This document shows positions 1 through 64,000 of a stretch of 64,000 bases of DNA, one piece after another. A program made the translations under genes and the position numbers. Positions within the stretch are counted from its first letter, which is position 1, and each line of letters starts with the position of its first letter. The notes under the pieces were generated by a model. It was not told the DNA's origin and did not search any database. It was given only the letters and a program-made list of their open reading frames with translations. Source of the stretch: Asterias rubens (lineage: Eukaryota); assembly GCF_902459465.1 (NCBI RefSeq), contig NC_047070.1, positions 11,160,001 to 11,224,000 on the forward strand, written 5' to 3'.

Positions 1-310
1 TATTTTCGCTTAACGTGGCAAAAATAATTGCTTAAAACCATTCGGATTCCATGCTAAACGTACACGAGCTTAAGCACGTAAACAATCTGCGCGCGGAGAT
101 TTTAGATCGTTTGCTTTTAAAAGCAAAACAGAAGAAAGCAGTGTATTTTGCACTGTGTGCATGGCCTAGGGCTGCTTAACGGTAAGCAAATATGTTGGCT
201 TAACGTAGCAACAAAAATTGCTTAAGCGTAAACCTATTTCACCAGCGGTTGCTAGCTTAAGCACGTAAACAAACTGCGCGCGCAACATTTTAGATCGTTT
301 GCTTAAGCGA
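1..310. repeat. Two diverged ~190-bp tandem units rich in gcttaa(g/c) motifs, cut by the window edge
   Basis: gcttaagcacgtaaacaa.ctgcgcgc...attttagatcgtttgctt occurs at ~68-118 and ~256-305; gcttaacgt.gcaa occurs at ~8 and ~198. Confidence 0.6.
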
Positions 311-1563
311 AAAAGAAAAAGGTGCTGACAAAATGGTGGACGAAATAAATGCGGAGTGCACTCGAGTGGCGATAAAAAAATTCATCACCTTCTGTGTCTG
401 ATATGTATTATTTGTAATGGTTCAAAGTGCCCCTCGAAGATAATACATTGTACAGCATGATTCTGAACATTTTAGACACTCGTTTATTCGCTACACCTAC
501 CATACAAACGCACGTACAATCACCGCTGTGCCGGCACAACAACATCGTTTGCAAAGTTACACCCCCAAAAATGAATTTATCATGTTTGCCCCAAACAACA
601 ATGACCTTTAAAGTTTATGTTGCGGTTTTTTAGAATTATGACAAAAAGTCTCAAGCTGTGCCTTGACCTGATTGTTGCAATTATTTGAGTAGCTCCCCGT
701 GGCTTTCACGTAGTCTTGACTTCAAGTAGTTTCTATTATTGAATGTTGCAATGCATATCATGCTTTCTTTCTGTGTTCTGAGTGCTGAATATACTGTTGA
801 CACATGTCTGTGGTGATCCAAATCCCAAAATAATTACAGACGACAGGGAAATGTATTATCAAGCAAATCATGTTTATCCACCAGAACGTTCGATGTGGCA
901 GAAAATTCAGTGTACAAACTTCCGAACAGTAGGCCCCACTCTTCTTTTGAATCATCCACATCCAGCCCACCTATACAGTACTTAATTCCCGTATACGGGG
1001 GACAGCTTTCCGGCGGACAGATTTCACTGGGACACACCAGCATCGCGATAATTCTAGAAAAGCTGCCTGCGAAATGGGATAAGGGTCGCTGTTAAGGAGA
1101 AGTGGAAAGAAATCGAGTTTTGGTCTCATTGAATTTTAAATACTATTTTGCTGCCCAAGGTGCCTAAGTTGAAAGAATGTCCAACAAGCTGACTCAAAGA
1201 AGGAGAGCTGTTCCTCGCCGACAACACAACATTAATGTCTACCTCGATGGAAGGCTATTTTAGTTTGGAATAGGAATCATTATCAAACAAAGAAATGGTT
1301 TGATGAGAAGTATGTACTATTTTAACCAAATAAAAATTAAAAAATAGTTAATGGCCTGACGTTTCGACCCTAGGTAGGCCATTAACTATTTTTTGCATTT
1401 ATACTCTCGGTCCATTTGGTTGGTAAGTTGTTTGCAACAGCTAATTCTATTTTCTCAAATAAAAGTTAAACAGTCTGTTGTTGTTTAAAATACTGAGATA
1501 GTCTAAACGAGAATTTTACTTTGGGTTTAATATTATTTGGGGCTGCCACGTCACAAGTATTAA

Positions 1564-1949
1564 AGGCAGTGGACACTATTGGTAATTACTCAAAATAATT
1601 ATCAGCATAAAATCTCACTTGGTTACGAGTAATGGGGAGAGGTTGATAATAGTATAAAACATTGTGAGAAACGGCTCCCTCTGAAGTGACGTAGTTTTTG
1701 AGAAAGAGGTAATTTTCCACCAGTTTGATTTCAAGACCTCAAGTTTAGAACTTGAGGTCTCGAAATCAAGCATCTGAAAGCACACAACTTCGTGTGACAA
1801 GGGTGTTTTTTTTTCTTTCATTAATATCTCGCAACTCCGACGACCAATCGAGCTCAAATTTTGACAGGTTTGTTATTTTATGCATAATATTGAGATACAC
1901 CAAGTGAGAAGACTGGTCTTTGGACAATTACCAATAGTGTCCACTGCCT
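1564..1949. mobile_element. TTAA-flanked MITE family A (Kolobok-like AGG...CCT termini), full copy
   Basis: TIR aggcagtggacactattggtaatt / aattaccaatagtgtccactgcct with TTAA on both sides. Same family recurs at 7844, 16298, 26957, 28573, 36630 and 58422. Confidence 0.85.
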
Positions 1950-1953
1950 TTAA

Positions 1954-2170
1954 GGTCTTCTTCTTATCGTGTCCACACAGTATGCTTAAGCCAGAACTTG
2001 GACACGGCTTCGATACATCGTTGTACTCTACAAGATCCTCAGCTCTCTGCATTCTTGCTCCAGTAGGGGGCATCTCAGGAGGTGCTCTTTAGTTTCTTAC
2101 ATATCAGGTCACGTCTTCAGAGTATCCCCACTTCTTGAGAGACACTTTGCACCGGCCAGTTTGATGTTTT
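1954..2170 (-). mobile_element. 3' fragment of an RTE-X-like non-LTR retrotransposon
   Basis: Minus-strand translation with lesions reads TGRCKVSLKKWGYSEDVT...ETKEHLLRCPLLEQECRAEDLVEYN, ending in tggacacgat(aag)n, which is the typical RTE-X C-terminal zinc-knuckle-like region and tail. Confidence 0.6.
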
Positions 2171-3057
2171 GAGTGCCACAAAAGGTACAATAGTCGAGCT
2201 TATTTTTATGCGGAACTTTTTACATCATTGTTGACTTGGCATGTTTAGATTTGGAGGTCACTACTGCAGAATTCGGCGGCAGGTTGTGGATATGCTACTT
2301 CCTGATGGGCGCATGGTGGTACTACAAAATCGTCACAGCAACAAATTTACTACGAAAAGAGAGCCGGTGGGCTTTTCTATGATGGGGTAAAACTCGTTAA
2401 AATTTAGTATTATTCAGCGGGTGATTCGACCATGGTCTTATTATCTCTCAGATTTGACTTCAAATCATTTTTCGGCGGCAGATGTGGCGCGCTGTGCGTC
2501 AACTTGGTCGTGGGAAAATCTCCACATTGCTACTTGAATGTCATTATTTTATGGTATATATATTATAGAAGGCACGAAGCCGCCGAAAAACTTTATTTTT
2601 CGGATGCCATGCCAGGAAAAGTCAGATTCAAACTGTCATTCTCTCGCATGCTTTTTACCAAACATACCACTTTTTAACCCTTTTTTGGCGGCTTCGTGGC
2701 TTCTGCTGCTGTGTGTTGGTGTGTAGCCCCATGGTAGCCCCAAGCGCGTAATTTTGTGGCTGTATAGTAACCCTACTTCCTGTACCATTATATTATGTAG
2801 CGGCTGTTATAATGCGTTGCAAGATGCATAACAACGGACAAAATGCTGCATGTTAGCCTCTTAGGCAGTTTTAGAACAAAGAATTATGGTGATAAAGACC
2901 CAATATCTCATAGTTCATGATACTGCTTTTCCACAGAATCTTTGTTGTACTGCGCCGAGCATACTTGAAAGCGAGATGGGCCGTAGTAGTACCAAAAACT
3001 CTCCGCACTTTAGAAACATTCTGGACTCCTGAGGGCGCTACATAATCAAAAAACAAA

Positions 3058-6000
3058 ATGGCAGCGCCCGTAAGTCCGAATGTGGTGGTGAAATGGAATG
3101 GTAAAGAATACACGATTTCGGATATTAATGACACTGATACTGTGCACGATTTGAAATGTATGATCTCAAAGCAGACTGGAGTACTTCCAGAGAGACAGAA
3201 ACTCATCGGCTTGAAACTTAAAGGTATTGAATCAATGTCAGAAAATTTTCCGTATGGCGCCACCACTTATCATTCGATATAATTATTCAATTGTACATGT
3301 ACATGAAATGTACATTGTAGGTCAAGGGGATAAGGGGTGGATTTCACAAAGGTAGTCCTAACTTAGGACTAGTCCTAGGCAATGCTAAGAGATAGGACCA
3401 GTCCTAAGTTAGGATGAGTTACTGGTCTTAACTTAGGACCAGTCCTATCTCTTAAAAGTCTTAGCATTGCCTAGGAGTAGGACTAGTCCTAAGTTAGGAC
3501 TACCTTTGTGAAATCCACCTCTGGAACAGTATCCAATTTACCTTACAATGAGACGCCTTTTTGTTTTTGTAAGAGTGAGTCAAAAAGTGGTGGCGCCATT
3601 CGGAAAATTATTCCTTTTTATTTAATAATGGTATTACCATTCTTAACTTTTGACTTGTTGTCCTGACGAGTACGGGTCCTTCCTTTGTATTTCTGTTGTA
3701 TTTATTGTGTATACTATTGCAATGCAACGTGCAAGTATACTTACTTAGTTAATATGTAGTTCTACTATACTACTAGAAACTATTAAATATATTTGTAGAA
3801 AGGTTAAGGAGTAAACATTTCGAGCTTTAAAAAAACTGTACATGTTTTCAAATTGTCATTGATTGATCAACATTTTCTGGTCTTTAACAAAGAAGTTTTG
3901 TTTGTACATGTACACACCTGAAAATTTCCTGACACACTGTACACACTGTACAAGTTCACAATGGATGGCAAACCTGAATGGTTGGACCAACCATTCTGTG
4001 AAAAGGGGAGTAACAAGGCTTCCTGGCCCACACTTTATTTGTGCACTATGTGGAACAGTGCCTGTGCGGCCCGAATCTCCATAATACAGAGCCCATCCAA
4101 GGTATTTTCTAACGGTCCTCTCTTAAAATGGTTGGTCCAACCATTCGAGTTCATCATCATGCGTTGAATGTGTGTTTGCAGCAAAAACATGTAATACATC
4201 TTTTGAAGATATTTTTGAATACAGTGTAGAAATATAACATTAATAATTCAAACTCAAAGATGTACTTTTTGATATATTTTTTGTTTTGGTCGTACCATGC
4301 CATAGTTGCGATACCTAACCCTCTTCCCGACGGCAAAGGAAGGAGGACTATGTTATTGCAACTAACTATGACACTAAGTAAAAAACATCCAGAGCTTCTC
4401 TTAAAATATTACTTACTGAGGCGCACTAGTTTTTGAGAAATGAGTAAAACAATTTTCACAGAAATAATTGTTGTCGCAGTGAGACAAATTTTTGTAAAAA
4501 AGCATTTATAGATTTACAGAAATCATTGGTCTGTGATTTTTCCTTTTTTCCCCAAAATTGTATTACTCATGAAGTTGAAGTTCCTACTGATAAATTATAT
4601 TACGAACATCTTCATTCAAGTGAGTAGTGATTCATGTCATGGCCAAAAACCTGATCAACAAAAGGTATCAAAACCCTTCAAGGATGACAACTAAAAAGTT
4701 TCTTTTCTTCTGAAAAATTTTGTTTGCAGGTAAGGTGCCAGCAGATGACACCCTGATGTCGGTGCTGCAGCTGAAGGCCAAGACCAAGCTAATGATGGTC
4801 GGGACGAGGGAAGAAACGATAGCGGCTGCCAATGAGAAACCTAAAGACATGGATGAAGTAATTGATGATTTTGATGTGGAAGAAGACGACATCCAAACAG
4901 AGAAGAGGTATGAAACTCAAAGGGCACAGACATTTCAAATGTTTCAGGGATGTGATTTCTCCGTTTTAATAATAATAATAATAATAATAAACCGTTTTTA
5001 TAAAGCGCATTAGGCCAAGTAAAAAAAAAAAAACATGTTTCGCGTCCCCGCCCGCTTCCTTTTTACAGGCCGCCTCCTTTTTTATTTTATTTTCTATGCC
5101 CATTTTTTTATGCACTTTTTTTATTATTTTTTTTTATTTTTTTTTTAAATAGGGTTATTTTAAATGATCTCAGCAAAAACAATCTGAAATGTCTTGTCTG
5201 AATGCCTCGACTAAATTGTTTCATTTATGTTTTGTTTATTTCAGCAGTAGAAAAAAACAATGGATATTTGACATTTTAACAAAGAATGGCGGCCATCTTG
5301 AAATAAAAAATAAAAAGCCCCTCTTCCTCCTTTTTTTGAAAAACCCGGACGTGAAACATGTTTGTTTTTTTTACTCGGCCTTACACACAGAGTCCCAATG
5401 GGATGTACAGTACAAAGTCAAAAGAGAACAAACAAACACAATTAGTTAGAGTTCAACAAAAGAGTTTTGAGAAGGCGTTTGAATTGTCATCCAGAGTTTA
5501 TGCCTATTTGATGTTGCGGGGGAGTTTGTTCCAAAGCGTAGGAGAAGACGTAGAAAATGCACGTTGGCCGTATGACTTTGTTGAAGCCGATGAACAGGCA
5601 ATAATAATAATAATAATAAGACTTGTAATGCGCACATATCCACCCTGCTGGGTGTTCAAGGCGCAGTAAAAACAAAAACAAAACAAAAACAAAATACAAC
5701 ACAAAGAAAAACAGACACAACAAAATTAGTCATTGAAAACCTGTGACATAAGATAAGTTTTGAGAAGAGACTTGAATTTTGCGGTACAAACACAAGATGG
5801 AAGGTTAAGTGGTAGAGAGTTCCAGATGCGTGGCGCGGCTAAAAAAAAGACCTGTCACCCCATGAGTGTCGAGACTTGGGTTCAATGAGGAGAAGCATGG
5901 AACTTGATCGAAGATTCCTTGATGGAGTGTAAACTTGAAGTAGTTCAGAAATATAGTGGGGAGCCTTGCCATTTAGAGCTTTGTGGACAATGAGCATCAG

Positions 6001-9000
6001 CTTGAAGATGATTCGTTGAGAGATAGGGAGCCAGTGTAGTTGTTTCAGAATGGGGGTGATAGAACAGGATTTTCTAGACAGTGTCACAATGCGGGCAGCA
6101 GTATTTTGGAGCCGTTGAAGTCGGGAAATCTGGTTGTTAGGAAGACTGTAGAGAAGAGCATTGCCGTTGTCAAGACGAGAAGTAACAAATGCGTGAATGA
6201 CCTTTTCAGTGGCACTTTTGTCCAAGTACTTGCGGATCTTACCTATATTCCTGATGTGATATGATGATAAATGAACAATATTGTTGATGTGTGGCTGAAG
6301 TGTCATCGATGAATCAAAAATAAGGCAAGTAGAGATTGTGATTGGGAGCGGAGATTTCTGGAAGGCTGATATTTGTGAATAAGTTCTTGAAAATATGTTG
6401 GTGCGTAGCCATGGACACAGCTACGTGTATACAATGTAGGTCAGAAGAAGGGTTTAACCCGGAAATCATTTATTTTGTCTATACCCCCCCCCCCAAAAAA
6501 AATAACAGTTTGTATTTTATATTTTGATGTTACAGTTAAGATCATAAAGACATGAAGACCAAAACTAAATGTATATGAAATGCCTTGAAGATTGCATAGT
6601 AGGGTTAAACCAAAGATAAATGCACCGGTACTGGTTTCACCCTTACACTGGATGGTGTTAGCACTGGACACGATGCAAGCTTTTGTGATCGCAAGCTTTC
6701 ACGCTTTGTGCTCACAGTTCAGGTTTTTTGTCAACAGCCTATCACATCCCCCCTCCCCCCCCCCTGCGTTTAAGATGATGTTGTTTCAGTCTTGCTAGCC
6801 CCATAACCTAAGGCCAATCCACTCCATATTCGTGGCGCCAGCACCAACGAAACCTTTTTTTGTGCCACCTGATTCGCGTCGTTCTTGATCAAGAAACTTA
6901 CAAATGGAATGCAACTGTACTTGTAGCAAGCCCTACTGCTGGAATTCAAATAAAAAACATTACACATTTTGAGGGAAAAGAAACATCCGTATTAATTTAG
7001 CCCTCTATAAATGTTGTAATAGTTAATATTATTTTTATTCAGCCAGGAGGTTTGGTTGGTACGTAGGTTTCGAATCCACGACTCCAAGTTTTCTAGATCA
7101 GAGCCTAATTTACTGTGTGGGGATTCACTCTTGTGCAGCTTGAGCGCCTTAATTTGGTGGATTTTGTCGCCTTACAAATACTCTATACTTTTGTAAAGCT
7201 GCTTAGGCATAAAATTTTGCTGAACACTTTTCTGCTGAGCCAATAAAATGTGCCTTTAGAATCATGAAATTAGGCCTAGATGTCACCTTGCTCTTTCAAA
7301 AGTGTTACAAAAGATTAGAACATTTTTTTTTATATATTCCACTCAATTTGAGTTCAATTTGATTTTCTTTCATTTGCAGAGAGGAATTCTTGGAGAAAAT
7401 TCAACGTAGAGTCAAAGACTATGAAATTAAAGTTTTGAATGAACCACGACCCGATAAGAAACTTCTGGTGCTTGATATTGACTACACATTATTTGGTAAG
7501 AACCTAACAGTAATAAGTTCTAAAATATTTATCCCCCAGGTTGATTGAGTCTTTATATCTGGTTTTACCCTTACACTTGATTGTATTAGCACTGTACACT
7601 CAGCTCTTTTGAGGGTGGAGGGTTCGAATCCCACCCCAAGTAAAATGCCTGTAATTTTGTCCTTCTTCACAGGACTCAGGAAGGTGCTGATTGTACAGGG
7701 CTTACCCATATCAGTGTAAAGGTAAAAAAAAAAAATTGTTTTCCTAAATCAAAGGTTTGCTCGAAGGTGCTGAGGCACAGAGCAAATAAATAAGTCTTTG
7801 ATGGTAGGTCTCCTCAAACAAGTGGGCTTTCAGAAATGTCTAAAAGATACTGGACACTATTGGTAATTGTCAAAGACCAGTCTTCTCACTTGGTGTTTCT
7901 TAACATTTTATATGCACAAAATAACACACTTGTGAAAATTTGAACTCAATTGGCCGTCAAAGTTGTAAGATAATAATGGACAACACACCCTTGTCACACG
8001 AAGTTGTGCGCTTTCAGATGCTCGATTTCGGGACCCCAAAATCTAATTTTGAGGTCTCAAAATCAAATTCATGGACAATTACTACTTTCTTGAAAACTAC
8101 GTTACTTCAGAGGGAGCCGTTTCTCACAATGTTTTATGCTATCAACGGCTCCCCAATACTCAATACCAAGTAAGGTTTTATGCTAATAATTATTTTGAGT
8201 GATTAACAACAGTGTTCACTGCCTTTAAAGTGGGACTCTGCGGTCTGATTCATTTAAAACTGCTTGGCCACAAAACCACACTGCTGTATGTGGGGTATCA
8301 ATCTAATGTACATTAAGCTTGGATGAAACCTCGATATTATCAAATGGCGCGATGCTAATTTGGAAACGATTTCAATATCGGATCGATGTGGTTCTAATAT
8401 GGAAAATTGATATATCGCAATAGCGATTAAGTATCAGATATCGATTAAGTATCGCGATATCGATTAAGTATTGCGATGTATTTCCTAGCCGAGACATCTC
8501 GCACCCCATAGGTTTGGAGTAAAGCCAGAAGAATAGGTCATTAGAACACCTCTCTGATGAAATGACTGTCTCTTCTACAACTTTCATTGGGAGTTTGAAG
8601 CAGACTGATGATGTCAAATTTAATTAATCGCATTTATATCGAATATCGAATTTTGATTTTTGAGAGGGCAAGGACATTTTCGTTTTGATAGGGCACGTTT
8701 TTCAATCGGAAAATCTCAAAGTCTAAGGAAAATCTTTGAAGTCCAAGACCAGGGGAATGGAGGTCATGGTGGCCTCTGTGTTTTTCAAGGTCTTCTGTGG
8801 GGTCAATGCAGTCTAGTACAACGAAGATTAGCCACAGGTGTACATGGACCCAGGAATAATAATTTGGGTACCTGGTATGCTGTGTCCTGGCCGTGTGGTC
8901 AAATGCACCTTACTCGAGCTCTGGTGTTTCTGGATCAGCAGATCAGCTGGTCTGGCTGCAATATGTTATGGTTTCATGAAATCATTGTTGTGACAAGCTC

Positions 9001-12000
9001 CACCAAATTTGATTTTTCGGCGTTTACAGACATGGCCCCTTATAACTTTCCACTTTTATTTTATTTGCTAAATTTTATCTCTGATGTTCCAAATCTCCTT
9101 GTTATTTGTTTCAGACCACAGATCTGTAGCTGAACATGCCCTGGAGCTAAAGAGACCTTATCTTCATGAGTTTCTTACATCTGCATATAAGAACTATGAC
9201 ATCGTTATCTGGTGTAAGTACAAGGGGAAAGCGAGAGACACTACTATCTTCAATATGCTTTATCCTTGTTAACCGTAACACCTGCAGCCGATTTCACGAA
9301 ACACCAAGATCAGACCGATCTCGAGTTAGGACGAGTAACCTGTTTTAACTAAGGATGGGTATAATGGGCCCTAATGCTTCGGATGCGGAACTGAGCTCGT
9401 CCTAAGTCTCTAAGCTTAGTAGAGTTTAGTGAAACTGATGGCAGGTATCTTTGGCTCAAGGCCCTTCCATATCCTCCAATTTAATAATAGTTCTGTAGGA
9501 TTTGAAACTTTGCATGGTTGACAGGGATAAAGCATATTGGCTCTGGTAATAAGCAGTTGTCCTTTTGGGACTGCAGTATGATATTGTGCTGTGGCTGACT
9601 TATCTCCATTCCTGGAATTGTTGCCCTTGGTGCTAGCCATGCCCTTTGCTGAATTATTATGGCCTTGCCCTTTCACAGATGAAATTCCAGGCCTGGGTCT
9701 CTAGAGCATCGAACCCAAGTTTTGGTGGCTGAGTCATCAGAGTATGGGTTCATATCCTGGTCATGACTCTTGTGTTCTTGCCCAACACACTTTACTGTAA
9801 TTGCTTCTCGTCATCCGGAGTGAACGGGCTGCCTATTTGATTGCCGGTGCTGCATACTCCTAAGGAGTTGAGATGGTTTCAGGAATGCTTCAGACCATTC
9901 AACAGGGTCAGTAATAGCATAAGGTGCTTTGATACAACATTCATAAATACCTAAGACAGTTAATCCATTCTGATTGGTCGAGAGGGCATCACGAGGGGTT
10001 GTTTGAACGGATGATATAACACCAGTAAAAAGTGTCGAGCTTGCACCTGTGCTTATAAGACAGTTTCTTTATTCTTATTCGTCGAGAGCAACGGTCGGGA
10101 CAGTTGTGCCACATCACTTGATACGCGCTACGCGCACAGCAATCTCCTTACCATTTCATAGCTGGAGGGGTGTTGTGTTGAAAGAAATTATTGAACAATT
10201 ATAATTTCTCATTTGTTTTACTTTTTGAACAAAAAGTGATGATGTGAACGGTATTTATGAATGGGAATCAAAGTGTGTTCAAGAGGTTTTCAACTAATGG
10301 TTGAAACCCGCCAAGGCCTGGTTCTTGATAATTTACCTCAACTTCTTCTTGGTAAAATCATCAAGAGGCAGGCCTCGTCGGGTTGAAACCACTAGTTGAA
10401 AACCTCTTCATCATACATTGATTCCCTTATTTAAAAAGTGCTCCATAAGTGCCTTTTATTAACCAACCACAGGCCTCCTCTGAGGAGAACCAATCAAAGC
10501 AGTGACTGACTCTACACTGAAACCTCTGAACTCTTATAAATAGGCCCACTTCTCCCACATTTCATCAGTCTCCTGACGATGACTAAAGCAAGCTAGTCGG
10601 AACATTGAGACCAATTAAGAACTCACTCTGTGGTAATATAAGTTAACAAAACAATCCACTCAAGAAGCTAAAACAGTAGTCCTGGCCGATTTTTTACCCT
10701 CCGCCCAGGTACGTAGTATTTACAAAGCAGTTCTTTTCAGAACTTTTTAGAATTCCAAAAGTCTACTTTAGTAGAATATAAAGCAAGACATTTCTCTAAA
10801 GAACAAAATCTACCTCGTAAGTAGATACATACATGGTGTTATCNNNNNNNNNNNNNNNNNNNNNNNNNNNNNNNNNNNNNNNNNNNNNNNNNNNNNNNNN
10901 NNNNNNNNNNNNNNNNNNNNNNNNNNNNNNNNNNNNNNNNNNNNNNNNNNNNNNNNNNNNNNNNNNNNNNNNNNNNNNNNNNNNNNNNNNNNNNNNNNNN
11001 NNNNNNNNNNNNNNNNNNNNNNNNNNNNNNNNNNNNNNNNNNNNNNNNNNNNNNNNNNNNNNNNNNNNNNNNNNNNNNNNNNNNNNNNNNNNNNNNNNNN
11101 NNNNNNNNNNNNNNNNNNNNNNNNNNNNNNNNNNNNNNNNNNNNNNNNNNNNNNNNNNNNNNNNNNNNNNNNNGGAACTCAACGACAAAATTTATTCTAG
11201 TCATTGTGAAATCAGCGATTAGCTAGGGGATTCGAAACCCACAACTTTGTGATTGCAAGTCCTGCAATCTTGATACTTCAACATGCAATGCCTCAAATCC
11301 CAGATTAATCATATTATTATAATGGTGTCTTTGTTCCTATCAGCTGCCACCAGCATGAAGTGGATTGAGGTGAAGATGAAAGAGTTAGGAGTGAGCTCTC
11401 ACACGGACTACAAGCTGACATTCATGGTGGACAGTAGCGCCTGCATCTCGGTACAAACTCCCAAGTATGGTATGGTGGATGTAAGTAAATTAATAATAAC
11501 AATTTCAGTGACAATGTTTATAGCGTCCATCCATGAAACATGCTCCCGGATGCTGAAACACATCCATACAGTTGGAGAAAATACAGTTAAAATGTATACA
11601 AATTCCTATTTGTGGAGAGCTCGTCATGTGGGGGTGTTTAAACCTTTGATAATGACCAGTGTTTATAACCGGTTGAGAGCTGGACAGTTTCTTCATTCCT
11701 ATTGGTCGAGAGCATTGGCTGGAACAGTTGTGCCACATCATGGGATATGCACGACGCGTACAGCAATCTCCTTATAAGGAGTTGTTTACCCAAGGGCCTT
11801 ACCATTTTGATAGCTGGAGGGGTGTTGTGTTGAAAGAAATCATTGAACAGTTATAATTTTTGCATTTATTTTTATTTTTTGGACTAAAAGTTTTGATGTT
11901 TTTTGACCGAAAAGGTATTTATGAATGTTGAATCGGTTTTCAACTAGTGCTTTAAACCCGCCGAGGCCTGGTTCTTGATAATTTACCTCGACTTTGTTGG

Positions 12001-15000
12001 TAAAATTATCAAGAACCAGGCCTCGTTGGGTCTAAACCACTAGTTGAAATCTCTTCACCACACATTGATTCCCTTAATCATAGTCAGTACCTGTATGCAA
12101 CAATCAATTAGTAAAATCAGTTAGGATAAACACTATTAAAAAAAAGTGGCATTGATGCAGAAAAATAGGTAAAGGTTGTTGTACTTTAAGTGGCTAAAAC
12201 AGAACGCTTAAATAGGTTTTGTCTTAAGGCCAGCCTTGAATCTGTCAACATTGCTGGCTTCCCTAAAGTTGCTTTGAAAGTTGGTTCAACAGTTGAGGGC
12301 CCATTTCAGAGAACATCCTATCACCCGCAGAAACCAGCTTCGCTCTGAGGAGGATCAACAGGGTAGTATCACGTGCAGAATGAGTACATGTAGATCTAAC
12401 TACAGGCCTAGTAGCAACAAGATCATGCAGATACACGTACATATAGCAAATACCATTTAAGCATTTAAAAATTAACAAACACACCTTAAATTGAACTCAA
12501 TGGGAGAGTTAAGAGTGCCAAGTGGCAGCTGACCTAACACCCGTTTTAGACAGGTGCCCAGAGTTGTGCTGAACCAAAGATTATATAGCGCCCCAAGGCG
12601 CAAGATGCGGAACTCAGGCTGGAATGTGAAATCCCACTGGACGCCATTTCGGCAAGTAACTATTCTGATACAACAATAGACCTGTGCAGATCAGTGCAGA
12701 CAATGACTATTCCTATCAATGGGAAACAAAACATTCACTTGCTGAAATGGCGCCCATGTGTATTTCACGTTCCAACAAGAGATAAAGCTTCAGTTCCGCA
12801 TCTTGCGCCTTGCGGTGCTCTATAATCTTTGGCCGAACCAAGTTCTGTATTGATAAGTTACTGAAAAGTTTGACGTCTGAAACAGTTATTAAGAGCGACT
12901 GGACAATCATTTATAGACGTTCGTAATGACTGTGGAGCGCCTTGGTTTACATATGTCGATCTCGTCATGGGCTTAACCAAATAAAATGTTATTTTAAGTT
13001 TGCCTGTCTGAAACCAAAATTAATTTGGGTTGACCTAGAGTTGTTCCTACATATTTGGTTCAGGTGACTCTGGCATAAATTTCTTTTTGTTTTGTAGTTC
13101 TGGGCCCAAATTCTTAATTAAGCAGAAACTACTGCTTAGCAGATTACTTTACTAGCCAAAAATTGGTGGGTCATCAGTCACAACAATGTAAACTTTATCG
13201 GCTTTTATCTGCTAAGCGATCTTTGTCTGTGCTTAACAGGTTTTTGTGCTTACTGGCTTTATTAAATTGGGCCTTGAGTATACACTCATTAAAGTGAACA
13301 TTGAACTTACCCCTTTAGAGACCATTCATTTCTGTATCGTCGTCGCCATAAGCCAAGACATTGTAATAAGTGGTTACACTGTGATGTCCGAGTGCACGTC
13401 ATGTATAGGGGCATTTTAAGTTCTAGTTGTGATTACATAGAGTTTGACCTTAGTGGTCATCTTCTCACCAAATGCGATTGAAGACAGTGGCATGGGAGTT
13501 AACACACTTTCATTTGTAGTAGTCCCCCCCCCCCCTTTGTAGTATCCCCCCACCCCAACCAGTCACAATTATGTTACTATAAAAAATGAATAATATGTGA
13601 AGGGGTGCAAGTTTAAGTTTGCAACCCTTCACACATTCATTTTTGAATTACTTACAGAAGCTTCTAAAATGGGAAGCCAGTAGTTCAAAATTAGGTACTT
13701 CCTTATAAACATGGAAAATGATAACCAAGTTTGCAAAAAAATAACCACAGGTTAAACAAAGAAAAATTTGTTTAAAGCCATTATACACTTTCAGAACAGA
13801 AACAAAAACAAGTTCACAGATTTACAAATAACTTACAGGGTTTACAGAAGGTAATGGTGAAAGACTTCTCTTGAAATATTATTCCATGAAATGCTTTACT
13901 TTTTGAGAAAACATTAAAACAATTATCAATTCTCGATAGCGAGAATTGCGGATTTATTTTAAACACATGTCATGACACTGTGAAACGTGCGGAAACCAAG
14001 GGTGGGTTTACCCGTTATTTTCTCCCGACTCCAAAGACCGATTGAGCAAAAATTTTCACAGGTTTGTCATTTTATATATAAGTTGTGATACACGAAGGGT
14101 GGGACTTGGACAATACTGTGTACCGAAAGTGTCCAATGGCTTTAAAGCCATTATACACTTTCAGAACAGGAAAACAAATAAAAGTTCACAGATTTACAAA
14201 TAACTTACGTGCAGAAACAAGGGTGGGTTTTCCCGTTATTTTCTCCCGACTCCAATGACCGATTGAGCCTAAATATTCACAGGTTTGTTATTTTATATAT
14301 AAGTTGTGAAACACGAAGTGTGGGCCTTTGGACAATACTGTTTACCGAAAGTGTTCAATGGCTTTAAGTAGGAGTTTGACCTGCAACCTTTGTATTAATG
14401 AGCTATATCTCGTCCCATTTTGCTGTCTCCATAGTGTGTCAATTTCTTTGTTTGTGGGAGATAGAAAACTAACATTTTCTAGCAAGGAAGGTGCTGCACG
14501 TTGATGCATCTATATTTATTTTCCCAGGATGAGGTGTTACCACGATGTTTCAAACTCTGATCATTTCTTTTGGCAGTTAAAATACACCTTTAGTCTGTTT
14601 AAACACAGCCGGTTTTAAACAGTTTTAACTCATTCGGTTATTACTTTGTTTGTCTGAACGATCTTAAAACTTTGCTGAATCGATTTTAAAACTAGTTAAA
14701 TTGGTCGGCAAGATTTGAACTATAAACCACTTTGGTTTTATCTTTAAGCATGGTGTGTGGGCAGAATAAAAGCAAACATATCTGGTTTTAAATCCTCAGA
14801 GGTGACCCGGATGTTGTTGTGTTAGGTCACAGTACTGAGTGACCTCTTAAAAAAAGAAGATGAACCGTATCGGGTTTAACTTCTAGCTGTCTGAAGCAAG
14901 GTTGGTTTTTACGGTTTCCCACCCACACCCAGGCTTTTCGTAAAGTTTGAGTCTCCCTTTAGTGTGCTGTCTGGACATGGCCCAAGTTTATAATACAACC

Positions 15001-17043
15001 ACTAAACATGCTTTTGTTGAAAGAACTAACAGAAATTTGGTTGGAAAGGAGGGATTTGACTGAACAATTCTTGCAACTGCATGTGGACTTAATAACAAAA
15101 CTTGCCGACTACTTTTCTTAGTTGAGTTCACTAGTCAAGTCGGTTTTACCAAATGGACAAAAAGAGAAGGAAAGCCCCTCGACTCAAGTTTTATTCTGAT
15201 TTTCTCTTACAGACAAAACCTCTAGGTGTTATTTGGGGTAAATTCGAGCAGTACACCACTACCAACACCATCATGTTTGACGACCTACGAAGGAACTTCC
15301 TAATGAACCCACAAAATGGTCTCAAGGTAAGCTTGTCTTTTGGTTCAGCAAAAAGTTTAACTATTGCAACATCAGAGGTGATTTGAGGCATTGCATTGTG
15401 AGGCAGAGTTGTTGACTCGATTCATGTGAATGGGACCAGAGTCAGACTGGACGTGCTATTGTTTACTTGAGATTTTAATTGTAACTTTCAGTATTGACTT
15501 TTGACTTCACTTGGACTTGCATATAATGACTTGTTACAAACGCAAGTCAGAAGCTACTTTGGCAATTCCATAGGCTTTGACTTTCAGCTTATGTTTGGTC
15601 TAAACACCTTGATGCACAAACGTAGCTGCGGCACAAGCATGATCTGCTCTGACTGAGATTAAATAGAATGAGTACATGTAATAATAATAATAGTAACTTG
15701 CATCACTCAGTTTAATGCTCAAGGCGCTCCAGCATCCAGTATTTTCATGCAAGATATGTGGGACTATGTTCAAATTATGAGAGCTACTTCTTTATGACGC
15801 AATATGCAGCCAAATAAACCAGGAAACCATGGTGAATGGCTTCTCTTCGATAAGTACAAGGGGGTTATTTTATGTGCGATTTACAACACACGGGACCAAC
15901 AAAGCGTCATGGTTAATTGTCTTGCTTAAAGCCATTGGACACTTTCGGTACAGAACAAAAATTAAAAGTTCACAGTTTTACAAATAACTTACAAGGTTTA
16001 CAGAAGGTAATGGTGAAAGACTTCTCTTGAAAATACTATTCAATGAAATGCTTTACTTTAAAAAAAACCATTAAAACAATATCAATTCTCGATATCAAGA
16101 ATTATGCATTTATTTTAAACACATGTCATGTCACGGCGAAACGTGCGGAACAAGGGTGGGTTTTCCCGTTATTTTCTCCCGACTCGGATGACAGATTGAG
16201 CCTAAATCTTCACAGGTTTGTTATTTTATATAAGTTGTGATACACGAAGTGTGGGCCTTGGACATTACTGTTTACCGAAAGTGTCCAATGGCTTTAAAGG
16301 TACTGGACACTATGGGTTAATACTCAAATTAGTTGTAAGCTTAAAAACTTACTTGGGTAACAAGGAATGGCGTGCCATCGACAGTATCAAACATAGTGAG
16401 AAACGGCTCCCTCTGAAGTAATGTAGTTTTTGATAAAACAGAACTTTTCAGCCAATCATTTGAATTCATTTTGAGACCCAACGTGTGAGTTCTCGAAATC
16501 AAGCATGAAAGCAAACAACTTTGTGTGACTAGGGTGTTTTTTCTTCCATTATTATCATGCAACTTTGACGACCACTTGAGTTCAGACCAAATTTTCACAG
16601 GTATGTTATTTTGTGCATATGTTGAGATACACCAAGTGAGAAGACTGGTTTTTGACAATTACCAAAGGTGTCCAGTTTCTTTAAGGACTTAGGTGTCACA
16701 ACTGAGACTCGAACCCACTCTCTATTGATCAGAAACACCAGAGTTTGAGTCTGGTGCACTTAACCGCTCAACCATGACACCCCACCATACACAAGCCACA
16801 GGGACGTCATCATGGGTACAGTGATGATGACGTCAGGGTAAATTTTCTGATATATGGGCAATTTTTTAAACCACTTTTTCCACTCTGTAGATCCGGCCAT
16901 TTCGTCAAGCTCACAAAAATCGAGATAAGGACAAAGAGCTGTTGAGACTTGCTCGGTATCTGGAGGACATCTCAAGCCTGGACGATCTGAGCCACTTGAA
17001 CCACAGACAGTGGGAGTCCTACAAACCCCCGCCAAAATCTTGA
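3058..17043 (+). CDS. UBLCP1: Ubiquitin-like domain-containing CTD phosphatase 1; 7 coding exons: 3058-3223, 4730-4907, 7380-7495, 9115-9213, 11344-11480, 15213-15326, 16891-17043
   Basis: All six introns are GT-AG with consistent phases (1,2,1,1,0,0), giving 320 aa with no stops. N-terminal UBL domain ([12 protein letters not shown]...[14 protein letters not shown]), HAD phosphatase motif [16 protein letters not shown], then RPYLHEFL...[48 protein letters not shown]. Confidence 0.97.
3244..3609. mobile_element. MITE with 25-bp TIRs in UBLCP1 intron 1, containing a nested foldback MITE at 3334-3521
   Basis: Outer TIR aattttccgtatggcgccaccactt / aagtggtggcgccattcggaaaatt. Inner TIR ggggtggatttcacaaaggtagtcctaacttaggactagtcc / ggactagtcctaagttaggactacctttgtgaaatccacctc. 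Confidence 0.8.
4967..5600 (-). mobile_element. 3' end of an L2/CR1-clade LINE, interrupted by a MITE at ~5012-5381
   Basis: Minus-strand [20 protein letters not shown] motif and a gcgctttataaaaacgg(tta)n tail. The inserted element has TIRs ggccaagtaaaaaaa...acatgtttc / gaaacatgtt...ttttactcggcc. Confidence 0.75.
5601..6320 (-). mobile_element. 5'-truncated L2/CR1-clade LINE (ORF2 C-terminus plus 3' tail)
   Basis: ORF 5839-6306 reads [15 protein letters not shown]...[10 protein letters not shown]...[19 protein letters not shown]...YTPSRNLRS...WGDRSF, followed by a gcgccttgaac...attacaagtc(tta)n tail. Confidence 0.9.
7844..8224. mobile_element. MITE family A copy (diverged)
   Basis: Begins ...tactggacactattggtaattgtcaaagaccagtc and ends gtgttcactgcct followed by TTAA; interior is the reverse complement of 1564-1949. 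Confidence 0.8.
9690..9960 (+). mobile_element. Degenerate tRNA-derived SINE
   Basis: SINE-like head (gagcatcgaacccaag...atgggttcatatcctggtcatgac.cttgtg.ctt), similar to the reverse-strand head at 16683-16781. Confidence 0.45.
9965..10432. repeat. Interspersed repeat with an internal hairpin; second copy at ~11690-12075
   Basis: Both copies share attggtcgagag, cagttgtgccacatca, atagctggaggggtgttgtgttgaaagaaat, aggcctggttcttgataatttacctc...aaa.tatcaaga..caggcctcg and attgattccctta. Confidence 0.75.
10568..10611 (+). ncRNA. Decayed minimal type I hammerhead ribozyme motif in a Penelope-like LTR fragment
   Basis: gtctc-CTGACGA-t-gacta-aagcaagc-tagtc-GGAACATT-gagac. Stem I (gtctc/gagac) and stem II (gacta/tagtc) pair and CUGANGA is intact; the canonical GAAACGT is altered. 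A TATA box (tataaatagg) lies ~30 nt upstream. Confidence 0.55.
10844..11173. other. Assembly gap (330 N) within UBLCP1 intron 4
   Basis: Run of n characters. Confidence 1.
11690..12075. repeat. Second copy of the 9965-10432 interspersed repeat
   Basis: Same conserved blocks in the same orientation. Confidence 0.75.
12190..12490 (-). mobile_element. Degenerate L2/CR1-clade LINE 3' fragment
   Basis: Minus-strand [10 protein letters not shown]...LHDLV..RPVVRST..SA...LL....[21 protein letters not shown] matches the L2 ORF2 C-terminal pattern seen at 5839. Confidence 0.65.
12574..12832. mobile_element. MITE with ~40-bp imperfect TIRs
   Basis: ccaaagattatatagcgccccaaggcgcaagatgcggaact / agttccgcatcttgcgccttgcggtgctctataatctttgg. 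Confidence 0.75.
13776..14363. mobile_element. Two head-to-tail copies of TTAA MITE family B (13776-14141 full; 14146-14363 internally deleted) sharing one TTAA
   Basis: TIR agccatt(a/g)(t/g)acactttc / gaaagtgtccaatggct, with TTAA at 13772, 14142 and 14364. Confidence 0.85.
15930..16680. mobile_element. MITE family B (15930-16293) abutting MITE family A (16298-16680) at a shared TTAA
   Basis: TTAA at 15926, 16294 and 16681, with the TIRs of each family intact. Confidence 0.85.
16683..16781 (-). mobile_element. tRNA-derived SINE head
   Basis: Reverse strand reads tggttgagcggttaag (A box)...gtgggttcgagtctc (B box)...tgacacctaagtcctt; no complete cloverleaf. Confidence 0.65.
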
Positions 17044-18914
17044 GGAGAGGTTACTATATCGAAGCCTGTGCTCACGACTATTCACGACCACGTAATTTAT
17101 TTACACAATCAGACTCAGCAGTGACACATTCCTTCAATCCTTTCAGCGTGAATTTGACTATATTGCAGCTGTGGCAAACAATATGCTATGGAGATAGTAT
17201 CCCAGATTTATGGAGATAAGTCCCGACTAGTGTTAAAGTCGTTACAAATTCAGGTGTGACTAGTGGAGTAGTAAATTTCACTGGTGCCCAGGCCTAGTAT
17301 CAAGTCTGTACAAACATATGTACATGTAGGAAATTGCCTCAAACCATGGTGCTTTCGGCTGTCAAAACATGACATGGCAATAACAGGGTGTTTCAAAATT
17401 GAAGGCTTCGACAGTGGATATGGCGGTTTTCATTTGGGCTTTAGTCCCACAGTGGGTGTGTCAGTAGGTATACACATTCAAACCAGGGACCTATAACAAA
17501 AGGGGATAATGGGGTCCATGGCTCGGGAAAGGTCCATGGCTCGGGAAAGGTCCACAGTTGGAAAACGTGTAACATGCCCAAGTTGCTCCATAAACGTTGC
17601 GCAAGTGGACTTACACAGTTGCGTAAAGTTTGGTGAAATCGGCTGCTTGCCTGTGTGTCACCCCAATATCTTAAGTTAACATGGCAAAGGAAGTTGATTC
17701 AAAAGACAGCACTACCAGACAACATTTCTACACAATTCTCGGTGTTGGGGACAAAATCGCCTACCCAACCAGATTTCTACAAAGTGATGATTTCTAATGT
17801 TGTCTTATCAGCCAATGGGCGCCCCAGAAGTGGCTTGAATCGGACATGGTGTTATTATGCTCTTACGCCTGTGATCTAGGCTTTGTTGAATGATCTTATG
17901 CTTTTAATTTGAATGCCATTTCACTGTAAGCTTTTTGTAGGGTGGAACAACTGTATACATAGATGTACATCTCTGTCTACTGTGTACATGCAGTCACTAC
18001 AATATCATATAATAGGCTGGAACAGTGTATCTACCATTCAAAACCACATATGGATGGTATAGAACTCTTGCATGCACCCTCACAGGGGTCACAAAGTCCT
18101 CTAACTAGGGTCAAAAAGTGCTCTCGCTGGGTTCAAAAAGTGCTCTCACTGGGGTCAAAAGAAGGCAACTTATTGAACGACAGATGTTCTGTGTGTGAAA
18201 AATTTGGTGCATGAGCTCAGCGTCCCTGTAGCATTTTGCATTACGCAAGGGGTCTGTGGAAAGACAGTAGGAGGGTTGAGTTTTTACTGTTTCGATGGCT
18301 GATGCATTCACTACATGATGTTATATTCCATGCTTGTATAGTTTACCTATCATTCAAAACAACAGGTAGCGATGTCGAATGGTCAAACAGTAGGAGGGTT
18401 GACTGTGCACTGTGTGGATGCTTTCACCAAATGATACTACAATGCATTCACTCAAACCCACAGTTAATGATATTGAATGGTCAGTTAGTAGGAGGGTTGA
18501 CTGCTAACTGTGTAGATGCATGCACAAAATGGTCGCTTGTACCACATGATATCATATCGCGGGCTGGCATAGTTTATCATTAAAAAAAATCATTAAAGGG
18601 CAAATTATCATTAAAGGGCAAATTATAGAAGGGTTGACATGTTGTATCGTATTGCAGAAAGGCAACGGAGTTCATATTTTCACAGGTTTGTTGTGTTATG
18701 TTTATGTTGCGATACACAAGTGATAAGACTGGTCTTTGGCAAATACCAAAGGTGTCCAGTGGCTTTAATACTATTTGCGAATGTGATCGCGTAAGGAGTA
18801 TTGATGTGACAGATTCGCAACGAATAATTCACCACTGTTGAGTTTTGATGACAATCGTCAACACTCACTTTGCATTTGCATTCGCATGATTCAAAACCTG
18901 GCTTAAGGTGTCAG

Positions 18915-20364
18915 TAACGTCCGTCGATATATCGAAAATACTCAAAAACTCGATATTTTTTTGACATCGAAATCGCCGATGTCACTTTTATAATCATATC
19001 GTAATATCGGATTTTCGATATATATCGAAAAAATTTCGATGTTTTGAAAATTTCGATGTTCCTAAATGATATCGAAAATACCAAAAGAGTGTCCGATTAT
19101 TTAAAAGAAATCTGTGTTTGAGTATTAGAAAAGTCGTCGTCGTTATGTAGTTTCATCATTTTGAGTTGCCCTATTAAATAAAATACGTTTTACAAGCAAG
19201 TATGTCTGCATGTTCTTTGCGTTTTCGCCATCAGCCGCCGGCCCGCCGCAGAAGTTCACGACCCCGCGGCGAGCGCACGGTAAAACCTCAAAAGAAACCG
19301 CCGCTGCTGCCCTAGCCTATCGGCTGTTTAAGATGCAACTTCCCATTGTGCATGTGATCAAAATCAATGCGTCTTCATCACAGCATTATTGACTGTGCAA
19401 AAATACCCCGCAAAAACTTCCCCGAATCAACAAGACAAAACAAAACAAGGAAGAAAACAATCTTACAATAATCTTTCCGAGGAACTATGCTTCGCAGACC
19501 ACGCTGTCGGCGGCTTTTGCGTGCGTACCAGCGAAGACTATGCTGTTGTACGGTTTAAACGTGCACACCAGCGTGTATGGTTATTGCAATTCGGGGGGAA
19601 AACCCGTTTGCCCAAGCATGCGCAGACACATGCAGTCTTTGGTCAAGGCGGTATCGCGTGATGCACTGCGTTATTTCGACAATAGAGGGCGTTCTAGCAT
19701 TCAATGTTTCTTGCCTTGGTTATAGAATGCAAAGTAAAAAGACTACGAGCCTTTATTGGAGACTATGTGACTGCATGCTGCGTGCGTTGTATATTGTGAT
19801 CGCTGAGTGGTAGGTCTGTGTTTTGCGGGACTTTCTAGTGATTTTTTTTCGATGATTATCTCAACCATTTTCAACCGTAAAGGTAGTCCGCGCGCCCGTC
19901 GGACAACTTGATTGTCAATGCATCGGCAACTGACGTCAATGCATCGGCAACTGACACCTTAATGTCGGCGAGTCACGCAACTCACAAAGGCTCTGTGTCA
20001 TTTTGAGACGGCCAATCATGGCCAATCACGAATCGAGAATTGTGGTGAGCGTTCACCAATTGGCCAAGCCAGCGGTAGCGGCGATCATACTTTGTTGTAA
20101 AACCAGAAATAATCGGGGCGGGACTACGCAATCTGAAATTGTTTGGACTACAAACAAGTTCGGGGGATCAGACATAAACAAGTTGAAATGTAACCCTATT
20201 AAACTGTCAGTCTATGGTATAAATATTTCTACCTCCATGAGTATACCAAGTGCTGTTTTTAGGCTTCCATCTTGCGCGCGGGAAATACTCGATATATCGA
20301 GTATACTCGATATTAAATTTTCGATATATCGATAATGGGAAAAAACCGACATCGACGGACGTTA
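18915..20364. mobile_element. Non-autonomous hAT-like DNA transposon, 1450 bp
   Basis: 14-bp perfect TIR taacgtccgtcgat / atcgacggacgtta; 8-bp TSD ggtgtcag at 18907-18914 and 20365-20372; dense (a)tatcga subterminal repeats at both ends. Confidence 0.9.
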
Positions 20365-20637
20365 GGTGTCAGTGTTGTAAATATTGTACAGTAACTGGTT
20401 GGAGATGAATAAATAGAGCATCGACTCCTTGAGCATTAGGATGAACGTTTGGACAGCTTTTCTTGCCTATGACTTTTACTTTCAGACCAAGAGTAATACG
20501 CAGACCTTAAATCCTAGTTAGTGCTAAAATTCACCATTAAACGTCTTAGTTCATGCACCCATCATATCACCCTATCACTCCATGGAATAACTAAAAGTGG
20601 GCGGGTTGAATACAGCATTTCCAATGGGACAAACAAA

Positions 20638-20780
20638 GGGTGCGTTCGTGTAGCTTCCCTGGGTCGACCCGGTGTGTGTGGCATTTTTTTTTTATAATGT
20701 AATTATCTGCACACGTTCGTCCTGGGAAAAAAACCCGCCACACACCGGGGTTGACCCGGGGAAGCTAAACGAACGCACCC
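20638..20780. mobile_element. Palindromic PIF/Harbinger-like MITE
   Basis: gggtgcgttcg.tagcttcc...gtcgacc.ggtgtgtg.gg / cc..cacacc.gg.ttgacc...gaagcta.acgaacgcaccc, with a 3-bp aaa direct repeat on both sides. Confidence 0.75.
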
Positions 20781-23199
20781 AAATATCGCAAGGGCCGGGT
20801 TTAGTCAATCATTTGAATAATTTTTAGGGCAGATAATAACAAATCACCAGGAGTAAGTAAATAATTTTTGATCAATTTCGTACAATTTCGGCTTAATGTT
20901 TGCGCTCCGTGCGTCACGTGACGTATAGTGGGTAATAGATGCATGTAAACAAATGAGGCGTGCTGCATATAAACGTGCGTTAAAAAGACATGGTTACTGT
21001 TTTAAATTAAAACAATAATCATGTCTTTTTTAATTTTTGGCTCAAAAAGACTTAATTCTCGAAATCAATGAAGAATATTTGGTTTCGGAGTTTGTAACAT
21101 GATACCTTAACGTGTGGCTGAACAATGCCAGTAATGGGAAACCACTAAATTCCACGAGAATGTTCACATGATGTCGTGTTTGTGCACGGAAAGTGTGGTT
21201 TTATACATTGCTCTAATTGTAATGATGGATCAATAAAAATTTCATTAAGAAGCTACAAATCCCTTTATTTTCACCCTTAAATTATTTTGTTAGAAGCTTA
21301 GAGTATTGGGTTATAAGGAGTCGGACAACTGACCATGAATTTGATGCTTCAGTTTTTATGGTTTATTAACCATGTTTTTAAGATGCGTAAATTTTCTTGG
21401 CTTATGAACCTAGATTTGTAAATGTTTTTTGTATGTTCATGGTTTGTAAACCATAAACTTATACACAACAAATACTTTACTGGTATGTAAACCATAACAG
21501 GATTTGGCAACAGTTTCTATGGTTTACATCTAATTGTTGTAAACCATGGTAAAAACATACCTTAAAAGTGTCAAACAATTAATGGACAAACGGCGCGTAC
21601 AAACTTTGATCTCGTGCACGCAGAGCTGCATGGGTTTGTACAGAGAAGAAGGCAAAGTAAATTCGTGCACGTTATATCATAATTATGGAGAAGCCAAGAC
21701 ACAATTAGTAATGGATTATTTCAATGTTTAACCCGCGATGTTCTAGGCCTAGGAAATTCCGATAATTAATTTCGCCTTAATAAAATAAAAACTCGATCTG
21801 CACCTTCAAACGGGAGCGTGAGGCCATTATTTTTCTAGTCGTGATGAAAGTACCGGGTGTGCGTGTCAAAGGACTAGGACGTCCGATTTGTTGACGTCTC
21901 CAATTGTAATAAGGCTTGTAAACATTGGTTAAACCCCGATGTCAGCTTTATAAAGGCACCTAAATGATTCATACTCTTAGCAGTTCATATTTAGTGATAG
22001 TGAATGGTAAAACTATAACTATTTCGCCGGGATCATAAACCCCATGCTCTGTTGACGCGCGCACGTACGTACGCTGACGACTACATGATGACTACATTCT
22101 ATAATGCAGAATAAATAAATAACTAAACAGCCTAGTGGTCATCGATCGTAACTTCTTCACTGAAGGTCTCGTGTTTATTTCAAAAATACTGGAACCCCCA
22201 TGACCGGGCTAGCTTTAATATTATTCAGGGGCATTATGTGATAGGGGCAGTTGATCAACAAAGGTTTTGACACAAATGAGATACCACCAAGCTGGCACTG
22301 TGGGCATTAATACCGCACCTTCAGAAAACGGGCCGACATTTCTCATTACATGCAGAGATTATTAGTCAACTAAAAAGATCTCACATTGCGTATAGTCGAT
22401 AGTAATAATTAAAACTCATCCATGGACCCTAGTATCGTAAGGATACACACATTTGCCAGTTGTGCAGCGCTATGCAGTGCTGAAGTGAATGATCCGGTGC
22501 AGAAAAAGAAGAAATCCAGAGATCCGTTAAATCTAGCTTTATCTGTTACCAACAAAACATTATACATAATAACAGGGCGCTTTTATAAAGCACTGATGGG
22601 GATATCTATACATAAACACATTTTCCATGAATCCACATGACACAATTGACAGCGTAGCGGCGAATTAGTATTGATGCATCTAATTTGAATCTCCCCCCTG
22701 AAGTTTTCATATCTTGACGCATTCATTTCCAGCATTCACTATGTATCTGTCAAATTAATTTAAACTAATAAACTTTCCACGTTGCAGTTATTATTAGTAG
22801 GCCTGCATTTCGTTCTTGTGTAATCATTAATAATAATTATTACTCATAACCATCTGGCCCACTTTCATAGAGCTGCTTAAACAACATTTTGGCTAAGAAA
22901 ATCACTGCTTACATAAATAAAATTAGATTGGCGGCCAAGACTCCACCCAATTATTGTAATGCGTATCATATTAATTTTGCTTAGCAGCTCTGTCCCCTGA
23001 TTGTTTATATGCGGGTTTTTGTTTGTTTTTGTTCCTTTTCCCATTATGCCTATCTTCGGTGTCTGCATTTCCCTAGTTATTTAAAAAAAAAATTATTACT
23101 AGATTAATTCTTCCTACATGATTGTATGCATATCAATATTTTTTTTACCAGTGAATAAAATTATCCAAACTGACCACCACGAAACCTATTTAGCGCCCT

Positions 23200-23875
23200 C
23201 ATACGTGGCCCTCAACAACAACAACAACAACAACAAAATGCTTGGTTGGTATCCTGACGACTAGAGTGTAGCTCTTATGTAGCCTAATCCATAACTTTAG
23301 ATGCACCCGACTAAAGCTAGTGTTGAGAGGGATGCCATGTGGGCAGCATTCTGCAGCTGTGTGTGTGGTGGATGGGCGGGTGTGTGCACACCGTCGTCAT
23401 GACTTTATTAGTACGGCTGGTTTCAGTACTAAGAAAACCAACCCGCTGGCTCTGTTTAAAGCCTCAAAGTGCGAAAAACACAAAAGTCGGATCTTCTAAA
23501 ATGACTGCTTTCTCTTCACGATAAAATGACTCGAGTGAGGGGTTACGAACCGTAAACCGAAGCCGGACTTGAAGAAGATTCACACAGGAACAAGGGAAGC
23601 GGCGACCGCCCTTCGTGCCCGGGATTTCTCACACAGTCATCATGGCTCTAGAGTCTATGGTCGGGGTTGGTGCATTTTGTGATGTCCGCGAAGGCGAATT
23701 TCTGACACAATGACCCAGTGACCACCAAGCAATGCAGGGTTTTCGACTGAATTTCCGTCTGACCAGTGACTGGTGTAGTTTCTCCTTCTTCCAAGAATCC
23801 ATGGGTACACTTCCATGGGTGTACACACATCAGCAGCAAGCTTTGCCAATGTTGCCCTTGGCCGTTGGGTAAGTC
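23200..23875 (+). other. Possible first exon of an unidentified plus-strand transcript
   Basis: GC/CpG-enriched, non-repetitive-looking block ending in a consensus donor TGG|GTAAGT at 23868/23869. No recognisable protein and no downstream partner exon found. Confidence 0.3.
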
Positions 23876-24014
23876 ATATTGTTATTTTTTTTTAAAGTAA
23901 ATGCTTGAATTCCTCTTTGCTTCTTGAGTACAATTTGGATAACTTTCCGTATGGCGCCACCACCTTTTCACTAAATTTTACAAAAAGAGATATTGACGTC
24001 AATTAGATAATATC

Positions 24015-24460
24015 CCAGCACCCCAGGCACACAACTCTGTTCTGACGTCATATTATATATTAATGGTTGATTTTGAGTCGCAATGTCAGATTACCAAAGA
24101 GTAAAATACAAGTCAGATTGGCGACAAGTATCAAACTTAAATTAATAACGTCATACTCATATGGACGTTGTAAGGTAACCGAAAACGAACGTAACATTTT
24201 AGGTAGATATATAACTAAATAAATAGTAAGGTCATTGACCAGACGTTGCTTGAAGTAATTTTATTGTCATAGTTTAACCATCGTTTTATTACAACAGTCT
24301 GACCATAATAAGACGTCGCATATGTTTGTATTTTAAACAGATATAGTAACATCAGTGAGCAGACGTTGCATAGACGTCTTTTGTATGTCCCTTTGTAACC
24401 AAATTAATTGTATTGAGCCGACCATAAACAAACATCATATTATTGTTTGTATTATAACCA
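24015..24460. mobile_element. CMC/EnSpm-type terminus (CCCAG start) with gacgtc/gacgtt subterminal repeats
   Basis: Starts cccagcacccc aggcacaca and is followed by about 8 scattered (a)gacgt(c/t) motifs; partner end not found. Confidence 0.5.
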
Positions 24461-24467
24461 GTTAGTA

Positions 24468-24950
24468 CACTGTAAACAAAAATTCCGTTAATTTATGGAA
24501 AAAGTTCCGGCAGCACAATTACCGGAACTTTTTTAAGGTTCCGTAAATTTTACGGAGTCTTTTTTAACGAAATTATTTAAATATTGCGGAGAAAAACTGT
24601 ATTTTTAACGGAATTAACACAAAAATAATTCCGTACAAATACGACAAAAAAAATTTGTCCGTAAAAAGAAAATCCATATTTTTACGGAGTGAATGGTATA
24701 ATTCCGTACAAATATGGCAAAAAAAAATTGTCCGTAAAAACAAAATCTGTATATTTACGGGATATATTGTATTTTTACGGGGTTAACATAAAACCTATTC
24801 CGTAAAAATATGGAAAAGACATTTCCAAGTTTTTTCTGTAAAAATAAAATTCTTGAATTTACGGATAAAATTAACCCCCAAAAATCAATAATTAAAAAAA
24901 AGTAATGTTTTCCATAAAAAAACCAAGGAAAGTTTTGTTTCATAAACAGA
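24468..24950. mobile_element. CACTA-type terminus (CACTGTAAA) with tccgtaaa/tttacgga subterminal repeats
   Basis: Starts cactgtaaacaaaaattccg, followed by more than 10 tccgt/acgga motifs in both orientations within A/T runs; partner end not found. Confidence 0.6.
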
Positions 24951-26956
24951 TGCCCTGCATGCCAATCCATATCTTAACATGTTGACCTTGGTGGTCCAAA
25001 ACAATAGGCTTCTGGGGGAATCCAAGACCAATCCACACACCAAGTTTGGAGTTCATTTGTCACTCCTCCTTGACTTAAGCATTACATAGGAAGTGTAGAC
25101 CTGAGAACAAAAGAGATCCACACAAGACAGGGTTTTGACAAGGGATTGTGTGTATGTCGGAAATACATGCTCTTTGGTAGTGTCATCGGTATAAAAAATA
25201 TATGTAAATTTGCCGAGCAGAATTGCATGTCCAGAGACATGTAAACTTGAGTTCCATTTTGTTCTTTTCTGTGGTCATATGGGGATCATCATCAACGTCA
25301 AAGTAAAGAGGTCTTCCTGTACAGGGTCAAGAAATCTTAAGCGGTGGTTATAAACTGGAAGGAAGAAATCACAAACTTCATAGACACTTACATTGAACAA
25401 AATCATTAGTGAACAACTGAGGTTTAGGTATAGGCAGATCTTGAACATCAGGAATTAAATAAATGGAACAAATCATGCCCACAATAATAATTTCCAACAT
25501 CAATTAACAGCGTTTACAATCATATCTCAAAACCCAACACCAGTTTTTCCTGAGAAAGAAAATCTAAGGGATGTGCTCAGAGGGGGTTGCCCTCACCCCC
25601 ATCACTCTGACACACGTGTCCTGACCAACCCCCCAACCCCAAATTTGCAGGATCCACTCCTGGTTTTTATGCAAGACTCAATCCATTATGATTGCCTGCT
25701 TTCAAGTGCAACTGGGCCAACTTTCAAATATTAAAGTTACTTTCCATGCCAAATCTCAAATTTACTTAATATCAATGTATTATCAATGTGCAAAGGCATT
25801 TTGAATTTGTTTTTCCATGCTATAGCTATTTTATCTTGCCCCCCAACTGCAGTAAATATAAGCACTCTCTGACCTTTCAAGTGTTTTCAGAAAATAATTC
25901 ACTATCTATAGAGCAGATGTCTGAAACACTCGACCATTGAGTTCATCTAGTGATGAGAAGCCAACTCGAACAATTATAAACTCGAATCCTGTGTGGCAGC
26001 AGGAAACACAAACTTCTGCAGACCTCAAAAAGCAATGAGCACACAGTGCTTATAACTTAATGTCAGCACAGGGCAATACCATGTCAACACGGACAGGGGC
26101 CAACTTCATAGACATGCTGAGCAGACTAATCTGCTTAGAAATGAACAAATTTGCTAAGCAGAAACATGTTACATGTATCAGCAAAAAATGGTGACTGGTC
26201 CTCTGCTGATTTTCGCTTAGCCAGCTCATTGAAATTGGGCCCGTGTATTAAAAAAAAATGGGGGGGGGGGTAAGTACTGTAATTATTGTAACCTCTACAA
26301 ATTTTAAAAGAAAATGTTTTGCTACTTCCTCAGTTAAGTTTTGAATTAAGTCTATCAAAGTTACTGCTCATTTGTTTGTGTCCAGTCACTTTCGAAGAGG
26401 GCCATTGCAGTGGCCAGTGCAAAGACTTTACCACTGACATTGCCGTCTCTCTTCTTCACCCCAGTCTTTGACCCATCACTCGGATTTATTCCCATGAAGA
26501 ATCTGTGGGAGAAAAACATTAGAAGAATTATTTGACAAGTACGGTACATACTACTTTTGTTATTATCACTCATGCAATGACTACAATCTTTTCAAATTGT
26601 TTGTGGTGCCCTCTGGCTTTGCTCAGAAGACATCTGGTCTAGAATACAGAAAGTCGTGAGTTTGAATCCCAACTGATAAGGTAACCTGTGGATTGTTTTT
26701 TGGAGGTCACAGAGAGCAATGACATGTAGGGAAAAAATAAAAACAATACTCATTACCACAAATGCAATAAAGAAAAAACCCCAATAATATTCCATCTACA
26801 TGTAGGTGTCAAGATACATCAAACAGACTGCCCGGTCAAATAGCAGAGTGTTTAAAGCCCATCCTGCCAATCAAGTCAAAGGGCACCTTTAAATATTTCT
26901 GTTGGATAAAAATTTACCAACATTAATTGTTTACAATTAAATTATTTCAATGTTAA

Positions 26957-27341
26957 AGGCAGTGGACACTATTGGTAATTACTCAAAATAGTTATTAGCA
27001 TAAAACCTTTCTTGGTGACGAGTAATGGGGAGAGGTTGATGGTATAAAACATTGTGAGAAACGGCTCCCTCTATAGTGCCATAGTTTTCGAGAAAGAAGT
27101 AATTTTCCACAAATTTTATTTCGAGACCTCAAGTTTAGAACTTGAGGTCTCGAAATCAACTATCTAAACGCACACAACTTCGTGTGACAAGGGTGTTTTT
27201 TCTTTCATTATTATCTCGCAAGTTCGATGACCGATTTAGCTCAAATTTTCACAGGTTTGCTATTTTAGGCATATGTTGAGATACACTAACTGCAAACTGT
27301 GAAGGCTAGTCTTTGACAATTACCAATAGTGTCCACTGCCT
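26957..27341. mobile_element. MITE family A full copy (intronic in unit A)
   Basis: Perfect 24-bp TIRs, TTAA at 26953 and 27342. Confidence 0.9.
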
Positions 27342-27787
27342 TTAACAGGTTAAGACTGTTGCATTCCAGTCAAATTCAACTTACCTCTGAACAAAATCTA
27401 GGGTGCAGGATGCCTCCTTAGTGTAGTGAATGTTGAAAACATAGTAGGCTGCAAACATCGTGGTTAAAGCTTTGTCTGACTTCACCGAGTTGATGATATT
27501 GCCATCGATTGCAAGATAATGCTTAGCATTAGGCGAGTACATGTTTCCTACAACAAATTATATTAAATTTTCAGTATTCTACCTCAATTTTGAGAGGAAG
27601 GTAGATCATGAGTTTTTGGATGAAAACACTCAATCAAATGATCTAACTTTCAAAAAACAAATCATAAAACAAACCTGTGAAAATTTCATACGAATAGATA
27701 ACCATAATAAGCCTTTTGGATATTTGCATGCAATGGTTGTATTAAGTGGTGTTTGAAGCTTTGCATGGTGTTGAAAGTCAGAAGTAA

Positions 27788-28011
27788 CTATAAATAGTAG
27801 TAAACTTGCGGGTACAACCATGTGTAAAATTTCTTTTGGGAGGAGTGTTGGCTCTGAAACGAGCCGGTTTGGTCTTGACGTTTCCAACAGTATACTCTGC
27901 TTGTCTTCTCCTGAAGACGAGCAGAGTATACTGGCTCTTTTCAGAGCCAACACTCCTCCCAAAAGAGATTTTACACATGGTTTGTACCCGCAAGTTTACT
28001 ACTATTTATAG
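27788..28011. mobile_element. Foldback MITE with ~80-bp arms (intronic in unit A)
   Basis: ctataaatagtagtaaacttgcgggtacaaccatgtgtaaaatttcttttgggaggagtgttggctctgaaa is mirrored at 27938-28011. Confidence 0.85.
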
Positions 28012-28572
28012 GTATGTACTTCTTAATGGTTGTATTGTTCGCATGCTTGGAACAAATGATACAAAATACAAAATATACCACTAAGAAGTTGATATAAAAT
28101 TCCTTTTTTTTTTCATTTTGTATTTTAGTAAAATATTTCAGTGTTTGTATGATTCTGAAGTTTAAAGGGTTTTAGGGTCCACCCAAAAAACTTACCGATA
28201 ACTGCAATGCAGGGTGTAGAGGGAAGGTCACTGATGTCATTTCTTGTCACCATGTCCTACAAATGCATAAATGTTTATGACTAAAGTTAGTAAAAAAATC
28301 AACCCTCAGTAACCTGTTAAAACAACCAACAGCAAGGTTAGGAAGATTATTTGTACCAAACTTGGCTTTGAAATAATTTATCCACAACAAAATATTGACA
28401 AGCTAGTTGCCGAAGTTGAATTGTGCTTCACTGGTGTGAATGTTTCATGCGAATCTGCAATATTTACATTACAATTAGCTTTGCATTCTCATTCACGTGA
28501 AGTAAAGTACGACCCTGGCTTAAGTCTGGCAGGAGAACTCAAAAAATCTAGTATCATTATTCCTTTTGTTAA

Positions 28573-28938
28573 AGGCACTGTACACGTTTGGTAATTACTC
28601 AAAATATATATTAGCAAAAAAAGTTACTTGGTAACGAGCAACAGAGAGCTGTTGATAGTATAACACATTGGGAGAATCGACTCCCTCTTAAGTAACATAG
28701 TATTTGAGAAATAGGTAATTTCTCACTAAAATATTAAAAGACTTCAGCTGAAGCCTTTTATTTCTATCTGAAAGCAAACATATTTGTACAACAAGGGTGT
28801 TATTTATTTCATAATTTTCTTGCAACTGTGATGACCAATTGAGCCCAAATTTTCACAGGCTTGTTATTTTGTGCATATGTTGGGATACACCAAGTGAGAA
28901 TACTGGTCTTTGACAATTACCAAACGTGTCCAGTGCCT
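28573..28938. mobile_element. MITE family A-related copy (intronic in unit A)
   Basis: aggcactgtacacgtttggtaatt / aattaccaaacgtgtccagtgcct, TTAA on both sides. Confidence 0.85.
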
Positions 28939-30217
28939 TTAAGCAACTTCAAATGAGTTGAGTATACAATGTACACATGTACATGTACATGTACTGTACT
29001 TACATCATAGCAGCGGATGAGAACATATATATCTTCTTTAAAATATGCAGCTACATGTAGAAGACAGGGTAGACATTGGATAACTGCCAGCTTATTCTGT
29101 TGTTTGCTTACAGTGGTTTTGATCTGATGAACAACTTCTACCAATGATGCAGGGTTACTCTTGGTTTTGAGATATTCAAACAGCCTGGATGCCTTTGACA
29201 TAAGAGAATCATTTAGTAACTCTTGTAAGTCAATCCCTGTTAGGGAGTGGAAATGGTCTAAGAGCCATTTCTCCTCAGCAAGGAAAGGCCACTGCTTAAG
29301 AACATCCTCAACGCTCTTTCCATTGTTTATTTCAAAGCGTTGTGTGCTGTACGTGGCTTTCATGTTGTCATCCACGGTTTGTGTACACCATGGCAGTTTT
29401 TCATACTCATCCTTCAGCAGTTCCCTTTTCTGCTCTTGTGTGTCATGCGACTCCCCTTCCAGAAAATCTGGGTTGCCACTGACCCTTTACACATCCATAG
29501 CTGTTGAATTTTGTTTTCGATTTCTTATGCAATGATTCACTTTCATTAGAAGTTGAAGCTTGTTTATGGAGGCGATTAAGACCTGATTGCCTTTGGAGGT
29601 TTTCCGTTCTACTTTCTAACTGTTGCAGCAAAGTAGACGATCCATCGCCTATTGTCACACCATTGATAGTATCAGCGAAAGATTTGCTGAATTTTCGAAC
29701 AACTTGTTGTGCAACAATTCGCAGTTCTTTTCTCTTAGGGGTCACATGCACTCCGTTGATTTCATCCATAATTATTCTTATTGCTCTCCTGTCCTTTGGG
29801 TCAGGCTTTTGTCCTTTCTTGCAAGCTTCAATAAGTTTTGCAGGGAGTTTATGCCAAGGTACTTTGTACGTCTGTGACCAATCTGTTGATGAAGGCTTGG
29901 GTGAGTCATCTCTGGGGTAGTTGTCACTTGCAGGCTCTATCGCAGTTGATGTGCCTTGTTGTGACGAGGAAGGTCCTTGAGGTGTGCTGGTTTCATCAGG
30001 TTCATTGTTGGTGGCTGGCGCTGTTAACAGACCTCGCCTCCGGCTCGGTCCATTAACAGCGCCAGCCACCAACCCGGTCATTACCACGCAGTGAAGACCG
30101 CGTACTCGCACTGTTATTCCCTAATTAATAATTTTTAATTCTTACAGTTAGGCAAGGGACAAATCAGTTAACCCATCTGATATTGCTGTGTGCCACTACG
30201 TAGGCCTTATACTTTCA

Positions 30218-30590
30218 AGGAACATTACAGAATTGGTAAATGTAAAGTATACTTTTGATCACAGATTTACATAAAACTTACACGGTCTAATGATGATAGT
30301 AGAAAACATCCCTTGAAATATGTCTGTCTGAAATGCCATAGTTGATGAGAAATGAACAAACTAATTTTCCGATTGGAGTTTATCGCTCAGTGAGCGTTTT
30401 ATTCATTTGTTGAACCTATATGATTTCATGCAAATGTGTGATCGGTTTTTCACTATTTTCTCGTGACCCAGATGGCCGATCGATCTCAAACTTCTACAGG
30501 TTTGTCAGTTTATGTATATGGTGGATTACATAAAGTGCTAACACTGCCAGCAACTGTTTTGTTAGCAAAAACCAATTATGTAATGTTCCT
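30218..30590. mobile_element. Third Kolobok-like MITE family
   Basis: TIR aggaacattacagaattggt / accaattatgtaatgttcct; flanks only partly match TTAA. Confidence 0.7.
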
Positions 30591-33500
30591 TTTTAAGGAG
30601 GCAACATTTCCTTGGTGCCCCTTGAAATATTTCAATAGCAATTTACAATTTCCTTATAAAGGTGCCTTTTACCTGAATCAAACATTTACAATATAACAAA
30701 AACTGGAAAGACCCAATGTCAAGTTGCACTTTATTTTCTCACCTACATGTATTATCAAAATATGGAGCTGCGTCACATCTCATCACTTACTCTTTAGGAT
30801 CTCTGGCTGGAGTCGATGACGCAACTGGGACAGGAAGTGTGTCATCACACTCAATTTCTGGTGTGGGACCTTTTGAAGAGTGTGACTTGGTTAACACGAT
30901 GCCGGAGTCATGAAGACGTCGCCTTCTTGTCACATCCTAATTGTTTTTAATCAATCCAAAAACATTTATTAATTTTATAACGCATACTAGTTGATCAGGT
31001 TTCATTAAAACAAAAAAAACAAAAAACAAATTATTAAAGGAAAAGACAGTGGCACCAGAGATTTTTCTGAAGGATAGTGTTAATTTCAACAGCCACACTC
31101 CAAAAATGCATCACAATTATTTAAACACTTTTTGGTTACACTCTTATCACAATTGTGTTGACTGGCAAACTTTCCAAACTTGTTTTCATACACATATATT
31201 TAGATTGTTTGTGACCTGTTCAAATTGCAGTGTACAGTGCTTATTAATTTGTTGTGTATCAAACAGTTATTTGGTGTATACTCATAACATTACAATGCTA
31301 CAAGACATGGTAACCATTTTATCATAAGGCAGCAGCAGTAGGGAACATGCAATGTGCACATTGTAATATTCTGTCAAGGGGATGGTCTGGTTTCTATGTA
31401 CTATGTTGCCAATGGTAAGTTACTATAAGGCGACTGGTCAGGCTTATGATACAGGTCTCCAGCATACTCCTTACACCTGAACTTTATGACATCAAGTTCT
31501 TTTAGCAATTTCACATCCTTGCTTTTGATGTTAGAGGTGTTTTGATAACATATGTTTGCTTCTGTAGATGTCACCCTTTGCTGACTTAGCTGAAAAAGTA
31601 ACTTGTGAAAAGTTTTCGTAAATGAATTGCAACCTGGTTACAAGAGAGGCCGTAAGCCTGCTTGGGGTTTCGTTTCTGCACAACATAATGTGGTTTGTGT
31701 TTTTAGCACCTTTGCATAAAGAGCGACAACAAGATGGTTGTTTAATTGGGAATTGTCAAAAAACCTTCATCACTATTTTTTTCAAAAGGCTTACAAATAG
31801 TGGTTTAAAGAATCTACTGAACAACAAATAATTATTTGTTACACATGTCATTCCCAAATATGTGTTATAAATGAAATGCACCATCTGCTGAAGACTTAAA
31901 AGAAACACTGATGAAAAAATACTTACCAATTTCGGATCGACAAAATCGTCATCTGAATCACTGTCCTGAAAAAAGGATGAGATATATATTATGAGATCTA
32001 AATACAGATGGGGATTTCAGACATCATCCAAAAGTGCGAAGAATTAAAAGTACAACCTCCATGAACATTTTGACGAACGATGTGATTATTCAGTTCCGTT
32101 TGCTGCATAATATGCAAATGCTTAAATAATTGAATTGATTTCCTGACAATGAGTTTTGCCGACCCATTACTTTTTATATTACAATGCATAAACTTGTGTC
32201 AACAGCACAGCAATATCACTGAAAAGGGAAAACATTTGGAAAACATCACTGGGACACAAATAGTACAGGAAAAAATGAAGTTTGTACCAACTGATAATGA
32301 ACAAATGCCGCAGAAAGGTGAAAGTGACATTTTTAAAAATTTTTTTAAAAGAGATTGTGGTTTGTATCTGTTAGCAAAGTGACAATGTGGATAACAAAGT
32401 TTCAATGTGGACATGGTGGATAACAAATTTACAATGTAGATAACATGTGTTGCATGATTTAAAATAAAAATGTTTTACTCACTGGAGGACTGACGATGTC
32501 CTTTGTCAGGAGATAGATTCTTTTTCTTTGGGTTTTGCAGTACTGACAATAGGTGCCCACTGTGAAATTACTTGGTCCATCCGGTAGTGTCAAGGTTGAC
32601 TTTATTGGGTCACCTACATAGTTCGCAAGAGATCTTTCGAGTTGCTTTAGCCTTTGTTTACCGTTTTTCCCATCTGGAAAAAACACTTCTTCTATTTTCT
32701 GTACACACTCGTCATAGTTGAGATTGGCTTCCATGTATAGATTCGTTGTCCCCCCACCCTTTACTGAGTATACTTGTTTGTACACCTTTTCAGACTTGTT
32801 ATAGTGCTTCCACCCAGCGCTTAAGCATAATTTGCTTGACTGCTGAAAATAATTAACACACAAAAGTCAAACATTAAAACCAGTTGTACAATTGTACGTG
32901 TGTCCGGAAAATCAATTTTGACAAAGCATCTTGTCAATCTTCTGAGGTTCTATTGGAACAGGCTGTCGTTATCACAGTTTGTATTTTTAGCCATGTGCAA
33001 ATGGTACAAATATGATCACAACAATTAAACAAGGTTATAAAACCTTCATTGAAGAAAAATTAGCGCTGGCGTCACACCAATCATCAAGTTGATACATATG
33101 TTGACTGTCGAACAGACAGGGACAAATGCAATCTTTACCACTAATATTAACAATATTGCAACTTTTAAGGGTTGGCTGACAACTGTGTGCTACTGTCTTT
33201 CAATTCAAAAATGTACATAAATGACTCTTCATCTTCAATGAATGTAAGTACAAATTTGTTGTACATCCTATTTCTTTTTTGACCCGCTGAATGGGCTACA
33301 TATACTTACGAGTACATTGCTTCGCGAACAGCTCGCTCCTTCGTTGATCTTGGACGACCTTTTCTTTTTATTATCTCCAATATGCTGTATCAGCTTTAAT
33401 ATCCCTTTAGGTGTCGCAGTATTATTACCTGCAGTTTAAAAATACAACATAGACAAATAACACTTAAGATCAACACAAAATGTGTTCAGTCCGATGTTAT

Positions 33501-35458
33501 TGGGTATTTTTTTCCATGTGCCCCTTAAGAGTATATTAATATGAGCTGGAAGAGGTCTAGCCAAAAGGCTATAACAATGTTAGTCAAGTCTTGGGAACAC
33601 AAAATAAATTTTTTTTTAGAACTTTCAAAAACAAAGAATAAATGACAGACTTCATTGGCATTGTACTTTTTAAGATTTTAAGAGTAGACAAAAAGTGTAG
33701 TTAAGGCCAAAATTTATTACCCACAATCTTCTTGCATCTAGTTTTTAACTGATATCTCTGGCCGATGAGGGAGACCCCTAGCTGTATCAGATGCTCATCG
33801 GTCATTTCTGGCACAACCTCTGTTGTAACCTGAAATACAAGCACAAACAGAAATGAGAAAAGTCAAACATAAAAAGTATAGTGTATATGGAATGTTTAGC
33901 ATCCAATTGAGAATATTTTTGATTTATCTGAATGGATGACAACTCCTCAGACCTAGGTACAATCCACTTCAAATACAACACAAGATGGAAAATTTTAATT
34001 ATATACATATTTTTCTCTGTGGTGTAACAACTTGGGTGATTTTACAGTTCTTTTTATAACAAATTTTAGTATTAAGCAATTATCAAATGCTATTATGGAA
34101 ATTTATTAATGGATGGTTGTGATGGAAAATGGTCCTTTTCTTTGGCAACTGCACCTGCATGGTAGGCTGTCATAATGCATAGTCCCATTTTGTAATTAGC
34201 ACTGACCAGTATAAGTCTAATCCACGTCATTACTTTACAGGTTACAATGGACATATCCCCGTTTGATTGACCCTTTCATGAATTAATTTTATAAATTGAA
34301 CTTACGCATATGGAATGTTTGATACACATAAAACCTTGGTGCAGGGACTGGGGCATTTGGTCACAACGTTGTTTGGAGTTGAAGCCCTAATCTTCCAGAA
34401 AGACAAGGGCTTAGTTTTAAAAGTTTATTGGACTTTCCAGCCCGGGCTCCCTGCACTGCTCATCATCATCAATCTTTCAATGTATTAGTTTGCTCATATT
34501 AGAAAATTTGTTATGGGAACCGCCTCCAGTGTTTTATCTCGTGATGTAATTTTGTACTAAAGATTCACCCCCACTCTACCCCCTTATTAGCGCTAATTGA
34601 AGTTCATAGGTTATATGGTGGGATTTATTTTCAACTTATCCGGACTCTACCGTGCTACACCCAAATCGTTGGTCATTACCTGTTGATCTTCGAATGCCTT
34701 TGTGCATGCCTGTAGACCCATTTCTTGGAGGATATCTCTTATCTAAAGAATTACAAAAGTTAGAAAAATAAACAGTTATTTCCCAACATTCAGTGTTCTA
34801 CTCATCAATCATGATTATGATATTGTTAATATTAGTTGTTAATGTTGTTGCTGGGTGCTTCTTGTCACAGTGCTAACCCGTCCGGCCGGGTAGGTATATC
34901 TACTTAAAATAAGTGGTATTGTAATTAAGTTGAACATTTCAATTGCCTCTTGACCCAGACCCACGTCATCACGCAGGCAGGGCTGTTTACAGTTTAGACC
35001 CTGTCTAGTAATACTACATGTACAGTACTACGTAATACTAATAGTACTAGTATATATATCGTGAGTGAGCATAGTACTAAATAGTAACGTAACTTTAAAG
35101 ATTACACAACGACCTAGGATCGGGATTGACTTTTTCGATAATATTATTATTAATAATGAGAAAAGGGCAAATATAAATATTTGGTTTAAAAAACTCACAC
35201 TTTCTTTCTCCGTCTCCTTGTGACGACTCATGATCCCCGACGGACAGTTCAAATTAGCATAAAATAGGCTTACTACAATCAAAAATCAACAGTCAATAGC
35301 ACGAAAACAGTCATGAATTATGACAGTCACGCGCGAAGATAAATTAGTCTGACCCTATTTATATATGCCTGTACGTCTTGATTCCAGACTTGGTGCTTCA
35401 ACCCCCCAGATCAGTAGACATTTTATTCAAAGGTATGCGACAATGGTATGCAATAAAA

Positions 35459-36010
35459 TTCACGACATCGCGAATATATTCGCAGACGAGTGCGCACATA
35501 TTCGCGATTTGGTTCACGACATTGCATACCGTGTGCGCACACATTCAGGATTTGTTTCACGACATTGCATACGTGTGCGCACATATTCGCGATTTGGTTC
35601 ACGACATTGCATACGTGTGCGCACACATTCGCGATTTGGTTTACGACATAGCATACGTGTGCGCATATATTCGCGATTTGATTCACGACGTTGCATACGT
35701 GTGCGCACACATTCGCGAATTGGTTTACGACATTGCATACGTGTGCGCATATATTCGCGATTTGGTTCACGACATTGCATACGTGTGCGCACATATTCGC
35801 GATTTGGTTCACGACATTGCATACGTGTGCGCATATATTCGCGATTTGGTTCATGACATTGCATACGTGTGCGCACACATTCGCGATTTGTTTCGTGACA
35901 TTGCATACATGTGCGCATATATTCGCGATTTGGTTCACGACATTACATACTTGTGCGCACACATTCGCGAATTGTTTCACGACATTGCATACGTGTGCGC
36001 ACACGTATGC
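35459..36010. repeat. CpG-rich 42-bp minisatellite, about 13 units
   Basis: Consensus cacgacattgcatacgtgtgcgcacatattcgcgatttggtt, with no variable spacers. Confidence 0.95.
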
Positions 36011-36901
36011 GATGTGCGATGTCCCTTCGGGGCCACCATAGATTGCACATAATTTTTTAGATTGCGTTGTTTTGGAGAAGATAAATGTTTTTTGACAGGT
36101 ATTTCCTTACACGCACCCTGTTTGCCTATCATAGCAAACCAACAAAACAAAGCATTCATTAATCAACCAATACAAAATGCTTAAACATTAAAGTTTGGAA
36201 AACTACAAAATGCTTTGATATGAGCAGGCTAAATCTATCCTTCAAACAAACACTATTGAATAGGAAAACACCGATCAAAACCTGTCAAAACATATGTGGC
36301 TCACCCAATAATGTCAAACTAGAACATTTAATAGCAATTATTGTAACCACATGCAATTTACTGACTAATACAATAAAATACGTGTATTCTGCAGAACATT
36401 CCTCAATGGGAAAACACTCAAGCAATGATTACAATTAAACACCTACTGCACAACAATTATTTCACAAAATTCTTTGCGCATGTATATGATGCTGTGGTAA
36501 CATACATGTATTACATGTGCACTCCTAAAGCACGTACCAGTAGAATTACGAAATATTTTCGCTTTCAAAAAACACAATTTTCCTACTTGAATAATACAAG
36601 AGAAAAATAATGGGCCAAACTGGTTTAAAGGTAAGGTACATCTTTGGTAATTACTCCATAAATGAATGGCCATAAAACCTTACTTGGTAAGCACTGAAGA
36701 GCTGTAGGTACTGTAGTATCAAACATTGTGCGCAACGATTCCCTTTGAAGTAATGTGGTTTTGGAGAAAGAGATCATTTTTCACCTAAGATATTTGAATC
36801 CGAGAAGCCATTCTCACATAATGAAAAAAACCATGCAGTTTCAGCAGCTCACATGGAAATAACCATATTTTTTCGCCGATATCTCTAAAGCACAAAATTT
36901 C

Positions 36902-38571
36902 TCAAAATTTCCAGTCGCATATGCCAGCTGTCTTGTGTATGAAATTTTGGAATGTCTTGATGTTATTTGCATTTTCCAATTTCTTGGCAGTTACGCTGCT
37001 TTTAGAGACATTGTCCATCTTCAACAGAAAAGCAACAAGATGACCCACCATTTGATCACATGCATAGGCAAAGGTGAAGAGTGTCGGGAACAACTCTATG
37101 GACCGGTACTGAGAGAAAAACTGGTTCTTCATTGCAATTAAATTTTGTTACATCTTTTGCTTTTTTGTGAGCACAGGCTACTATTTCGTCAACAGTTCTT
37201 GCCCCCTGTTCCACGTTTGTCATTGACCATGTTTTCGTCATATCAAAGCGTTCTTCCTTTGGGCAGGGACACCACAAGCATGAATGCTTACTTGCGAATC
37301 CAGCTATGCCCATAATTTGATTCAAGTATTTGAGGTCACCACCATGGAATTGTTCTACTCTGACTAATTGTCAGACACAGATGATAAATCTTCACACTCC
37401 TGAATAAGATCCCTTAGTGCAGCTTTCAAAGTCGAGTTTTTGTCATCACATTTGACTATAGCCAACAGATAATTTCCATGTTCAGACATGCAGTTCTCTT
37501 CATCTACAAGTGTGTATGACATGTTAACAAACGATTGCTTACATGTAATCCTTGTCCCATCCCCACTGATTTTAATTCGAACTATTCCATTCTTTATCAG
37601 ATTTGTCCTTTTGGGGTCAGATAGTTTTTCAGTTAGTGTGACTGAAAGTGAGGTGTATACCCCTGGGAAATCGGCAGTCGTTTTTTTTTTATCGTTATAC
37701 CTTTATTGAGATTGTGTCGCCTGTCTATTATTTTGCATGCTTTTGGAAGCGACGAAGATTTACTCTGACTCTGAGCTCGTTCATGATAGCCCCTATTCGG
37801 AATGTTGTACTGGTCTAGGACAAATATAATTTCATCGAGATCGTCTTCGGAATATTCGGTACATATTTTCCTCCCATTCTCAAAGCAAACTACAATCTCG
37901 TCATCAAAATCGTCTCTAAACGATACAGTGACGGGTGTCCACGACCCAGCAGAAAAATCCTGCAGAACTGTTTGAACGGTTTGCAACTTCTGTCGTTTTA
38001 TTCGACGTTTCTGTGAGTTACTGTATGTTACCTTTCCTTTTTCTTTCTCCCTTTCTCCACTTTTGCGTTTTTTGAGATTCCTCAATCTATCAATAGTCCG
38101 TTCGAGTTCTATGTTTTTCCCATTAATGTCTGCCAGTACTCGCCTAGTTGTAGTTAGCTCATCTGCAACCCTGGACAATTCTTCTTCAGTGTTTTCAAGC
38201 TTTCGTTTTGTTGATGATCCAGTGCGATGTGGTACTTTCAAAGTAAAAGTGTGGTGTTTTCCCACTTTGTCATTAAGGCTTGTAGTTTAAAGCCTGATCG
38301 ATAAATGATATTGTGTCAGAAGATATTGCAAGACATGTTCTAAACTTTCAGAACTCAATAGTGAACAGGTTGTCATGGCAGCTGCCAACTTGTACAGAAC
38401 TAAATCGTTCAGCTGTAAATACACAACATGTTTGAACTCATGATTCACAGGTTCTTCAGGCAAGGCACTACAGTACTGGATCATTAAACAAAACAAGATA
38501 CAGGTAAAAAACAAATTCACCATCATTGCATTGACTGCCATTGTGGGCCTGGATTGGTTTATAGAGGGCAA
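36902..38571 (-). pseudogene. RAG1/Transib/Chapaev-clan DDE transposase relic (unit B2), multiply frameshifted and 3'-truncated
   Basis: Across frames: VRIKISGDGT (first D at ~37560), GGDLKYLNQIMGIAGFASKHSCLWCPC (second D at ~37336 plus CxxC), PVFLSVPVHRVVPDTLHL. These parallel RAG1 KESCDG / GYDEK...CTLC / PF...DALH. No third catalytic E is visible; the sequence stops next to a MITE-A fragment at ~36630-36890. Confidence 0.7.
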
Positions 38572-38888
38572 TGTAAAGTAATAGTTAACCTAAACAATGC
38601 ATCCAGTGCCGGCAACATGTACTTTTTTATGTACACGTGCTTCATATTGTATCAAAACAAGATAAAACAGATTTCAGTTCAGATGATCATCGCTGCATTA
38701 TGTTCTCCGTATTCAAAATTTACTATATTGTTTTTTCTACATGAAGTATTTTGTGATGTAAGCTTTTCTGATTAACTGGAAGTTGGTTGTGTCAGCAGAG
38801 CATTGACTAGCCAAAACAGTCACTTCAGGCTGAGAAACCAATTTTCATATTTTGTTTACCATTTAGAAAATAATGCAGCAGATGTACA

Positions 38889-39544
38889 TTAGTTCAAATC
38901 CTGTAAAAAGACCTGCAAATCCCCAGCGTTACCCCTGTCTCTCACAAATTTGACAACCACCACAAACCCTCGATGAGTGCTGACTATTCCACCATCGGCG
39001 TTGAATTCTACAAGCGGGGTCTCTCTTTCATGTGAAAGCTAAGTGTACCTTCAATGATGAAAGCAAAATCTTTGTTCCTGTCGATCTTGAAGTGCCAATT
39101 TTGTCCCAACAGTTCATTTAAATCAGTTAGTTTGGATAGGGAATATTATTTTACCACTGCTGTTTAATTGTCCATACAACTTCAATGGCTCGAAGGCATC
39201 CCTTGGCATTGGAAGACGCACCTCCACAGAGCTGTCTGTTTTCCGCTGTATGGGAAGCGCCTCCTTGATTCTTGCAAGTTGCAAATAAAAGAAGGATGTG
39301 GCTTCTTCTGTTGTTTCTATGAATTCTTTGGGAATATCAACGATTTCATTCACTGGCCGCCATTCATTGTAACGCTTGTCCCAGCCAATGTAGTGTACTA
39401 AGCCATACACGATGTGATGTTCAGAGGGTACAGCTTGCTTGTTGACCAGTTTGTGGCCGTTTGTCGCTCCTGGTGGAATGCTGGTCCCTCTGCCAATGCT
39501 TTGTAGTCAACTCTATGTGGGCACCTTTTTGGCCGGTCTGCCAT
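38889..39544 (-). pseudogene. Tudor-knot/chromo-barrel-like ORF (unit B1) upstream of B2; at least 3 frameshifts
   Basis: MADRPKRCPHRVDYKAL...LYPLNIT../GLVHYIGWDKRYNEWRPVNEIVD...RIKEAL...VEVRLPMP/LLGQNWHFKID.NKDFAFII..TLSF/...FVVVVKFVRDRG. The VHYxGWxxxYxEW motif is characteristic of Tudor-knot domains. A probable 5' non-coding exon lies at ~40440-40640. Confidence 0.65.
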
Positions 39545-40952
39545 ACAACTGCAAAGTACAGGTACCTTGAAACAAAAAGACAAAGATGGGAAAAAATCAT
39601 GAACAAAATCATCACACCTGTAGGAAATTTATCAGTGTTGACTCAAATCGGTGACTTTAGACTAAACTAATCTTGAATCCGATTTTATTTAAATTGATAT
39701 GCGACTGGTCTTGACTTGCATGGGCTTGTATGGAAATGAAGACTTGGGTCACTCTACTCGACTTGACTCAGTGAAAACATGTTGGTTACACTAAAATAAC
39801 TTGTGGAAACAAAATATGGAAAACACCGCCATATCATATATGCACAGATGCGTGCACTCTGTAAATCATATACTAGTTATCAACACAATTCTGCAAACAT
39901 GACGTCTACTTTGAACAACAAATTACTTGCGACTCGAGAAAAAAATGCGACCTAACTGTTTAGACTTCACTTGTGAAAATGACTTGGGGCCTACATGTAG
40001 CCTACATGACTTTACATAAATCTGAAATGGAGCACTGTGTTCAACAAAATGTACACACAAATGTTCTCACCTAGTCACAGATGGCGAGTGGCTAGGCTGT
40101 AGGCCTAATTTAATAAATAGCATTTTTATTTTTAAATTCAACTGGACTGGACTGTCATGACTGCCCAAATTAAAATTTATTTGCCAAAATTCTCAATTTC
40201 AATTAAGTCTAAACATGCTAAACTAAACCGGCTCGGGTCTAATTAAACATTTGTACAGGGCTCTTTACACATATGTACTTCATGACAGTTGACTGTATGT
40301 AAATTAAAACGCCATGGTTTTTTAATATCCGAGTTCATTTTGACAACAAAAACCTGAATTCTGTGCATGCACATTCTCATGCGTTGGCAGCACAATCAGC
40401 ATTGGCATATACAGTGTGCTAGTACTACTTACTCACATACCTGGTTGCTAGTGGAACAGTCCAAAATCCCGCGATGTCTCAGAACTCAGGCGATGACGAT
40501 CTAAAAAACTCTCAAATAGATTCTTCTCCTTTGTCAAAATCACTAAGGTCGCGTTTACATTATTCCAAATGAACACAAGATACCAGAGAAGCAATCACGG
40601 TCGATATGGTGGTAAAAAGAGGGTAGAAATCAGCAGATGATGTTCAGCTTGGGCAGCGCAACGTTCACCAGAAAGCACGAAAAAGGTCAACGCTTTAGTC
40701 ACGTGGCCACATACCGGCGTATGACCGGGTGACCTATTACTTGGCAACAACTGAGAGCTCTCTTCTGCATATTATAATGATATGCATAATTATCTGAACA
40801 GGAGCAGAATGAACTTGGTGAAATGCTTGACAGTAGGCCTAACTATAATGCTAAAGAAATACGTACAAGTTTGTGGGTAATTTTGTGGCAGACAAATTAA
40901 TTGAATAGCGACCATATTTATGCTATTATTCCTCTTTGGAGTGTTCTATTAT

Positions 40953-41126
40953 ACACATATGGACTGGCAATGAGGGAACTAGATCACATCTATGCACCCC
41001 GAGGGACTGTGAGTGACCTCACAAGGCCGAAGGACTAGGGAAATAGGACCCTCGTATGGTCACTCACAGTCCAGAGGGGGGCATAGACGTGATCTAGTGC
41101 CCGAATTATGACAGTCCATTATGTGT
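40953..41126. mobile_element. Foldback MITE; shorter relative at ~41478-41585
   Basis: acacatatggactg...actagatcacatctatgc.ccc...ggactgtgagtgacc is mirrored by ggtcactcacagtcc...gggggcatagacgtgatctagt...cagtccattatgtgt. Confidence 0.7.
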
Positions 41127-41898
41127 TTTATTACACATCACGGTCAAACCACAAGAAAAGAGACGTTTTCACATTTTAGGGTGCTGCAACCAGTCAAAAA
41201 TTGTCGATTATAGTGCCCGACTGGGCACTATACTCCAGGTAGCGCGCACTTAACGCGCTTCTATTTCATGCTCGCGTCAATTTTATGCACTAGCCTATAT
41301 ACTGTACATGTAAGTGAGCCCCATGTGACAGCGTTTTAATGGGGCAATAGTACTCATGATGTGAGCAGGAAATGGCAACTTTGGAATCTTTGGAAATTTA
41401 TCATGTTCCGTTTAAAGGCTCATTAATTGCTTACGAGTTAATTGTTGGTTTGAAACAGTTCACTTATTAACTTAAAACACATATGGACTGGCATAATTCG
41501 GTCACTAGTGGACGTCTATGCACCCCTCAGGCCTCCCTCATGGTTGCATAGACATCCACTATTGACCTCATTGCCAGTCCATTCCATCCAACTAAACTTA
41601 TTACATCTAGCATTGTTAAAAAAAGCAATAAAGGCACAATAAAGGCACAAGAATGGCATACAAAAAGTAGAATGTCTTTTATTTGAAAAACATAAATACA
41701 ACTTTTCCAAAAATATAACTTGAAAGTTCAAATGAACTAATATAAAACGGTTAAAAGACCTTATCCATGAATGCCTTGGAATATTTCCATATTTTCGTGC
41801 AGAAAAGTTATAAACAGGCATGAGAATCTTCCGGTTTAAACCGGAATTCCGTTTTTTTTCCTTTCAAAATTGTGGTCTCCGAGTTCGATGTGAATTTG

Positions 41899-43302
41899 CT
41901 ATAAAATTCGGGGGTAGGTTTTTGGGGGTATACATTTGGATTTCTCTAATCCCTCTTCTCTAGTCAGACATTGTAAGTTTACCTTTGTAATTGTTATTAT
42001 CGCGGATCCCCACACGTCGTTCATGAAATACCGGCCCCTAAACAATAAATTGCCGTCCAGCAGCTGGCCCAATTTACGGCTTGTTGTCTTCCTGGCATCG
42101 CGCATGCATATGCAGCAGCAGTGACAGATGTATAAACTTGGCTCATTCCTTGCTTCGTTTATAGTGGTACGGTTCAATAATGTTTGCGTGTAATGCGCTT
42201 GCTGGTGTGGAGACTTTTGAAAGTCTACTGAAAAAACAATGCACGTGTTTGCACCATGTGTACAGTGTACTGTGTACTGTGTACGTAGAATTGATCACTG
42301 TCAACAAGTCGAAATGTCCCTCTAAAGACAGAACTTATTTCCTCCTCTACTTCTGTGGGAGACATATCTCTGTGGACACAAATCTTCCCTGACATTTCCT
42401 TTTTTGCCAGGAACTCTCTCTGTTTTCCGCGTGGTATTGCCAAAATACTAGAAGTGTCGTAAGGTAGACAAAATATGTCCTTTGACACATTTCGCGCCTT
42501 GGCCTTTGAAGCTCTCTCTTGAGTCCTCCTTGGCCTTGGTCTGACGGATGGAGCGGGCCATTGATGTGTCTGACACACAAAGAAAACACAAGTACATTTG
42601 GTTGTGGAGTTTTTTGAAGTCTAAAGTGTTGCTTCTCATGGTCAAACATTGCAAGTAAAGCCAAGACACAAAACTCATTAACCCCCCCCCCTCCCCACAA
42701 AAAAGGAACGAAAAGGAACACAAACAATAGGCCTATTATATCTTTACTATAGGGACGCTATTGTTTTTTGTATACATGACATGTACATGCAGTGTACCAA
42801 CATGATGAAGAAATTAGTAAAATCGTTGACAGCAATAGGAAAAAAAAAAAAAAATGCCACATAAATGAACATGATGAATGCAATGGAACCACCCACATGA
42901 ATGTTCCATTTTTATTTAAAAAGTATGAGTTCTATTAATAATAATCATTAATAGCCCATAATTAGTACAATTAAAGTGCAATTAGTCGGACGTCATGAGT
43001 CCCATAGAGATATGTACAACAGCGCCCTCATTGAGGTCAAAACAGCCTTAGTTTACTGTAGGAAAACAGCTGGCATGTTACAAAATGATATTGATACCTA
43101 CCCTGGGAGTTGTTGATTTCGACTGGACCACCCTAGTGCTGTTGCTGTCGCTGCTTGCTGTGTTGCTACTGCTAGTGCTAGTGCTACAGTTGAGTTGTTG
43201 TACAGTAACGTTGTTACTCCCGGTCCCACCTCGTCTAATTTGACTGGTGATTTGGCTTACAGCTGACTGGATAATATTTTGGATGCTATCACCATCAGCC
43301 AT
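41899..43302 (-). pseudogene. Fragment resembling the N-terminal region of transposon-associated G2E3-like (HECT-type) proteins (unit C); exons ~43302-43102, 42570-42288, then decayed
   Basis: MADGDSIQNIIQSAVSQI...PR| splices in phase 0 to THQW...KDIFCLPYD...IPRGKQREFLAKKEMSGKICVHRDMSPTEVEEEISSVF. The next exon has stops, and no HECT domain is seen. Confidence 0.45.
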
Positions 43303-43579
43303 GGCTGATCACAGACAAGCATACGGCGAAAACCGCGATGATATACAACTTTACAAGTACAACTACTACAAGAAGTATGTACTAAGTGTACAGTGGTTTA
43401 ATACAAAAAGACCGCGGTCTGGTGTCCCTCAGCAGCGTTTGGATTTCGCACAAGATTTGACATGTTATGTGCAGATCATAGAAAGGACCAGACTAGACTC
43501 GACTGAGCTAGCTGCTGGAGAGCGTGTAGATCGCGACGGATGTTATGACTTGAACATAGACTATGGGCGTGGCTAAATT

Positions 43580-44520
43580 TACATACTGCACTTTATTTAT
43601 ATATAATGAAAGCGACGCAAAGTCATTATATATATATCATAGCCTCGTTCACTTCTTTGTACAAAAAGTAAATTGCATTGTTTACATATAATTGTCTTGT
43701 GCAAAATTCATTATTTACAAATAAAATATGTCCGTCGATATTATTTATATATAAGTATAATGAACCGTAAAATTATATATATATAATTAAGGTTGTACAA
43801 CAATTATATATATATAATTGCATGGTGCAAAATTACTTATTTACATATAAAACCTGTCAGTCGACATTATTTATATATAAGTATGGTGATCCATAGAATT
43901 ATATATAAATAATTAAAGTTTTCCAACAATTATATATATAAAATTGCATGTGCAAATAATTTATATATATATAATTGCATGGTGCAAAATTACTTATTTA
44001 CATATACTGTAAAACCTGTCAGTCGACATTATTTATATATAAGTATGATGATCCATAGAATTATATATAAATAATTAAAGTTTTCCAACAATTATATATA
44101 TATAATTGCATGTGCAAATAATTTATATATATATAATTGTATGTGCAAAATTTATTATTTACATATAATAATTTCCCGTCGACATTATTTATATATAAGT
44201 ATAATGACTCATAGAATTATATATAAATAATGAAAGTTTCCAACAATTACATATATAATTGCATGTGCAAATAAATTATATATATACAATTGTATGTGCA
44301 AAAATAATTATTTACATATAATAAGTTCCAGTCGAAATTATATGTACATGTATATAATAAAATGGTGTGTACAATTATATATATATAATGGAAACATTCC
44401 AACAATTATATATAAATAATTGTGTGGTGCAACATTGATTATTTGTAAATAATGGTTAAATAATTCATTATATATTATATAATGAATTATTTGTAAATAA
44501 TAGCATTAAATAATAAATTT
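43580..44520. repeat. Very AT-rich tandem array, units of ~125-160 bp
   Basis: The anchor gtcga(c/t)attatttatatataagtat recurs at ~43735, 43860, 44022, 44178 and (degenerate) 44331, with interleaved caattatatatataattgcatg tgcaaa blocks. Confidence 0.9.
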
Positions 44521-44529
44521 ACACTTGGC

Positions 44530-45460
44530 GCCTCATATTAAAGTACTGGTGGCAGCAGCTGATGTCATTTGTGGTGGGAGTGAGTTCCACATTCAGTCAT
44601 TGAAATGCAAACAATTAATTAAGTAGGGTGACCCTTACCTCTCTTGGTATGACAAGGCAAGCTTCATCCTCTCCAAAGTAACTGTACAGTAGCAGAATCA
44701 GCCAAATCACCTGTGGTGTTTTGTCACCTACTTCATCCATGGCTTTCTCTATATCAGTGAGGACAGTTCGTACCTGTTTGATGTTTACACCTTTCTTCAA
44801 AAATGTAGCAGCTTTGGTACCTTGTATTCAAAGAAATTGGTCAGTTTCACCTTCACATCTATACCAACAAGTTCTTTGAAGTGTTCCAACATGAATCTTT
44901 CGTCACAGAGGTAGGGCCATTGTTCTGTTAAGTCGAGGAACACACATGTCGGTTTATTTATTGCCTGCCCCTGACTCGTGTAAGTCAAACCCATTAGGCC
45001 CATGAATTCGGACTGTTTGGTGTGAGGTTCTGATTTGTGTAATTGGTTTAACTGTTCTTTGAGTTCATTATGTGATTCTTGTGTCTGACCTTGAGGAAAA
45101 GAACTGGGTTTCCAGTTAACACATTCAAATGAATCACGCTTTCTCTTACTGACAAGTGTTGTACTCGCATTGTCTGGTGATGATTTCCTTTTTGTAGACT
45201 GACTCAGAGGAAAATTGTCAACCCTGTTGACGGGTTGCGAGAGGATACTATCGTATCCACTACCAATTTGTTCACTGCGACTTCGTTGATGAAGGATTTT
45301 GAGGGTATTTACGGACGACTTCTTTGGCAATTTACTGTAATGTCTTTGTGCGAGGGAGTGGTGTGTTTGGCTTGTGTAAATCGTCTGCTATGACTCTAAT
45401 GATCTCCTTCCTCATGCTTGGTGATGGACTCAAATTAGCCTGTACTAGGCACTTCAGGTG
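44530..45460 (-). pseudogene. Truncated SAMD3-like gene fragment (unit D), same subtype as the 3' half of unit A
   Basis: With frameshifts: SPSMRKEIIRVIADDLH...IAKEVVRKYP, CVNWKP, MGLTYTSQGQAIN...QWPYLCDERFMLEHFKELVGIDV, LILLLYSYFGEDE. Confidence 0.7.
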
Positions 45461-46521
45461 GAAAATAAATCTTGCCCAAACTGTTTTAAAATGTTCCTAC
45501 AATGAAAGAGCATAGTCTCAGCATTACAAATCTGTTTGAATTTTTAAAATACCTTTTTTTATTATCGAGTTACAGTCGGTTTTGTATGTAAAAACAGGCT
45601 AAAAAAGGGACAAAAAGGTCAAAGGTCATTCCATTGTTTTAATGTATTTACAACGGCACCACAAAAAACACAGTAAATTACACATTTTAGCCTGTAACTT
45701 CAATAGTTTTTGTAATATACATTTGATATTTACAGGATATGTTGTTGGGGTATTCAACTTTAATTTGAGAAGAAATTAGTATTTTTCAACATTTGTGTAC
45801 CTAATTAGCATAATTAATGATCAAATTCGGGCATAATTATTCCTTTTTTAGTGTATCGGAACAAAACAATAGTCTATTATTCACAACTTAATTGTTATTT
45901 TCACTTCAAACCTGCAGGAAATGGTTTACATAAACACCTCTTTCAATAAGTATTGCTAAAAATCATTTCAAAGTTGTGCTGGACTGATTTGCATAATTAA
46001 TTAGCTAAATTATTACATTTCTAGTATTCGTTGTGGTGTATCAAATTTTATCCTGCGAGCAACAAATAAATAATAGACCGTTTACTTTTTTAGTTGTACA
46101 ACTTGTCACTTACATGTTTGGCTGAAAATAAACAGAAATAAATTGCATGTTATGTTGTCTTTCATTTAATTTGCATAATTTGCATACATAGTTAATAATA
46201 AACTCTTTGCAAGATTGGTTTGTGAGCAATTTAGGTGTATTTATGGCTAAAGCACTTACGCTGCTGAGTAAGTCAAAGTACAATGTAAAGACCTTTATCA
46301 TGCTGCCTCCATCTTGGCCATTGTTCCCTGTACACAATAACAGTAATTACTGCTAATCTTTATTGTATGAAAAAGGACAGACTATTTTTCTTACCAGCCT
46401 CGGTTGGGTTACACTGATGTGAATGGGAAAAAATCAAGATGGCCGCACCATGATGAAGGTAAATAAGTTTACCCGGAAAACATGCCATCTGTTAAGAACT
46501 AACTTCATCTCATTCATTTCC

Positions 46522-49500
46522 CTAAGGTATGGGATTTACAATAATGAGGTCATTTTTTTTCAGGTCTGCAAGCAGATTAAATGTCAACTCTTCTTCTTCT
46601 TCATCTTCCAGTTGACTGTCAACATATCTTATTGTGAATAATGATTTCGAAATTATAAGTTTCGTTTCATCACTGTTGAAAGGTATTACGTTGATTATTT
46701 CCCCATCAAACCAGCGAGGTATGCCTGTCGTGTCTATGCATTGATGTTTAACTTTTTTGTTTAGGAGGAGTCTAGGATTTTTTACAAGAATCTCAAGGCT
46801 CCTCTTTGATTGCTGTGTTGCACGTTTTGTTCTTTCTCCTGCCAGTTTGGAGAACAATTTTTTCTTGACCTCATCATATTTCTTTTGTTGTACATGAGGC
46901 TCTATGTAAGTCACAGGTCGTGGTGGTGTTGGAGGCTGCGTTATGTCATCTGGCTCTGACGACAAGTTGTTGGCCTGTACAACTCTGATGAGATGTCGTT
47001 TCATTTGTTCTTTTGTGAACTTGGTGGTTTTGCCTTCGGTAGATGTAGAAAATTGGAAGTACTCTTTTCTGTCAACTTTGGATTTTAGTACCTTTTGATG
47101 GAAGGATAGCTGTGTGTAGATGGCCCGGCGAGCTTCTTCGTCTGTGGATACCTCAAACAGATGGTCACATTTGTTATTGATCGAGTCCTCAGTGCACCAC
47201 ACACCACCCTGTACTGCAATTTCATTGGTCAACTTGACCTGAGCTGCCATTTGTTTGGCCTCTTTTGCTGCCTTTTCTTTGTGTTTATTTTGAAGTTTTT
47301 CCCATAGCTGTATTTTGATGGTGCGCATTTTAGATTTGTACCGCTGGAGGATTTCTGGAGCATGGGCCCTGGCCTGCTCCATATAGAGAGCTTTTGTCGT
47401 GGGGTCCAGTCCATCTAGCCACAACCTTGTACCATTGTTGGCCCACATGATGATCGTTTCCAATGTTGTGATTCTGGCTGATGGCTTCTGTCTCACAAGT
47501 AAATCAAGCCAAGCAAAATCCCTCTCTCCAACTACATTGGTTGTGGGGACATTTGAATAACGCTGCAGCACTTCTGGAGCAGGGTCCCAGTACCTTCCCC
47601 CCGGGAGCTGGTCTTTGCATTGGCGCTCCAAAATGAGGAGGAGCGCACAACACAGCAATTCCAATGCTTGTTGAGTCATACAGTTTAGCTCTCCATCCTG
47701 ACAGTCCCTAAAAAGAGCTTCAGAAATATCATCGGCATGGCATACAGCTCCGTCTACTCCCATCTCACCCATCATTAAGGGAGAAGCATCTTCTTTCCAC
47801 TCGATGAGCTTCAATTGGAGGTGATGGAGAGGGCCATTTAGTGCAAGTACACTCTTTGTCTTCTTAGTTGTCTCCCATAGCGGCTCCGTAACACATTTAT
47901 GTAAGATGCCCAATGCCCTCAATTCAGCTCGGTGAATCTTCTCTTGAGCATCTTCCGTGACAGCGAGTAGAAGCTGATTGGGCTCTGGGAGATGAGTCAC
48001 AAAGTGAACCATATGGTCTAGATGATAAAACGCCGCAGCAGCACCCTCGAACAAGATGTTGGCTCTATTCCCAACGTAGTTTACCAGGTGATTTGTGGTT
48101 CCAAATACAAACTGCAAGTGAGTTGTAAAGGCATCTTCTACTCCACACTGATCCTGAGCCTCGATGGTGAAACGCCTTACTTGCAGTTCTTACGAGCCGT
48201 GTTGCCCCTGCTTCTGATGTGAGAAGAGTATGAGCATTCTTCCCACTTGTAGAAATGTCCTCAAGTGACTTGAGGACCCGGTTTGCTTCCGCAGCAAAAT
48301 TAATCAGGGGATGCATCTTGCAATAAAATTGCCCGAATTGTCCCATGCTTAACTTTACATCATCTGGTAGGTTTTCCCAGTTGGGTGCGACCTTTGGAAG
48401 CAGCTCTTCCCTGATAATTTGCAGACGGTCGCCATACTGGGGCATGGTGGGTCCTTGGTCCGTCATGGCACTTTTTACCGTGCAAAGTAATTCTTTGTAT
48501 GTGTTTGTTGCATCTGACTTCTCAACACAAGAGACAGCATCTGCAAGCTCACGGATCCTATCCTGGTAAGCTTGCACCACTGCCCCCGTGTCTCCTGCAG
48601 CCATTTGTGTCAGCCCCATTGAACGTGATGATCCATCTTGGAGGGACACTTGCCAGTTCTGGTACTTCTTGTGATATTTCGTGGTGCCGTCTCCATGTAT
48701 ACAATTACCAAGGGCATCCTCAAGGCGATTTTCCCGCATTGCCAGTGCCACTTCCAAATCGGCTAAGTGGCTCGCCTCTAAACGAATTTCTGAAATGGTG
48801 CCTACGCATGGTAGTCTCCCGATGTTTTTTTTTCCAAGTGTTTTTAGTACAACACGAATAACTTCATTCACTTTACTAGTCGCCACATTAAATGACAAAA
48901 GTGCCATAATGGTTTCTCTAATTTCGTCTGTGTACTTTCCATCCTTAAAACTTACGATGTCATCATCGTTCATCAGTGCCAACAATTCCTCCAGTTCGTC
49001 TACCCTCTGTGTCATCATCTGTAGTCTGTTATTCAATTTGCCGACATCCTCTGCCGTGTATAACTCAGCGCTGTCTTTTTGCATCATTTTCTGCTTTATT
49101 TTCCACGCCTTCTTTTTTACTTTTGTATTGAAAACCACCTTACTTGCTAGCCTTTCTTCCAACCTCTTCTTTTCTCTTTCAGTGTTTCTCAATTTGGACA
49201 AAGCATCATCTAATTCATTTTTTACTTCTTCAATTGCCTCTGTCATCCTAGACTTTGCTTTCTCAAGTTGTTCATTTTTCTCTTCAGCTGCTCTTATGTT
49301 TTTTTGACGGGTTTTCAACCGCTTGTTCACATTCCTCACACTGTAAGTGCTAATTTTTGTTTCTGCCTTCTCGAATTGTTTTGTCAATGTCTGCAATTTT
49401 TTTGATTGTTCATCATACTGCCTTTTGTATACGTCCAAGTTATCTTGGAGTGGGTTAAACTTCCTATTGACCTCATTCAACTCTATCGTTGCTTCTTCAT

Positions 49501-50520
49501 ACTTTTCCTGTAAGGCTACCAGCTCAATCTCCATTTGTAGCTTGTCATCTTCTAATGCTACCTTTTCCTCCTCTACTATCAACTTGGCATCCTCCACTGC
49601 TAATCTTGTTGCCTTCTCTCTATGCAATTCCTCCTCTAATCCTTCTTGTTGTGTGATCTGTTGGCTCATTTCAGCCATACTTCCTTCTGCATCAGACAAT
49701 CTTTTCTTGGATTTCCGATGTTTCCTCTTCTCTGAGTGTAGTTGTAACCTCAGTTTCCTCTTCCTAGGAGTGTCTGGATTTTTTTTTCCAGCTCTTTGTC
49801 TCACTAACTTAAATTCACTTTCGTGTAACTCTGTCAAAATTTGGTCTTTAACTTTCTTTATGTTTCTTTTAATCTGGACTTCTTTTTTCACTAGCCTTTT
49901 TACAGCCAAACTCAGTACGCTCTCATTTACATTCTCCTGTGATGTTAGTTTCATTAGAACATGTACTAGGGATACATTTTGGTAACCTTGTTTTACAACT
50001 AAATACTTGTACAGTTCAAGCACGAGTCCATTTTTGACTGTTGAAGTCTGGGGGAAAACTGCCTCTCTGATGGGAACTTCGAAGTGGTCTGTAGTCAGCT
50101 CAACATCTGAAGCATAGGGTCCATTTCTATTGAGATAAATAAAGAATAAAGCACTATTCAGAGGACAGCCAAGTGGACAGCTAAATTTGGACAGCCAAGA
50201 CAATCTTAAGTTAAAGCCTTCAAAAATTAGGTAGAGAAAAAACACAAACTCAAAATACCTTTGGAGACAACGCTTGTGCCTGGATCAATAGTTCTTGGGT
50301 GCTGGGAGGTACTGGGAAAGGCATGTGGTTTCCGCAGGGTGTCATCTTCAAGATCACTGGTGGTAGCCTTCACTTGCTGTGAGCCCCTGGAGTCAAGAGC
50401 TATGTTGTCCATCAGCGAATCATCTGGGTGAGGGCTGTAAGACATGTGAAAGGAGCCTCTGTGTGGAGTGGATGGACTCACATCTTAATCATCAGCAGTC
50501 TTGACTAAATAAGCTATAAA
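46522..50520 (-). pseudogene. Large hAT-like (CxxH-clade) DDE transposase, ~1200 aa if one frameshift is repaired, with a long coiled coil and a C-terminal Spindlin-like Tudor domain (unit E)
   Basis: Main exon 50126-46522. Motifs: IHGDGTTK (D), AMTDQGPTM (D), FYCKMHPLINF (CxxH), PTTNVVGERDFAWLD (E, hAT-like ER.F). A single extra base at 48153-48154 separates the 726-aa and 531-aa ORFs (restored reading GSDQCGVEDAF). An upstream exon at ~50510-50259 has a stop. Confidence 0.75.
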
Positions 50521-50851
50521 AAACAACAACATAGATTTTGATTATTGTTAATGAGTATCATAGTACTTTTTGAAAAAGGTTTCCTGTGTAATTTCTTTTT
50601 TAAATATTCACAATCCACTGAAAAATGTGTGTTGTTAATGTATTGTTAGAGTATTTTTTTTTTTTTAAGTGAACACGTACCTTTAGTGGTTCATCGCATC
50701 AATTTGATCCATACAAATCTCAAGACCAACCCTTTTTTTCAAGTTAATACAACTTTTACTTATTCAAAAGACAAGAACACATAATGCTTAAAACTCGGTA
50801 AGAGCATTACTGATAAGTGATTACCAGGGATCACATACAGGCTAAATTGTT

Positions 50852-53800
50852 TCACTTGGTTAGTTTGTCAAGCAGTGCACAAACACTTGGATGAACCTTT
50901 TCCTTGTCTTGTATGTTCAGGACAGGTCTCTGGAAGAACTGCATAGTTTTCTTCAAGGATTTGGGATAAGATAAATTGAAAACATAAAAACAGGCAAAAT
51001 AAACTTCAAAAGCAGAGAGCAAGTGCTTGGTTTCCAATATAGACTCCTCTTCCAGCATGACTGTGTATACGATGTCATCCTCTTCACGTTGGTGAATGAA
51101 GAGGTTCATTTGTGAGTTACCCTGAAAATGGAAGGAAAAAAAGGAATATAAATACGGGAGATAAAAGAATGAAATAATTGTGGATGAGATTTGATGGACG
51201 TAAACAAATCCTGTTGGCATGGGTTTCCCCTCATTCTAGACCTGGAACCTCCCAAATGATACAATTCAGGAGGTTTACAGACTCTGTGCATTACCAGAAA
51301 TACAAAACTACGGGATGGACACAATATGGACTATTTTTGTTTTTACTTTTGATGACTGTTTTATTTCTTTCAAGAACATTTGAATGATCAAGGATTTAAG
51401 GAGAAAATCCTGAAATCCGGAAAAGTGACATGCCTGAAATATAAAAGGCACAATGGCACCATGGCTGAGAACTTTTAAATCATCTTACCTGTTCAGTCAG
51501 TAGCTGATCTAGCTTCTCCTTGAGTAGTATCAGTACCACAGCGATTGAAGCGCAATATGCTTTGCCTGCAATAGAGTGATACTATTGTTATAGTTCAATA
51601 TTTCTGAACTTCTTTGACTATAGCTGAAACATACTAAACCGAGGTACATTTTTCAATATTAGACATGTTTTTATTATACATTAGATCAAAAAGGGGTACC
51701 AATCTTTTGAAAGAACAGTTCCCTGGTAAACTATTTTTATGGTTATTAATATTGCAATTTATTCACATTATTGTGGCTGCCCAAGAAAAGTCTTAAAAGG
51801 AAACAAATTTAACATTATATTCTTTGTGCAAGGAATGCAAATTTGAAAGTGGGACTGCCTTGTTTTAAAGAAACTGAACTAATTTTGAACAAAAAACATG
51901 TCAATCCAGATTTATTGATAGCACTCACTGGAACCGACAGCAAGGCAATGGGGGTGATCATGAAAGCACAGTGATTCCATAAGGCCTTGTGGTTCAATTT
52001 GATAGAAGACCCATGCTGCACAAAAACATAAAATAATTATTTACCCTGACGGTTTTCTTCCGCTGTTTCCGCTAGTGATGCCAATTCCACCAGCTTCTTC
52101 ATGGCAACATGATCTTGCTTCTTGGCCAGAGTATAGAGCTGTTCATGGTACTTTTCCAAACCAGTTTCCAGCTTCCTCCCCAGGTCTTCTGTTGCTATGC
52201 GTTTGAACTCTTTCAAGACCTGTAGGCCCTATACCAGATAAACATGAATACCAGTTGCACATATAAGCAATAAAGATTGAAAGTTGGCTGTCATATTATT
52301 GTACATGTTTCAGATAGCTATGAAGCACCAACCGAAAGAGCATCATTGTTTGGCCTTGACAAACACTTTCAAATTTGTCCCTCGATCGGCCACCATACAC
52401 ACATACAAAAAGAGAGCTTGCCTGACATACAAAAATGAATCAAGCAGCAGCCATCTATCCACTAGCAAATAATAGGTTGCATGCATTTTTCCAGGAATAC
52501 AAAAATGGGTTTGAGTTAATCGATTTTGTAATTAGTCAATACAGTATGCATTGTACAAGTGATAATATGAATCGCAATTTCAATGTGTTTTCAAAGAAAC
52601 ATACCTCGTTTCCACTTGCTAGAAGTACCGGGAAAACTTCTTTGATATCTGCCACCAAAGGACTCTGTTTCACAATAAACTCTCTGTGATCAGCAAATGT
52701 CAGATCCATGAAACGATCAAGTCGGTTTTGGTCAGGTTTCCTCTTGGACAGTTCATCCCTCATTGCAGCTTGATGCCTTTTAATTGATATATCGTCTTCA
52801 CCCTCTGGTCGTTGACTGAGATAGTTTTTAAGACCCCACATCAGCTTGCCGCTCATCTTTGGAGGTGGTCCGCCTGTAGTTGGATCTGAAAGTCGGCGCT
52901 TTCCTGGCACACAATTTGTATCCCTTCGTCTTCTGTCATTTTGAAATCGATATTGAATTCTTTGACGCCACAGATTCTGTGAACAAGCAACATTTAAATA
53001 AGTCTTACTTATCTCAAGGTAAAATAAACATTTGTGGCAAGTTTCATGAAAATCGATCATAAACTTTGGAAAATACCGAGGGGGCACTATGTGCTGACCC
53101 CGGTCCCTGTACGACCAAAAATAGCCCGGACCTGATAGGGTTGAGCCATCTGACCCCTGAATATCCCCTTTCAAAACCCTGCAATTTCTTACCATTGACA
53201 AATTGCCATTTGACACAACTTTGGGAAACTTCTCCAGGAATGCTGAGACTACTTCTGTGTACTGCCATTCTTTCGGATAACTGGGTAACAGGAAAACACA
53301 ATGTCAATAAGTTATTACACTATGGATAGATTATTCACCAATCAATTGCTGTGTTCTCTTTCCCTCCAACTCCCCTCTGCTTACACCTGCCACATTCCCT
53401 TTTGTGTGTAGAATAGTTGCAAAAACAAACAATTTGGAACCTCTGACACAAAACATTTGAGAAATTCCCCCCATATCTCTTTTCTGGGTGTGGGCAGGAG
53501 AGTCATGTACAGATTAGCTTTTTGTTTTTAAATTTCATTAAGCAAAACCAAAGTTTGAGCTTTCTAGTTTGAAAAATAACACATCCACTATAGAGTGGTT
53601 ACAGTTTGTACCCCTAAGCTTGGAATATTTCAACAACAGCAGTTTTACAACATCTCTTGCAGTTTTGATGAGAGAATGAGATATATAGGCATAAAGCTAA
53701 TAATTTTTAGGTATTTTTGAACAACAGTAAACTGTAGATCAGGGTACTGAGTGAGGTTGGATCAGTATGACTATGGAACAAAGATTCTTCCGTCTTCAAG

Positions 53801-54853
53801 GGCTGCGTATGTTCTTGAGAGAAGCTTAACTTGCTAGCAAAACAAACTCTGAACTTACTATGTATACTTCGTGACTTCTTGGTAGATGGCATCTGTGACC
53901 TGTCTCCTCTGTTGAGCTGTTCACCACTTTGCAGCTTCTGCAGTACTCCAGCCCGCAGAGCATATACTGGGAATTTAAACTTGATTGGCCAAACACGGAA
54001 ATCCCTGGTTGTTGTTGCCGTGCATAAAGTAGATCTTTTAAAAGAAAACACAAATTTTAAATTAGGCAATTCAACTTCATTTACTTGATTATTTGTTTTG
54101 AGGAGTACAGAAATATATCATGTGTTAAGTGCTTTCCCGATTTGTCCTTTCAAATATTAATCCACAGACGGTTTTTGTTATTCCATTTGCTAGGGGTGGA
54201 TTACCAAGTGTTGGAAAATTCAAGTGAATAAATTGTAAGGTTGTCAAAATCACTTTTAAATTCTGACTTAAGCACAATGCCATAAATTTAGCAATTTGGG
54301 CATTTAAAAACCACCCCTCCCTCATAAAATGTTCAAGGTTGGACGGGCATCAGTTGAGAGGGGGCATGCCCCCCCCTGTGCCCCCCTTAGTTACGGCACT
54401 GTTGCTAAGTTGCGCCCATTAATATACAATTGTCTGCTGAAACTTGGTCCACAGTGTGATGTCAAGTGATCATCAGTTCTCATGTTCAATAAAATTTCAC
54501 ATTATAACTCATGGTATAACTAGCATTGTTTTTAAGCATCAAAAGACAACTCACCCTTCATCATCTTTGTCTGTTTCAATGCTGCTGGAAGGTGAAGACA
54601 GTGCAGCAGGCGAGTCATCTTTGTCAGAATCATCAGCTTCAGTCAAAACTTGTAATCTCATCATGCTTTCCAGAATTGATGTTGGATCAACATTAACCCA
54701 ATCAGCAAAGTCTTTATCAAAGTACTGAAGTAGCATTGGCTTCCTATCCCTTGGTATGTTGGATTTGTTATGTATGGCCTCAATTACCTCATCCATATTT
54801 CCCTTTTCAGTTGCAGAACTCAATGATCTGCTTCGAACTCGTATGTGTGACAT
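50852..54853 (-). pseudogene. SAMD3-like CACTA-accessory gene with a PB1-like N-terminus (unit F). Exons 54853-54555, 54035-53859, ~53282-53195, ~52977-52606, ~52220-52046, ~51563-51490, ~51121-50852
   Basis: LLQYFDKDFADWVNVD...LQVL; AIYQEVTKYT|.YPKEWQYTEVV..FLEKFP; WRQRIQYRFQNDRR; MDLTFADHREFI...IKEVFPVL; AFEVYFACFYVFNLSYPKSLKKTMQFFQR. One apparent frameshift at ~53890. Confidence 0.75.
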
Positions 54854-54976
54854 GGAATTTAAGACGCGTTTTCTGAAAACATAAGTTTTTACAATACTAT
54901 CAATACTATGTAATGATGATCATATACCACAGCTACTTTTTCCAGTTAATACAGGTATTGACTTTGGTGGATGCAT

Positions 54977-57456
54977 TTATACAGATATCTTGTGTCTAAG
55001 AATTACTAATTTGTTATCACTGTTGGTGGGAAAGTCATACACATCAAGTGGATGGTAGTCAATATCATCCGTAGGTTTAATCAAGATATACCTATGTAGT
55101 GGTGTCACTACATATGCATGGTAATGGATACTAAAGTGTAAGGTTAAAGGTATGTACACAAAAGGTATGGAATGTTGCCAATGAGAAAGCAGTCCTCAAT
55201 CATGAGAAACACGGGAAAACTGTGACTGTATTTCAAAATCACACATGAGCCACAGCAGTATTTGACCCCATTGACCTTAATGCAGTTACTCTCAAAAACT
55301 CGCTCTTGACCACCTAAATGTGGTCGCAATAGTTCTTGAACTTCCTTCAACAACAGCCTGACTAGACTGAGTTTTCCACAAAGTGTGTCGATATGCTGTG
55401 CTTCCAAGTATTTATCTGATGCTAAAAATATTGTTTGCATGAACTGGTGTCTGAAGGCCATACTTTTACAGATGTTCTTTCTGTTTTTCAATCCATGAGT
55501 TATTTCTTTGAAGTAGTTGTGTTTGCCTTCAAACCTGAGTGTCCAACAGTGGATAAGTGGGCCAAATTGCAGAATTTGCCAAGGATAATGCAATGTGTAG
55601 TGGCCTTTGGGTTTCATATTTACATCAGGAAATTCCCTTTTGTACATGTACATGAAATCCTCTATAAGATCTGAAAGAAAGCTCACATCACTTTGTGAAC
55701 AAACTGGTGCACATGATGCTTCCACCATGAACAGGAGGGCCAACAAAACATCCCACTTATTGTCGGCCTCAGGAATTGTGTCACCAACCAAAAGTGGGAA
55801 CAGCCTCAATAAGCACCAACACTGCATTGCTGTTTGCTTCACCCGAAAGTCAGCCACTGTTGATGCCATCCTAGTTGGCTTATTTGACCTGTCAAATTTA
55901 CCATAAGGAAAGCTGTCAATCCTGGTGTTCAAAAACTGGAGAGTGAAGTAACCTTCAGACACACAGTGCAAAACCAGATTCTTAAGCACTTCAGGCACAA
56001 GCCCTTCAAACAGATCATGGGCAATGTCTGAAGGAAGGCCTCTGGTAACATGAAAATACTCTAGCTTATTAAGAGGAGAATCATTTTTCACGCCATATGT
56101 TGTCTTCAATCCTTCATCTTCAGCAACCATTGTAACTTGTGCATTGTAACTTTCCATTGTTCTCATTTCACAGCTGCTGGTCGTCAGACAATCATTAGGG
56201 TCTGTTCTTGTGACCATACAGAAACGACTGACCCTTAAGCCACTGAAACTTTCGTTGAATCCTCCTACTGAATGAGCACCAAGATTGTCTGCTGAAACAA
56301 ATGACACTGAGCCTCTAAACTGATACTGATGACCATTCCTGTTCACACTAACACCTTCTCTTTCTAAAAGTGAAAGATCTCCAAGTAAAGGTTCCAGGAC
56401 TTTCTTTAAACCATACTTTTTCAAGTGTTTTGATTTGCACAGAAGAGCAAGCTGTATGACATACAACTTTGATCTGTATTGTGGTGACAAGTTTCCAAGC
56501 ACAAAATAAAATGCTGCAAGTTTGTAATTCTTAACCTTGTTTCCAAGTGGATTTACAATATTGAAATCATCATAATATAATTGGACCTGTAAACTTGGGC
56601 ATTCAGAAGAAAATAATACATTTCCACTGTATACAGCACCATCACAAAAGTCTCTCAATTTACCATCCTCAGACTTGTGTCCCTGCATTACCTCTGCTAA
56701 TACATCCTCATGTTGCAAAAGCAACTCAAGTGTTTTCAATATGGGTATGTACTGTGTAGACGCACATTTGCCTTGAGCGTCTACTCCAAGAACAAATTCT
56801 ACTGGTTCATTGTAAGGAAACTCAGACTGAATGTAACGACTCAATTGTCTGTTATCTTCCAAGCTGTGAAATATGTCTTCCAATTCTGTTGACCGAATAA
56901 CAGTCATGGCAGTTGCAATCTCATCCTGGTTTACAGCATCTTCAAGTAGAGCTGATTTCAACTCAGACAATTCCTTTGCTTTAAACATCTGCAAAATATT
57001 TACAAGCTCGGACGCAACAAAACTACAAACAGTTCCTGGTACTTTGTGTATTTCTCTTAAATTCAGAAAAAACAGAGCTGCCTTCTTCTTTACATCTATT
57101 ATTCCAATTGGTACGTTTTCTACTGCAGCTTCGATGTTCACAAGTTCTGGACCCTGCAAACCCACCTGCTGCTCAGCCTCCTCAGGTGCTTCTATATCAT
57201 TCAGATCTAGCCCAAGTTCAATTGCATTTAAGAAATGCATGCGGTAAAAATCCTTGTGAACAATTTTTATATGTTTGATGAAGCATCAGACTGTAGAAAG
57301 ATTCTTATGACACCCATTTATATCACAATTTATCTTAAATCTGCCATTGCCAATTTCATGTACGAACCGATAATGGTTTAAGACTCTTTTGAAATGAGGT
57401 GTTTCATATTCACAGTGAACACAGACAAAAACTCTGTTGTTGTAATCCTCTTCCAT
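54977..57456 (-). pseudogene. CACTA/EnSpm (CMC) transposase with an N-terminal C2H2 zinc finger (unit G), nearly intact
   Basis: ATG at 57456 (MEEDY..CVHC...HYRFVH...CDINGC). An in-frame TGA at 57286-57288 reads through into the 698-aa ORF: QLYYDDFNIVNPLG, FYFVLGNL...RS...IQLALL, SADNLGAHSVGGF, DIAHDLFEG, KPKGHYTLHY...GPL...WTLRFEGKHNYFK. A frameshift at ~55150 leads into the terminal HYHAYVV...DYHPL..Y...LRHKI. Confidence 0.88.
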
Positions 57457-57460
57457 GATA

Positions 57461-57830
57461 CCCTTACACAAATTTGCACAAGCTTGCTGGCAAGCTTGTA
57501 ATAAGCTTACCGGCAAGCTTGCAGCAAGCTTACCACAAGCTTGCCAGCAAGCTAGTAACTAGCTTGTATTGTTCCAAATATTTAAATTAGGGCAAGCTTG
57601 CAACAAGCTTGCGGCAAGCTTGTTACAAGCTTGCCAAAATTTGAGATGGTTTACATCGTACAAGCCAGTTACGAGCTTGCTGCAAGCTTGCGGTAAGCTC
57701 GCCGACAAGCTTGCTCTAATTCCAACATTTGGAACAATATAAGCTAGTTACCAGCTTGCTGCAAGCTTGCGACTAGTGACCAGTTTGCAGCAAGCTTGCG
57801 ACTAGTGACCAGTTTGCAGCAAGCTTGCCA
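57461..57830. repeat. Foldback array of caagcttg palindromes beginning CCC, immediately upstream of the unit G start codon
   Basis: More than 15 (c)aagctt(g) motifs; inverted arms gcaagctagtaactagcttgtattgttccaaat (~57548) / atttggaacaatataagctagttaccagcttgc (~57727). Confidence 0.8.
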
Positions 57831-58421
57831 TAAATTTAAATATTTAGAATACAAGCTACGCCATGATTGAAGAAAGCATGCGCTGCAGACGTTTTTTTTT
57901 AGCCGGCAACTTTTAAATCATGCAAAGGCATTGCATATACAGACGCTTGTAAATTCAATTGAACTCAAAGAAATTGGAAAAGTTGAAAGATTGCAAACAT
58001 TTCACCATCGATAAATTTAGTAGTTAACTTGTATTTACTTAAGTATAGTTCAGGCCAAAATTAAGGAGAATGTTATAGTCAAATAATTCACACTGCACTA
58101 GCTTGTTAACAGCAACAAATGAGTAGTTTTATTATTTTTGGTTGTTTCTTTCCCTGTACATGTAAATAAAAATAACAAATATGAGATATTTTATGGTGCA
58201 CACAATGCAGGAGCCTCTTATGCGCATGTACAGTGTTTACGATATTTATAAACCCTTGACGTATATAAATCCTGAGACAGAGGTGTTTGCCTTTTCAGAA
58301 AATAATGAAGTAAAGTCAAATAAATTAATAAAACAATTATTTACCTCTGCAAGACTTGCATGAAGGAATTGGGATGGTGAAATGCAGTTGTGACAACCAA
58401 AATCAGCTGTTGCATTTTTAA

Positions 58422-58650
58422 AGGCACTGTACACTATTGGTAATCACTGTTAGCATAAAAACTTACTTAAAGGCAGTGGACACTATTGGTAAATACTCAA
58501 AATAATTATTAGCATAAAACCTTACTTGGTAATGAGTAATGGGGAGAGGTTGATAATAAAAATCATTGTGAGAAACGGCTCCCTCTGAAGTAAGATAGTT
58601 TTCGAGAAAGAAGTAATTTTCCACTAAAATATATGAATTAATTTCAAGAC
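58422..58650. mobile_element. Two nested 5' halves of MITE family A
   Basis: TTAA-aggcactgtacactattgg at 58418 and TTAA-aggcagtggacactattgg at 58467; both lack 3' ends. Confidence 0.75.
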
Positions 58651-59344
58651 CTCACGCATGAGGTCACAAAAGCAGAATTGACAGTTGGAAGGGTCTCTAT
58701 ACTACTGGTAAAGCACAAAACAGAAAAACAGATGGGGGCCTAAAGTGAGGAGTTTTTCCTGTGAAGGGATCTTCGGGTTGTTGCACATTTCTGATTAATC
58801 TTATCATTGAATTCCTTGGACGTCATGCACGGTTGTCCATTAGGTAACTTGAACTTGCGAAGTACACACTCTAGAAAACAATTGGCAAGAGAAGTTTGTG
58901 TTTAGTCAATGTGTAAATATAAAAGGTTATGGTACAGCTATCATCATGGCCCCATAACGGTTAAAGTGTACTCGGTGCTCTATGGGGCTGCAGAAGACAA
59001 CATTCAAAAGGTACTCAAATCCAAGACATTCTCCATTAAGAACAGATGTCTTATATCATAACGCTGATGTAAATTTTTCGTCATTACTTTGGATACAAAA
59101 AGGTAAATGCAGTTCTTTATTTTATTGTAAATAACTTTCATAGTAAGCTGAAAATTTCAAGTTTGGCTTCACCATTACTCTTGTAAAGAAATGATGCATT
59201 CACTTAATTAAAAAACTGTGCTTGTATTCTTCAAAACATAAACCGTTCTCAAATACATTCAAATGTTGAATGGAACCTTCCAGGAAATAGTTACAGATAT
59301 GATACAGGATTGGTAATGATAACAAACATCTGAAAGCTTTGTTT

Positions 59345-62300
59345 TTAAGGTGATATGAAATCTGTCATCTTCAATAAGAATGTAACTGAAGACCTCAAAA
59401 TAAATATACTGATTTTAATATGCAACGTTGAAGCAATGCATGAATATGAATTGGCACAAAGCAACTGATAAAATATAAACAGTTTGTTCTGTGTTTTTTT
59501 TCTCAAAACCTTGAAGAAATGTTTCTGTGTAATCTGAAAACTATCAGATTGAAAGAACACATTCTTTAAACAATTTTTTTTTATCATACCTGTAAAGTAT
59601 GACTTAAAAAATAAAGTTGCAGGCATATCTTGGAATAATTTCATTTCATTCTCTGTGAACTCCAACAAATAAAAAAAGAAACAAAAATTACCTTTAATTT
59701 CTTGTAATTTCTGTGCATCCAGGGGCACGTTAGCAGATTCACTCTTGCGATTAACCGCCTGCCTGGAGCCACAGGCATTGCCTCGGGCAAGGCAACTCTC
59801 TCCAAAGACAGCTAGTAGCAAAGCAGATAGCAATGACTCCTTGGAGGTGCCTTTTGAGAAAGCAACCCTTTTGTCCTGCTCCTTCAATAGTGGTAATCCT
59901 CCAGAATACAGTGGGATTAAGATCTGTGAAATAAAATAATAAAGTCTCTATGTTAGCAAGGATGTGTTTATTGACAGTGTCTTGTCCAGAAGCCACCTGT
60001 TCACAGTGGATGGGTAAAGCAAAATTTTGGCCAGACTTGTATGGGTGCCTCTTTGGCCCCAAAACCATCTTATCATTATTGTATTTACTTTCGCAAGGAA
60101 AATGTGGATAGACACTTTGTCAATCCTAAACAAGACACTGTTTCTCAATCTCTTAACATTAAAACAATTCTAGTGAGGAAAACTTTTTGCAAAATTTCCT
60201 TTTCAATAAAGGCACTGTAAGCAAGTGTGTAGAATTGTGATCTTCATAGGCTATTTGGGATAGAGATTGTACACAAGGGATGTTTGCACATAGTAATACA
60301 GCACAGGCTGGTTTGGGACCAGGGAAAAAAACATGTTTTAATCGGGACCTTGTAATTTTCGAGCTTGTACTACTAACAAGAGTCCGCTATAGTCAATTAC
60401 CTCATCTGATGTTGGGGTCATGGAAGACTCTTCATTAGGGATGTCTTGGCGGATTGGTTTTGGCAGGATGGCTTCATAGGTGACTTTGGCAGGTGGAGGT
60501 GGGTTTGGCAGGATGGCTTCATAGGTAACTTTGGCAGGTGGAGGTGGGTTTGGCAGGATGGCTTCATAGGTGACTTTGGCAGGTGGAGGTGGATTTGGTT
60601 TTGGCAGGATGGTGACTTTGGCAGGTGGAGGTGGGTTTGGCAGGATGGCTTCATAGGTGACTTTGGCAGGTGGAGGTGGATTTGGTTTTGGCAGGATGGT
60701 GACTTTGGCAGGTGGAGGTGGGTTTGGTTTTGGCAGCTGGCTTGTGGAATGGCAGGACTGTAGCACTGATGTAAACTCTTGCATGAGTTTAATCTTTTTG
60801 GGGGTGATAGCTAATAAAAAAAACCACTAACGATATTACTCATTTTACAACCATAGAATTACCACTGTAAAAATGTAACTAAATGGAAACGACATTGCCT
60901 TAATTTTGGCACATTACATATTTGGTGATGTATTTTCTCCTTATGTTTTTCCTCCCTTGAGGAGATGAGCAAGTTTATTAAGTCAAACCTTTAAAAAATC
61001 CTGACGGGCTGTGGATTTGGTTATTATTTTTGGTACAAAGTGAACCTACCGGATGTTCTAATTTAACAATGGTGAGGGGGTTAAGGTTTAAATCCTTAAA
61101 GATGCTATGTCAGATTTTTGCCCCAAACATTAAAAAATAGTTTTTTTTGAGTGAATGGTATTTCAAGATGTATCACCCGCTCTAACAAAAAAGTTTAACT
61201 TTTACTTTTAATGGTCAGGAACCATGACAAAAATTTAAAACGTTTCTTTTAAAACACATAAGAATTGGTCACGTGATATATTGTCGGGATCCCGACAAAA
61301 ACTAATTTTGAGCACTTTATTTCACTGCTACTAATAATTGGCGGACTTTTACGAGCAATGGCTCAAGCTTGTAACTTTCCCGACCCCCATCAAATTACAT
61401 ATTGAATTTTAAATCAAAATTTTTGGGTCAAATCGGCCAAAAATTTGACATAGCATCTTTAATCACAGGCCTATAAAGCAGACTTTCAGTTTTATTTCAA
61501 GGAAATGTCTATCTTACCAACACTGAAGGGAAGGCCTGTTGCAGACTTTTGACTCAGCTGCATGATTTCTTCATTTTTCTTCTTCACCTCATCATGCAGC
61601 TGTCTGATTTGGTTGTCCCTTTCTGCCAGCTGCTCTTTCAGTTTTGAAATGACTCTGTCCTCCATGCTCTGATGACCATGTTTAACTTCAGCATCTGGTG
61701 GCTTCATACAGAGAGAAAAAACATCAACAGTATGAATATAGGTTTTCTTGATATCGATATGTTGTACTTCAACAGAGACAAACAATTGCCTGGGATCAAG
61801 GATGGTCCGGGGGGTGGGGGGGGGGGGGGGAGAGAGGGGGGCGGAAGGGGTCCCGCCACCAACGCGCCACCTACGTTGAAAATAATCTCATTCGGCTCTC
61901 GTGACTTGGACCGGTCGAAGCTTTACGTACAATACCTATTGTGCAAACGCCGAGCATAATACACGTACATTTCCTATGTACAGTATGGTAAAGATTTGAA
62001 TACACAGTTGCTACCCGCTGCACGCTGGCGGCTGTTAGCTGCCTGGACGGGTCCATTTTATCAGAGGGAGTTGTTATCTCTAAATGTAAATTCACCAAAT
62101 CTTTACACTAGAGAACATCGTAAATGTTTTTTGTGTGTTGCCAACTGCTTCAGTAATTTAATAATTTAATACACAACATATATTTGACCAGTATGAACAT
62201 AGAATCTTTGTGTGGGGTGTTGTATAGGGCCTACTTTGTACTTAACCATCTTGACAACAAAGCAAATTGTTGGATTTTTGTTTATTGTCCAGAAACAAAT

Positions 62301-63669
62301 GCTCAGTTAAATGTTGATGCCTACCTTTACAGTGAACATTTCTCTACACAAAGCTTGCTGCACGTTTAATTTGTCTGCAGTGGCCTTGAGCTTCTCGCCT
62401 TTGCTGATGCTAGTCTTTACACCCACTGCTGACTTTGGTTTAGCAATCTTGCTGGTCTTTGACTTTGGTTGTTGCTCTTGACTGTCTTGACTAGTGACGA
62501 AATCTGGCATCAAAGATTGTTTGCGGCTGCGTTTGGTGCTGCTGGTTGATTGAACATCTGTGGTGTCATGCCTATCCCCAGGCCCAGCAAACTCTTCCAT
62601 CGAGAGCAGCAGTCTCGCTTGCTCATCCTGGAGCTCTTTCTTACTCTCTGTGAAGTTTAATTCAACAAACGTATGGATGTAGGGATGACTATTATTACAA
62701 CAAAATCTATAACAAAGGAGGAATATGCTCGAGTAAATCAGTCTGGTTCCCATAGTCAATCGTAACAGTTGATAGTTTATGTTCTTAAGTTGTTGAAGAA
62801 ACCAAACCCAATAATGATAATGCGTCTTAGAGTTTGACATATCAAGAATACAGTAGGTGATTTTTGAGATTATGTTTGGTCTTTTTGTCATTTTGAGGCA
62901 TTTTTTGTGGCTGGGTGTCACGAAAAAAGGAAGGCATCGTGAGGAGCGACTGCGTCCGACTGGGGCGCTAGTCATGCTATAGACCCGTAAACGTGGCCAA
63001 ACATACTCCGTTCCTCCGTCATTTGGCCACGGACCTATACACGGTGACATGTTTCGACATTGAACGAAAAAAAAACAGGCGTTTTTTCCCCCTAATTTTG
63101 TCCCATCCGTAAAATTTCTAACACAAATGTTGCCATTCAAATCTGTTATTCTAATGCCATGGAAGTGCCCTTTGATTTGAAACATACAAATGCCCTTTTT
63201 ACCCAAGACAAAATGGCCTTGCCCCTCTAGTGACGAAATTTGAGGCCTGAAATTTGTCTTTGTTCAACCCAAAATCATTTAAAATTTCATTGTACCCTGT
63301 CATGCTTGTTGTACCTCCATGTTGTGACTTTTGGTTTATTATTTGATGAGCCCCCCCCCCCCCCTATATAAACCAAACAACCGACTGACATGACTGAATA
63401 TCCACTCATGACTTACCACTGATTTTGATGAGTTTCCCGGGATATTTCTTGCCGTCTTTAAACCGTATTTCAGAGACGGTACCCTCCTTTCTTAGGTCTG
63501 TGCGAACGCTGACGATGTTTTCTATGCTAACTTGCTTATCGTTGATCCAGTAAACCAAACACCACGTTTTGGATTTTGACGATGGTGCTTTTGCTTCGAA
63601 GGGATTAGACCGAGGCTCCAGCCCAAACAACTCTTTCACAACAATGCTAGAGCGACTAGCGTGTGCCAT
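59345..63669 (-). CDS. BEN-domain protein (unit H). Exons 63669-63417, 62647-62325, 61701-61518, 60810-60401, 60125-59997, 59923-59692 and probably 59588-59345; one in-frame TGA at 60122-60120
   Basis: All junctions are GT-AG with consistent phases. N-terminal WCLVYWIND...SEIRFKDGKKYPGKLIKIS (SH3/Tudor-like), a coiled coil (ISKLKEQLAERDNQIRQL), a Pro-rich repeat, then BEN-like SLLSALLLAVFGESCLARGNACG...PLDAQKLQEIK. Confidence 0.7.
60440..60740 (-). repeat. Coding tandem repeat PKPNPPPPAKVT(YEA)IL, about 6-7 units of 36-45 bp, in unit H exon 4
   Basis: Repeats of ggtgactttggcaggtggaggtgg on the plus strand; all length variants are multiples of 3. Confidence 0.9.
61100..61458. mobile_element. 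Fourth TTAA MITE family (intronic in unit H)
   Basis: TIR agatgctatgtcagatttt / aaatttgacatagcatct; TTAA at 61096 and 61459. Confidence 0.85.
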
Positions 63670-64000
63670 TTTAACCTATTGACCTGCTTACAAAGGTCTA
63701 TAGACATAGGTTTCAATTTTATGAAAGAAACAGATTACAAAGGTCAATAGAACTGGGTTACAATTTACAATACGAAAGGAGTAGTAAACTGCAAATTTGC
63801 CAATTGAACAACGCGCCCTTTTCCCCCGCCCACGGCCGACCGACCGGTGTGACGACGATGACGTGTTAGCCGCATGACCATTAATATAGATAGGGGAAAT
63901 AAAACGATACCGATAAAAAATGCATTGACGTTTTTTGTATACCAAAAGCCAAACTGTGTGTTACTTGTTTATTTGTAATATATTTATTGATGCAATATGT

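What the first reader, a model, noticed from the sequence alone, without database searches (positions are those of the whole stretch)
26361..63669. 37-kb stack of nine intron-containing transposon gene units, all on the minus strand
Seen: every recognisable coding unit from 26.4 to 63.7 kb is on the minus strand. They comprise three unrelated DDE transposases (CACTA/EnSpm, hAT-like, RAG1/Transib/Chapaev-like), three SAMD3-like genes, and BEN, Tudor-knot and G2E3-like units. Inference, three options: (a) nested insertions of about 5 separate large elements; (b) one giant composite element whose ends lie at ~24 kb and beyond 64 kb; (c) a transposon trap transcribed from the plus strand so that all cargo is antisense, as in uni-strand piRNA clusters. 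With about 5 independent modules, chance co-orientation is 1 in 16, so the bias is suggestive only.
Basis: partly seen in the sequence, partly recalled or inferred. Interest (0 to 1): 0.75.

Follow-up and report, generated by a model that had tools for sequence, protein, structure and literature searches.

The report
Same-strand pile-up of sea-star transposons
Downstream of the UBLCP1 gene of a sea-star-like genome lies an old pile-up of about six separately acquired DNA-transposon modules that all point the same way, which is real but ordinary and within what chance allows (about 1 in 32).

Summary
Every coding unit I could recognise between 26.4 and 63.7 kb is on the minus strand, and plus-strand ORFs are antisense shadows, repeats or have no family hit. 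The three transposases are real and unrelated:
- CACTA/Plavaka type, 54980-57441
- hAT type with a Hermes-like fold and a Spindlin-like tail, 46522-50245
- Transib/RAG1 type, 36905-38526

"Nine intron-containing units" is overstated.
- The three transposases are single-exon.
- The frame breaks in the Transib-type gene are frameshifts.
- The one in the hAT gene is missing from read-derived contigs, which leaves 1253 open codons.

The units collapse into about six independent modules. Transposase plus a PB1/"SAMD3-like" gene is one two-gene CACTA element, with two roughly 10.5-kb copies in Patiria miniata. A chromo-barrel gene plus the Transib-type transposase is another, also found in Patiria. 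Neighbouring modules do not travel with them. The part laid with reads (45.3-51.3 kb) has even, single-copy-like depth in its own species.

Nested or adjacent independent insertions (option a) are supported. One giant element (option b) is not. The piRNA-trap idea (option c) stays untested. Unchecked scan notes report the same two-gene elements elsewhere in this genome.

The parts
58743..63675 (-). BEN-domain-like multi-exon gene with a proline-rich 45/87-bp repeat exon at 60455-60727. It is a separate module, not part of the conserved CACTA unit.
   Evidence: Minus-strand ORFs. Pfam BEN E 0.003, below cut-off, covering half the domain. No match in the Patiria loci L001 and L005 that carry the CACTA unit.
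50616..58235 (-). Candidate extent of a two-gene CACTA/EnSpm-type element. The 3' end at 50616 reads CACTGAAAA. The 5' end at 58235 is only a guess.
   Evidence: The Patiria copies L005 and L001 end in TTTTCAGTG, and the same 9-mer ends the window copy at 50616. In organisms C and D the contig match breaks between 50574 and 50703 and depth steps up about ten-fold. No matching target-site duplication was found.
57478..57828 (.). Cluster of 14 GCAAGCTTGC-type palindromic motifs just upstream of the CACTA transposase, likely subterminal repeats.
   Evidence: 17 matches in the whole window against 1.9 expected, 14 of them here. Tandem arrays found here as well.
54980..57441 (-). CACTA/Plavaka-type transposase, a single exon of about 820 codons. 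It has an in-frame stop at 57286-57288 in the zinc-finger part and a frameshift near 55144-55152.
   Evidence: Atlas neighbours carry Transposase_21 or Plavaka. 83 homologues, best 58-74% identity, two of them carrying PF02992. tblastn and translation.
50855..54878 (-). PB1 domain plus a conserved C-terminal region, six exon blocks. Frame breaks near 54818 and 53900.
   Evidence: Collinear conserved blocks in Patiria L001 and L005. P0281 is named a PB1-domain protein; Pfam PB1 E 1e-3. The continuous 363-aa ORF of Logan contig L006 maps to separate blocks. Stop-free GT-AG joins exist for the four junctions tried.
46522..50245 (-). hAT-type transposase with an N-terminal coiled coil and a Spindlin-like C-terminus. 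Two ORFs (726 + 531 aa) in the window, one open frame of 1253 codons in read-derived contigs. The element reaches at least 46043-50574.
   Evidence: Homologues of 1000-1240 aa in echinoderms. AlphaFold model pLDDT 74.6; the best 11 PDB matches are Hermes, E 9e-4. Family profile hits Spindlin-4, E 2e-4. X1 and X3 contigs lack one base at 48151. ORF check.
46289..46460 (.). High-copy miniature inverted-repeat element (MITE) inserted just 3' of the hAT transposase stop codon.
   Evidence: Inverted arms 46291-46316 and 46435-46460. Summed word depth up to about 30000 against about 162 beside it, with many loose ends at 46289 and 46460.
44618..45387 (-). SAMD3-like #2: a relic holding only the 5' exons. 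The C-terminal YYVFN-type exon is missing.
   Evidence: 29% identical to unit #1 over 100 aa, E 4e-10. Weak hit by P0283. Motif scan finds the C-terminal exon only in #1 and #3.
38916..39544 (-). Chromo-barrel (Tudor-knot-like) gene, the upstream partner of the Transib-type transposase.
   Evidence: Pfam Tudor-knot E 0.02 and MSL3 chromo-like E 0.09, both below cut-off. Conserved with the same position and order in Patiria L004, 8623-9278.
36905..38526 (-). Transib/RAG1-type transposase. Dead copy with at least 3 frameshifts, cut off after about residue 560 of about 740, so the part with the catalytic E is missing.
   Evidence: 488 relatives found with one exon as query. Abutting tblastn segments in four frames. 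Family profile hits RAG1 and RAG1L, E 2.5e-6. Patiria L004.
21717..21797 (-). Possible continuation of the Transib-type transposase (FY.GEINYRNF.G.EHR). If real, 21.8-36.9 kb is a 15-kb block inserted into that gene.
   Evidence: tblastn with four family members hits here at the residues that directly follow the break, E 0.04-0.2. DNA alignment to Patiria L004 scores z of about 2.8. Not found by the family HMM. Weak.
32462..32866 (-). Identity unverified. It may be an upstream exon of SAMD3-like #1.
   Evidence: No Pfam hit. No similarity to the PB1 protein or to ORF 42228-42620.
26364..30120 (-). SAMD3-like #1: a multi-exon paralogue of the CACTA second gene without a transposase. Two MITEs sit in its introns at 26945-27345 and 28561-28943.
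   Evidence: P0283 hits 29459-29013 (E 3e-5) and 27470-27384. C-terminal YYVFN motif at 27446. Repeats.
3091..15390 (+). UBLCP1 exons, the host gene, on the opposite strand and convergent with the stack.
   Evidence: Motif scans of plus-strand frames find KWNGKEY at 3091, [10 protein letters not shown] at 7474, PYLHEFL at 9159 and IMFDD...NGLK at 15273. The motifs came from memory, so treat this as a lead.

Best explanation
The tract is an old, non-mobile pile-up of about six separately acquired DNA-transposon modules, partly nested, in the gene-poor stretch downstream of UBLCP1. It is inherited vertically.

In minus-strand order the modules are:
1. a BEN-like gene
2. a two-gene CACTA element (transposase plus PB1/'SAMD3-like' gene)
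3. a hAT-type element whose 1253-codon transposase frame is open in read-derived contigs
4. a 5' relic of a second SAMD3-like gene
5. a dead two-gene Transib-type element (chromo-barrel gene plus RAG1-like transposase)
6. a block with the 'G2E3-like' ORF and a third SAMD3-like gene, possibly inserted into module 5

The shared orientation is real. It shrinks from nine units to six independent events, because genes of one element are co-oriented by construction. It then needs no mechanism beyond chance (about 1/32).

Shown here: the identities of the three transposases, the two-gene units, the separate occurrence of units in other species, and the even depth of the laid part. Inferred: the module count, the element ends, and that orientation is chance.
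For: - All coding units are on the minus strand.
- CACTA transposase plus second gene are collinear with two Patiria miniata loci. Those loci share a roughly 10.5-kb element at 93-98% identity with CACTG...CAGTG ends. Neither contains BEN or hAT sequence.
- Chromo-barrel gene plus Transib-type transposase are conserved as a pair inside a p450 intron of Patiria.
- The hAT transposase stands alone in Lytechinus pictus, 3.5 kb from an RNA polymerase gene, and in Anneissia.
- Contigs of organism A have nearly equal word depth (141-203) across SAMD3-like #2, the hAT element and the CACTA 3' exon. MITE contigs there sum to thousands.
- In organisms C and D (2-7% diverged), contigs join 46091 to 50031 and 46087 to 49960, so a form without the transposase exists. 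The match breaks between 50574 and 50703 and depth steps up about ten-fold there.
- Decay states differ between modules: open frame, near-intact, truncated.
Against: - Six of six in one orientation is still only 3% by chance.
- The module count rests partly on inference. BEN, SAMD3-like #1 and #2, and the G2E3-like ORF have no defined ends.
- No terminal repeats or target-site duplications were established for any element in the window.
- Logan word depth is not a true copy number, and only 6 kb of the 37 kb was laid.
- The contigs of organisms C and D may come from paralogous copies rather than the same locus.
- Transcription and small RNAs were not examined at all.
Confidence: 0.7

Rival explanations
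1. Uni-strand piRNA-type trap. A plus-strand precursor, for example UBLCP1 read-through or its own promoter, runs through the tract. Insertions whose genes lie antisense to it are silenced and kept.
For: Uniform minus orientation. UBLCP1 is on the plus strand directly upstream. Sea stars make TE-derived 29-30-nt 5'-U piRNAs even in soma (PMC6085071).
Against: No transcript or small-RNA evidence of any kind. No RNA run holds the CACTA second gene. The cargo is a few large, nearly whole elements, one with an open 1253-codon frame, not the many short fragments typical of flamenco-like clusters. The orientation statistic is weak.
Confidence: 0.1
2. Orientation-selective retention without piRNAs. 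The tract lies in a plus-strand transcription unit, either a long 3' extension or an intron of an unseen host gene. Transposon genes in sense orientation, with their own splice and polyadenylation signals, were purged.
For: A plus-strand host gene lies immediately upstream. Antisense bias of transposons inside transcription units is a well-known pattern (general knowledge). An unchecked scan note (s1-170827) places another CACTA element about 67 kb beyond the window end, so transposon-rich sequence may continue.
Against: No plus-strand exon was recognised in 26-64 kb. The end of UBLCP1 was not mapped. No RNA data.
Confidence: 0.1
3. Partly a host gene cluster. The SAMD3-like, BEN-like and G2E3-like units are tandem host paralogues, co-oriented by duplication, and only the three transposase elements inserted among them.
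For: The three SAMD3-like units are paralogues on one strand. Units #1 and #2 have no transposase beside them.
Against: Unit #3 moves together with the CACTA transposase in two Patiria copies. The paralogues are only about 25-29% identical, so they are not recent tandem duplicates. Unit #2 is a truncated relic.
Confidence: 0.07
4. One giant composite transposon, with ends near 21-24 kb and beyond 64 kb, that carries all the units as cargo.
For: Uniform orientation. A possible Transib fragment at 21.7 kb extends the transposon tract leftwards.
Against: No terminal inverted repeats. The laid part has even, single-copy-like depth in its own species. There is a depth step and a sequence break between the hAT and CACTA modules in related organisms. 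The modules occur separately in Patiria, Lytechinus and Anneissia.
Confidence: 0.03

Closest known systems
Nested or clustered transposon insertions ('TE nests', graveyards) in gene-poor DNA
   Same: Several unrelated elements of different ages lie side by side or inside one another. MITEs sit inside them. There is no sign of joint mobility.
   Different: All gene-bearing modules share one strand. Several are large, nearly complete multi-gene DNA transposons rather than fragments.
Uni-strand piRNA clusters such as Drosophila flamenco
   Same: Transposon cargo is uniformly oriented, next to and antisense to a possible upstream transcription source.
   Different: The defining transcript and small RNAs were not examined. 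The cargo is few, long and partly intact. No such cluster was found described for echinoderms in the papers searched.
Maize En/Spm (CACTA) architecture with two products, TnpA and TnpD
   Same: A Transposase_21/Plavaka-type transposase plus a second multi-exon gene in one element. CACT-type ends in the Patiria copies. Subterminal short repeats.
   Different: Here the second gene follows the transposase instead of enclosing it. It encodes a PB1-domain protein unrelated to TnpA. A 3-bp target duplication was not seen.
RAG-like (ProtoRAG) and Transib transposons
   Same: The RAG1-like core is recognised by profile. A partner gene sits beside the transposase.
   Different: The partner is a small chromo-barrel protein in tandem orientation, not a convergent RAG2-like gene. 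The copy in the window is dead and truncated.

Membership tests
Uni-strand piRNA cluster | Transposon content predominantly in one orientation | tested here: met
   All recognisable coding units are on the minus strand, but that is only about six independent modules.
Uni-strand piRNA cluster | Long single-stranded precursor transcript antisense to the cargo | not testable with these tools
   No RNA run holds the region.
Uni-strand piRNA cluster | Dense 24-31-nt 5'-U small RNAs from one strand | not testable with these tools
   Small RNAs are shorter than the 31-letter index words. Suitable libraries exist for Asterias rubens (PMC6085071).
Giant composite transposon | Further copies with the same internal order and junctions | tested here: not met
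   Even, single-copy-like contig depth over 45.3-51.3 kb in its own species. Break and depth step at about 50.6-50.7 kb in related organisms. Modules occur separately in other echinoderms.
Giant composite transposon | Terminal inverted repeats bounding the whole | tested here: inconclusive
   None found within the window. One end would lie beyond 64 kb.
CACTA/EnSpm (CMC) transposon | Transposase_21/Plavaka-type DDE transposase | tested here: met
   Atlas neighbours. Homologues P0010 and P0038 carry PF02992. The window ORF itself has no Pfam hit.
CACTA/EnSpm (CMC) transposon | CACT(A/G)...(C/T)AGTG termini | tested here: met
   The 3' end of the Patiria element...TTTTCAGTG, is fixed where copies L005 and L001 diverge. 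Its 5' CACTG end is read in L001 only. The window has CACTGAAAA at 50616. Its other end is not fixed.
CACTA/EnSpm (CMC) transposon | 2-3-bp target-site duplication | tested here: inconclusive
   Flanks of the candidate ends do not match in the window or in Patiria L001.
hAT transposon | Hermes-like transposase fold | tested here: met
   Model of relative P0084 (residues 330-1037), pLDDT 74.6. The best 11 PDB matches are Hermes (E 9e-4, prob 1.0, TM 0.27/0.38). P element follows at E 0.36.
hAT transposon | hAT dimerisation domain by sequence (PF05699) | tested here: not met
   No Pfam hit in the window ORFs or in P0092 and P0084. The profile does not reach Hermes in the PDB. Atlas gives only weak hints, 0.61-0.66.
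hAT transposon | Short terminal inverted repeats and 8-bp target duplication | tested here: inconclusive
   No convincing pair found in 45.3-51.0 kb.
Transib/RAG1-like transposase | Sequence relationship to the RAG1 catalytic core | tested here: met
   Profile A1 hits zebrafish and mouse RAG1 and amphioxus RAG1L in two collinear stretches, E 2.5e-6. Member P0175 gives Pfam RAG1 E 2.7e-4, below cut-off.
Transib/RAG1-like transposase | Complete D-D-E triad | tested here: not met
   The window copy stops at 36905, before the E-bearing region. Only a possible 25-residue continuation lies at 21.7 kb.
SAMD3-like proteins | Homology to vertebrate SAMD3 (SAM domain plus C-terminal region) | tested here: inconclusive
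   No SAM domain found. The relatives retrieved are named PB1-domain or uncharacterised. The structure model was too poor to compare, pLDDT 40.

The most novel reading that the evidence does not exclude
The tract is a uni-strand piRNA-producing transposon trap of a sea star, fed by plus-strand transcription running on from UBLCP1. All captured transposon genes would then be read antisense. I found no such cluster described for an echinoderm in the papers searched.
Probability: 0.07. Interest if true: 0.6.

Novelty: new member of a known kind. Interest (0 to 1): 0.25.

Why it matters
As a stack it matters little. It is a transposon nest whose shared orientation is compatible with chance.

Its value is as a catalogue. 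It holds, side by side:
- a two-gene animal CACTA element with a PB1/"SAMD3-like" partner
- a two-gene Transib/RAG1-type element with a chromo-barrel partner
- a hAT-type transposase fused to a Spindlin-like reader, whose frame is open in reads at single-copy-like depth

Each of these is the subject of its own finding in this scan.

If small-RNA mapping showed strand-specific piRNAs here, the tract would become a candidate uni-strand cluster in an echinoderm.

Tried and rejected
- Pfam on 40-odd ORFs gave almost nothing above cut-off.
- Single exons of the Transib-type gene found nothing in the PDB. Only the family profile did.
- The hAT family profile did not reach Hermes by sequence. The fold search did.
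- The structure of the PB1/SAMD3-like protein P0283 was too poor to use, pLDDT 40, so SAMD3 likeness stays untested.
- A search for terminal repeats of the hAT element and for the CACTA 5' end led nowhere.
- The GCAAGCTTGC repeat is absent from Patiria.
- Several ENA contigs had no DNA to read.
- An exact-product look-up of the 698-aa ORF found nothing.
- A findings search by sequence was blank.
- Rfam found nothing.
- The three-gene cassette idea (BEN + transposase + SAMD3-like) was rejected, because the Patiria element has no BEN gene.
- The idea that each transposase carries its own SAMD3-like gene was rejected, because the hAT relatives lack one.
Full report
**What the window is.** The best named relatives of its transposon proteins are from Patiria miniata and other echinoderms. 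The window is therefore most likely from a sea star. UBLCP1 exons lie on the plus strand between about 3.1 and 15.4 kb (motif scans; the motifs came from memory, so this is a lead). The flagged tract is downstream of UBLCP1 and convergent with it.

**Checking the observation.** In 26-64 kb, stop-free stretches of 150 aa or more split 12 minus to 4 plus. In 1-26 kb the split is 1 to 2. All long plus-strand ORFs lie in tandem repeats or are antisense to long minus-strand genes. The few independent ones have no Pfam hit. So the statement that every recognisable coding unit is on the minus strand holds.

**The CACTA module.**
- The 698-aa ORF at 55144-57240 sits among clusters carrying Transposase_21 or Plavaka. 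It has 83 homologues, mostly echinoderm, two of them with PF02992.
- Homologues align from 57441 to 54980 in one exon. The alignment is interrupted by a stop at 57286-57288 and a frameshift near 55144-55152.
- Directly downstream, six conserved blocks (54878 to 50855) are collinear with two Patiria loci, L001 and L005.
- They encode a PB1-domain protein, P0281.
- A Logan contig (L006) carries the same protein as one continuous 363-aa ORF, so the blocks in the window are exons. Stop-free GT-AG joins exist for the four junctions tried.
- The two Patiria loci share a roughly 10.5-kb element at 93-98% identity. Its 3' end...TTTTCAGTG, is fixed where the two copies diverge. A 5' CACTG end is seen in L001. 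This is a mobile two-gene element.
- It contains no BEN gene and no hAT sequence.
- In the window the same 9-mer end occurs at 50616. A cluster of 14 GCAAGCTTGC motifs lies upstream of the transposase. The 5' end and the target duplication were not found.

**The hAT module.**
- Two ORFs of 726 and 531 aa align end to end with echinoderm proteins of 1000-1240 aa. There is one frame change at 48153-48158.
- Contigs of two sequencing runs (X1 and X3, organisms A and B, sequence essentially identical to the window) lack one base at 48151. With that observed variant the frame is open for 1253 codons, against 739 in the window. The frameshift is therefore an assembly error or an allele.
- An AlphaFold model of the core of relative P0084 (residues 330-1037; pLDDT 74.6) has Hermes transposase as its best 11 PDB matches.
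- The family profile reaches Spindlin proteins at the C-terminus, E 2e-4.
- In Lytechinus pictus and Anneissia only the transposase is shared with the window, with no neighbouring module.

**The Transib-type module.**
- One 104-aa exon found 488 relatives.
- A profile of 18 full-length members hits RAG1 and amphioxus RAG1L in two collinear stretches, E 2.5e-6.
- In the window the protein aligns from 38526 to 36905 in four abutting frames. These are frameshifts, not introns. The alignment stops at about residue 560 of about 740.
- In Patiria locus L004, inside a p450 intron, the upstream chromo-barrel gene and the transposase are conserved in the same order. This is a second two-gene element.
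- A short stretch at 21717-21797 (minus strand) resembles the residues that directly follow the break. The family HMM does not detect it.
- If it is real, 21.8-36.9 kb is a 15-kb block inserted into this gene. I give that about 60%.

**The remaining units.**
- SAMD3-like #1 (30120-26364) and #2 (45387-44618) are distant paralogues of the CACTA second gene.
- Unit #2 lacks its C-terminal exon. Neither has a transposase beside it.
- The BEN hit is sub-threshold.
- The 'G2E3-like' ORF has no verifiable identity.
- I could not test likeness to vertebrate SAMD3.

**Reads.** Contigs of four runs were laid on 45300-51299.
- In organism A the contigs over SAMD3-like #2, the hAT element and the last CACTA exon have word depths of 141-203. 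A MITE at 46289-46460 sums to about 30000. This fits one copy of each module, with the tool's warning that word depth is not a copy number.
- In organisms C and D (2-7% different), contigs join 46091 to 50031 and 46087 to 49960. A form lacking 3.9 kb of the transposase therefore exists.
- The right breakpoints lie inside the coding start, so this is an internal deletion and not an empty site.
- Organism C still holds a piece at 46828-47181, so a fuller copy elsewhere is not excluded.
- In both organisms the match breaks between 50574 and 50703 and depth rises about ten-fold. This fits a CACTA end at 50616 and different copy numbers of the two neighbouring modules.
- No RNA run holds the CACTA second gene.

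**Interpretation.** Nine units become about six independent events:
1. BEN-like gene
2. CACTA pair
3. hAT element
4. SAMD3-like #2 relic
5. Chromo-barrel/Transib pair
6. The block with the 'G2E3-like' ORF and SAMD3-like #1

Six of six on one strand has probability 1/32 (either strand). That is unremarkable for a feature picked out of a scan of many windows.
- Option (a) is supported, as set out above.
- Option (b) is disfavoured by the missing terminal repeats, by the even depth of the laid part in its own species and the break between two modules in related organisms, and by the modules turning up separately in other echinoderms.
- Option (c) remains open but has no positive evidence. Sea stars do make transposon-derived piRNAs, and libraries exist to test it (PMC6085071).
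- A related, plainer rival is selection against sense-oriented transposon genes inside a plus-strand transcription unit.

**Earlier scan notes.** Unchecked notes report the same two-gene CACTA and Transib elements and the Spindlin-tailed transposase elsewhere in this genome. My Patiria comparisons agree with the two-gene readings. They disagree with the three-gene cassette that includes BEN.

**Verdict.** This is a real but ordinary transposon nest. Interest is low as a stack. Its component elements are the interesting part.

Noticed in passing
window 46522-50285 (variant at 48150-48151): Read-derived contigs of two runs lack one base present in the window. That leaves the hAT/Spindlin transposase frame open for 1253 codons, at the same word depth as its flanks. 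It may be an active or co-opted gene. Related organisms C and D carry a form with 3.9 kb of it deleted.
   Followed up: partly
window 46289-46460: A 172-bp MITE with 26-nt inverted ends. Its summed word depth is up to about 180 times that of the flanks in all four runs. It is inserted just 3' of the hAT transposase stop codon.
   Followed up: partly
window 1552-1950, 7830-8230 (inverted), 16286-16685, 26945-27345, 28561-28943, 36617-36690, 58459-58628: A family of roughly 400-bp elements with TTAAAGGCAGTGGACACTATTGGTAAT-type inverted ends (MITE-like). All four copies inside the stack share one orientation.
   Followed up: no
window 21717-21797 (-): A short stretch reads like the residues that follow the break of the Transib-type transposase at 36905. 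It hints that 15 kb (21.8-36.9 kb) was inserted into that gene.
   Followed up: partly
window 35446-36100: A 42-bp tandem array of about 12 copies at 89% identity, which creates long spurious ORFs on both strands.
   Followed up: no
window 43686-44414: An AT-rich satellite with nested periods of 31, 126, 162 and 288 bp, just 3' (downstream on the minus strand) of the remaining exons of the SAMD3-like #2 relic, in what would be its intron.
   Followed up: no
L006 (Logan SRR27871394 contig, 221-1312): A continuous 363-aa ORF homologous to the CACTA second gene. Its parts map to separate exon blocks in the window. It looks like a spliced transcript or an intronless copy in another species.
   Followed up: partly
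L005 6506-17023 and L001 8818-19274 (Patiria miniata): Two copies of a roughly 10.5-kb two-gene CACTA element at 93-98% identity, with tandem arrays near the 3' end (L005 16462-16926).
   Followed up: partly
window 16692-16778 (-): A tRNA-Leu(CAA)-like sequence next to a repeat copy in a UBLCP1 intron. Related pieces lie at 8882-8932 and 9700-9763. It is possibly the head of a tRNA-derived SINE.
   Followed up: no
window 46476 and 48151: Two one-base indel differences between the window and read-derived contigs within the 6 kb laid. Single frameshifts elsewhere in this assembly should therefore not be taken as real without reads.
   Followed up: partly

What the first reader, a model, noticed from the sequence alone, without database searches (positions are those of the whole stretch)
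50852..63669. Near-intact three-gene cassette: BEN-domain gene, CACTA/EnSpm transposase, SAMD3-like gene
Seen: three co-oriented genes. The transposase stop (54977) is only ~120 bp from the SAMD3-like start (54853), and the BEN gene ends ~1.9 kb upstream of the transposase ATG. Each gene carries just 1-2 lesions and has intact splice sites. Established: plant CACTA elements need TnpD (transposase) plus the DNA-binding TnpA, which recognises subterminal repeats; BEN domains are sequence-specific DNA-binding modules. Inference: the SAMD3-like and/or BEN protein are the animal functional equivalents of TnpA, making this a large (>13 kb) multi-gene CACTA family.
Basis: partly seen in the sequence, partly recalled or inferred. 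Interest (0 to 1): 0.7.

Follow-up and report, generated by a model that had tools for sequence, protein, structure and literature searches.

The report
Two nested CACTA transposons, not one
What looked like one three-gene transposon in a sea-star genome is two cut-and-paste (CACTA-type) transposons, one inserted into the other; each pairs its own transposase with its own helper gene (a SAMD3-like protein or a BEN DNA-binding protein), giving two testable animal candidates for the plant helper protein TnpA.

Summary

**Element B** is the transposase (57456-54977; one TGA, one frameshift) plus the SAMD3-like gene (about 54888-50852; at least two frameshifts). This pair forms a real two-gene CACTA transposon. 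It recurs elsewhere in this genome and in two other sea stars, a brittle star, a sea cucumber, a mussel and a fish. Complete copies have CACTG...CAGTG ends and 2-bp target duplications.

**Element A** holds the BEN gene (63669-58740), which reads as six open exons with no lesion found. A is a separate 11,441-bp CACTA transposon spanning 57461 to 68901, so it runs past the window's end. It has CCCTTACA inverted ends, arrays of the palindrome GCAAGCTTGC at both ends, and its own open tnp2 transposase on the plus strand beyond position 64000. A sits 4 bp upstream of B's transposase ATG, cutting B's genes off from B's 5' leader (68902-69547).

The helper idea survives only as one helper per element. 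That either helper binds the element's ends is inference.

This scan had already noted both element kinds elsewhere in this genome (s1-150324, s1-150518). I reached the same reading independently here.

The parts
50616..50624 (-). Candidate 3' terminus of element B (reads ...TTTTCAGTG on the element strand).
   Evidence: This is the only CACTGAAA(A) match in the right orientation downstream of the SAMD3-like stop. It shares 9 nt with B's 5' terminus. A GACAAGA subterminal motif lies at 50770 in inverted orientation. The flanking dinucleotides do not match (TC vs TA on the plus strand), so this end is only a candidate.
50852..54888 (-). SAMD3-like helper gene of element B, now a pseudogene. Seven exons: about 54888-54555, 54034-53859, 53280-53193, 52976-52605, 52228-52045, 51565-51489, 51121-50852. 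Domain order: N-terminal PB1-like domain, then a helical core, then a mixed C-terminal domain.
   Evidence: Exon-by-exon match to Patiria protein P0084 and to Patiria locus L037 at 55-86% identity. Frameshifts lie near 54818 and 53900. Relatives are named 'SAMD3-like' by NCBI.
54977..57456 (-). Transposase 1 of element B: an N-terminal C2H2 finger plus a tnp2/CACTA catalytic core. It is a pseudogene with a TGA at 57288-57286 and a frameshift near 55145.
   Evidence: The D, D, E residues and the H(3)H motif are kept. The first Cys of the C(2)C motif is Ser, as in its closest relative P0001.
57457..57460 (.). Four bases of element B left between its ATG and the inserted element A.
   Evidence: Homology to the Patiria copy runs up to 57459. 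Homology between the two copies of A starts at 57458-57461.
57461..57468 (+). Left inverted terminal repeat of element A (CCCTTACA).
   Evidence: The same 8 nt occur inverted at 68894-68901 and at both ends of copy 2 (C10:12236139 and 12248605). Flanking DNA is unrelated.
57479..57828 (.). Left subterminal array of element A: 13 sites of the palindrome GCAAGCTTGC.
   Evidence: 19 strand-matches against 0.53 expected by chance. The twin array lies at L033:4431-4877. The motif is absent from all 29 other transposase-1 loci fetched.
58740..63669 (-). BEN-domain helper gene of element A. Six exons and 510 codons, apparently intact. Domain order: conserved N-terminal domain, coiled coil, Pro-rich repeats (60810-60401), then a BEN domain split over exons 5 and 6.
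   Evidence: Gene model. BEN support: Pfam PF10523 at E 5e-4 to 9e-4 on exon 5 alone; NACC1 BEN chains at E 0.09; 19 of 30 Atlas neighbours are BEN clusters at score 0.95. All six exons are kept in copy 2.
61096..61462 (.). Unrelated high-copy MITE inside BEN intron 3 (28-nt inverted ends).
   Evidence: Seen as inverted repeat I15 and as very deep, multi-contig coverage in all four runs laid.
63670..64000 (.). Start of the region between the two divergent genes of element A. The rest of A lies beyond the window, in locus L033 (64001-70000): a likely transposase-2 exon 1 at 64511-64918, the main open exon at 65515-67854 (+), the right array at 68431-68877 and the right end at 68901. Element B's 5' leader follows at 68902-69547, ending in CACTG.

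Best explanation
The region holds two autonomous-type transposons of the CACTA/EnSpm (tnp2) superfamily, one nested in the other.

**Element B**
- B spans about 50616-69547 and is about 7.5 kb without the insert.
- It has CACTG...CAGTG ends and short GACAAGA subterminal repeats.
- It carries two co-oriented genes: a C2H2-finger tnp2 transposase and a PB1/SAMD3-like helper.
- In relatives, the annotated helper mRNA starts upstream of the transposase ORF. This suggests one transcription unit with alternative splicing, as in maize En/Spm.

**Element A**
- A spans 57461-68901 (11,441 bp). It inserted 4 bp upstream of B's transposase ATG and cut B's genes off from B's 5' leader. B has since decayed.
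- A has CCC-type inverted ends and 13-site arrays of the palindrome GCAAGCTTGC at both ends.
- It carries two head-to-head genes: an open tnp2 transposase and an apparently intact gene for a coiled-coil BEN-domain protein.

**Shown:** the boundaries of A, the nesting, both gene pairings, their conservation, and purifying selection on the genes.

**Inferred:** the BEN protein dimerises and binds the palindromic arrays to bring A's ends to the transposase, as TnpA does. The SAMD3-like protein would do a comparable end-binding or assembly job for B through its PB1 oligomerisation domain and helical core.
For: **Element A as a discrete mobile unit**
- The window copy and C10:12236139-12248605 are colinear and inverted. 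Homology stops exactly at CCCTTACA on both sides, and the flanks are unrelated.
- Motif arrays sit at both ends of both copies.
- Transposase 2 matches PF02992 at 52.4 bits against a cutoff of 28.6.
- Both transposase-2 copies are open, and dN/dS between them is 0.19.

**BEN paired with transposase 2**
- Three of three BEN exon-1 hits in the genome are head-to-head with a transposase-2 relative.
- A 42%-identical relative on C32 keeps the same layout but has a different end motif, CAG[G/T]CATCA.
- BEN-gene matches lie divergent from the transposase homologue in Apostichopus (first and last exons) and in Holothuria (first exon only).

**Element B**
- The pair is found in Asterias amurensis, Patiria, Apostichopus, Amphiura, Mytilus (three loci) and Astyanax.
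- Complete copies have CACTG ends and 2-bp target duplications: TT, TA and TT in Mytilus, TT in Patiria, TA in Astyanax.
- dN/dS between the window and Patiria copies is 0.18 for the transposase and 0.16 for the helper.

**Nesting**
- Patiria's 5' terminal block aligns to 69451-69553, beyond A. Both species begin homology at CACTGAAAACATT.

**Helper domains**
- The helper's N-terminal domain models as a PB1 fold: Z 9.9, rmsd 1.8 A over 72 residues against NBR1 PB1.
Against: - No binding or transposition data exist. The helper roles are inference.
- The target duplication of A is not clean: CA/CA in copy 2, but ATA/ACA in the window copy.
- B's 3' end in the window rests on a 9-nt match, and its flanking dinucleotides differ.
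- The BEN domain scores below Pfam's threshold on the single exon that could be tested.
- The helical core of the SAMD3-like protein has no convincing structural relative. The best scores are Z 4.5-5.3, including homeodomains and a BEND6 BEN domain.
- No RNA evidence for the BEN gene was found.
- The two halves of A's two copies differ in divergence: synonymous difference is 0.25 in the transposase and 0.72 in BEN exon 5. A's history is therefore not a simple duplication.
Confidence: 0.85

Rival explanations
1. One reading: one CACTA element longer than 13 kb carries BEN, transposase and SAMD3-like genes as a three-gene cassette.
For: The three genes are adjacent and co-oriented.
Against: - A transposon terminus and array lie between the BEN gene and the transposase.
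- Homology of the closest paralogues (C18) and of the Patiria copy with the window stops at the ATG.
- Complete relatives end without a BEN gene.
- BEN pairs with another transposase instead.
Confidence: 0.03
2. The BEN gene is a captured host gene, a passenger in element A with no role in transposition.
For: - The BEN half of A's two copies is much more diverged than the transposase half.
- No expression was seen.
Against: - The pairing and head-to-head layout persist in a 42%-identical element (C32) and in two sea cucumbers.
- No BEN copy of this type was found away from such elements in this genome.
- The exons stay open in the window copy.
Confidence: 0.12
3. The transposase-1 / SAMD3-like pair in the window is a domesticated host locus shared with Patiria that has recently become a pseudogene, not a transposon copy.
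For: - Exons are 72-75% identical in protein to the Patiria copy, with dN/dS about 0.17, while introns do not align.
- There is only one near-full copy in this genome.
Against: - The Patiria copy has inverted ends and a TT target duplication.
- No flanking gene is shared within the 10 kb fetched on each side.
- Relatives are multi-copy at over 99% identity in Mytilus.
Confidence: 0.05
4. The SAMD3-like protein is a conserved element gene but not an end-binding helper. It could instead be a regulator or scaffold acting on host factors or on silencing, through its PB1 domain.
For: - There is no clear DNA-binding fold.
- PB1 domains are protein-protein modules.
- Transposase 1 has its own C2H2 finger that could read the ends.
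Against: - Strict linkage and equal selective constraint with the transposase across phyla.
- The first helical subdomain gives repeated weak homeodomain-like and BEN-like matches.
Confidence: 0.3

Closest known systems
Maize En/Spm (CACTA) with TnpD transposase and TnpA end-binding protein
   Same: - tnp2-type transposase, subterminal repeat arrays and a second element-encoded protein.
- In B-type relatives, the annotated helper mRNA spans the transposase ORF, like tnpA/tnpD alternative splicing (PMC1636069 for the maize facts).
   Different: - Neither helper resembles TnpA in sequence.
- Element A uses two divergent genes instead of one transcription unit.
- Target duplications are 2 bp, not 3 bp.
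Animal CACTA ('TRC') elements such as SmTRC1 of Schistosoma mansoni (PMC1636069)
   Same: - Transposase_21 domain.
- Inverted repeats starting with CCC.
- 2-bp target duplications.
- A suspected but unidentified TnpA-like second protein.
   Different: That paper found no second protein conserved between animal elements. Here two lineages each keep a recognisable helper across classes or phyla (BEN; PB1/SAMD3-like).
BEN-domain DNA-binding factors (Insensitive/BEN-solo, BANP, BEND3, NACC1), cited from general knowledge
   Same: A BEN domain preceded by a coiled coil. Several of these factors are reported to bind short palindromes as dimers, and A's array motif is a perfect 10-bp palindrome.
   Different: Here the gene is carried by a transposon. 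Binding is untested. The domain match is below Pfam's threshold on the single exon tested.
PIF/Harbinger two-gene transposons (transposase plus Myb-like DNA-binding protein), cited from general knowledge
   Same: A separate helper gene is obligatorily linked to the transposase and has been co-domesticated in hosts.
   Different: Different transposase superfamily and unrelated helper folds.
Vertebrate SAMD3
   Same: NCBI names many relatives of the window's helper 'SAMD3-like', in echinoderms, molluscs, ticks and fishes.
   Different: No SAM domain appears in the window's exons or in any of 53 relatives scanned; the N-terminus is PB1-like instead. Homology to SAMD3 proper was not tested here.

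Membership tests
CACTA/EnSpm (CMC) superfamily - element A | Transposase with the Transposase_21 (tnp2, PF02992) domain | tested here: met
   L033:1515-3854 scores 52.4 bits (E 5e-14) against a cutoff of 28.6.
CACTA/EnSpm (CMC) superfamily - element A | [quoted passage not shown] | tested here: met
   CPRC and HQLLH followed by FE are present. C303, C306, H517, H521 and E541 are invariant across 13 family members.
CACTA/EnSpm (CMC) superfamily - element A | Terminal inverted repeats of the CAC/CCC type | tested here: met
   CCCTTACA occurs at both ends of both copies. CCC-type ends are described for animal CACTA elements (PMC1636069).
CACTA/EnSpm (CMC) superfamily - element A | Target-site duplication of 2-3 bp | tested here: inconclusive
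   Copy 2 has CA/CA. The window copy has ATA/ACA, one mismatch.
CACTA/EnSpm (CMC) superfamily - element A | Subterminal repeat arrays at both ends | tested here: met
   13 GCAAGCTTGC sites at each end. Matches are 19 and 23, against 0.53 and 0.09 expected.
CACTA/EnSpm (CMC) superfamily - element B | tnp2-type transposase | tested here: met
   The window copy alone gives only E 0.12. However, 4 of 14 family members hit PF02992 (best E 5e-7), and the family profile matches the transposase-2 family at 99.3% probability over 550 columns.
CACTA/EnSpm (CMC) superfamily - element B | CACTG/CACTA inverted ends with a short target duplication | tested here: met
   Met in Mytilus, Patiria and Astyanax copies. 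In the window genome the 5' end (69547) is clear, but the 3' end (50616) is only a candidate and the flanks do not match.
BEN domain (PF10523) | Match to the BEN profile above the curated cutoff | tested here: inconclusive
   Exon 5 alone scores 19.8-20.7 bits against a cutoff of 23.2, covering profile positions 2-45 of 76. Supporting evidence: NACC1 BEN chains at E 0.09 and 19 of 30 Atlas neighbours being BEN clusters at 0.95. The joined exon 5+6 protein was not searched.
SAMD3 family | N-terminal SAM domain | tested here: not met
   No SAM hit in the window's exons or in 53 relatives.
SAMD3 family | Homology of the non-SAM region to vertebrate SAMD3 itself | not tested
   Only the name 'SAMD3-like', given by NCBI to relatives, was seen.
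PB1 domain | PB1-type beta-grasp fold at the N-terminus of the helper | tested here: met
   Shown on relative P0208, not on the window's broken copy: Z 9.9 to NBR1 PB1 and Z 9.7 to the PKC-iota/Par6 PB1 complex. Pfam PB1 is below threshold on the Patiria orthologue (E 0.001).

The most novel reading that the evidence does not exclude
Animal CACTA lineages each carry a lineage-specific, sequence-reading helper that co-evolves with its end motif. In the BEN lineage, the window element uses GCAAGCTTGC and its C32 relative uses CAG[G/T]CATCA. In the other lineage, a PB1/SAMD3-like helper pairs with GACAAGA repeats. Host genes such as vertebrate SAMD3 and some BEN-domain factors would then descend from these transposon helpers.
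Probability: 0.3. Interest if true: 0.75.

Novelty: new variant of a known kind. Interest (0 to 1): 0.55.

Why it matters
- Animal CACTA elements are known, but their second proteins have stayed anonymous. The 2006 SmTRC1 paper found none conserved between animals.
- Here two helpers are identified by linkage across classes or phyla, with defined ends and end motifs.
- That yields concrete, cheap tests: BEN domain against a 10-bp palindrome, and intact mussel copies with or without the SAMD3-like gene.
- It also gives a transposon origin to test for the large 'SAMD3-like' gene families that clutter invertebrate and fish annotations.
- For annotation, it shows that adjacency in transposon-rich islands misleads. 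The nested insert explains why element B decayed.

Tried and rejected
**Searches that gave nothing useful**
- Pfam on single exons of the SAMD3-like gene and on the BEN N-terminal exon: no hits.
- Protein Atlas on SAMD3-like exon 4: only noise at or below 0.81.
- Word search with that exon: only two proteins, because of the length window.
- Foldseek against PDB for the SAMD3-like protein, with and without the PB1 domain: nothing beyond the PB1 domain.
- The wide structural search gave only Z of 5.3 or less for the core.
- DNA homology between the stretch beyond A and the C18 paralogues: none.
- A long inverted repeat for B inside the window genome: none, only the 9-nt CACTGAAAA match.
- Bilateral motif arrays in the sea-cucumber loci: not seen within the 10-kb flanks.
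- RNA evidence for the BEN gene: the runs held only repeats and unspliced pieces.
- Literature search for SAMD3 or BEN linked with CACTA transposons: nothing relevant.

**Ideas rejected**
- The Ser in place of the first Cys of the C(2)C motif is not a lesion. Relative P0001 shares it.

**Steps limited or left out**
- The joined (spliced) proteins of the BEN and SAMD3-like genes were not searched or folded. Searches were done exon by exon, and only the length and stop count of the joined BEN model were computed locally.


Full report
**Setting**

The window is C10:11160001-11224000 of a 417.6-Mb animal genome. The closest protein relatives come from sea stars and other echinoderms. All three genes of the finding lie on the minus strand.

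**The transposase (transposase 1)**

- The ORFs at 57516-57286 and 57240-55144 are in one frame, separated by a single TGA at 57288-57286. The last 54 codons continue in another frame down to the TAA at 54979-54977.
- Compared with an intact 828-codon ORF in Patiria miniata (75% identity), the window copy has exactly these two lesions.
- Alone it only brushes Pfam Transposase_21 (E 0.12). However, 4 of 14 family members hit it.
- Its family profile aligns with a bona fide tnp2 family at 99.3% probability over 550 columns.
- The catalytic D, D and E and the H(3)H motif are kept.
- An N-terminal C2H2 finger is present.
- The genome holds at least 67 matches of this diverse family, many open and some more than 99.9% identical to each other.

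**The SAMD3-like gene**

- Seven exons match Patiria protein P0084 and the Patiria locus. Frameshifts lie near 54818 and 53900, and there is no in-frame ATG for the ancestral start. Exons 3-7 are open.
- A full-library search with P0084 found 519 relatives. They occur in echinoderms, molluscs, ticks, an amphipod and teleosts, and NCBI repeatedly names them 'sterile alpha motif domain-containing protein 3-like'.
- No SAM domain is present in any of 53 relatives scanned.
- A confident model of a sea-cucumber relative (pLDDT 87) shows an N-terminal PB1 fold (Z 9.9 to NBR1 PB1).
- The core of about 390 residues has no clear structural relative. Only repeated weak homeodomain-like and BEN-like matches (Z 4.5-4.7) hit its first helical subdomain.

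**Linkage of transposase 1 with the SAMD3-like gene**

- In this genome, 8 of 12 hits to exon 4 (the window's own included) lie within 12 kb downstream of, and co-oriented with, a transposase-1 relative of 34-75% identity.
- The same order is seen in Asterias amurensis, Patiria, Apostichopus, Amphiura, three Mytilus edulis loci and Astyanax mexicanus.
- The three Mytilus copies are more than 99% identical over 10.2-10.9 kb. They end in CACTGAAAAAA...TTTTTTTCAGTG with inverted repeats of about 30 bp, and have 2-bp duplications of TT, TA and TT.
- The Patiria copy (10.55 kb, TT) and the Astyanax copy (8.2 kb, TA) end the same way.
- dN/dS between the window and Patiria copies is 0.18 for the transposase and 0.16 for the helper.
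- In Apostichopus and Amphiura the annotated helper gene starts upstream of the transposase ORF and spans it. This resembles the single En/Spm transcription unit and is an inference from public gene models.

**The BEN gene belongs to another element**

- Directly upstream of the transposase ATG lies an array of 13 GCAAGCTTGC sites at 57479-57828. It gives 19 matches against 0.53 expected.
- The array is absent from every other transposase-1 locus fetched. The closest paralogues (C18) share no sequence with the window upstream of the ATG.
- A twin array lies 11 kb away, beyond the window's end (L033:4431-4877).
- Between the BEN gene and that twin array sits a plus-strand 779-codon open frame that is a clear tnp2 transposase.
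- A second copy of the whole unit lies inverted at C10:12236139-12248605. Homology to the window copy stops exactly at CCCTTACA on both sides, and the flanks are unrelated.
- Element A is therefore 57461-68901, or 11,441 bp.
- Both transposase-2 copies are open, 88% identical, with dN/dS 0.19.
- A partial third copy lies at about C7:9.653-9.656 Mb.
- CCC-type ends and 2-bp duplications are described for animal CACTA elements (PMC1636069). Copy 2 has CA/CA, while the window copy has ATA/ACA, so the duplication is unsettled.

**The BEN gene itself**

- A six-exon model with GT-AG introns reads as 510 codons with no internal stop. I see no lesion.
- All six exons are kept in copy 2.
- The BEN assignment rests on three lines of evidence:
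  - a sub-threshold Pfam hit on exon 5, which carries half of the domain;
  - NACC1 BEN chains in the PDB;
  - 19 of 30 Atlas neighbours being BEN clusters.
- All three exon-1 hits in the genome are head-to-head with a transposase-2 relative.
- The third hit, on C32, is 42% identical in the transposase. It has the same layout (N-terminal domain, coiled coil, low-complexity repeats, a weak BEN-like exon). It also has bilateral arrays of a different motif, CAG[G/T]CATCA.
- In Apostichopus, matches to the first and last exons of the BEN gene lie divergent from the transposase-2 homologue. In Holothuria only the first exon matches.

**Nesting**

- A's left end is 4 bp from B's ATG.
- Patiria's 5' terminal block (L037:8717-8818) aligns to 69451-69553, beyond A's right end. 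In both species homology starts at CACTGAAAACATT, with unrelated DNA outside it.
- B's 5' terminus is therefore at 69547, and A split B's 650-bp leader from its genes.
- B's 3' end is probably at 50616. This rests on a 9-nt terminal match and a GACAAGA subterminal motif in the expected inverted orientation. Its flanks do not match.
- Patiria has four GACAAGA motifs within 120 bp of one end and two within 70 bp of the other, against 0.12 per kb expected.

**How it most likely works**

- Each element is a cut-and-paste unit whose transposase needs, or is helped by, its own second protein. The boundaries, pairings and selective constraint are shown.
- Inferred for A: the coiled-coil BEN protein dimerises on the palindromic sites and gathers both ends for transposase 2.
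- Inferred for B: the PB1 domain oligomerises the SAMD3-like protein on or near the GACAAGA repeats.
- Inferred for the history: loss of its leader silenced B, which then decayed.

**Limits**

- No RNA support for the BEN gene was found. The runs held only a MITE, poly-G and unspliced pieces.
- The joined spliced proteins were not searched or folded. Searches were exon by exon.

**Earlier notes of this scan**

s1-150324 (SAMD3-like partner of an animal CACTA element) and s1-150518 (CACTA element with palindromic end arrays and a BEN partner) describe the same two kinds of element on other DNA of this genome. I saw them only after reaching the same reading, and I tested both claims here. s1-150432 identifies the neighbouring ORF at 48065-50245 as a hAT-type transposase with a Spindlin module. 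I did not retest that.

Noticed in passing
window 61096-61462: A 367-bp MITE with 28-nt inverted ends sits in BEN intron 3. It has very high, multi-contig depth in all four runs laid, so it is a high-copy family.
   Followed up: partly
window about 53020-53135 (codons 28-66 of ORF 52536-53216, in SAMD3-like intron 3): A short repeat in this intron matches at least 12 other places in the genome at 50-59% protein-level identity, most with a TAG stop. It is probably another small interspersed repeat.
   Followed up: no
window 48065-50245 (-): A 726-codon open ORF starts about 370 bp beyond element B's candidate 3' end. It has 43 relatives in the genome. The window is a transposon-rich island.
   Followed up: no
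window 57461-64000 with L033, compared against L034/L035 (C10:12236139-12248605): The two copies of element A are mosaic in divergence. The transposase half is 88% identical in DNA (synonymous difference 0.25), while the BEN half is 70-78% identical (synonymous difference 0.72 in exon 5). Gene conversion or recombination between subfamilies is possible.
   Followed up: partly
G000 C7:9652923-9656321: A partial third copy of element A. BEN exon 5 (73% identical) and a terminal GCAAGCTTGC array sit at the same 2.97-kb spacing as in copy 2. No transposase-2 hit or BEN exon-1 hit lies nearby.
   Followed up: no
L009, L011-L014 (C82, C2, C24, C8) and L023-L028: Two distant transposase-1 subfamilies (30-33% identical to the window copy) occur as 5-6 copies that are 99.5-100% identical over the whole 4.7-5 kb fetched, on different contigs. 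This points to recent activity, or to duplicated assembly pieces.
   Followed up: no
window 56229-56227 (codon 338 of ORF 57240-55144): The first Cys of the C(2)C motif is Ser in the window's transposase 1 and in its relative P0001, but Cys in the 12 other family members aligned.
   Followed up: partly
window 54977-57456 and 50852-54888, compared against L037 (Patiria): Synonymous divergence between the window and Patiria copies of element B is only about 0.8-1.0. No host-gene yardstick was available to judge whether this is low for two sea-star orders, which could hint at horizontal transfer.
   Followed up: no
window 63409-63669 (BEN exon 1): The N-terminal 85 residues of the BEN-gene product are conserved in copy 2, in the C32 element and in two sea cucumbers (36-61% identity), but match no Pfam family. 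The sequence pattern looks like a small beta-barrel (Tudor/chromo-like?). It was not folded.
   Followed up: no
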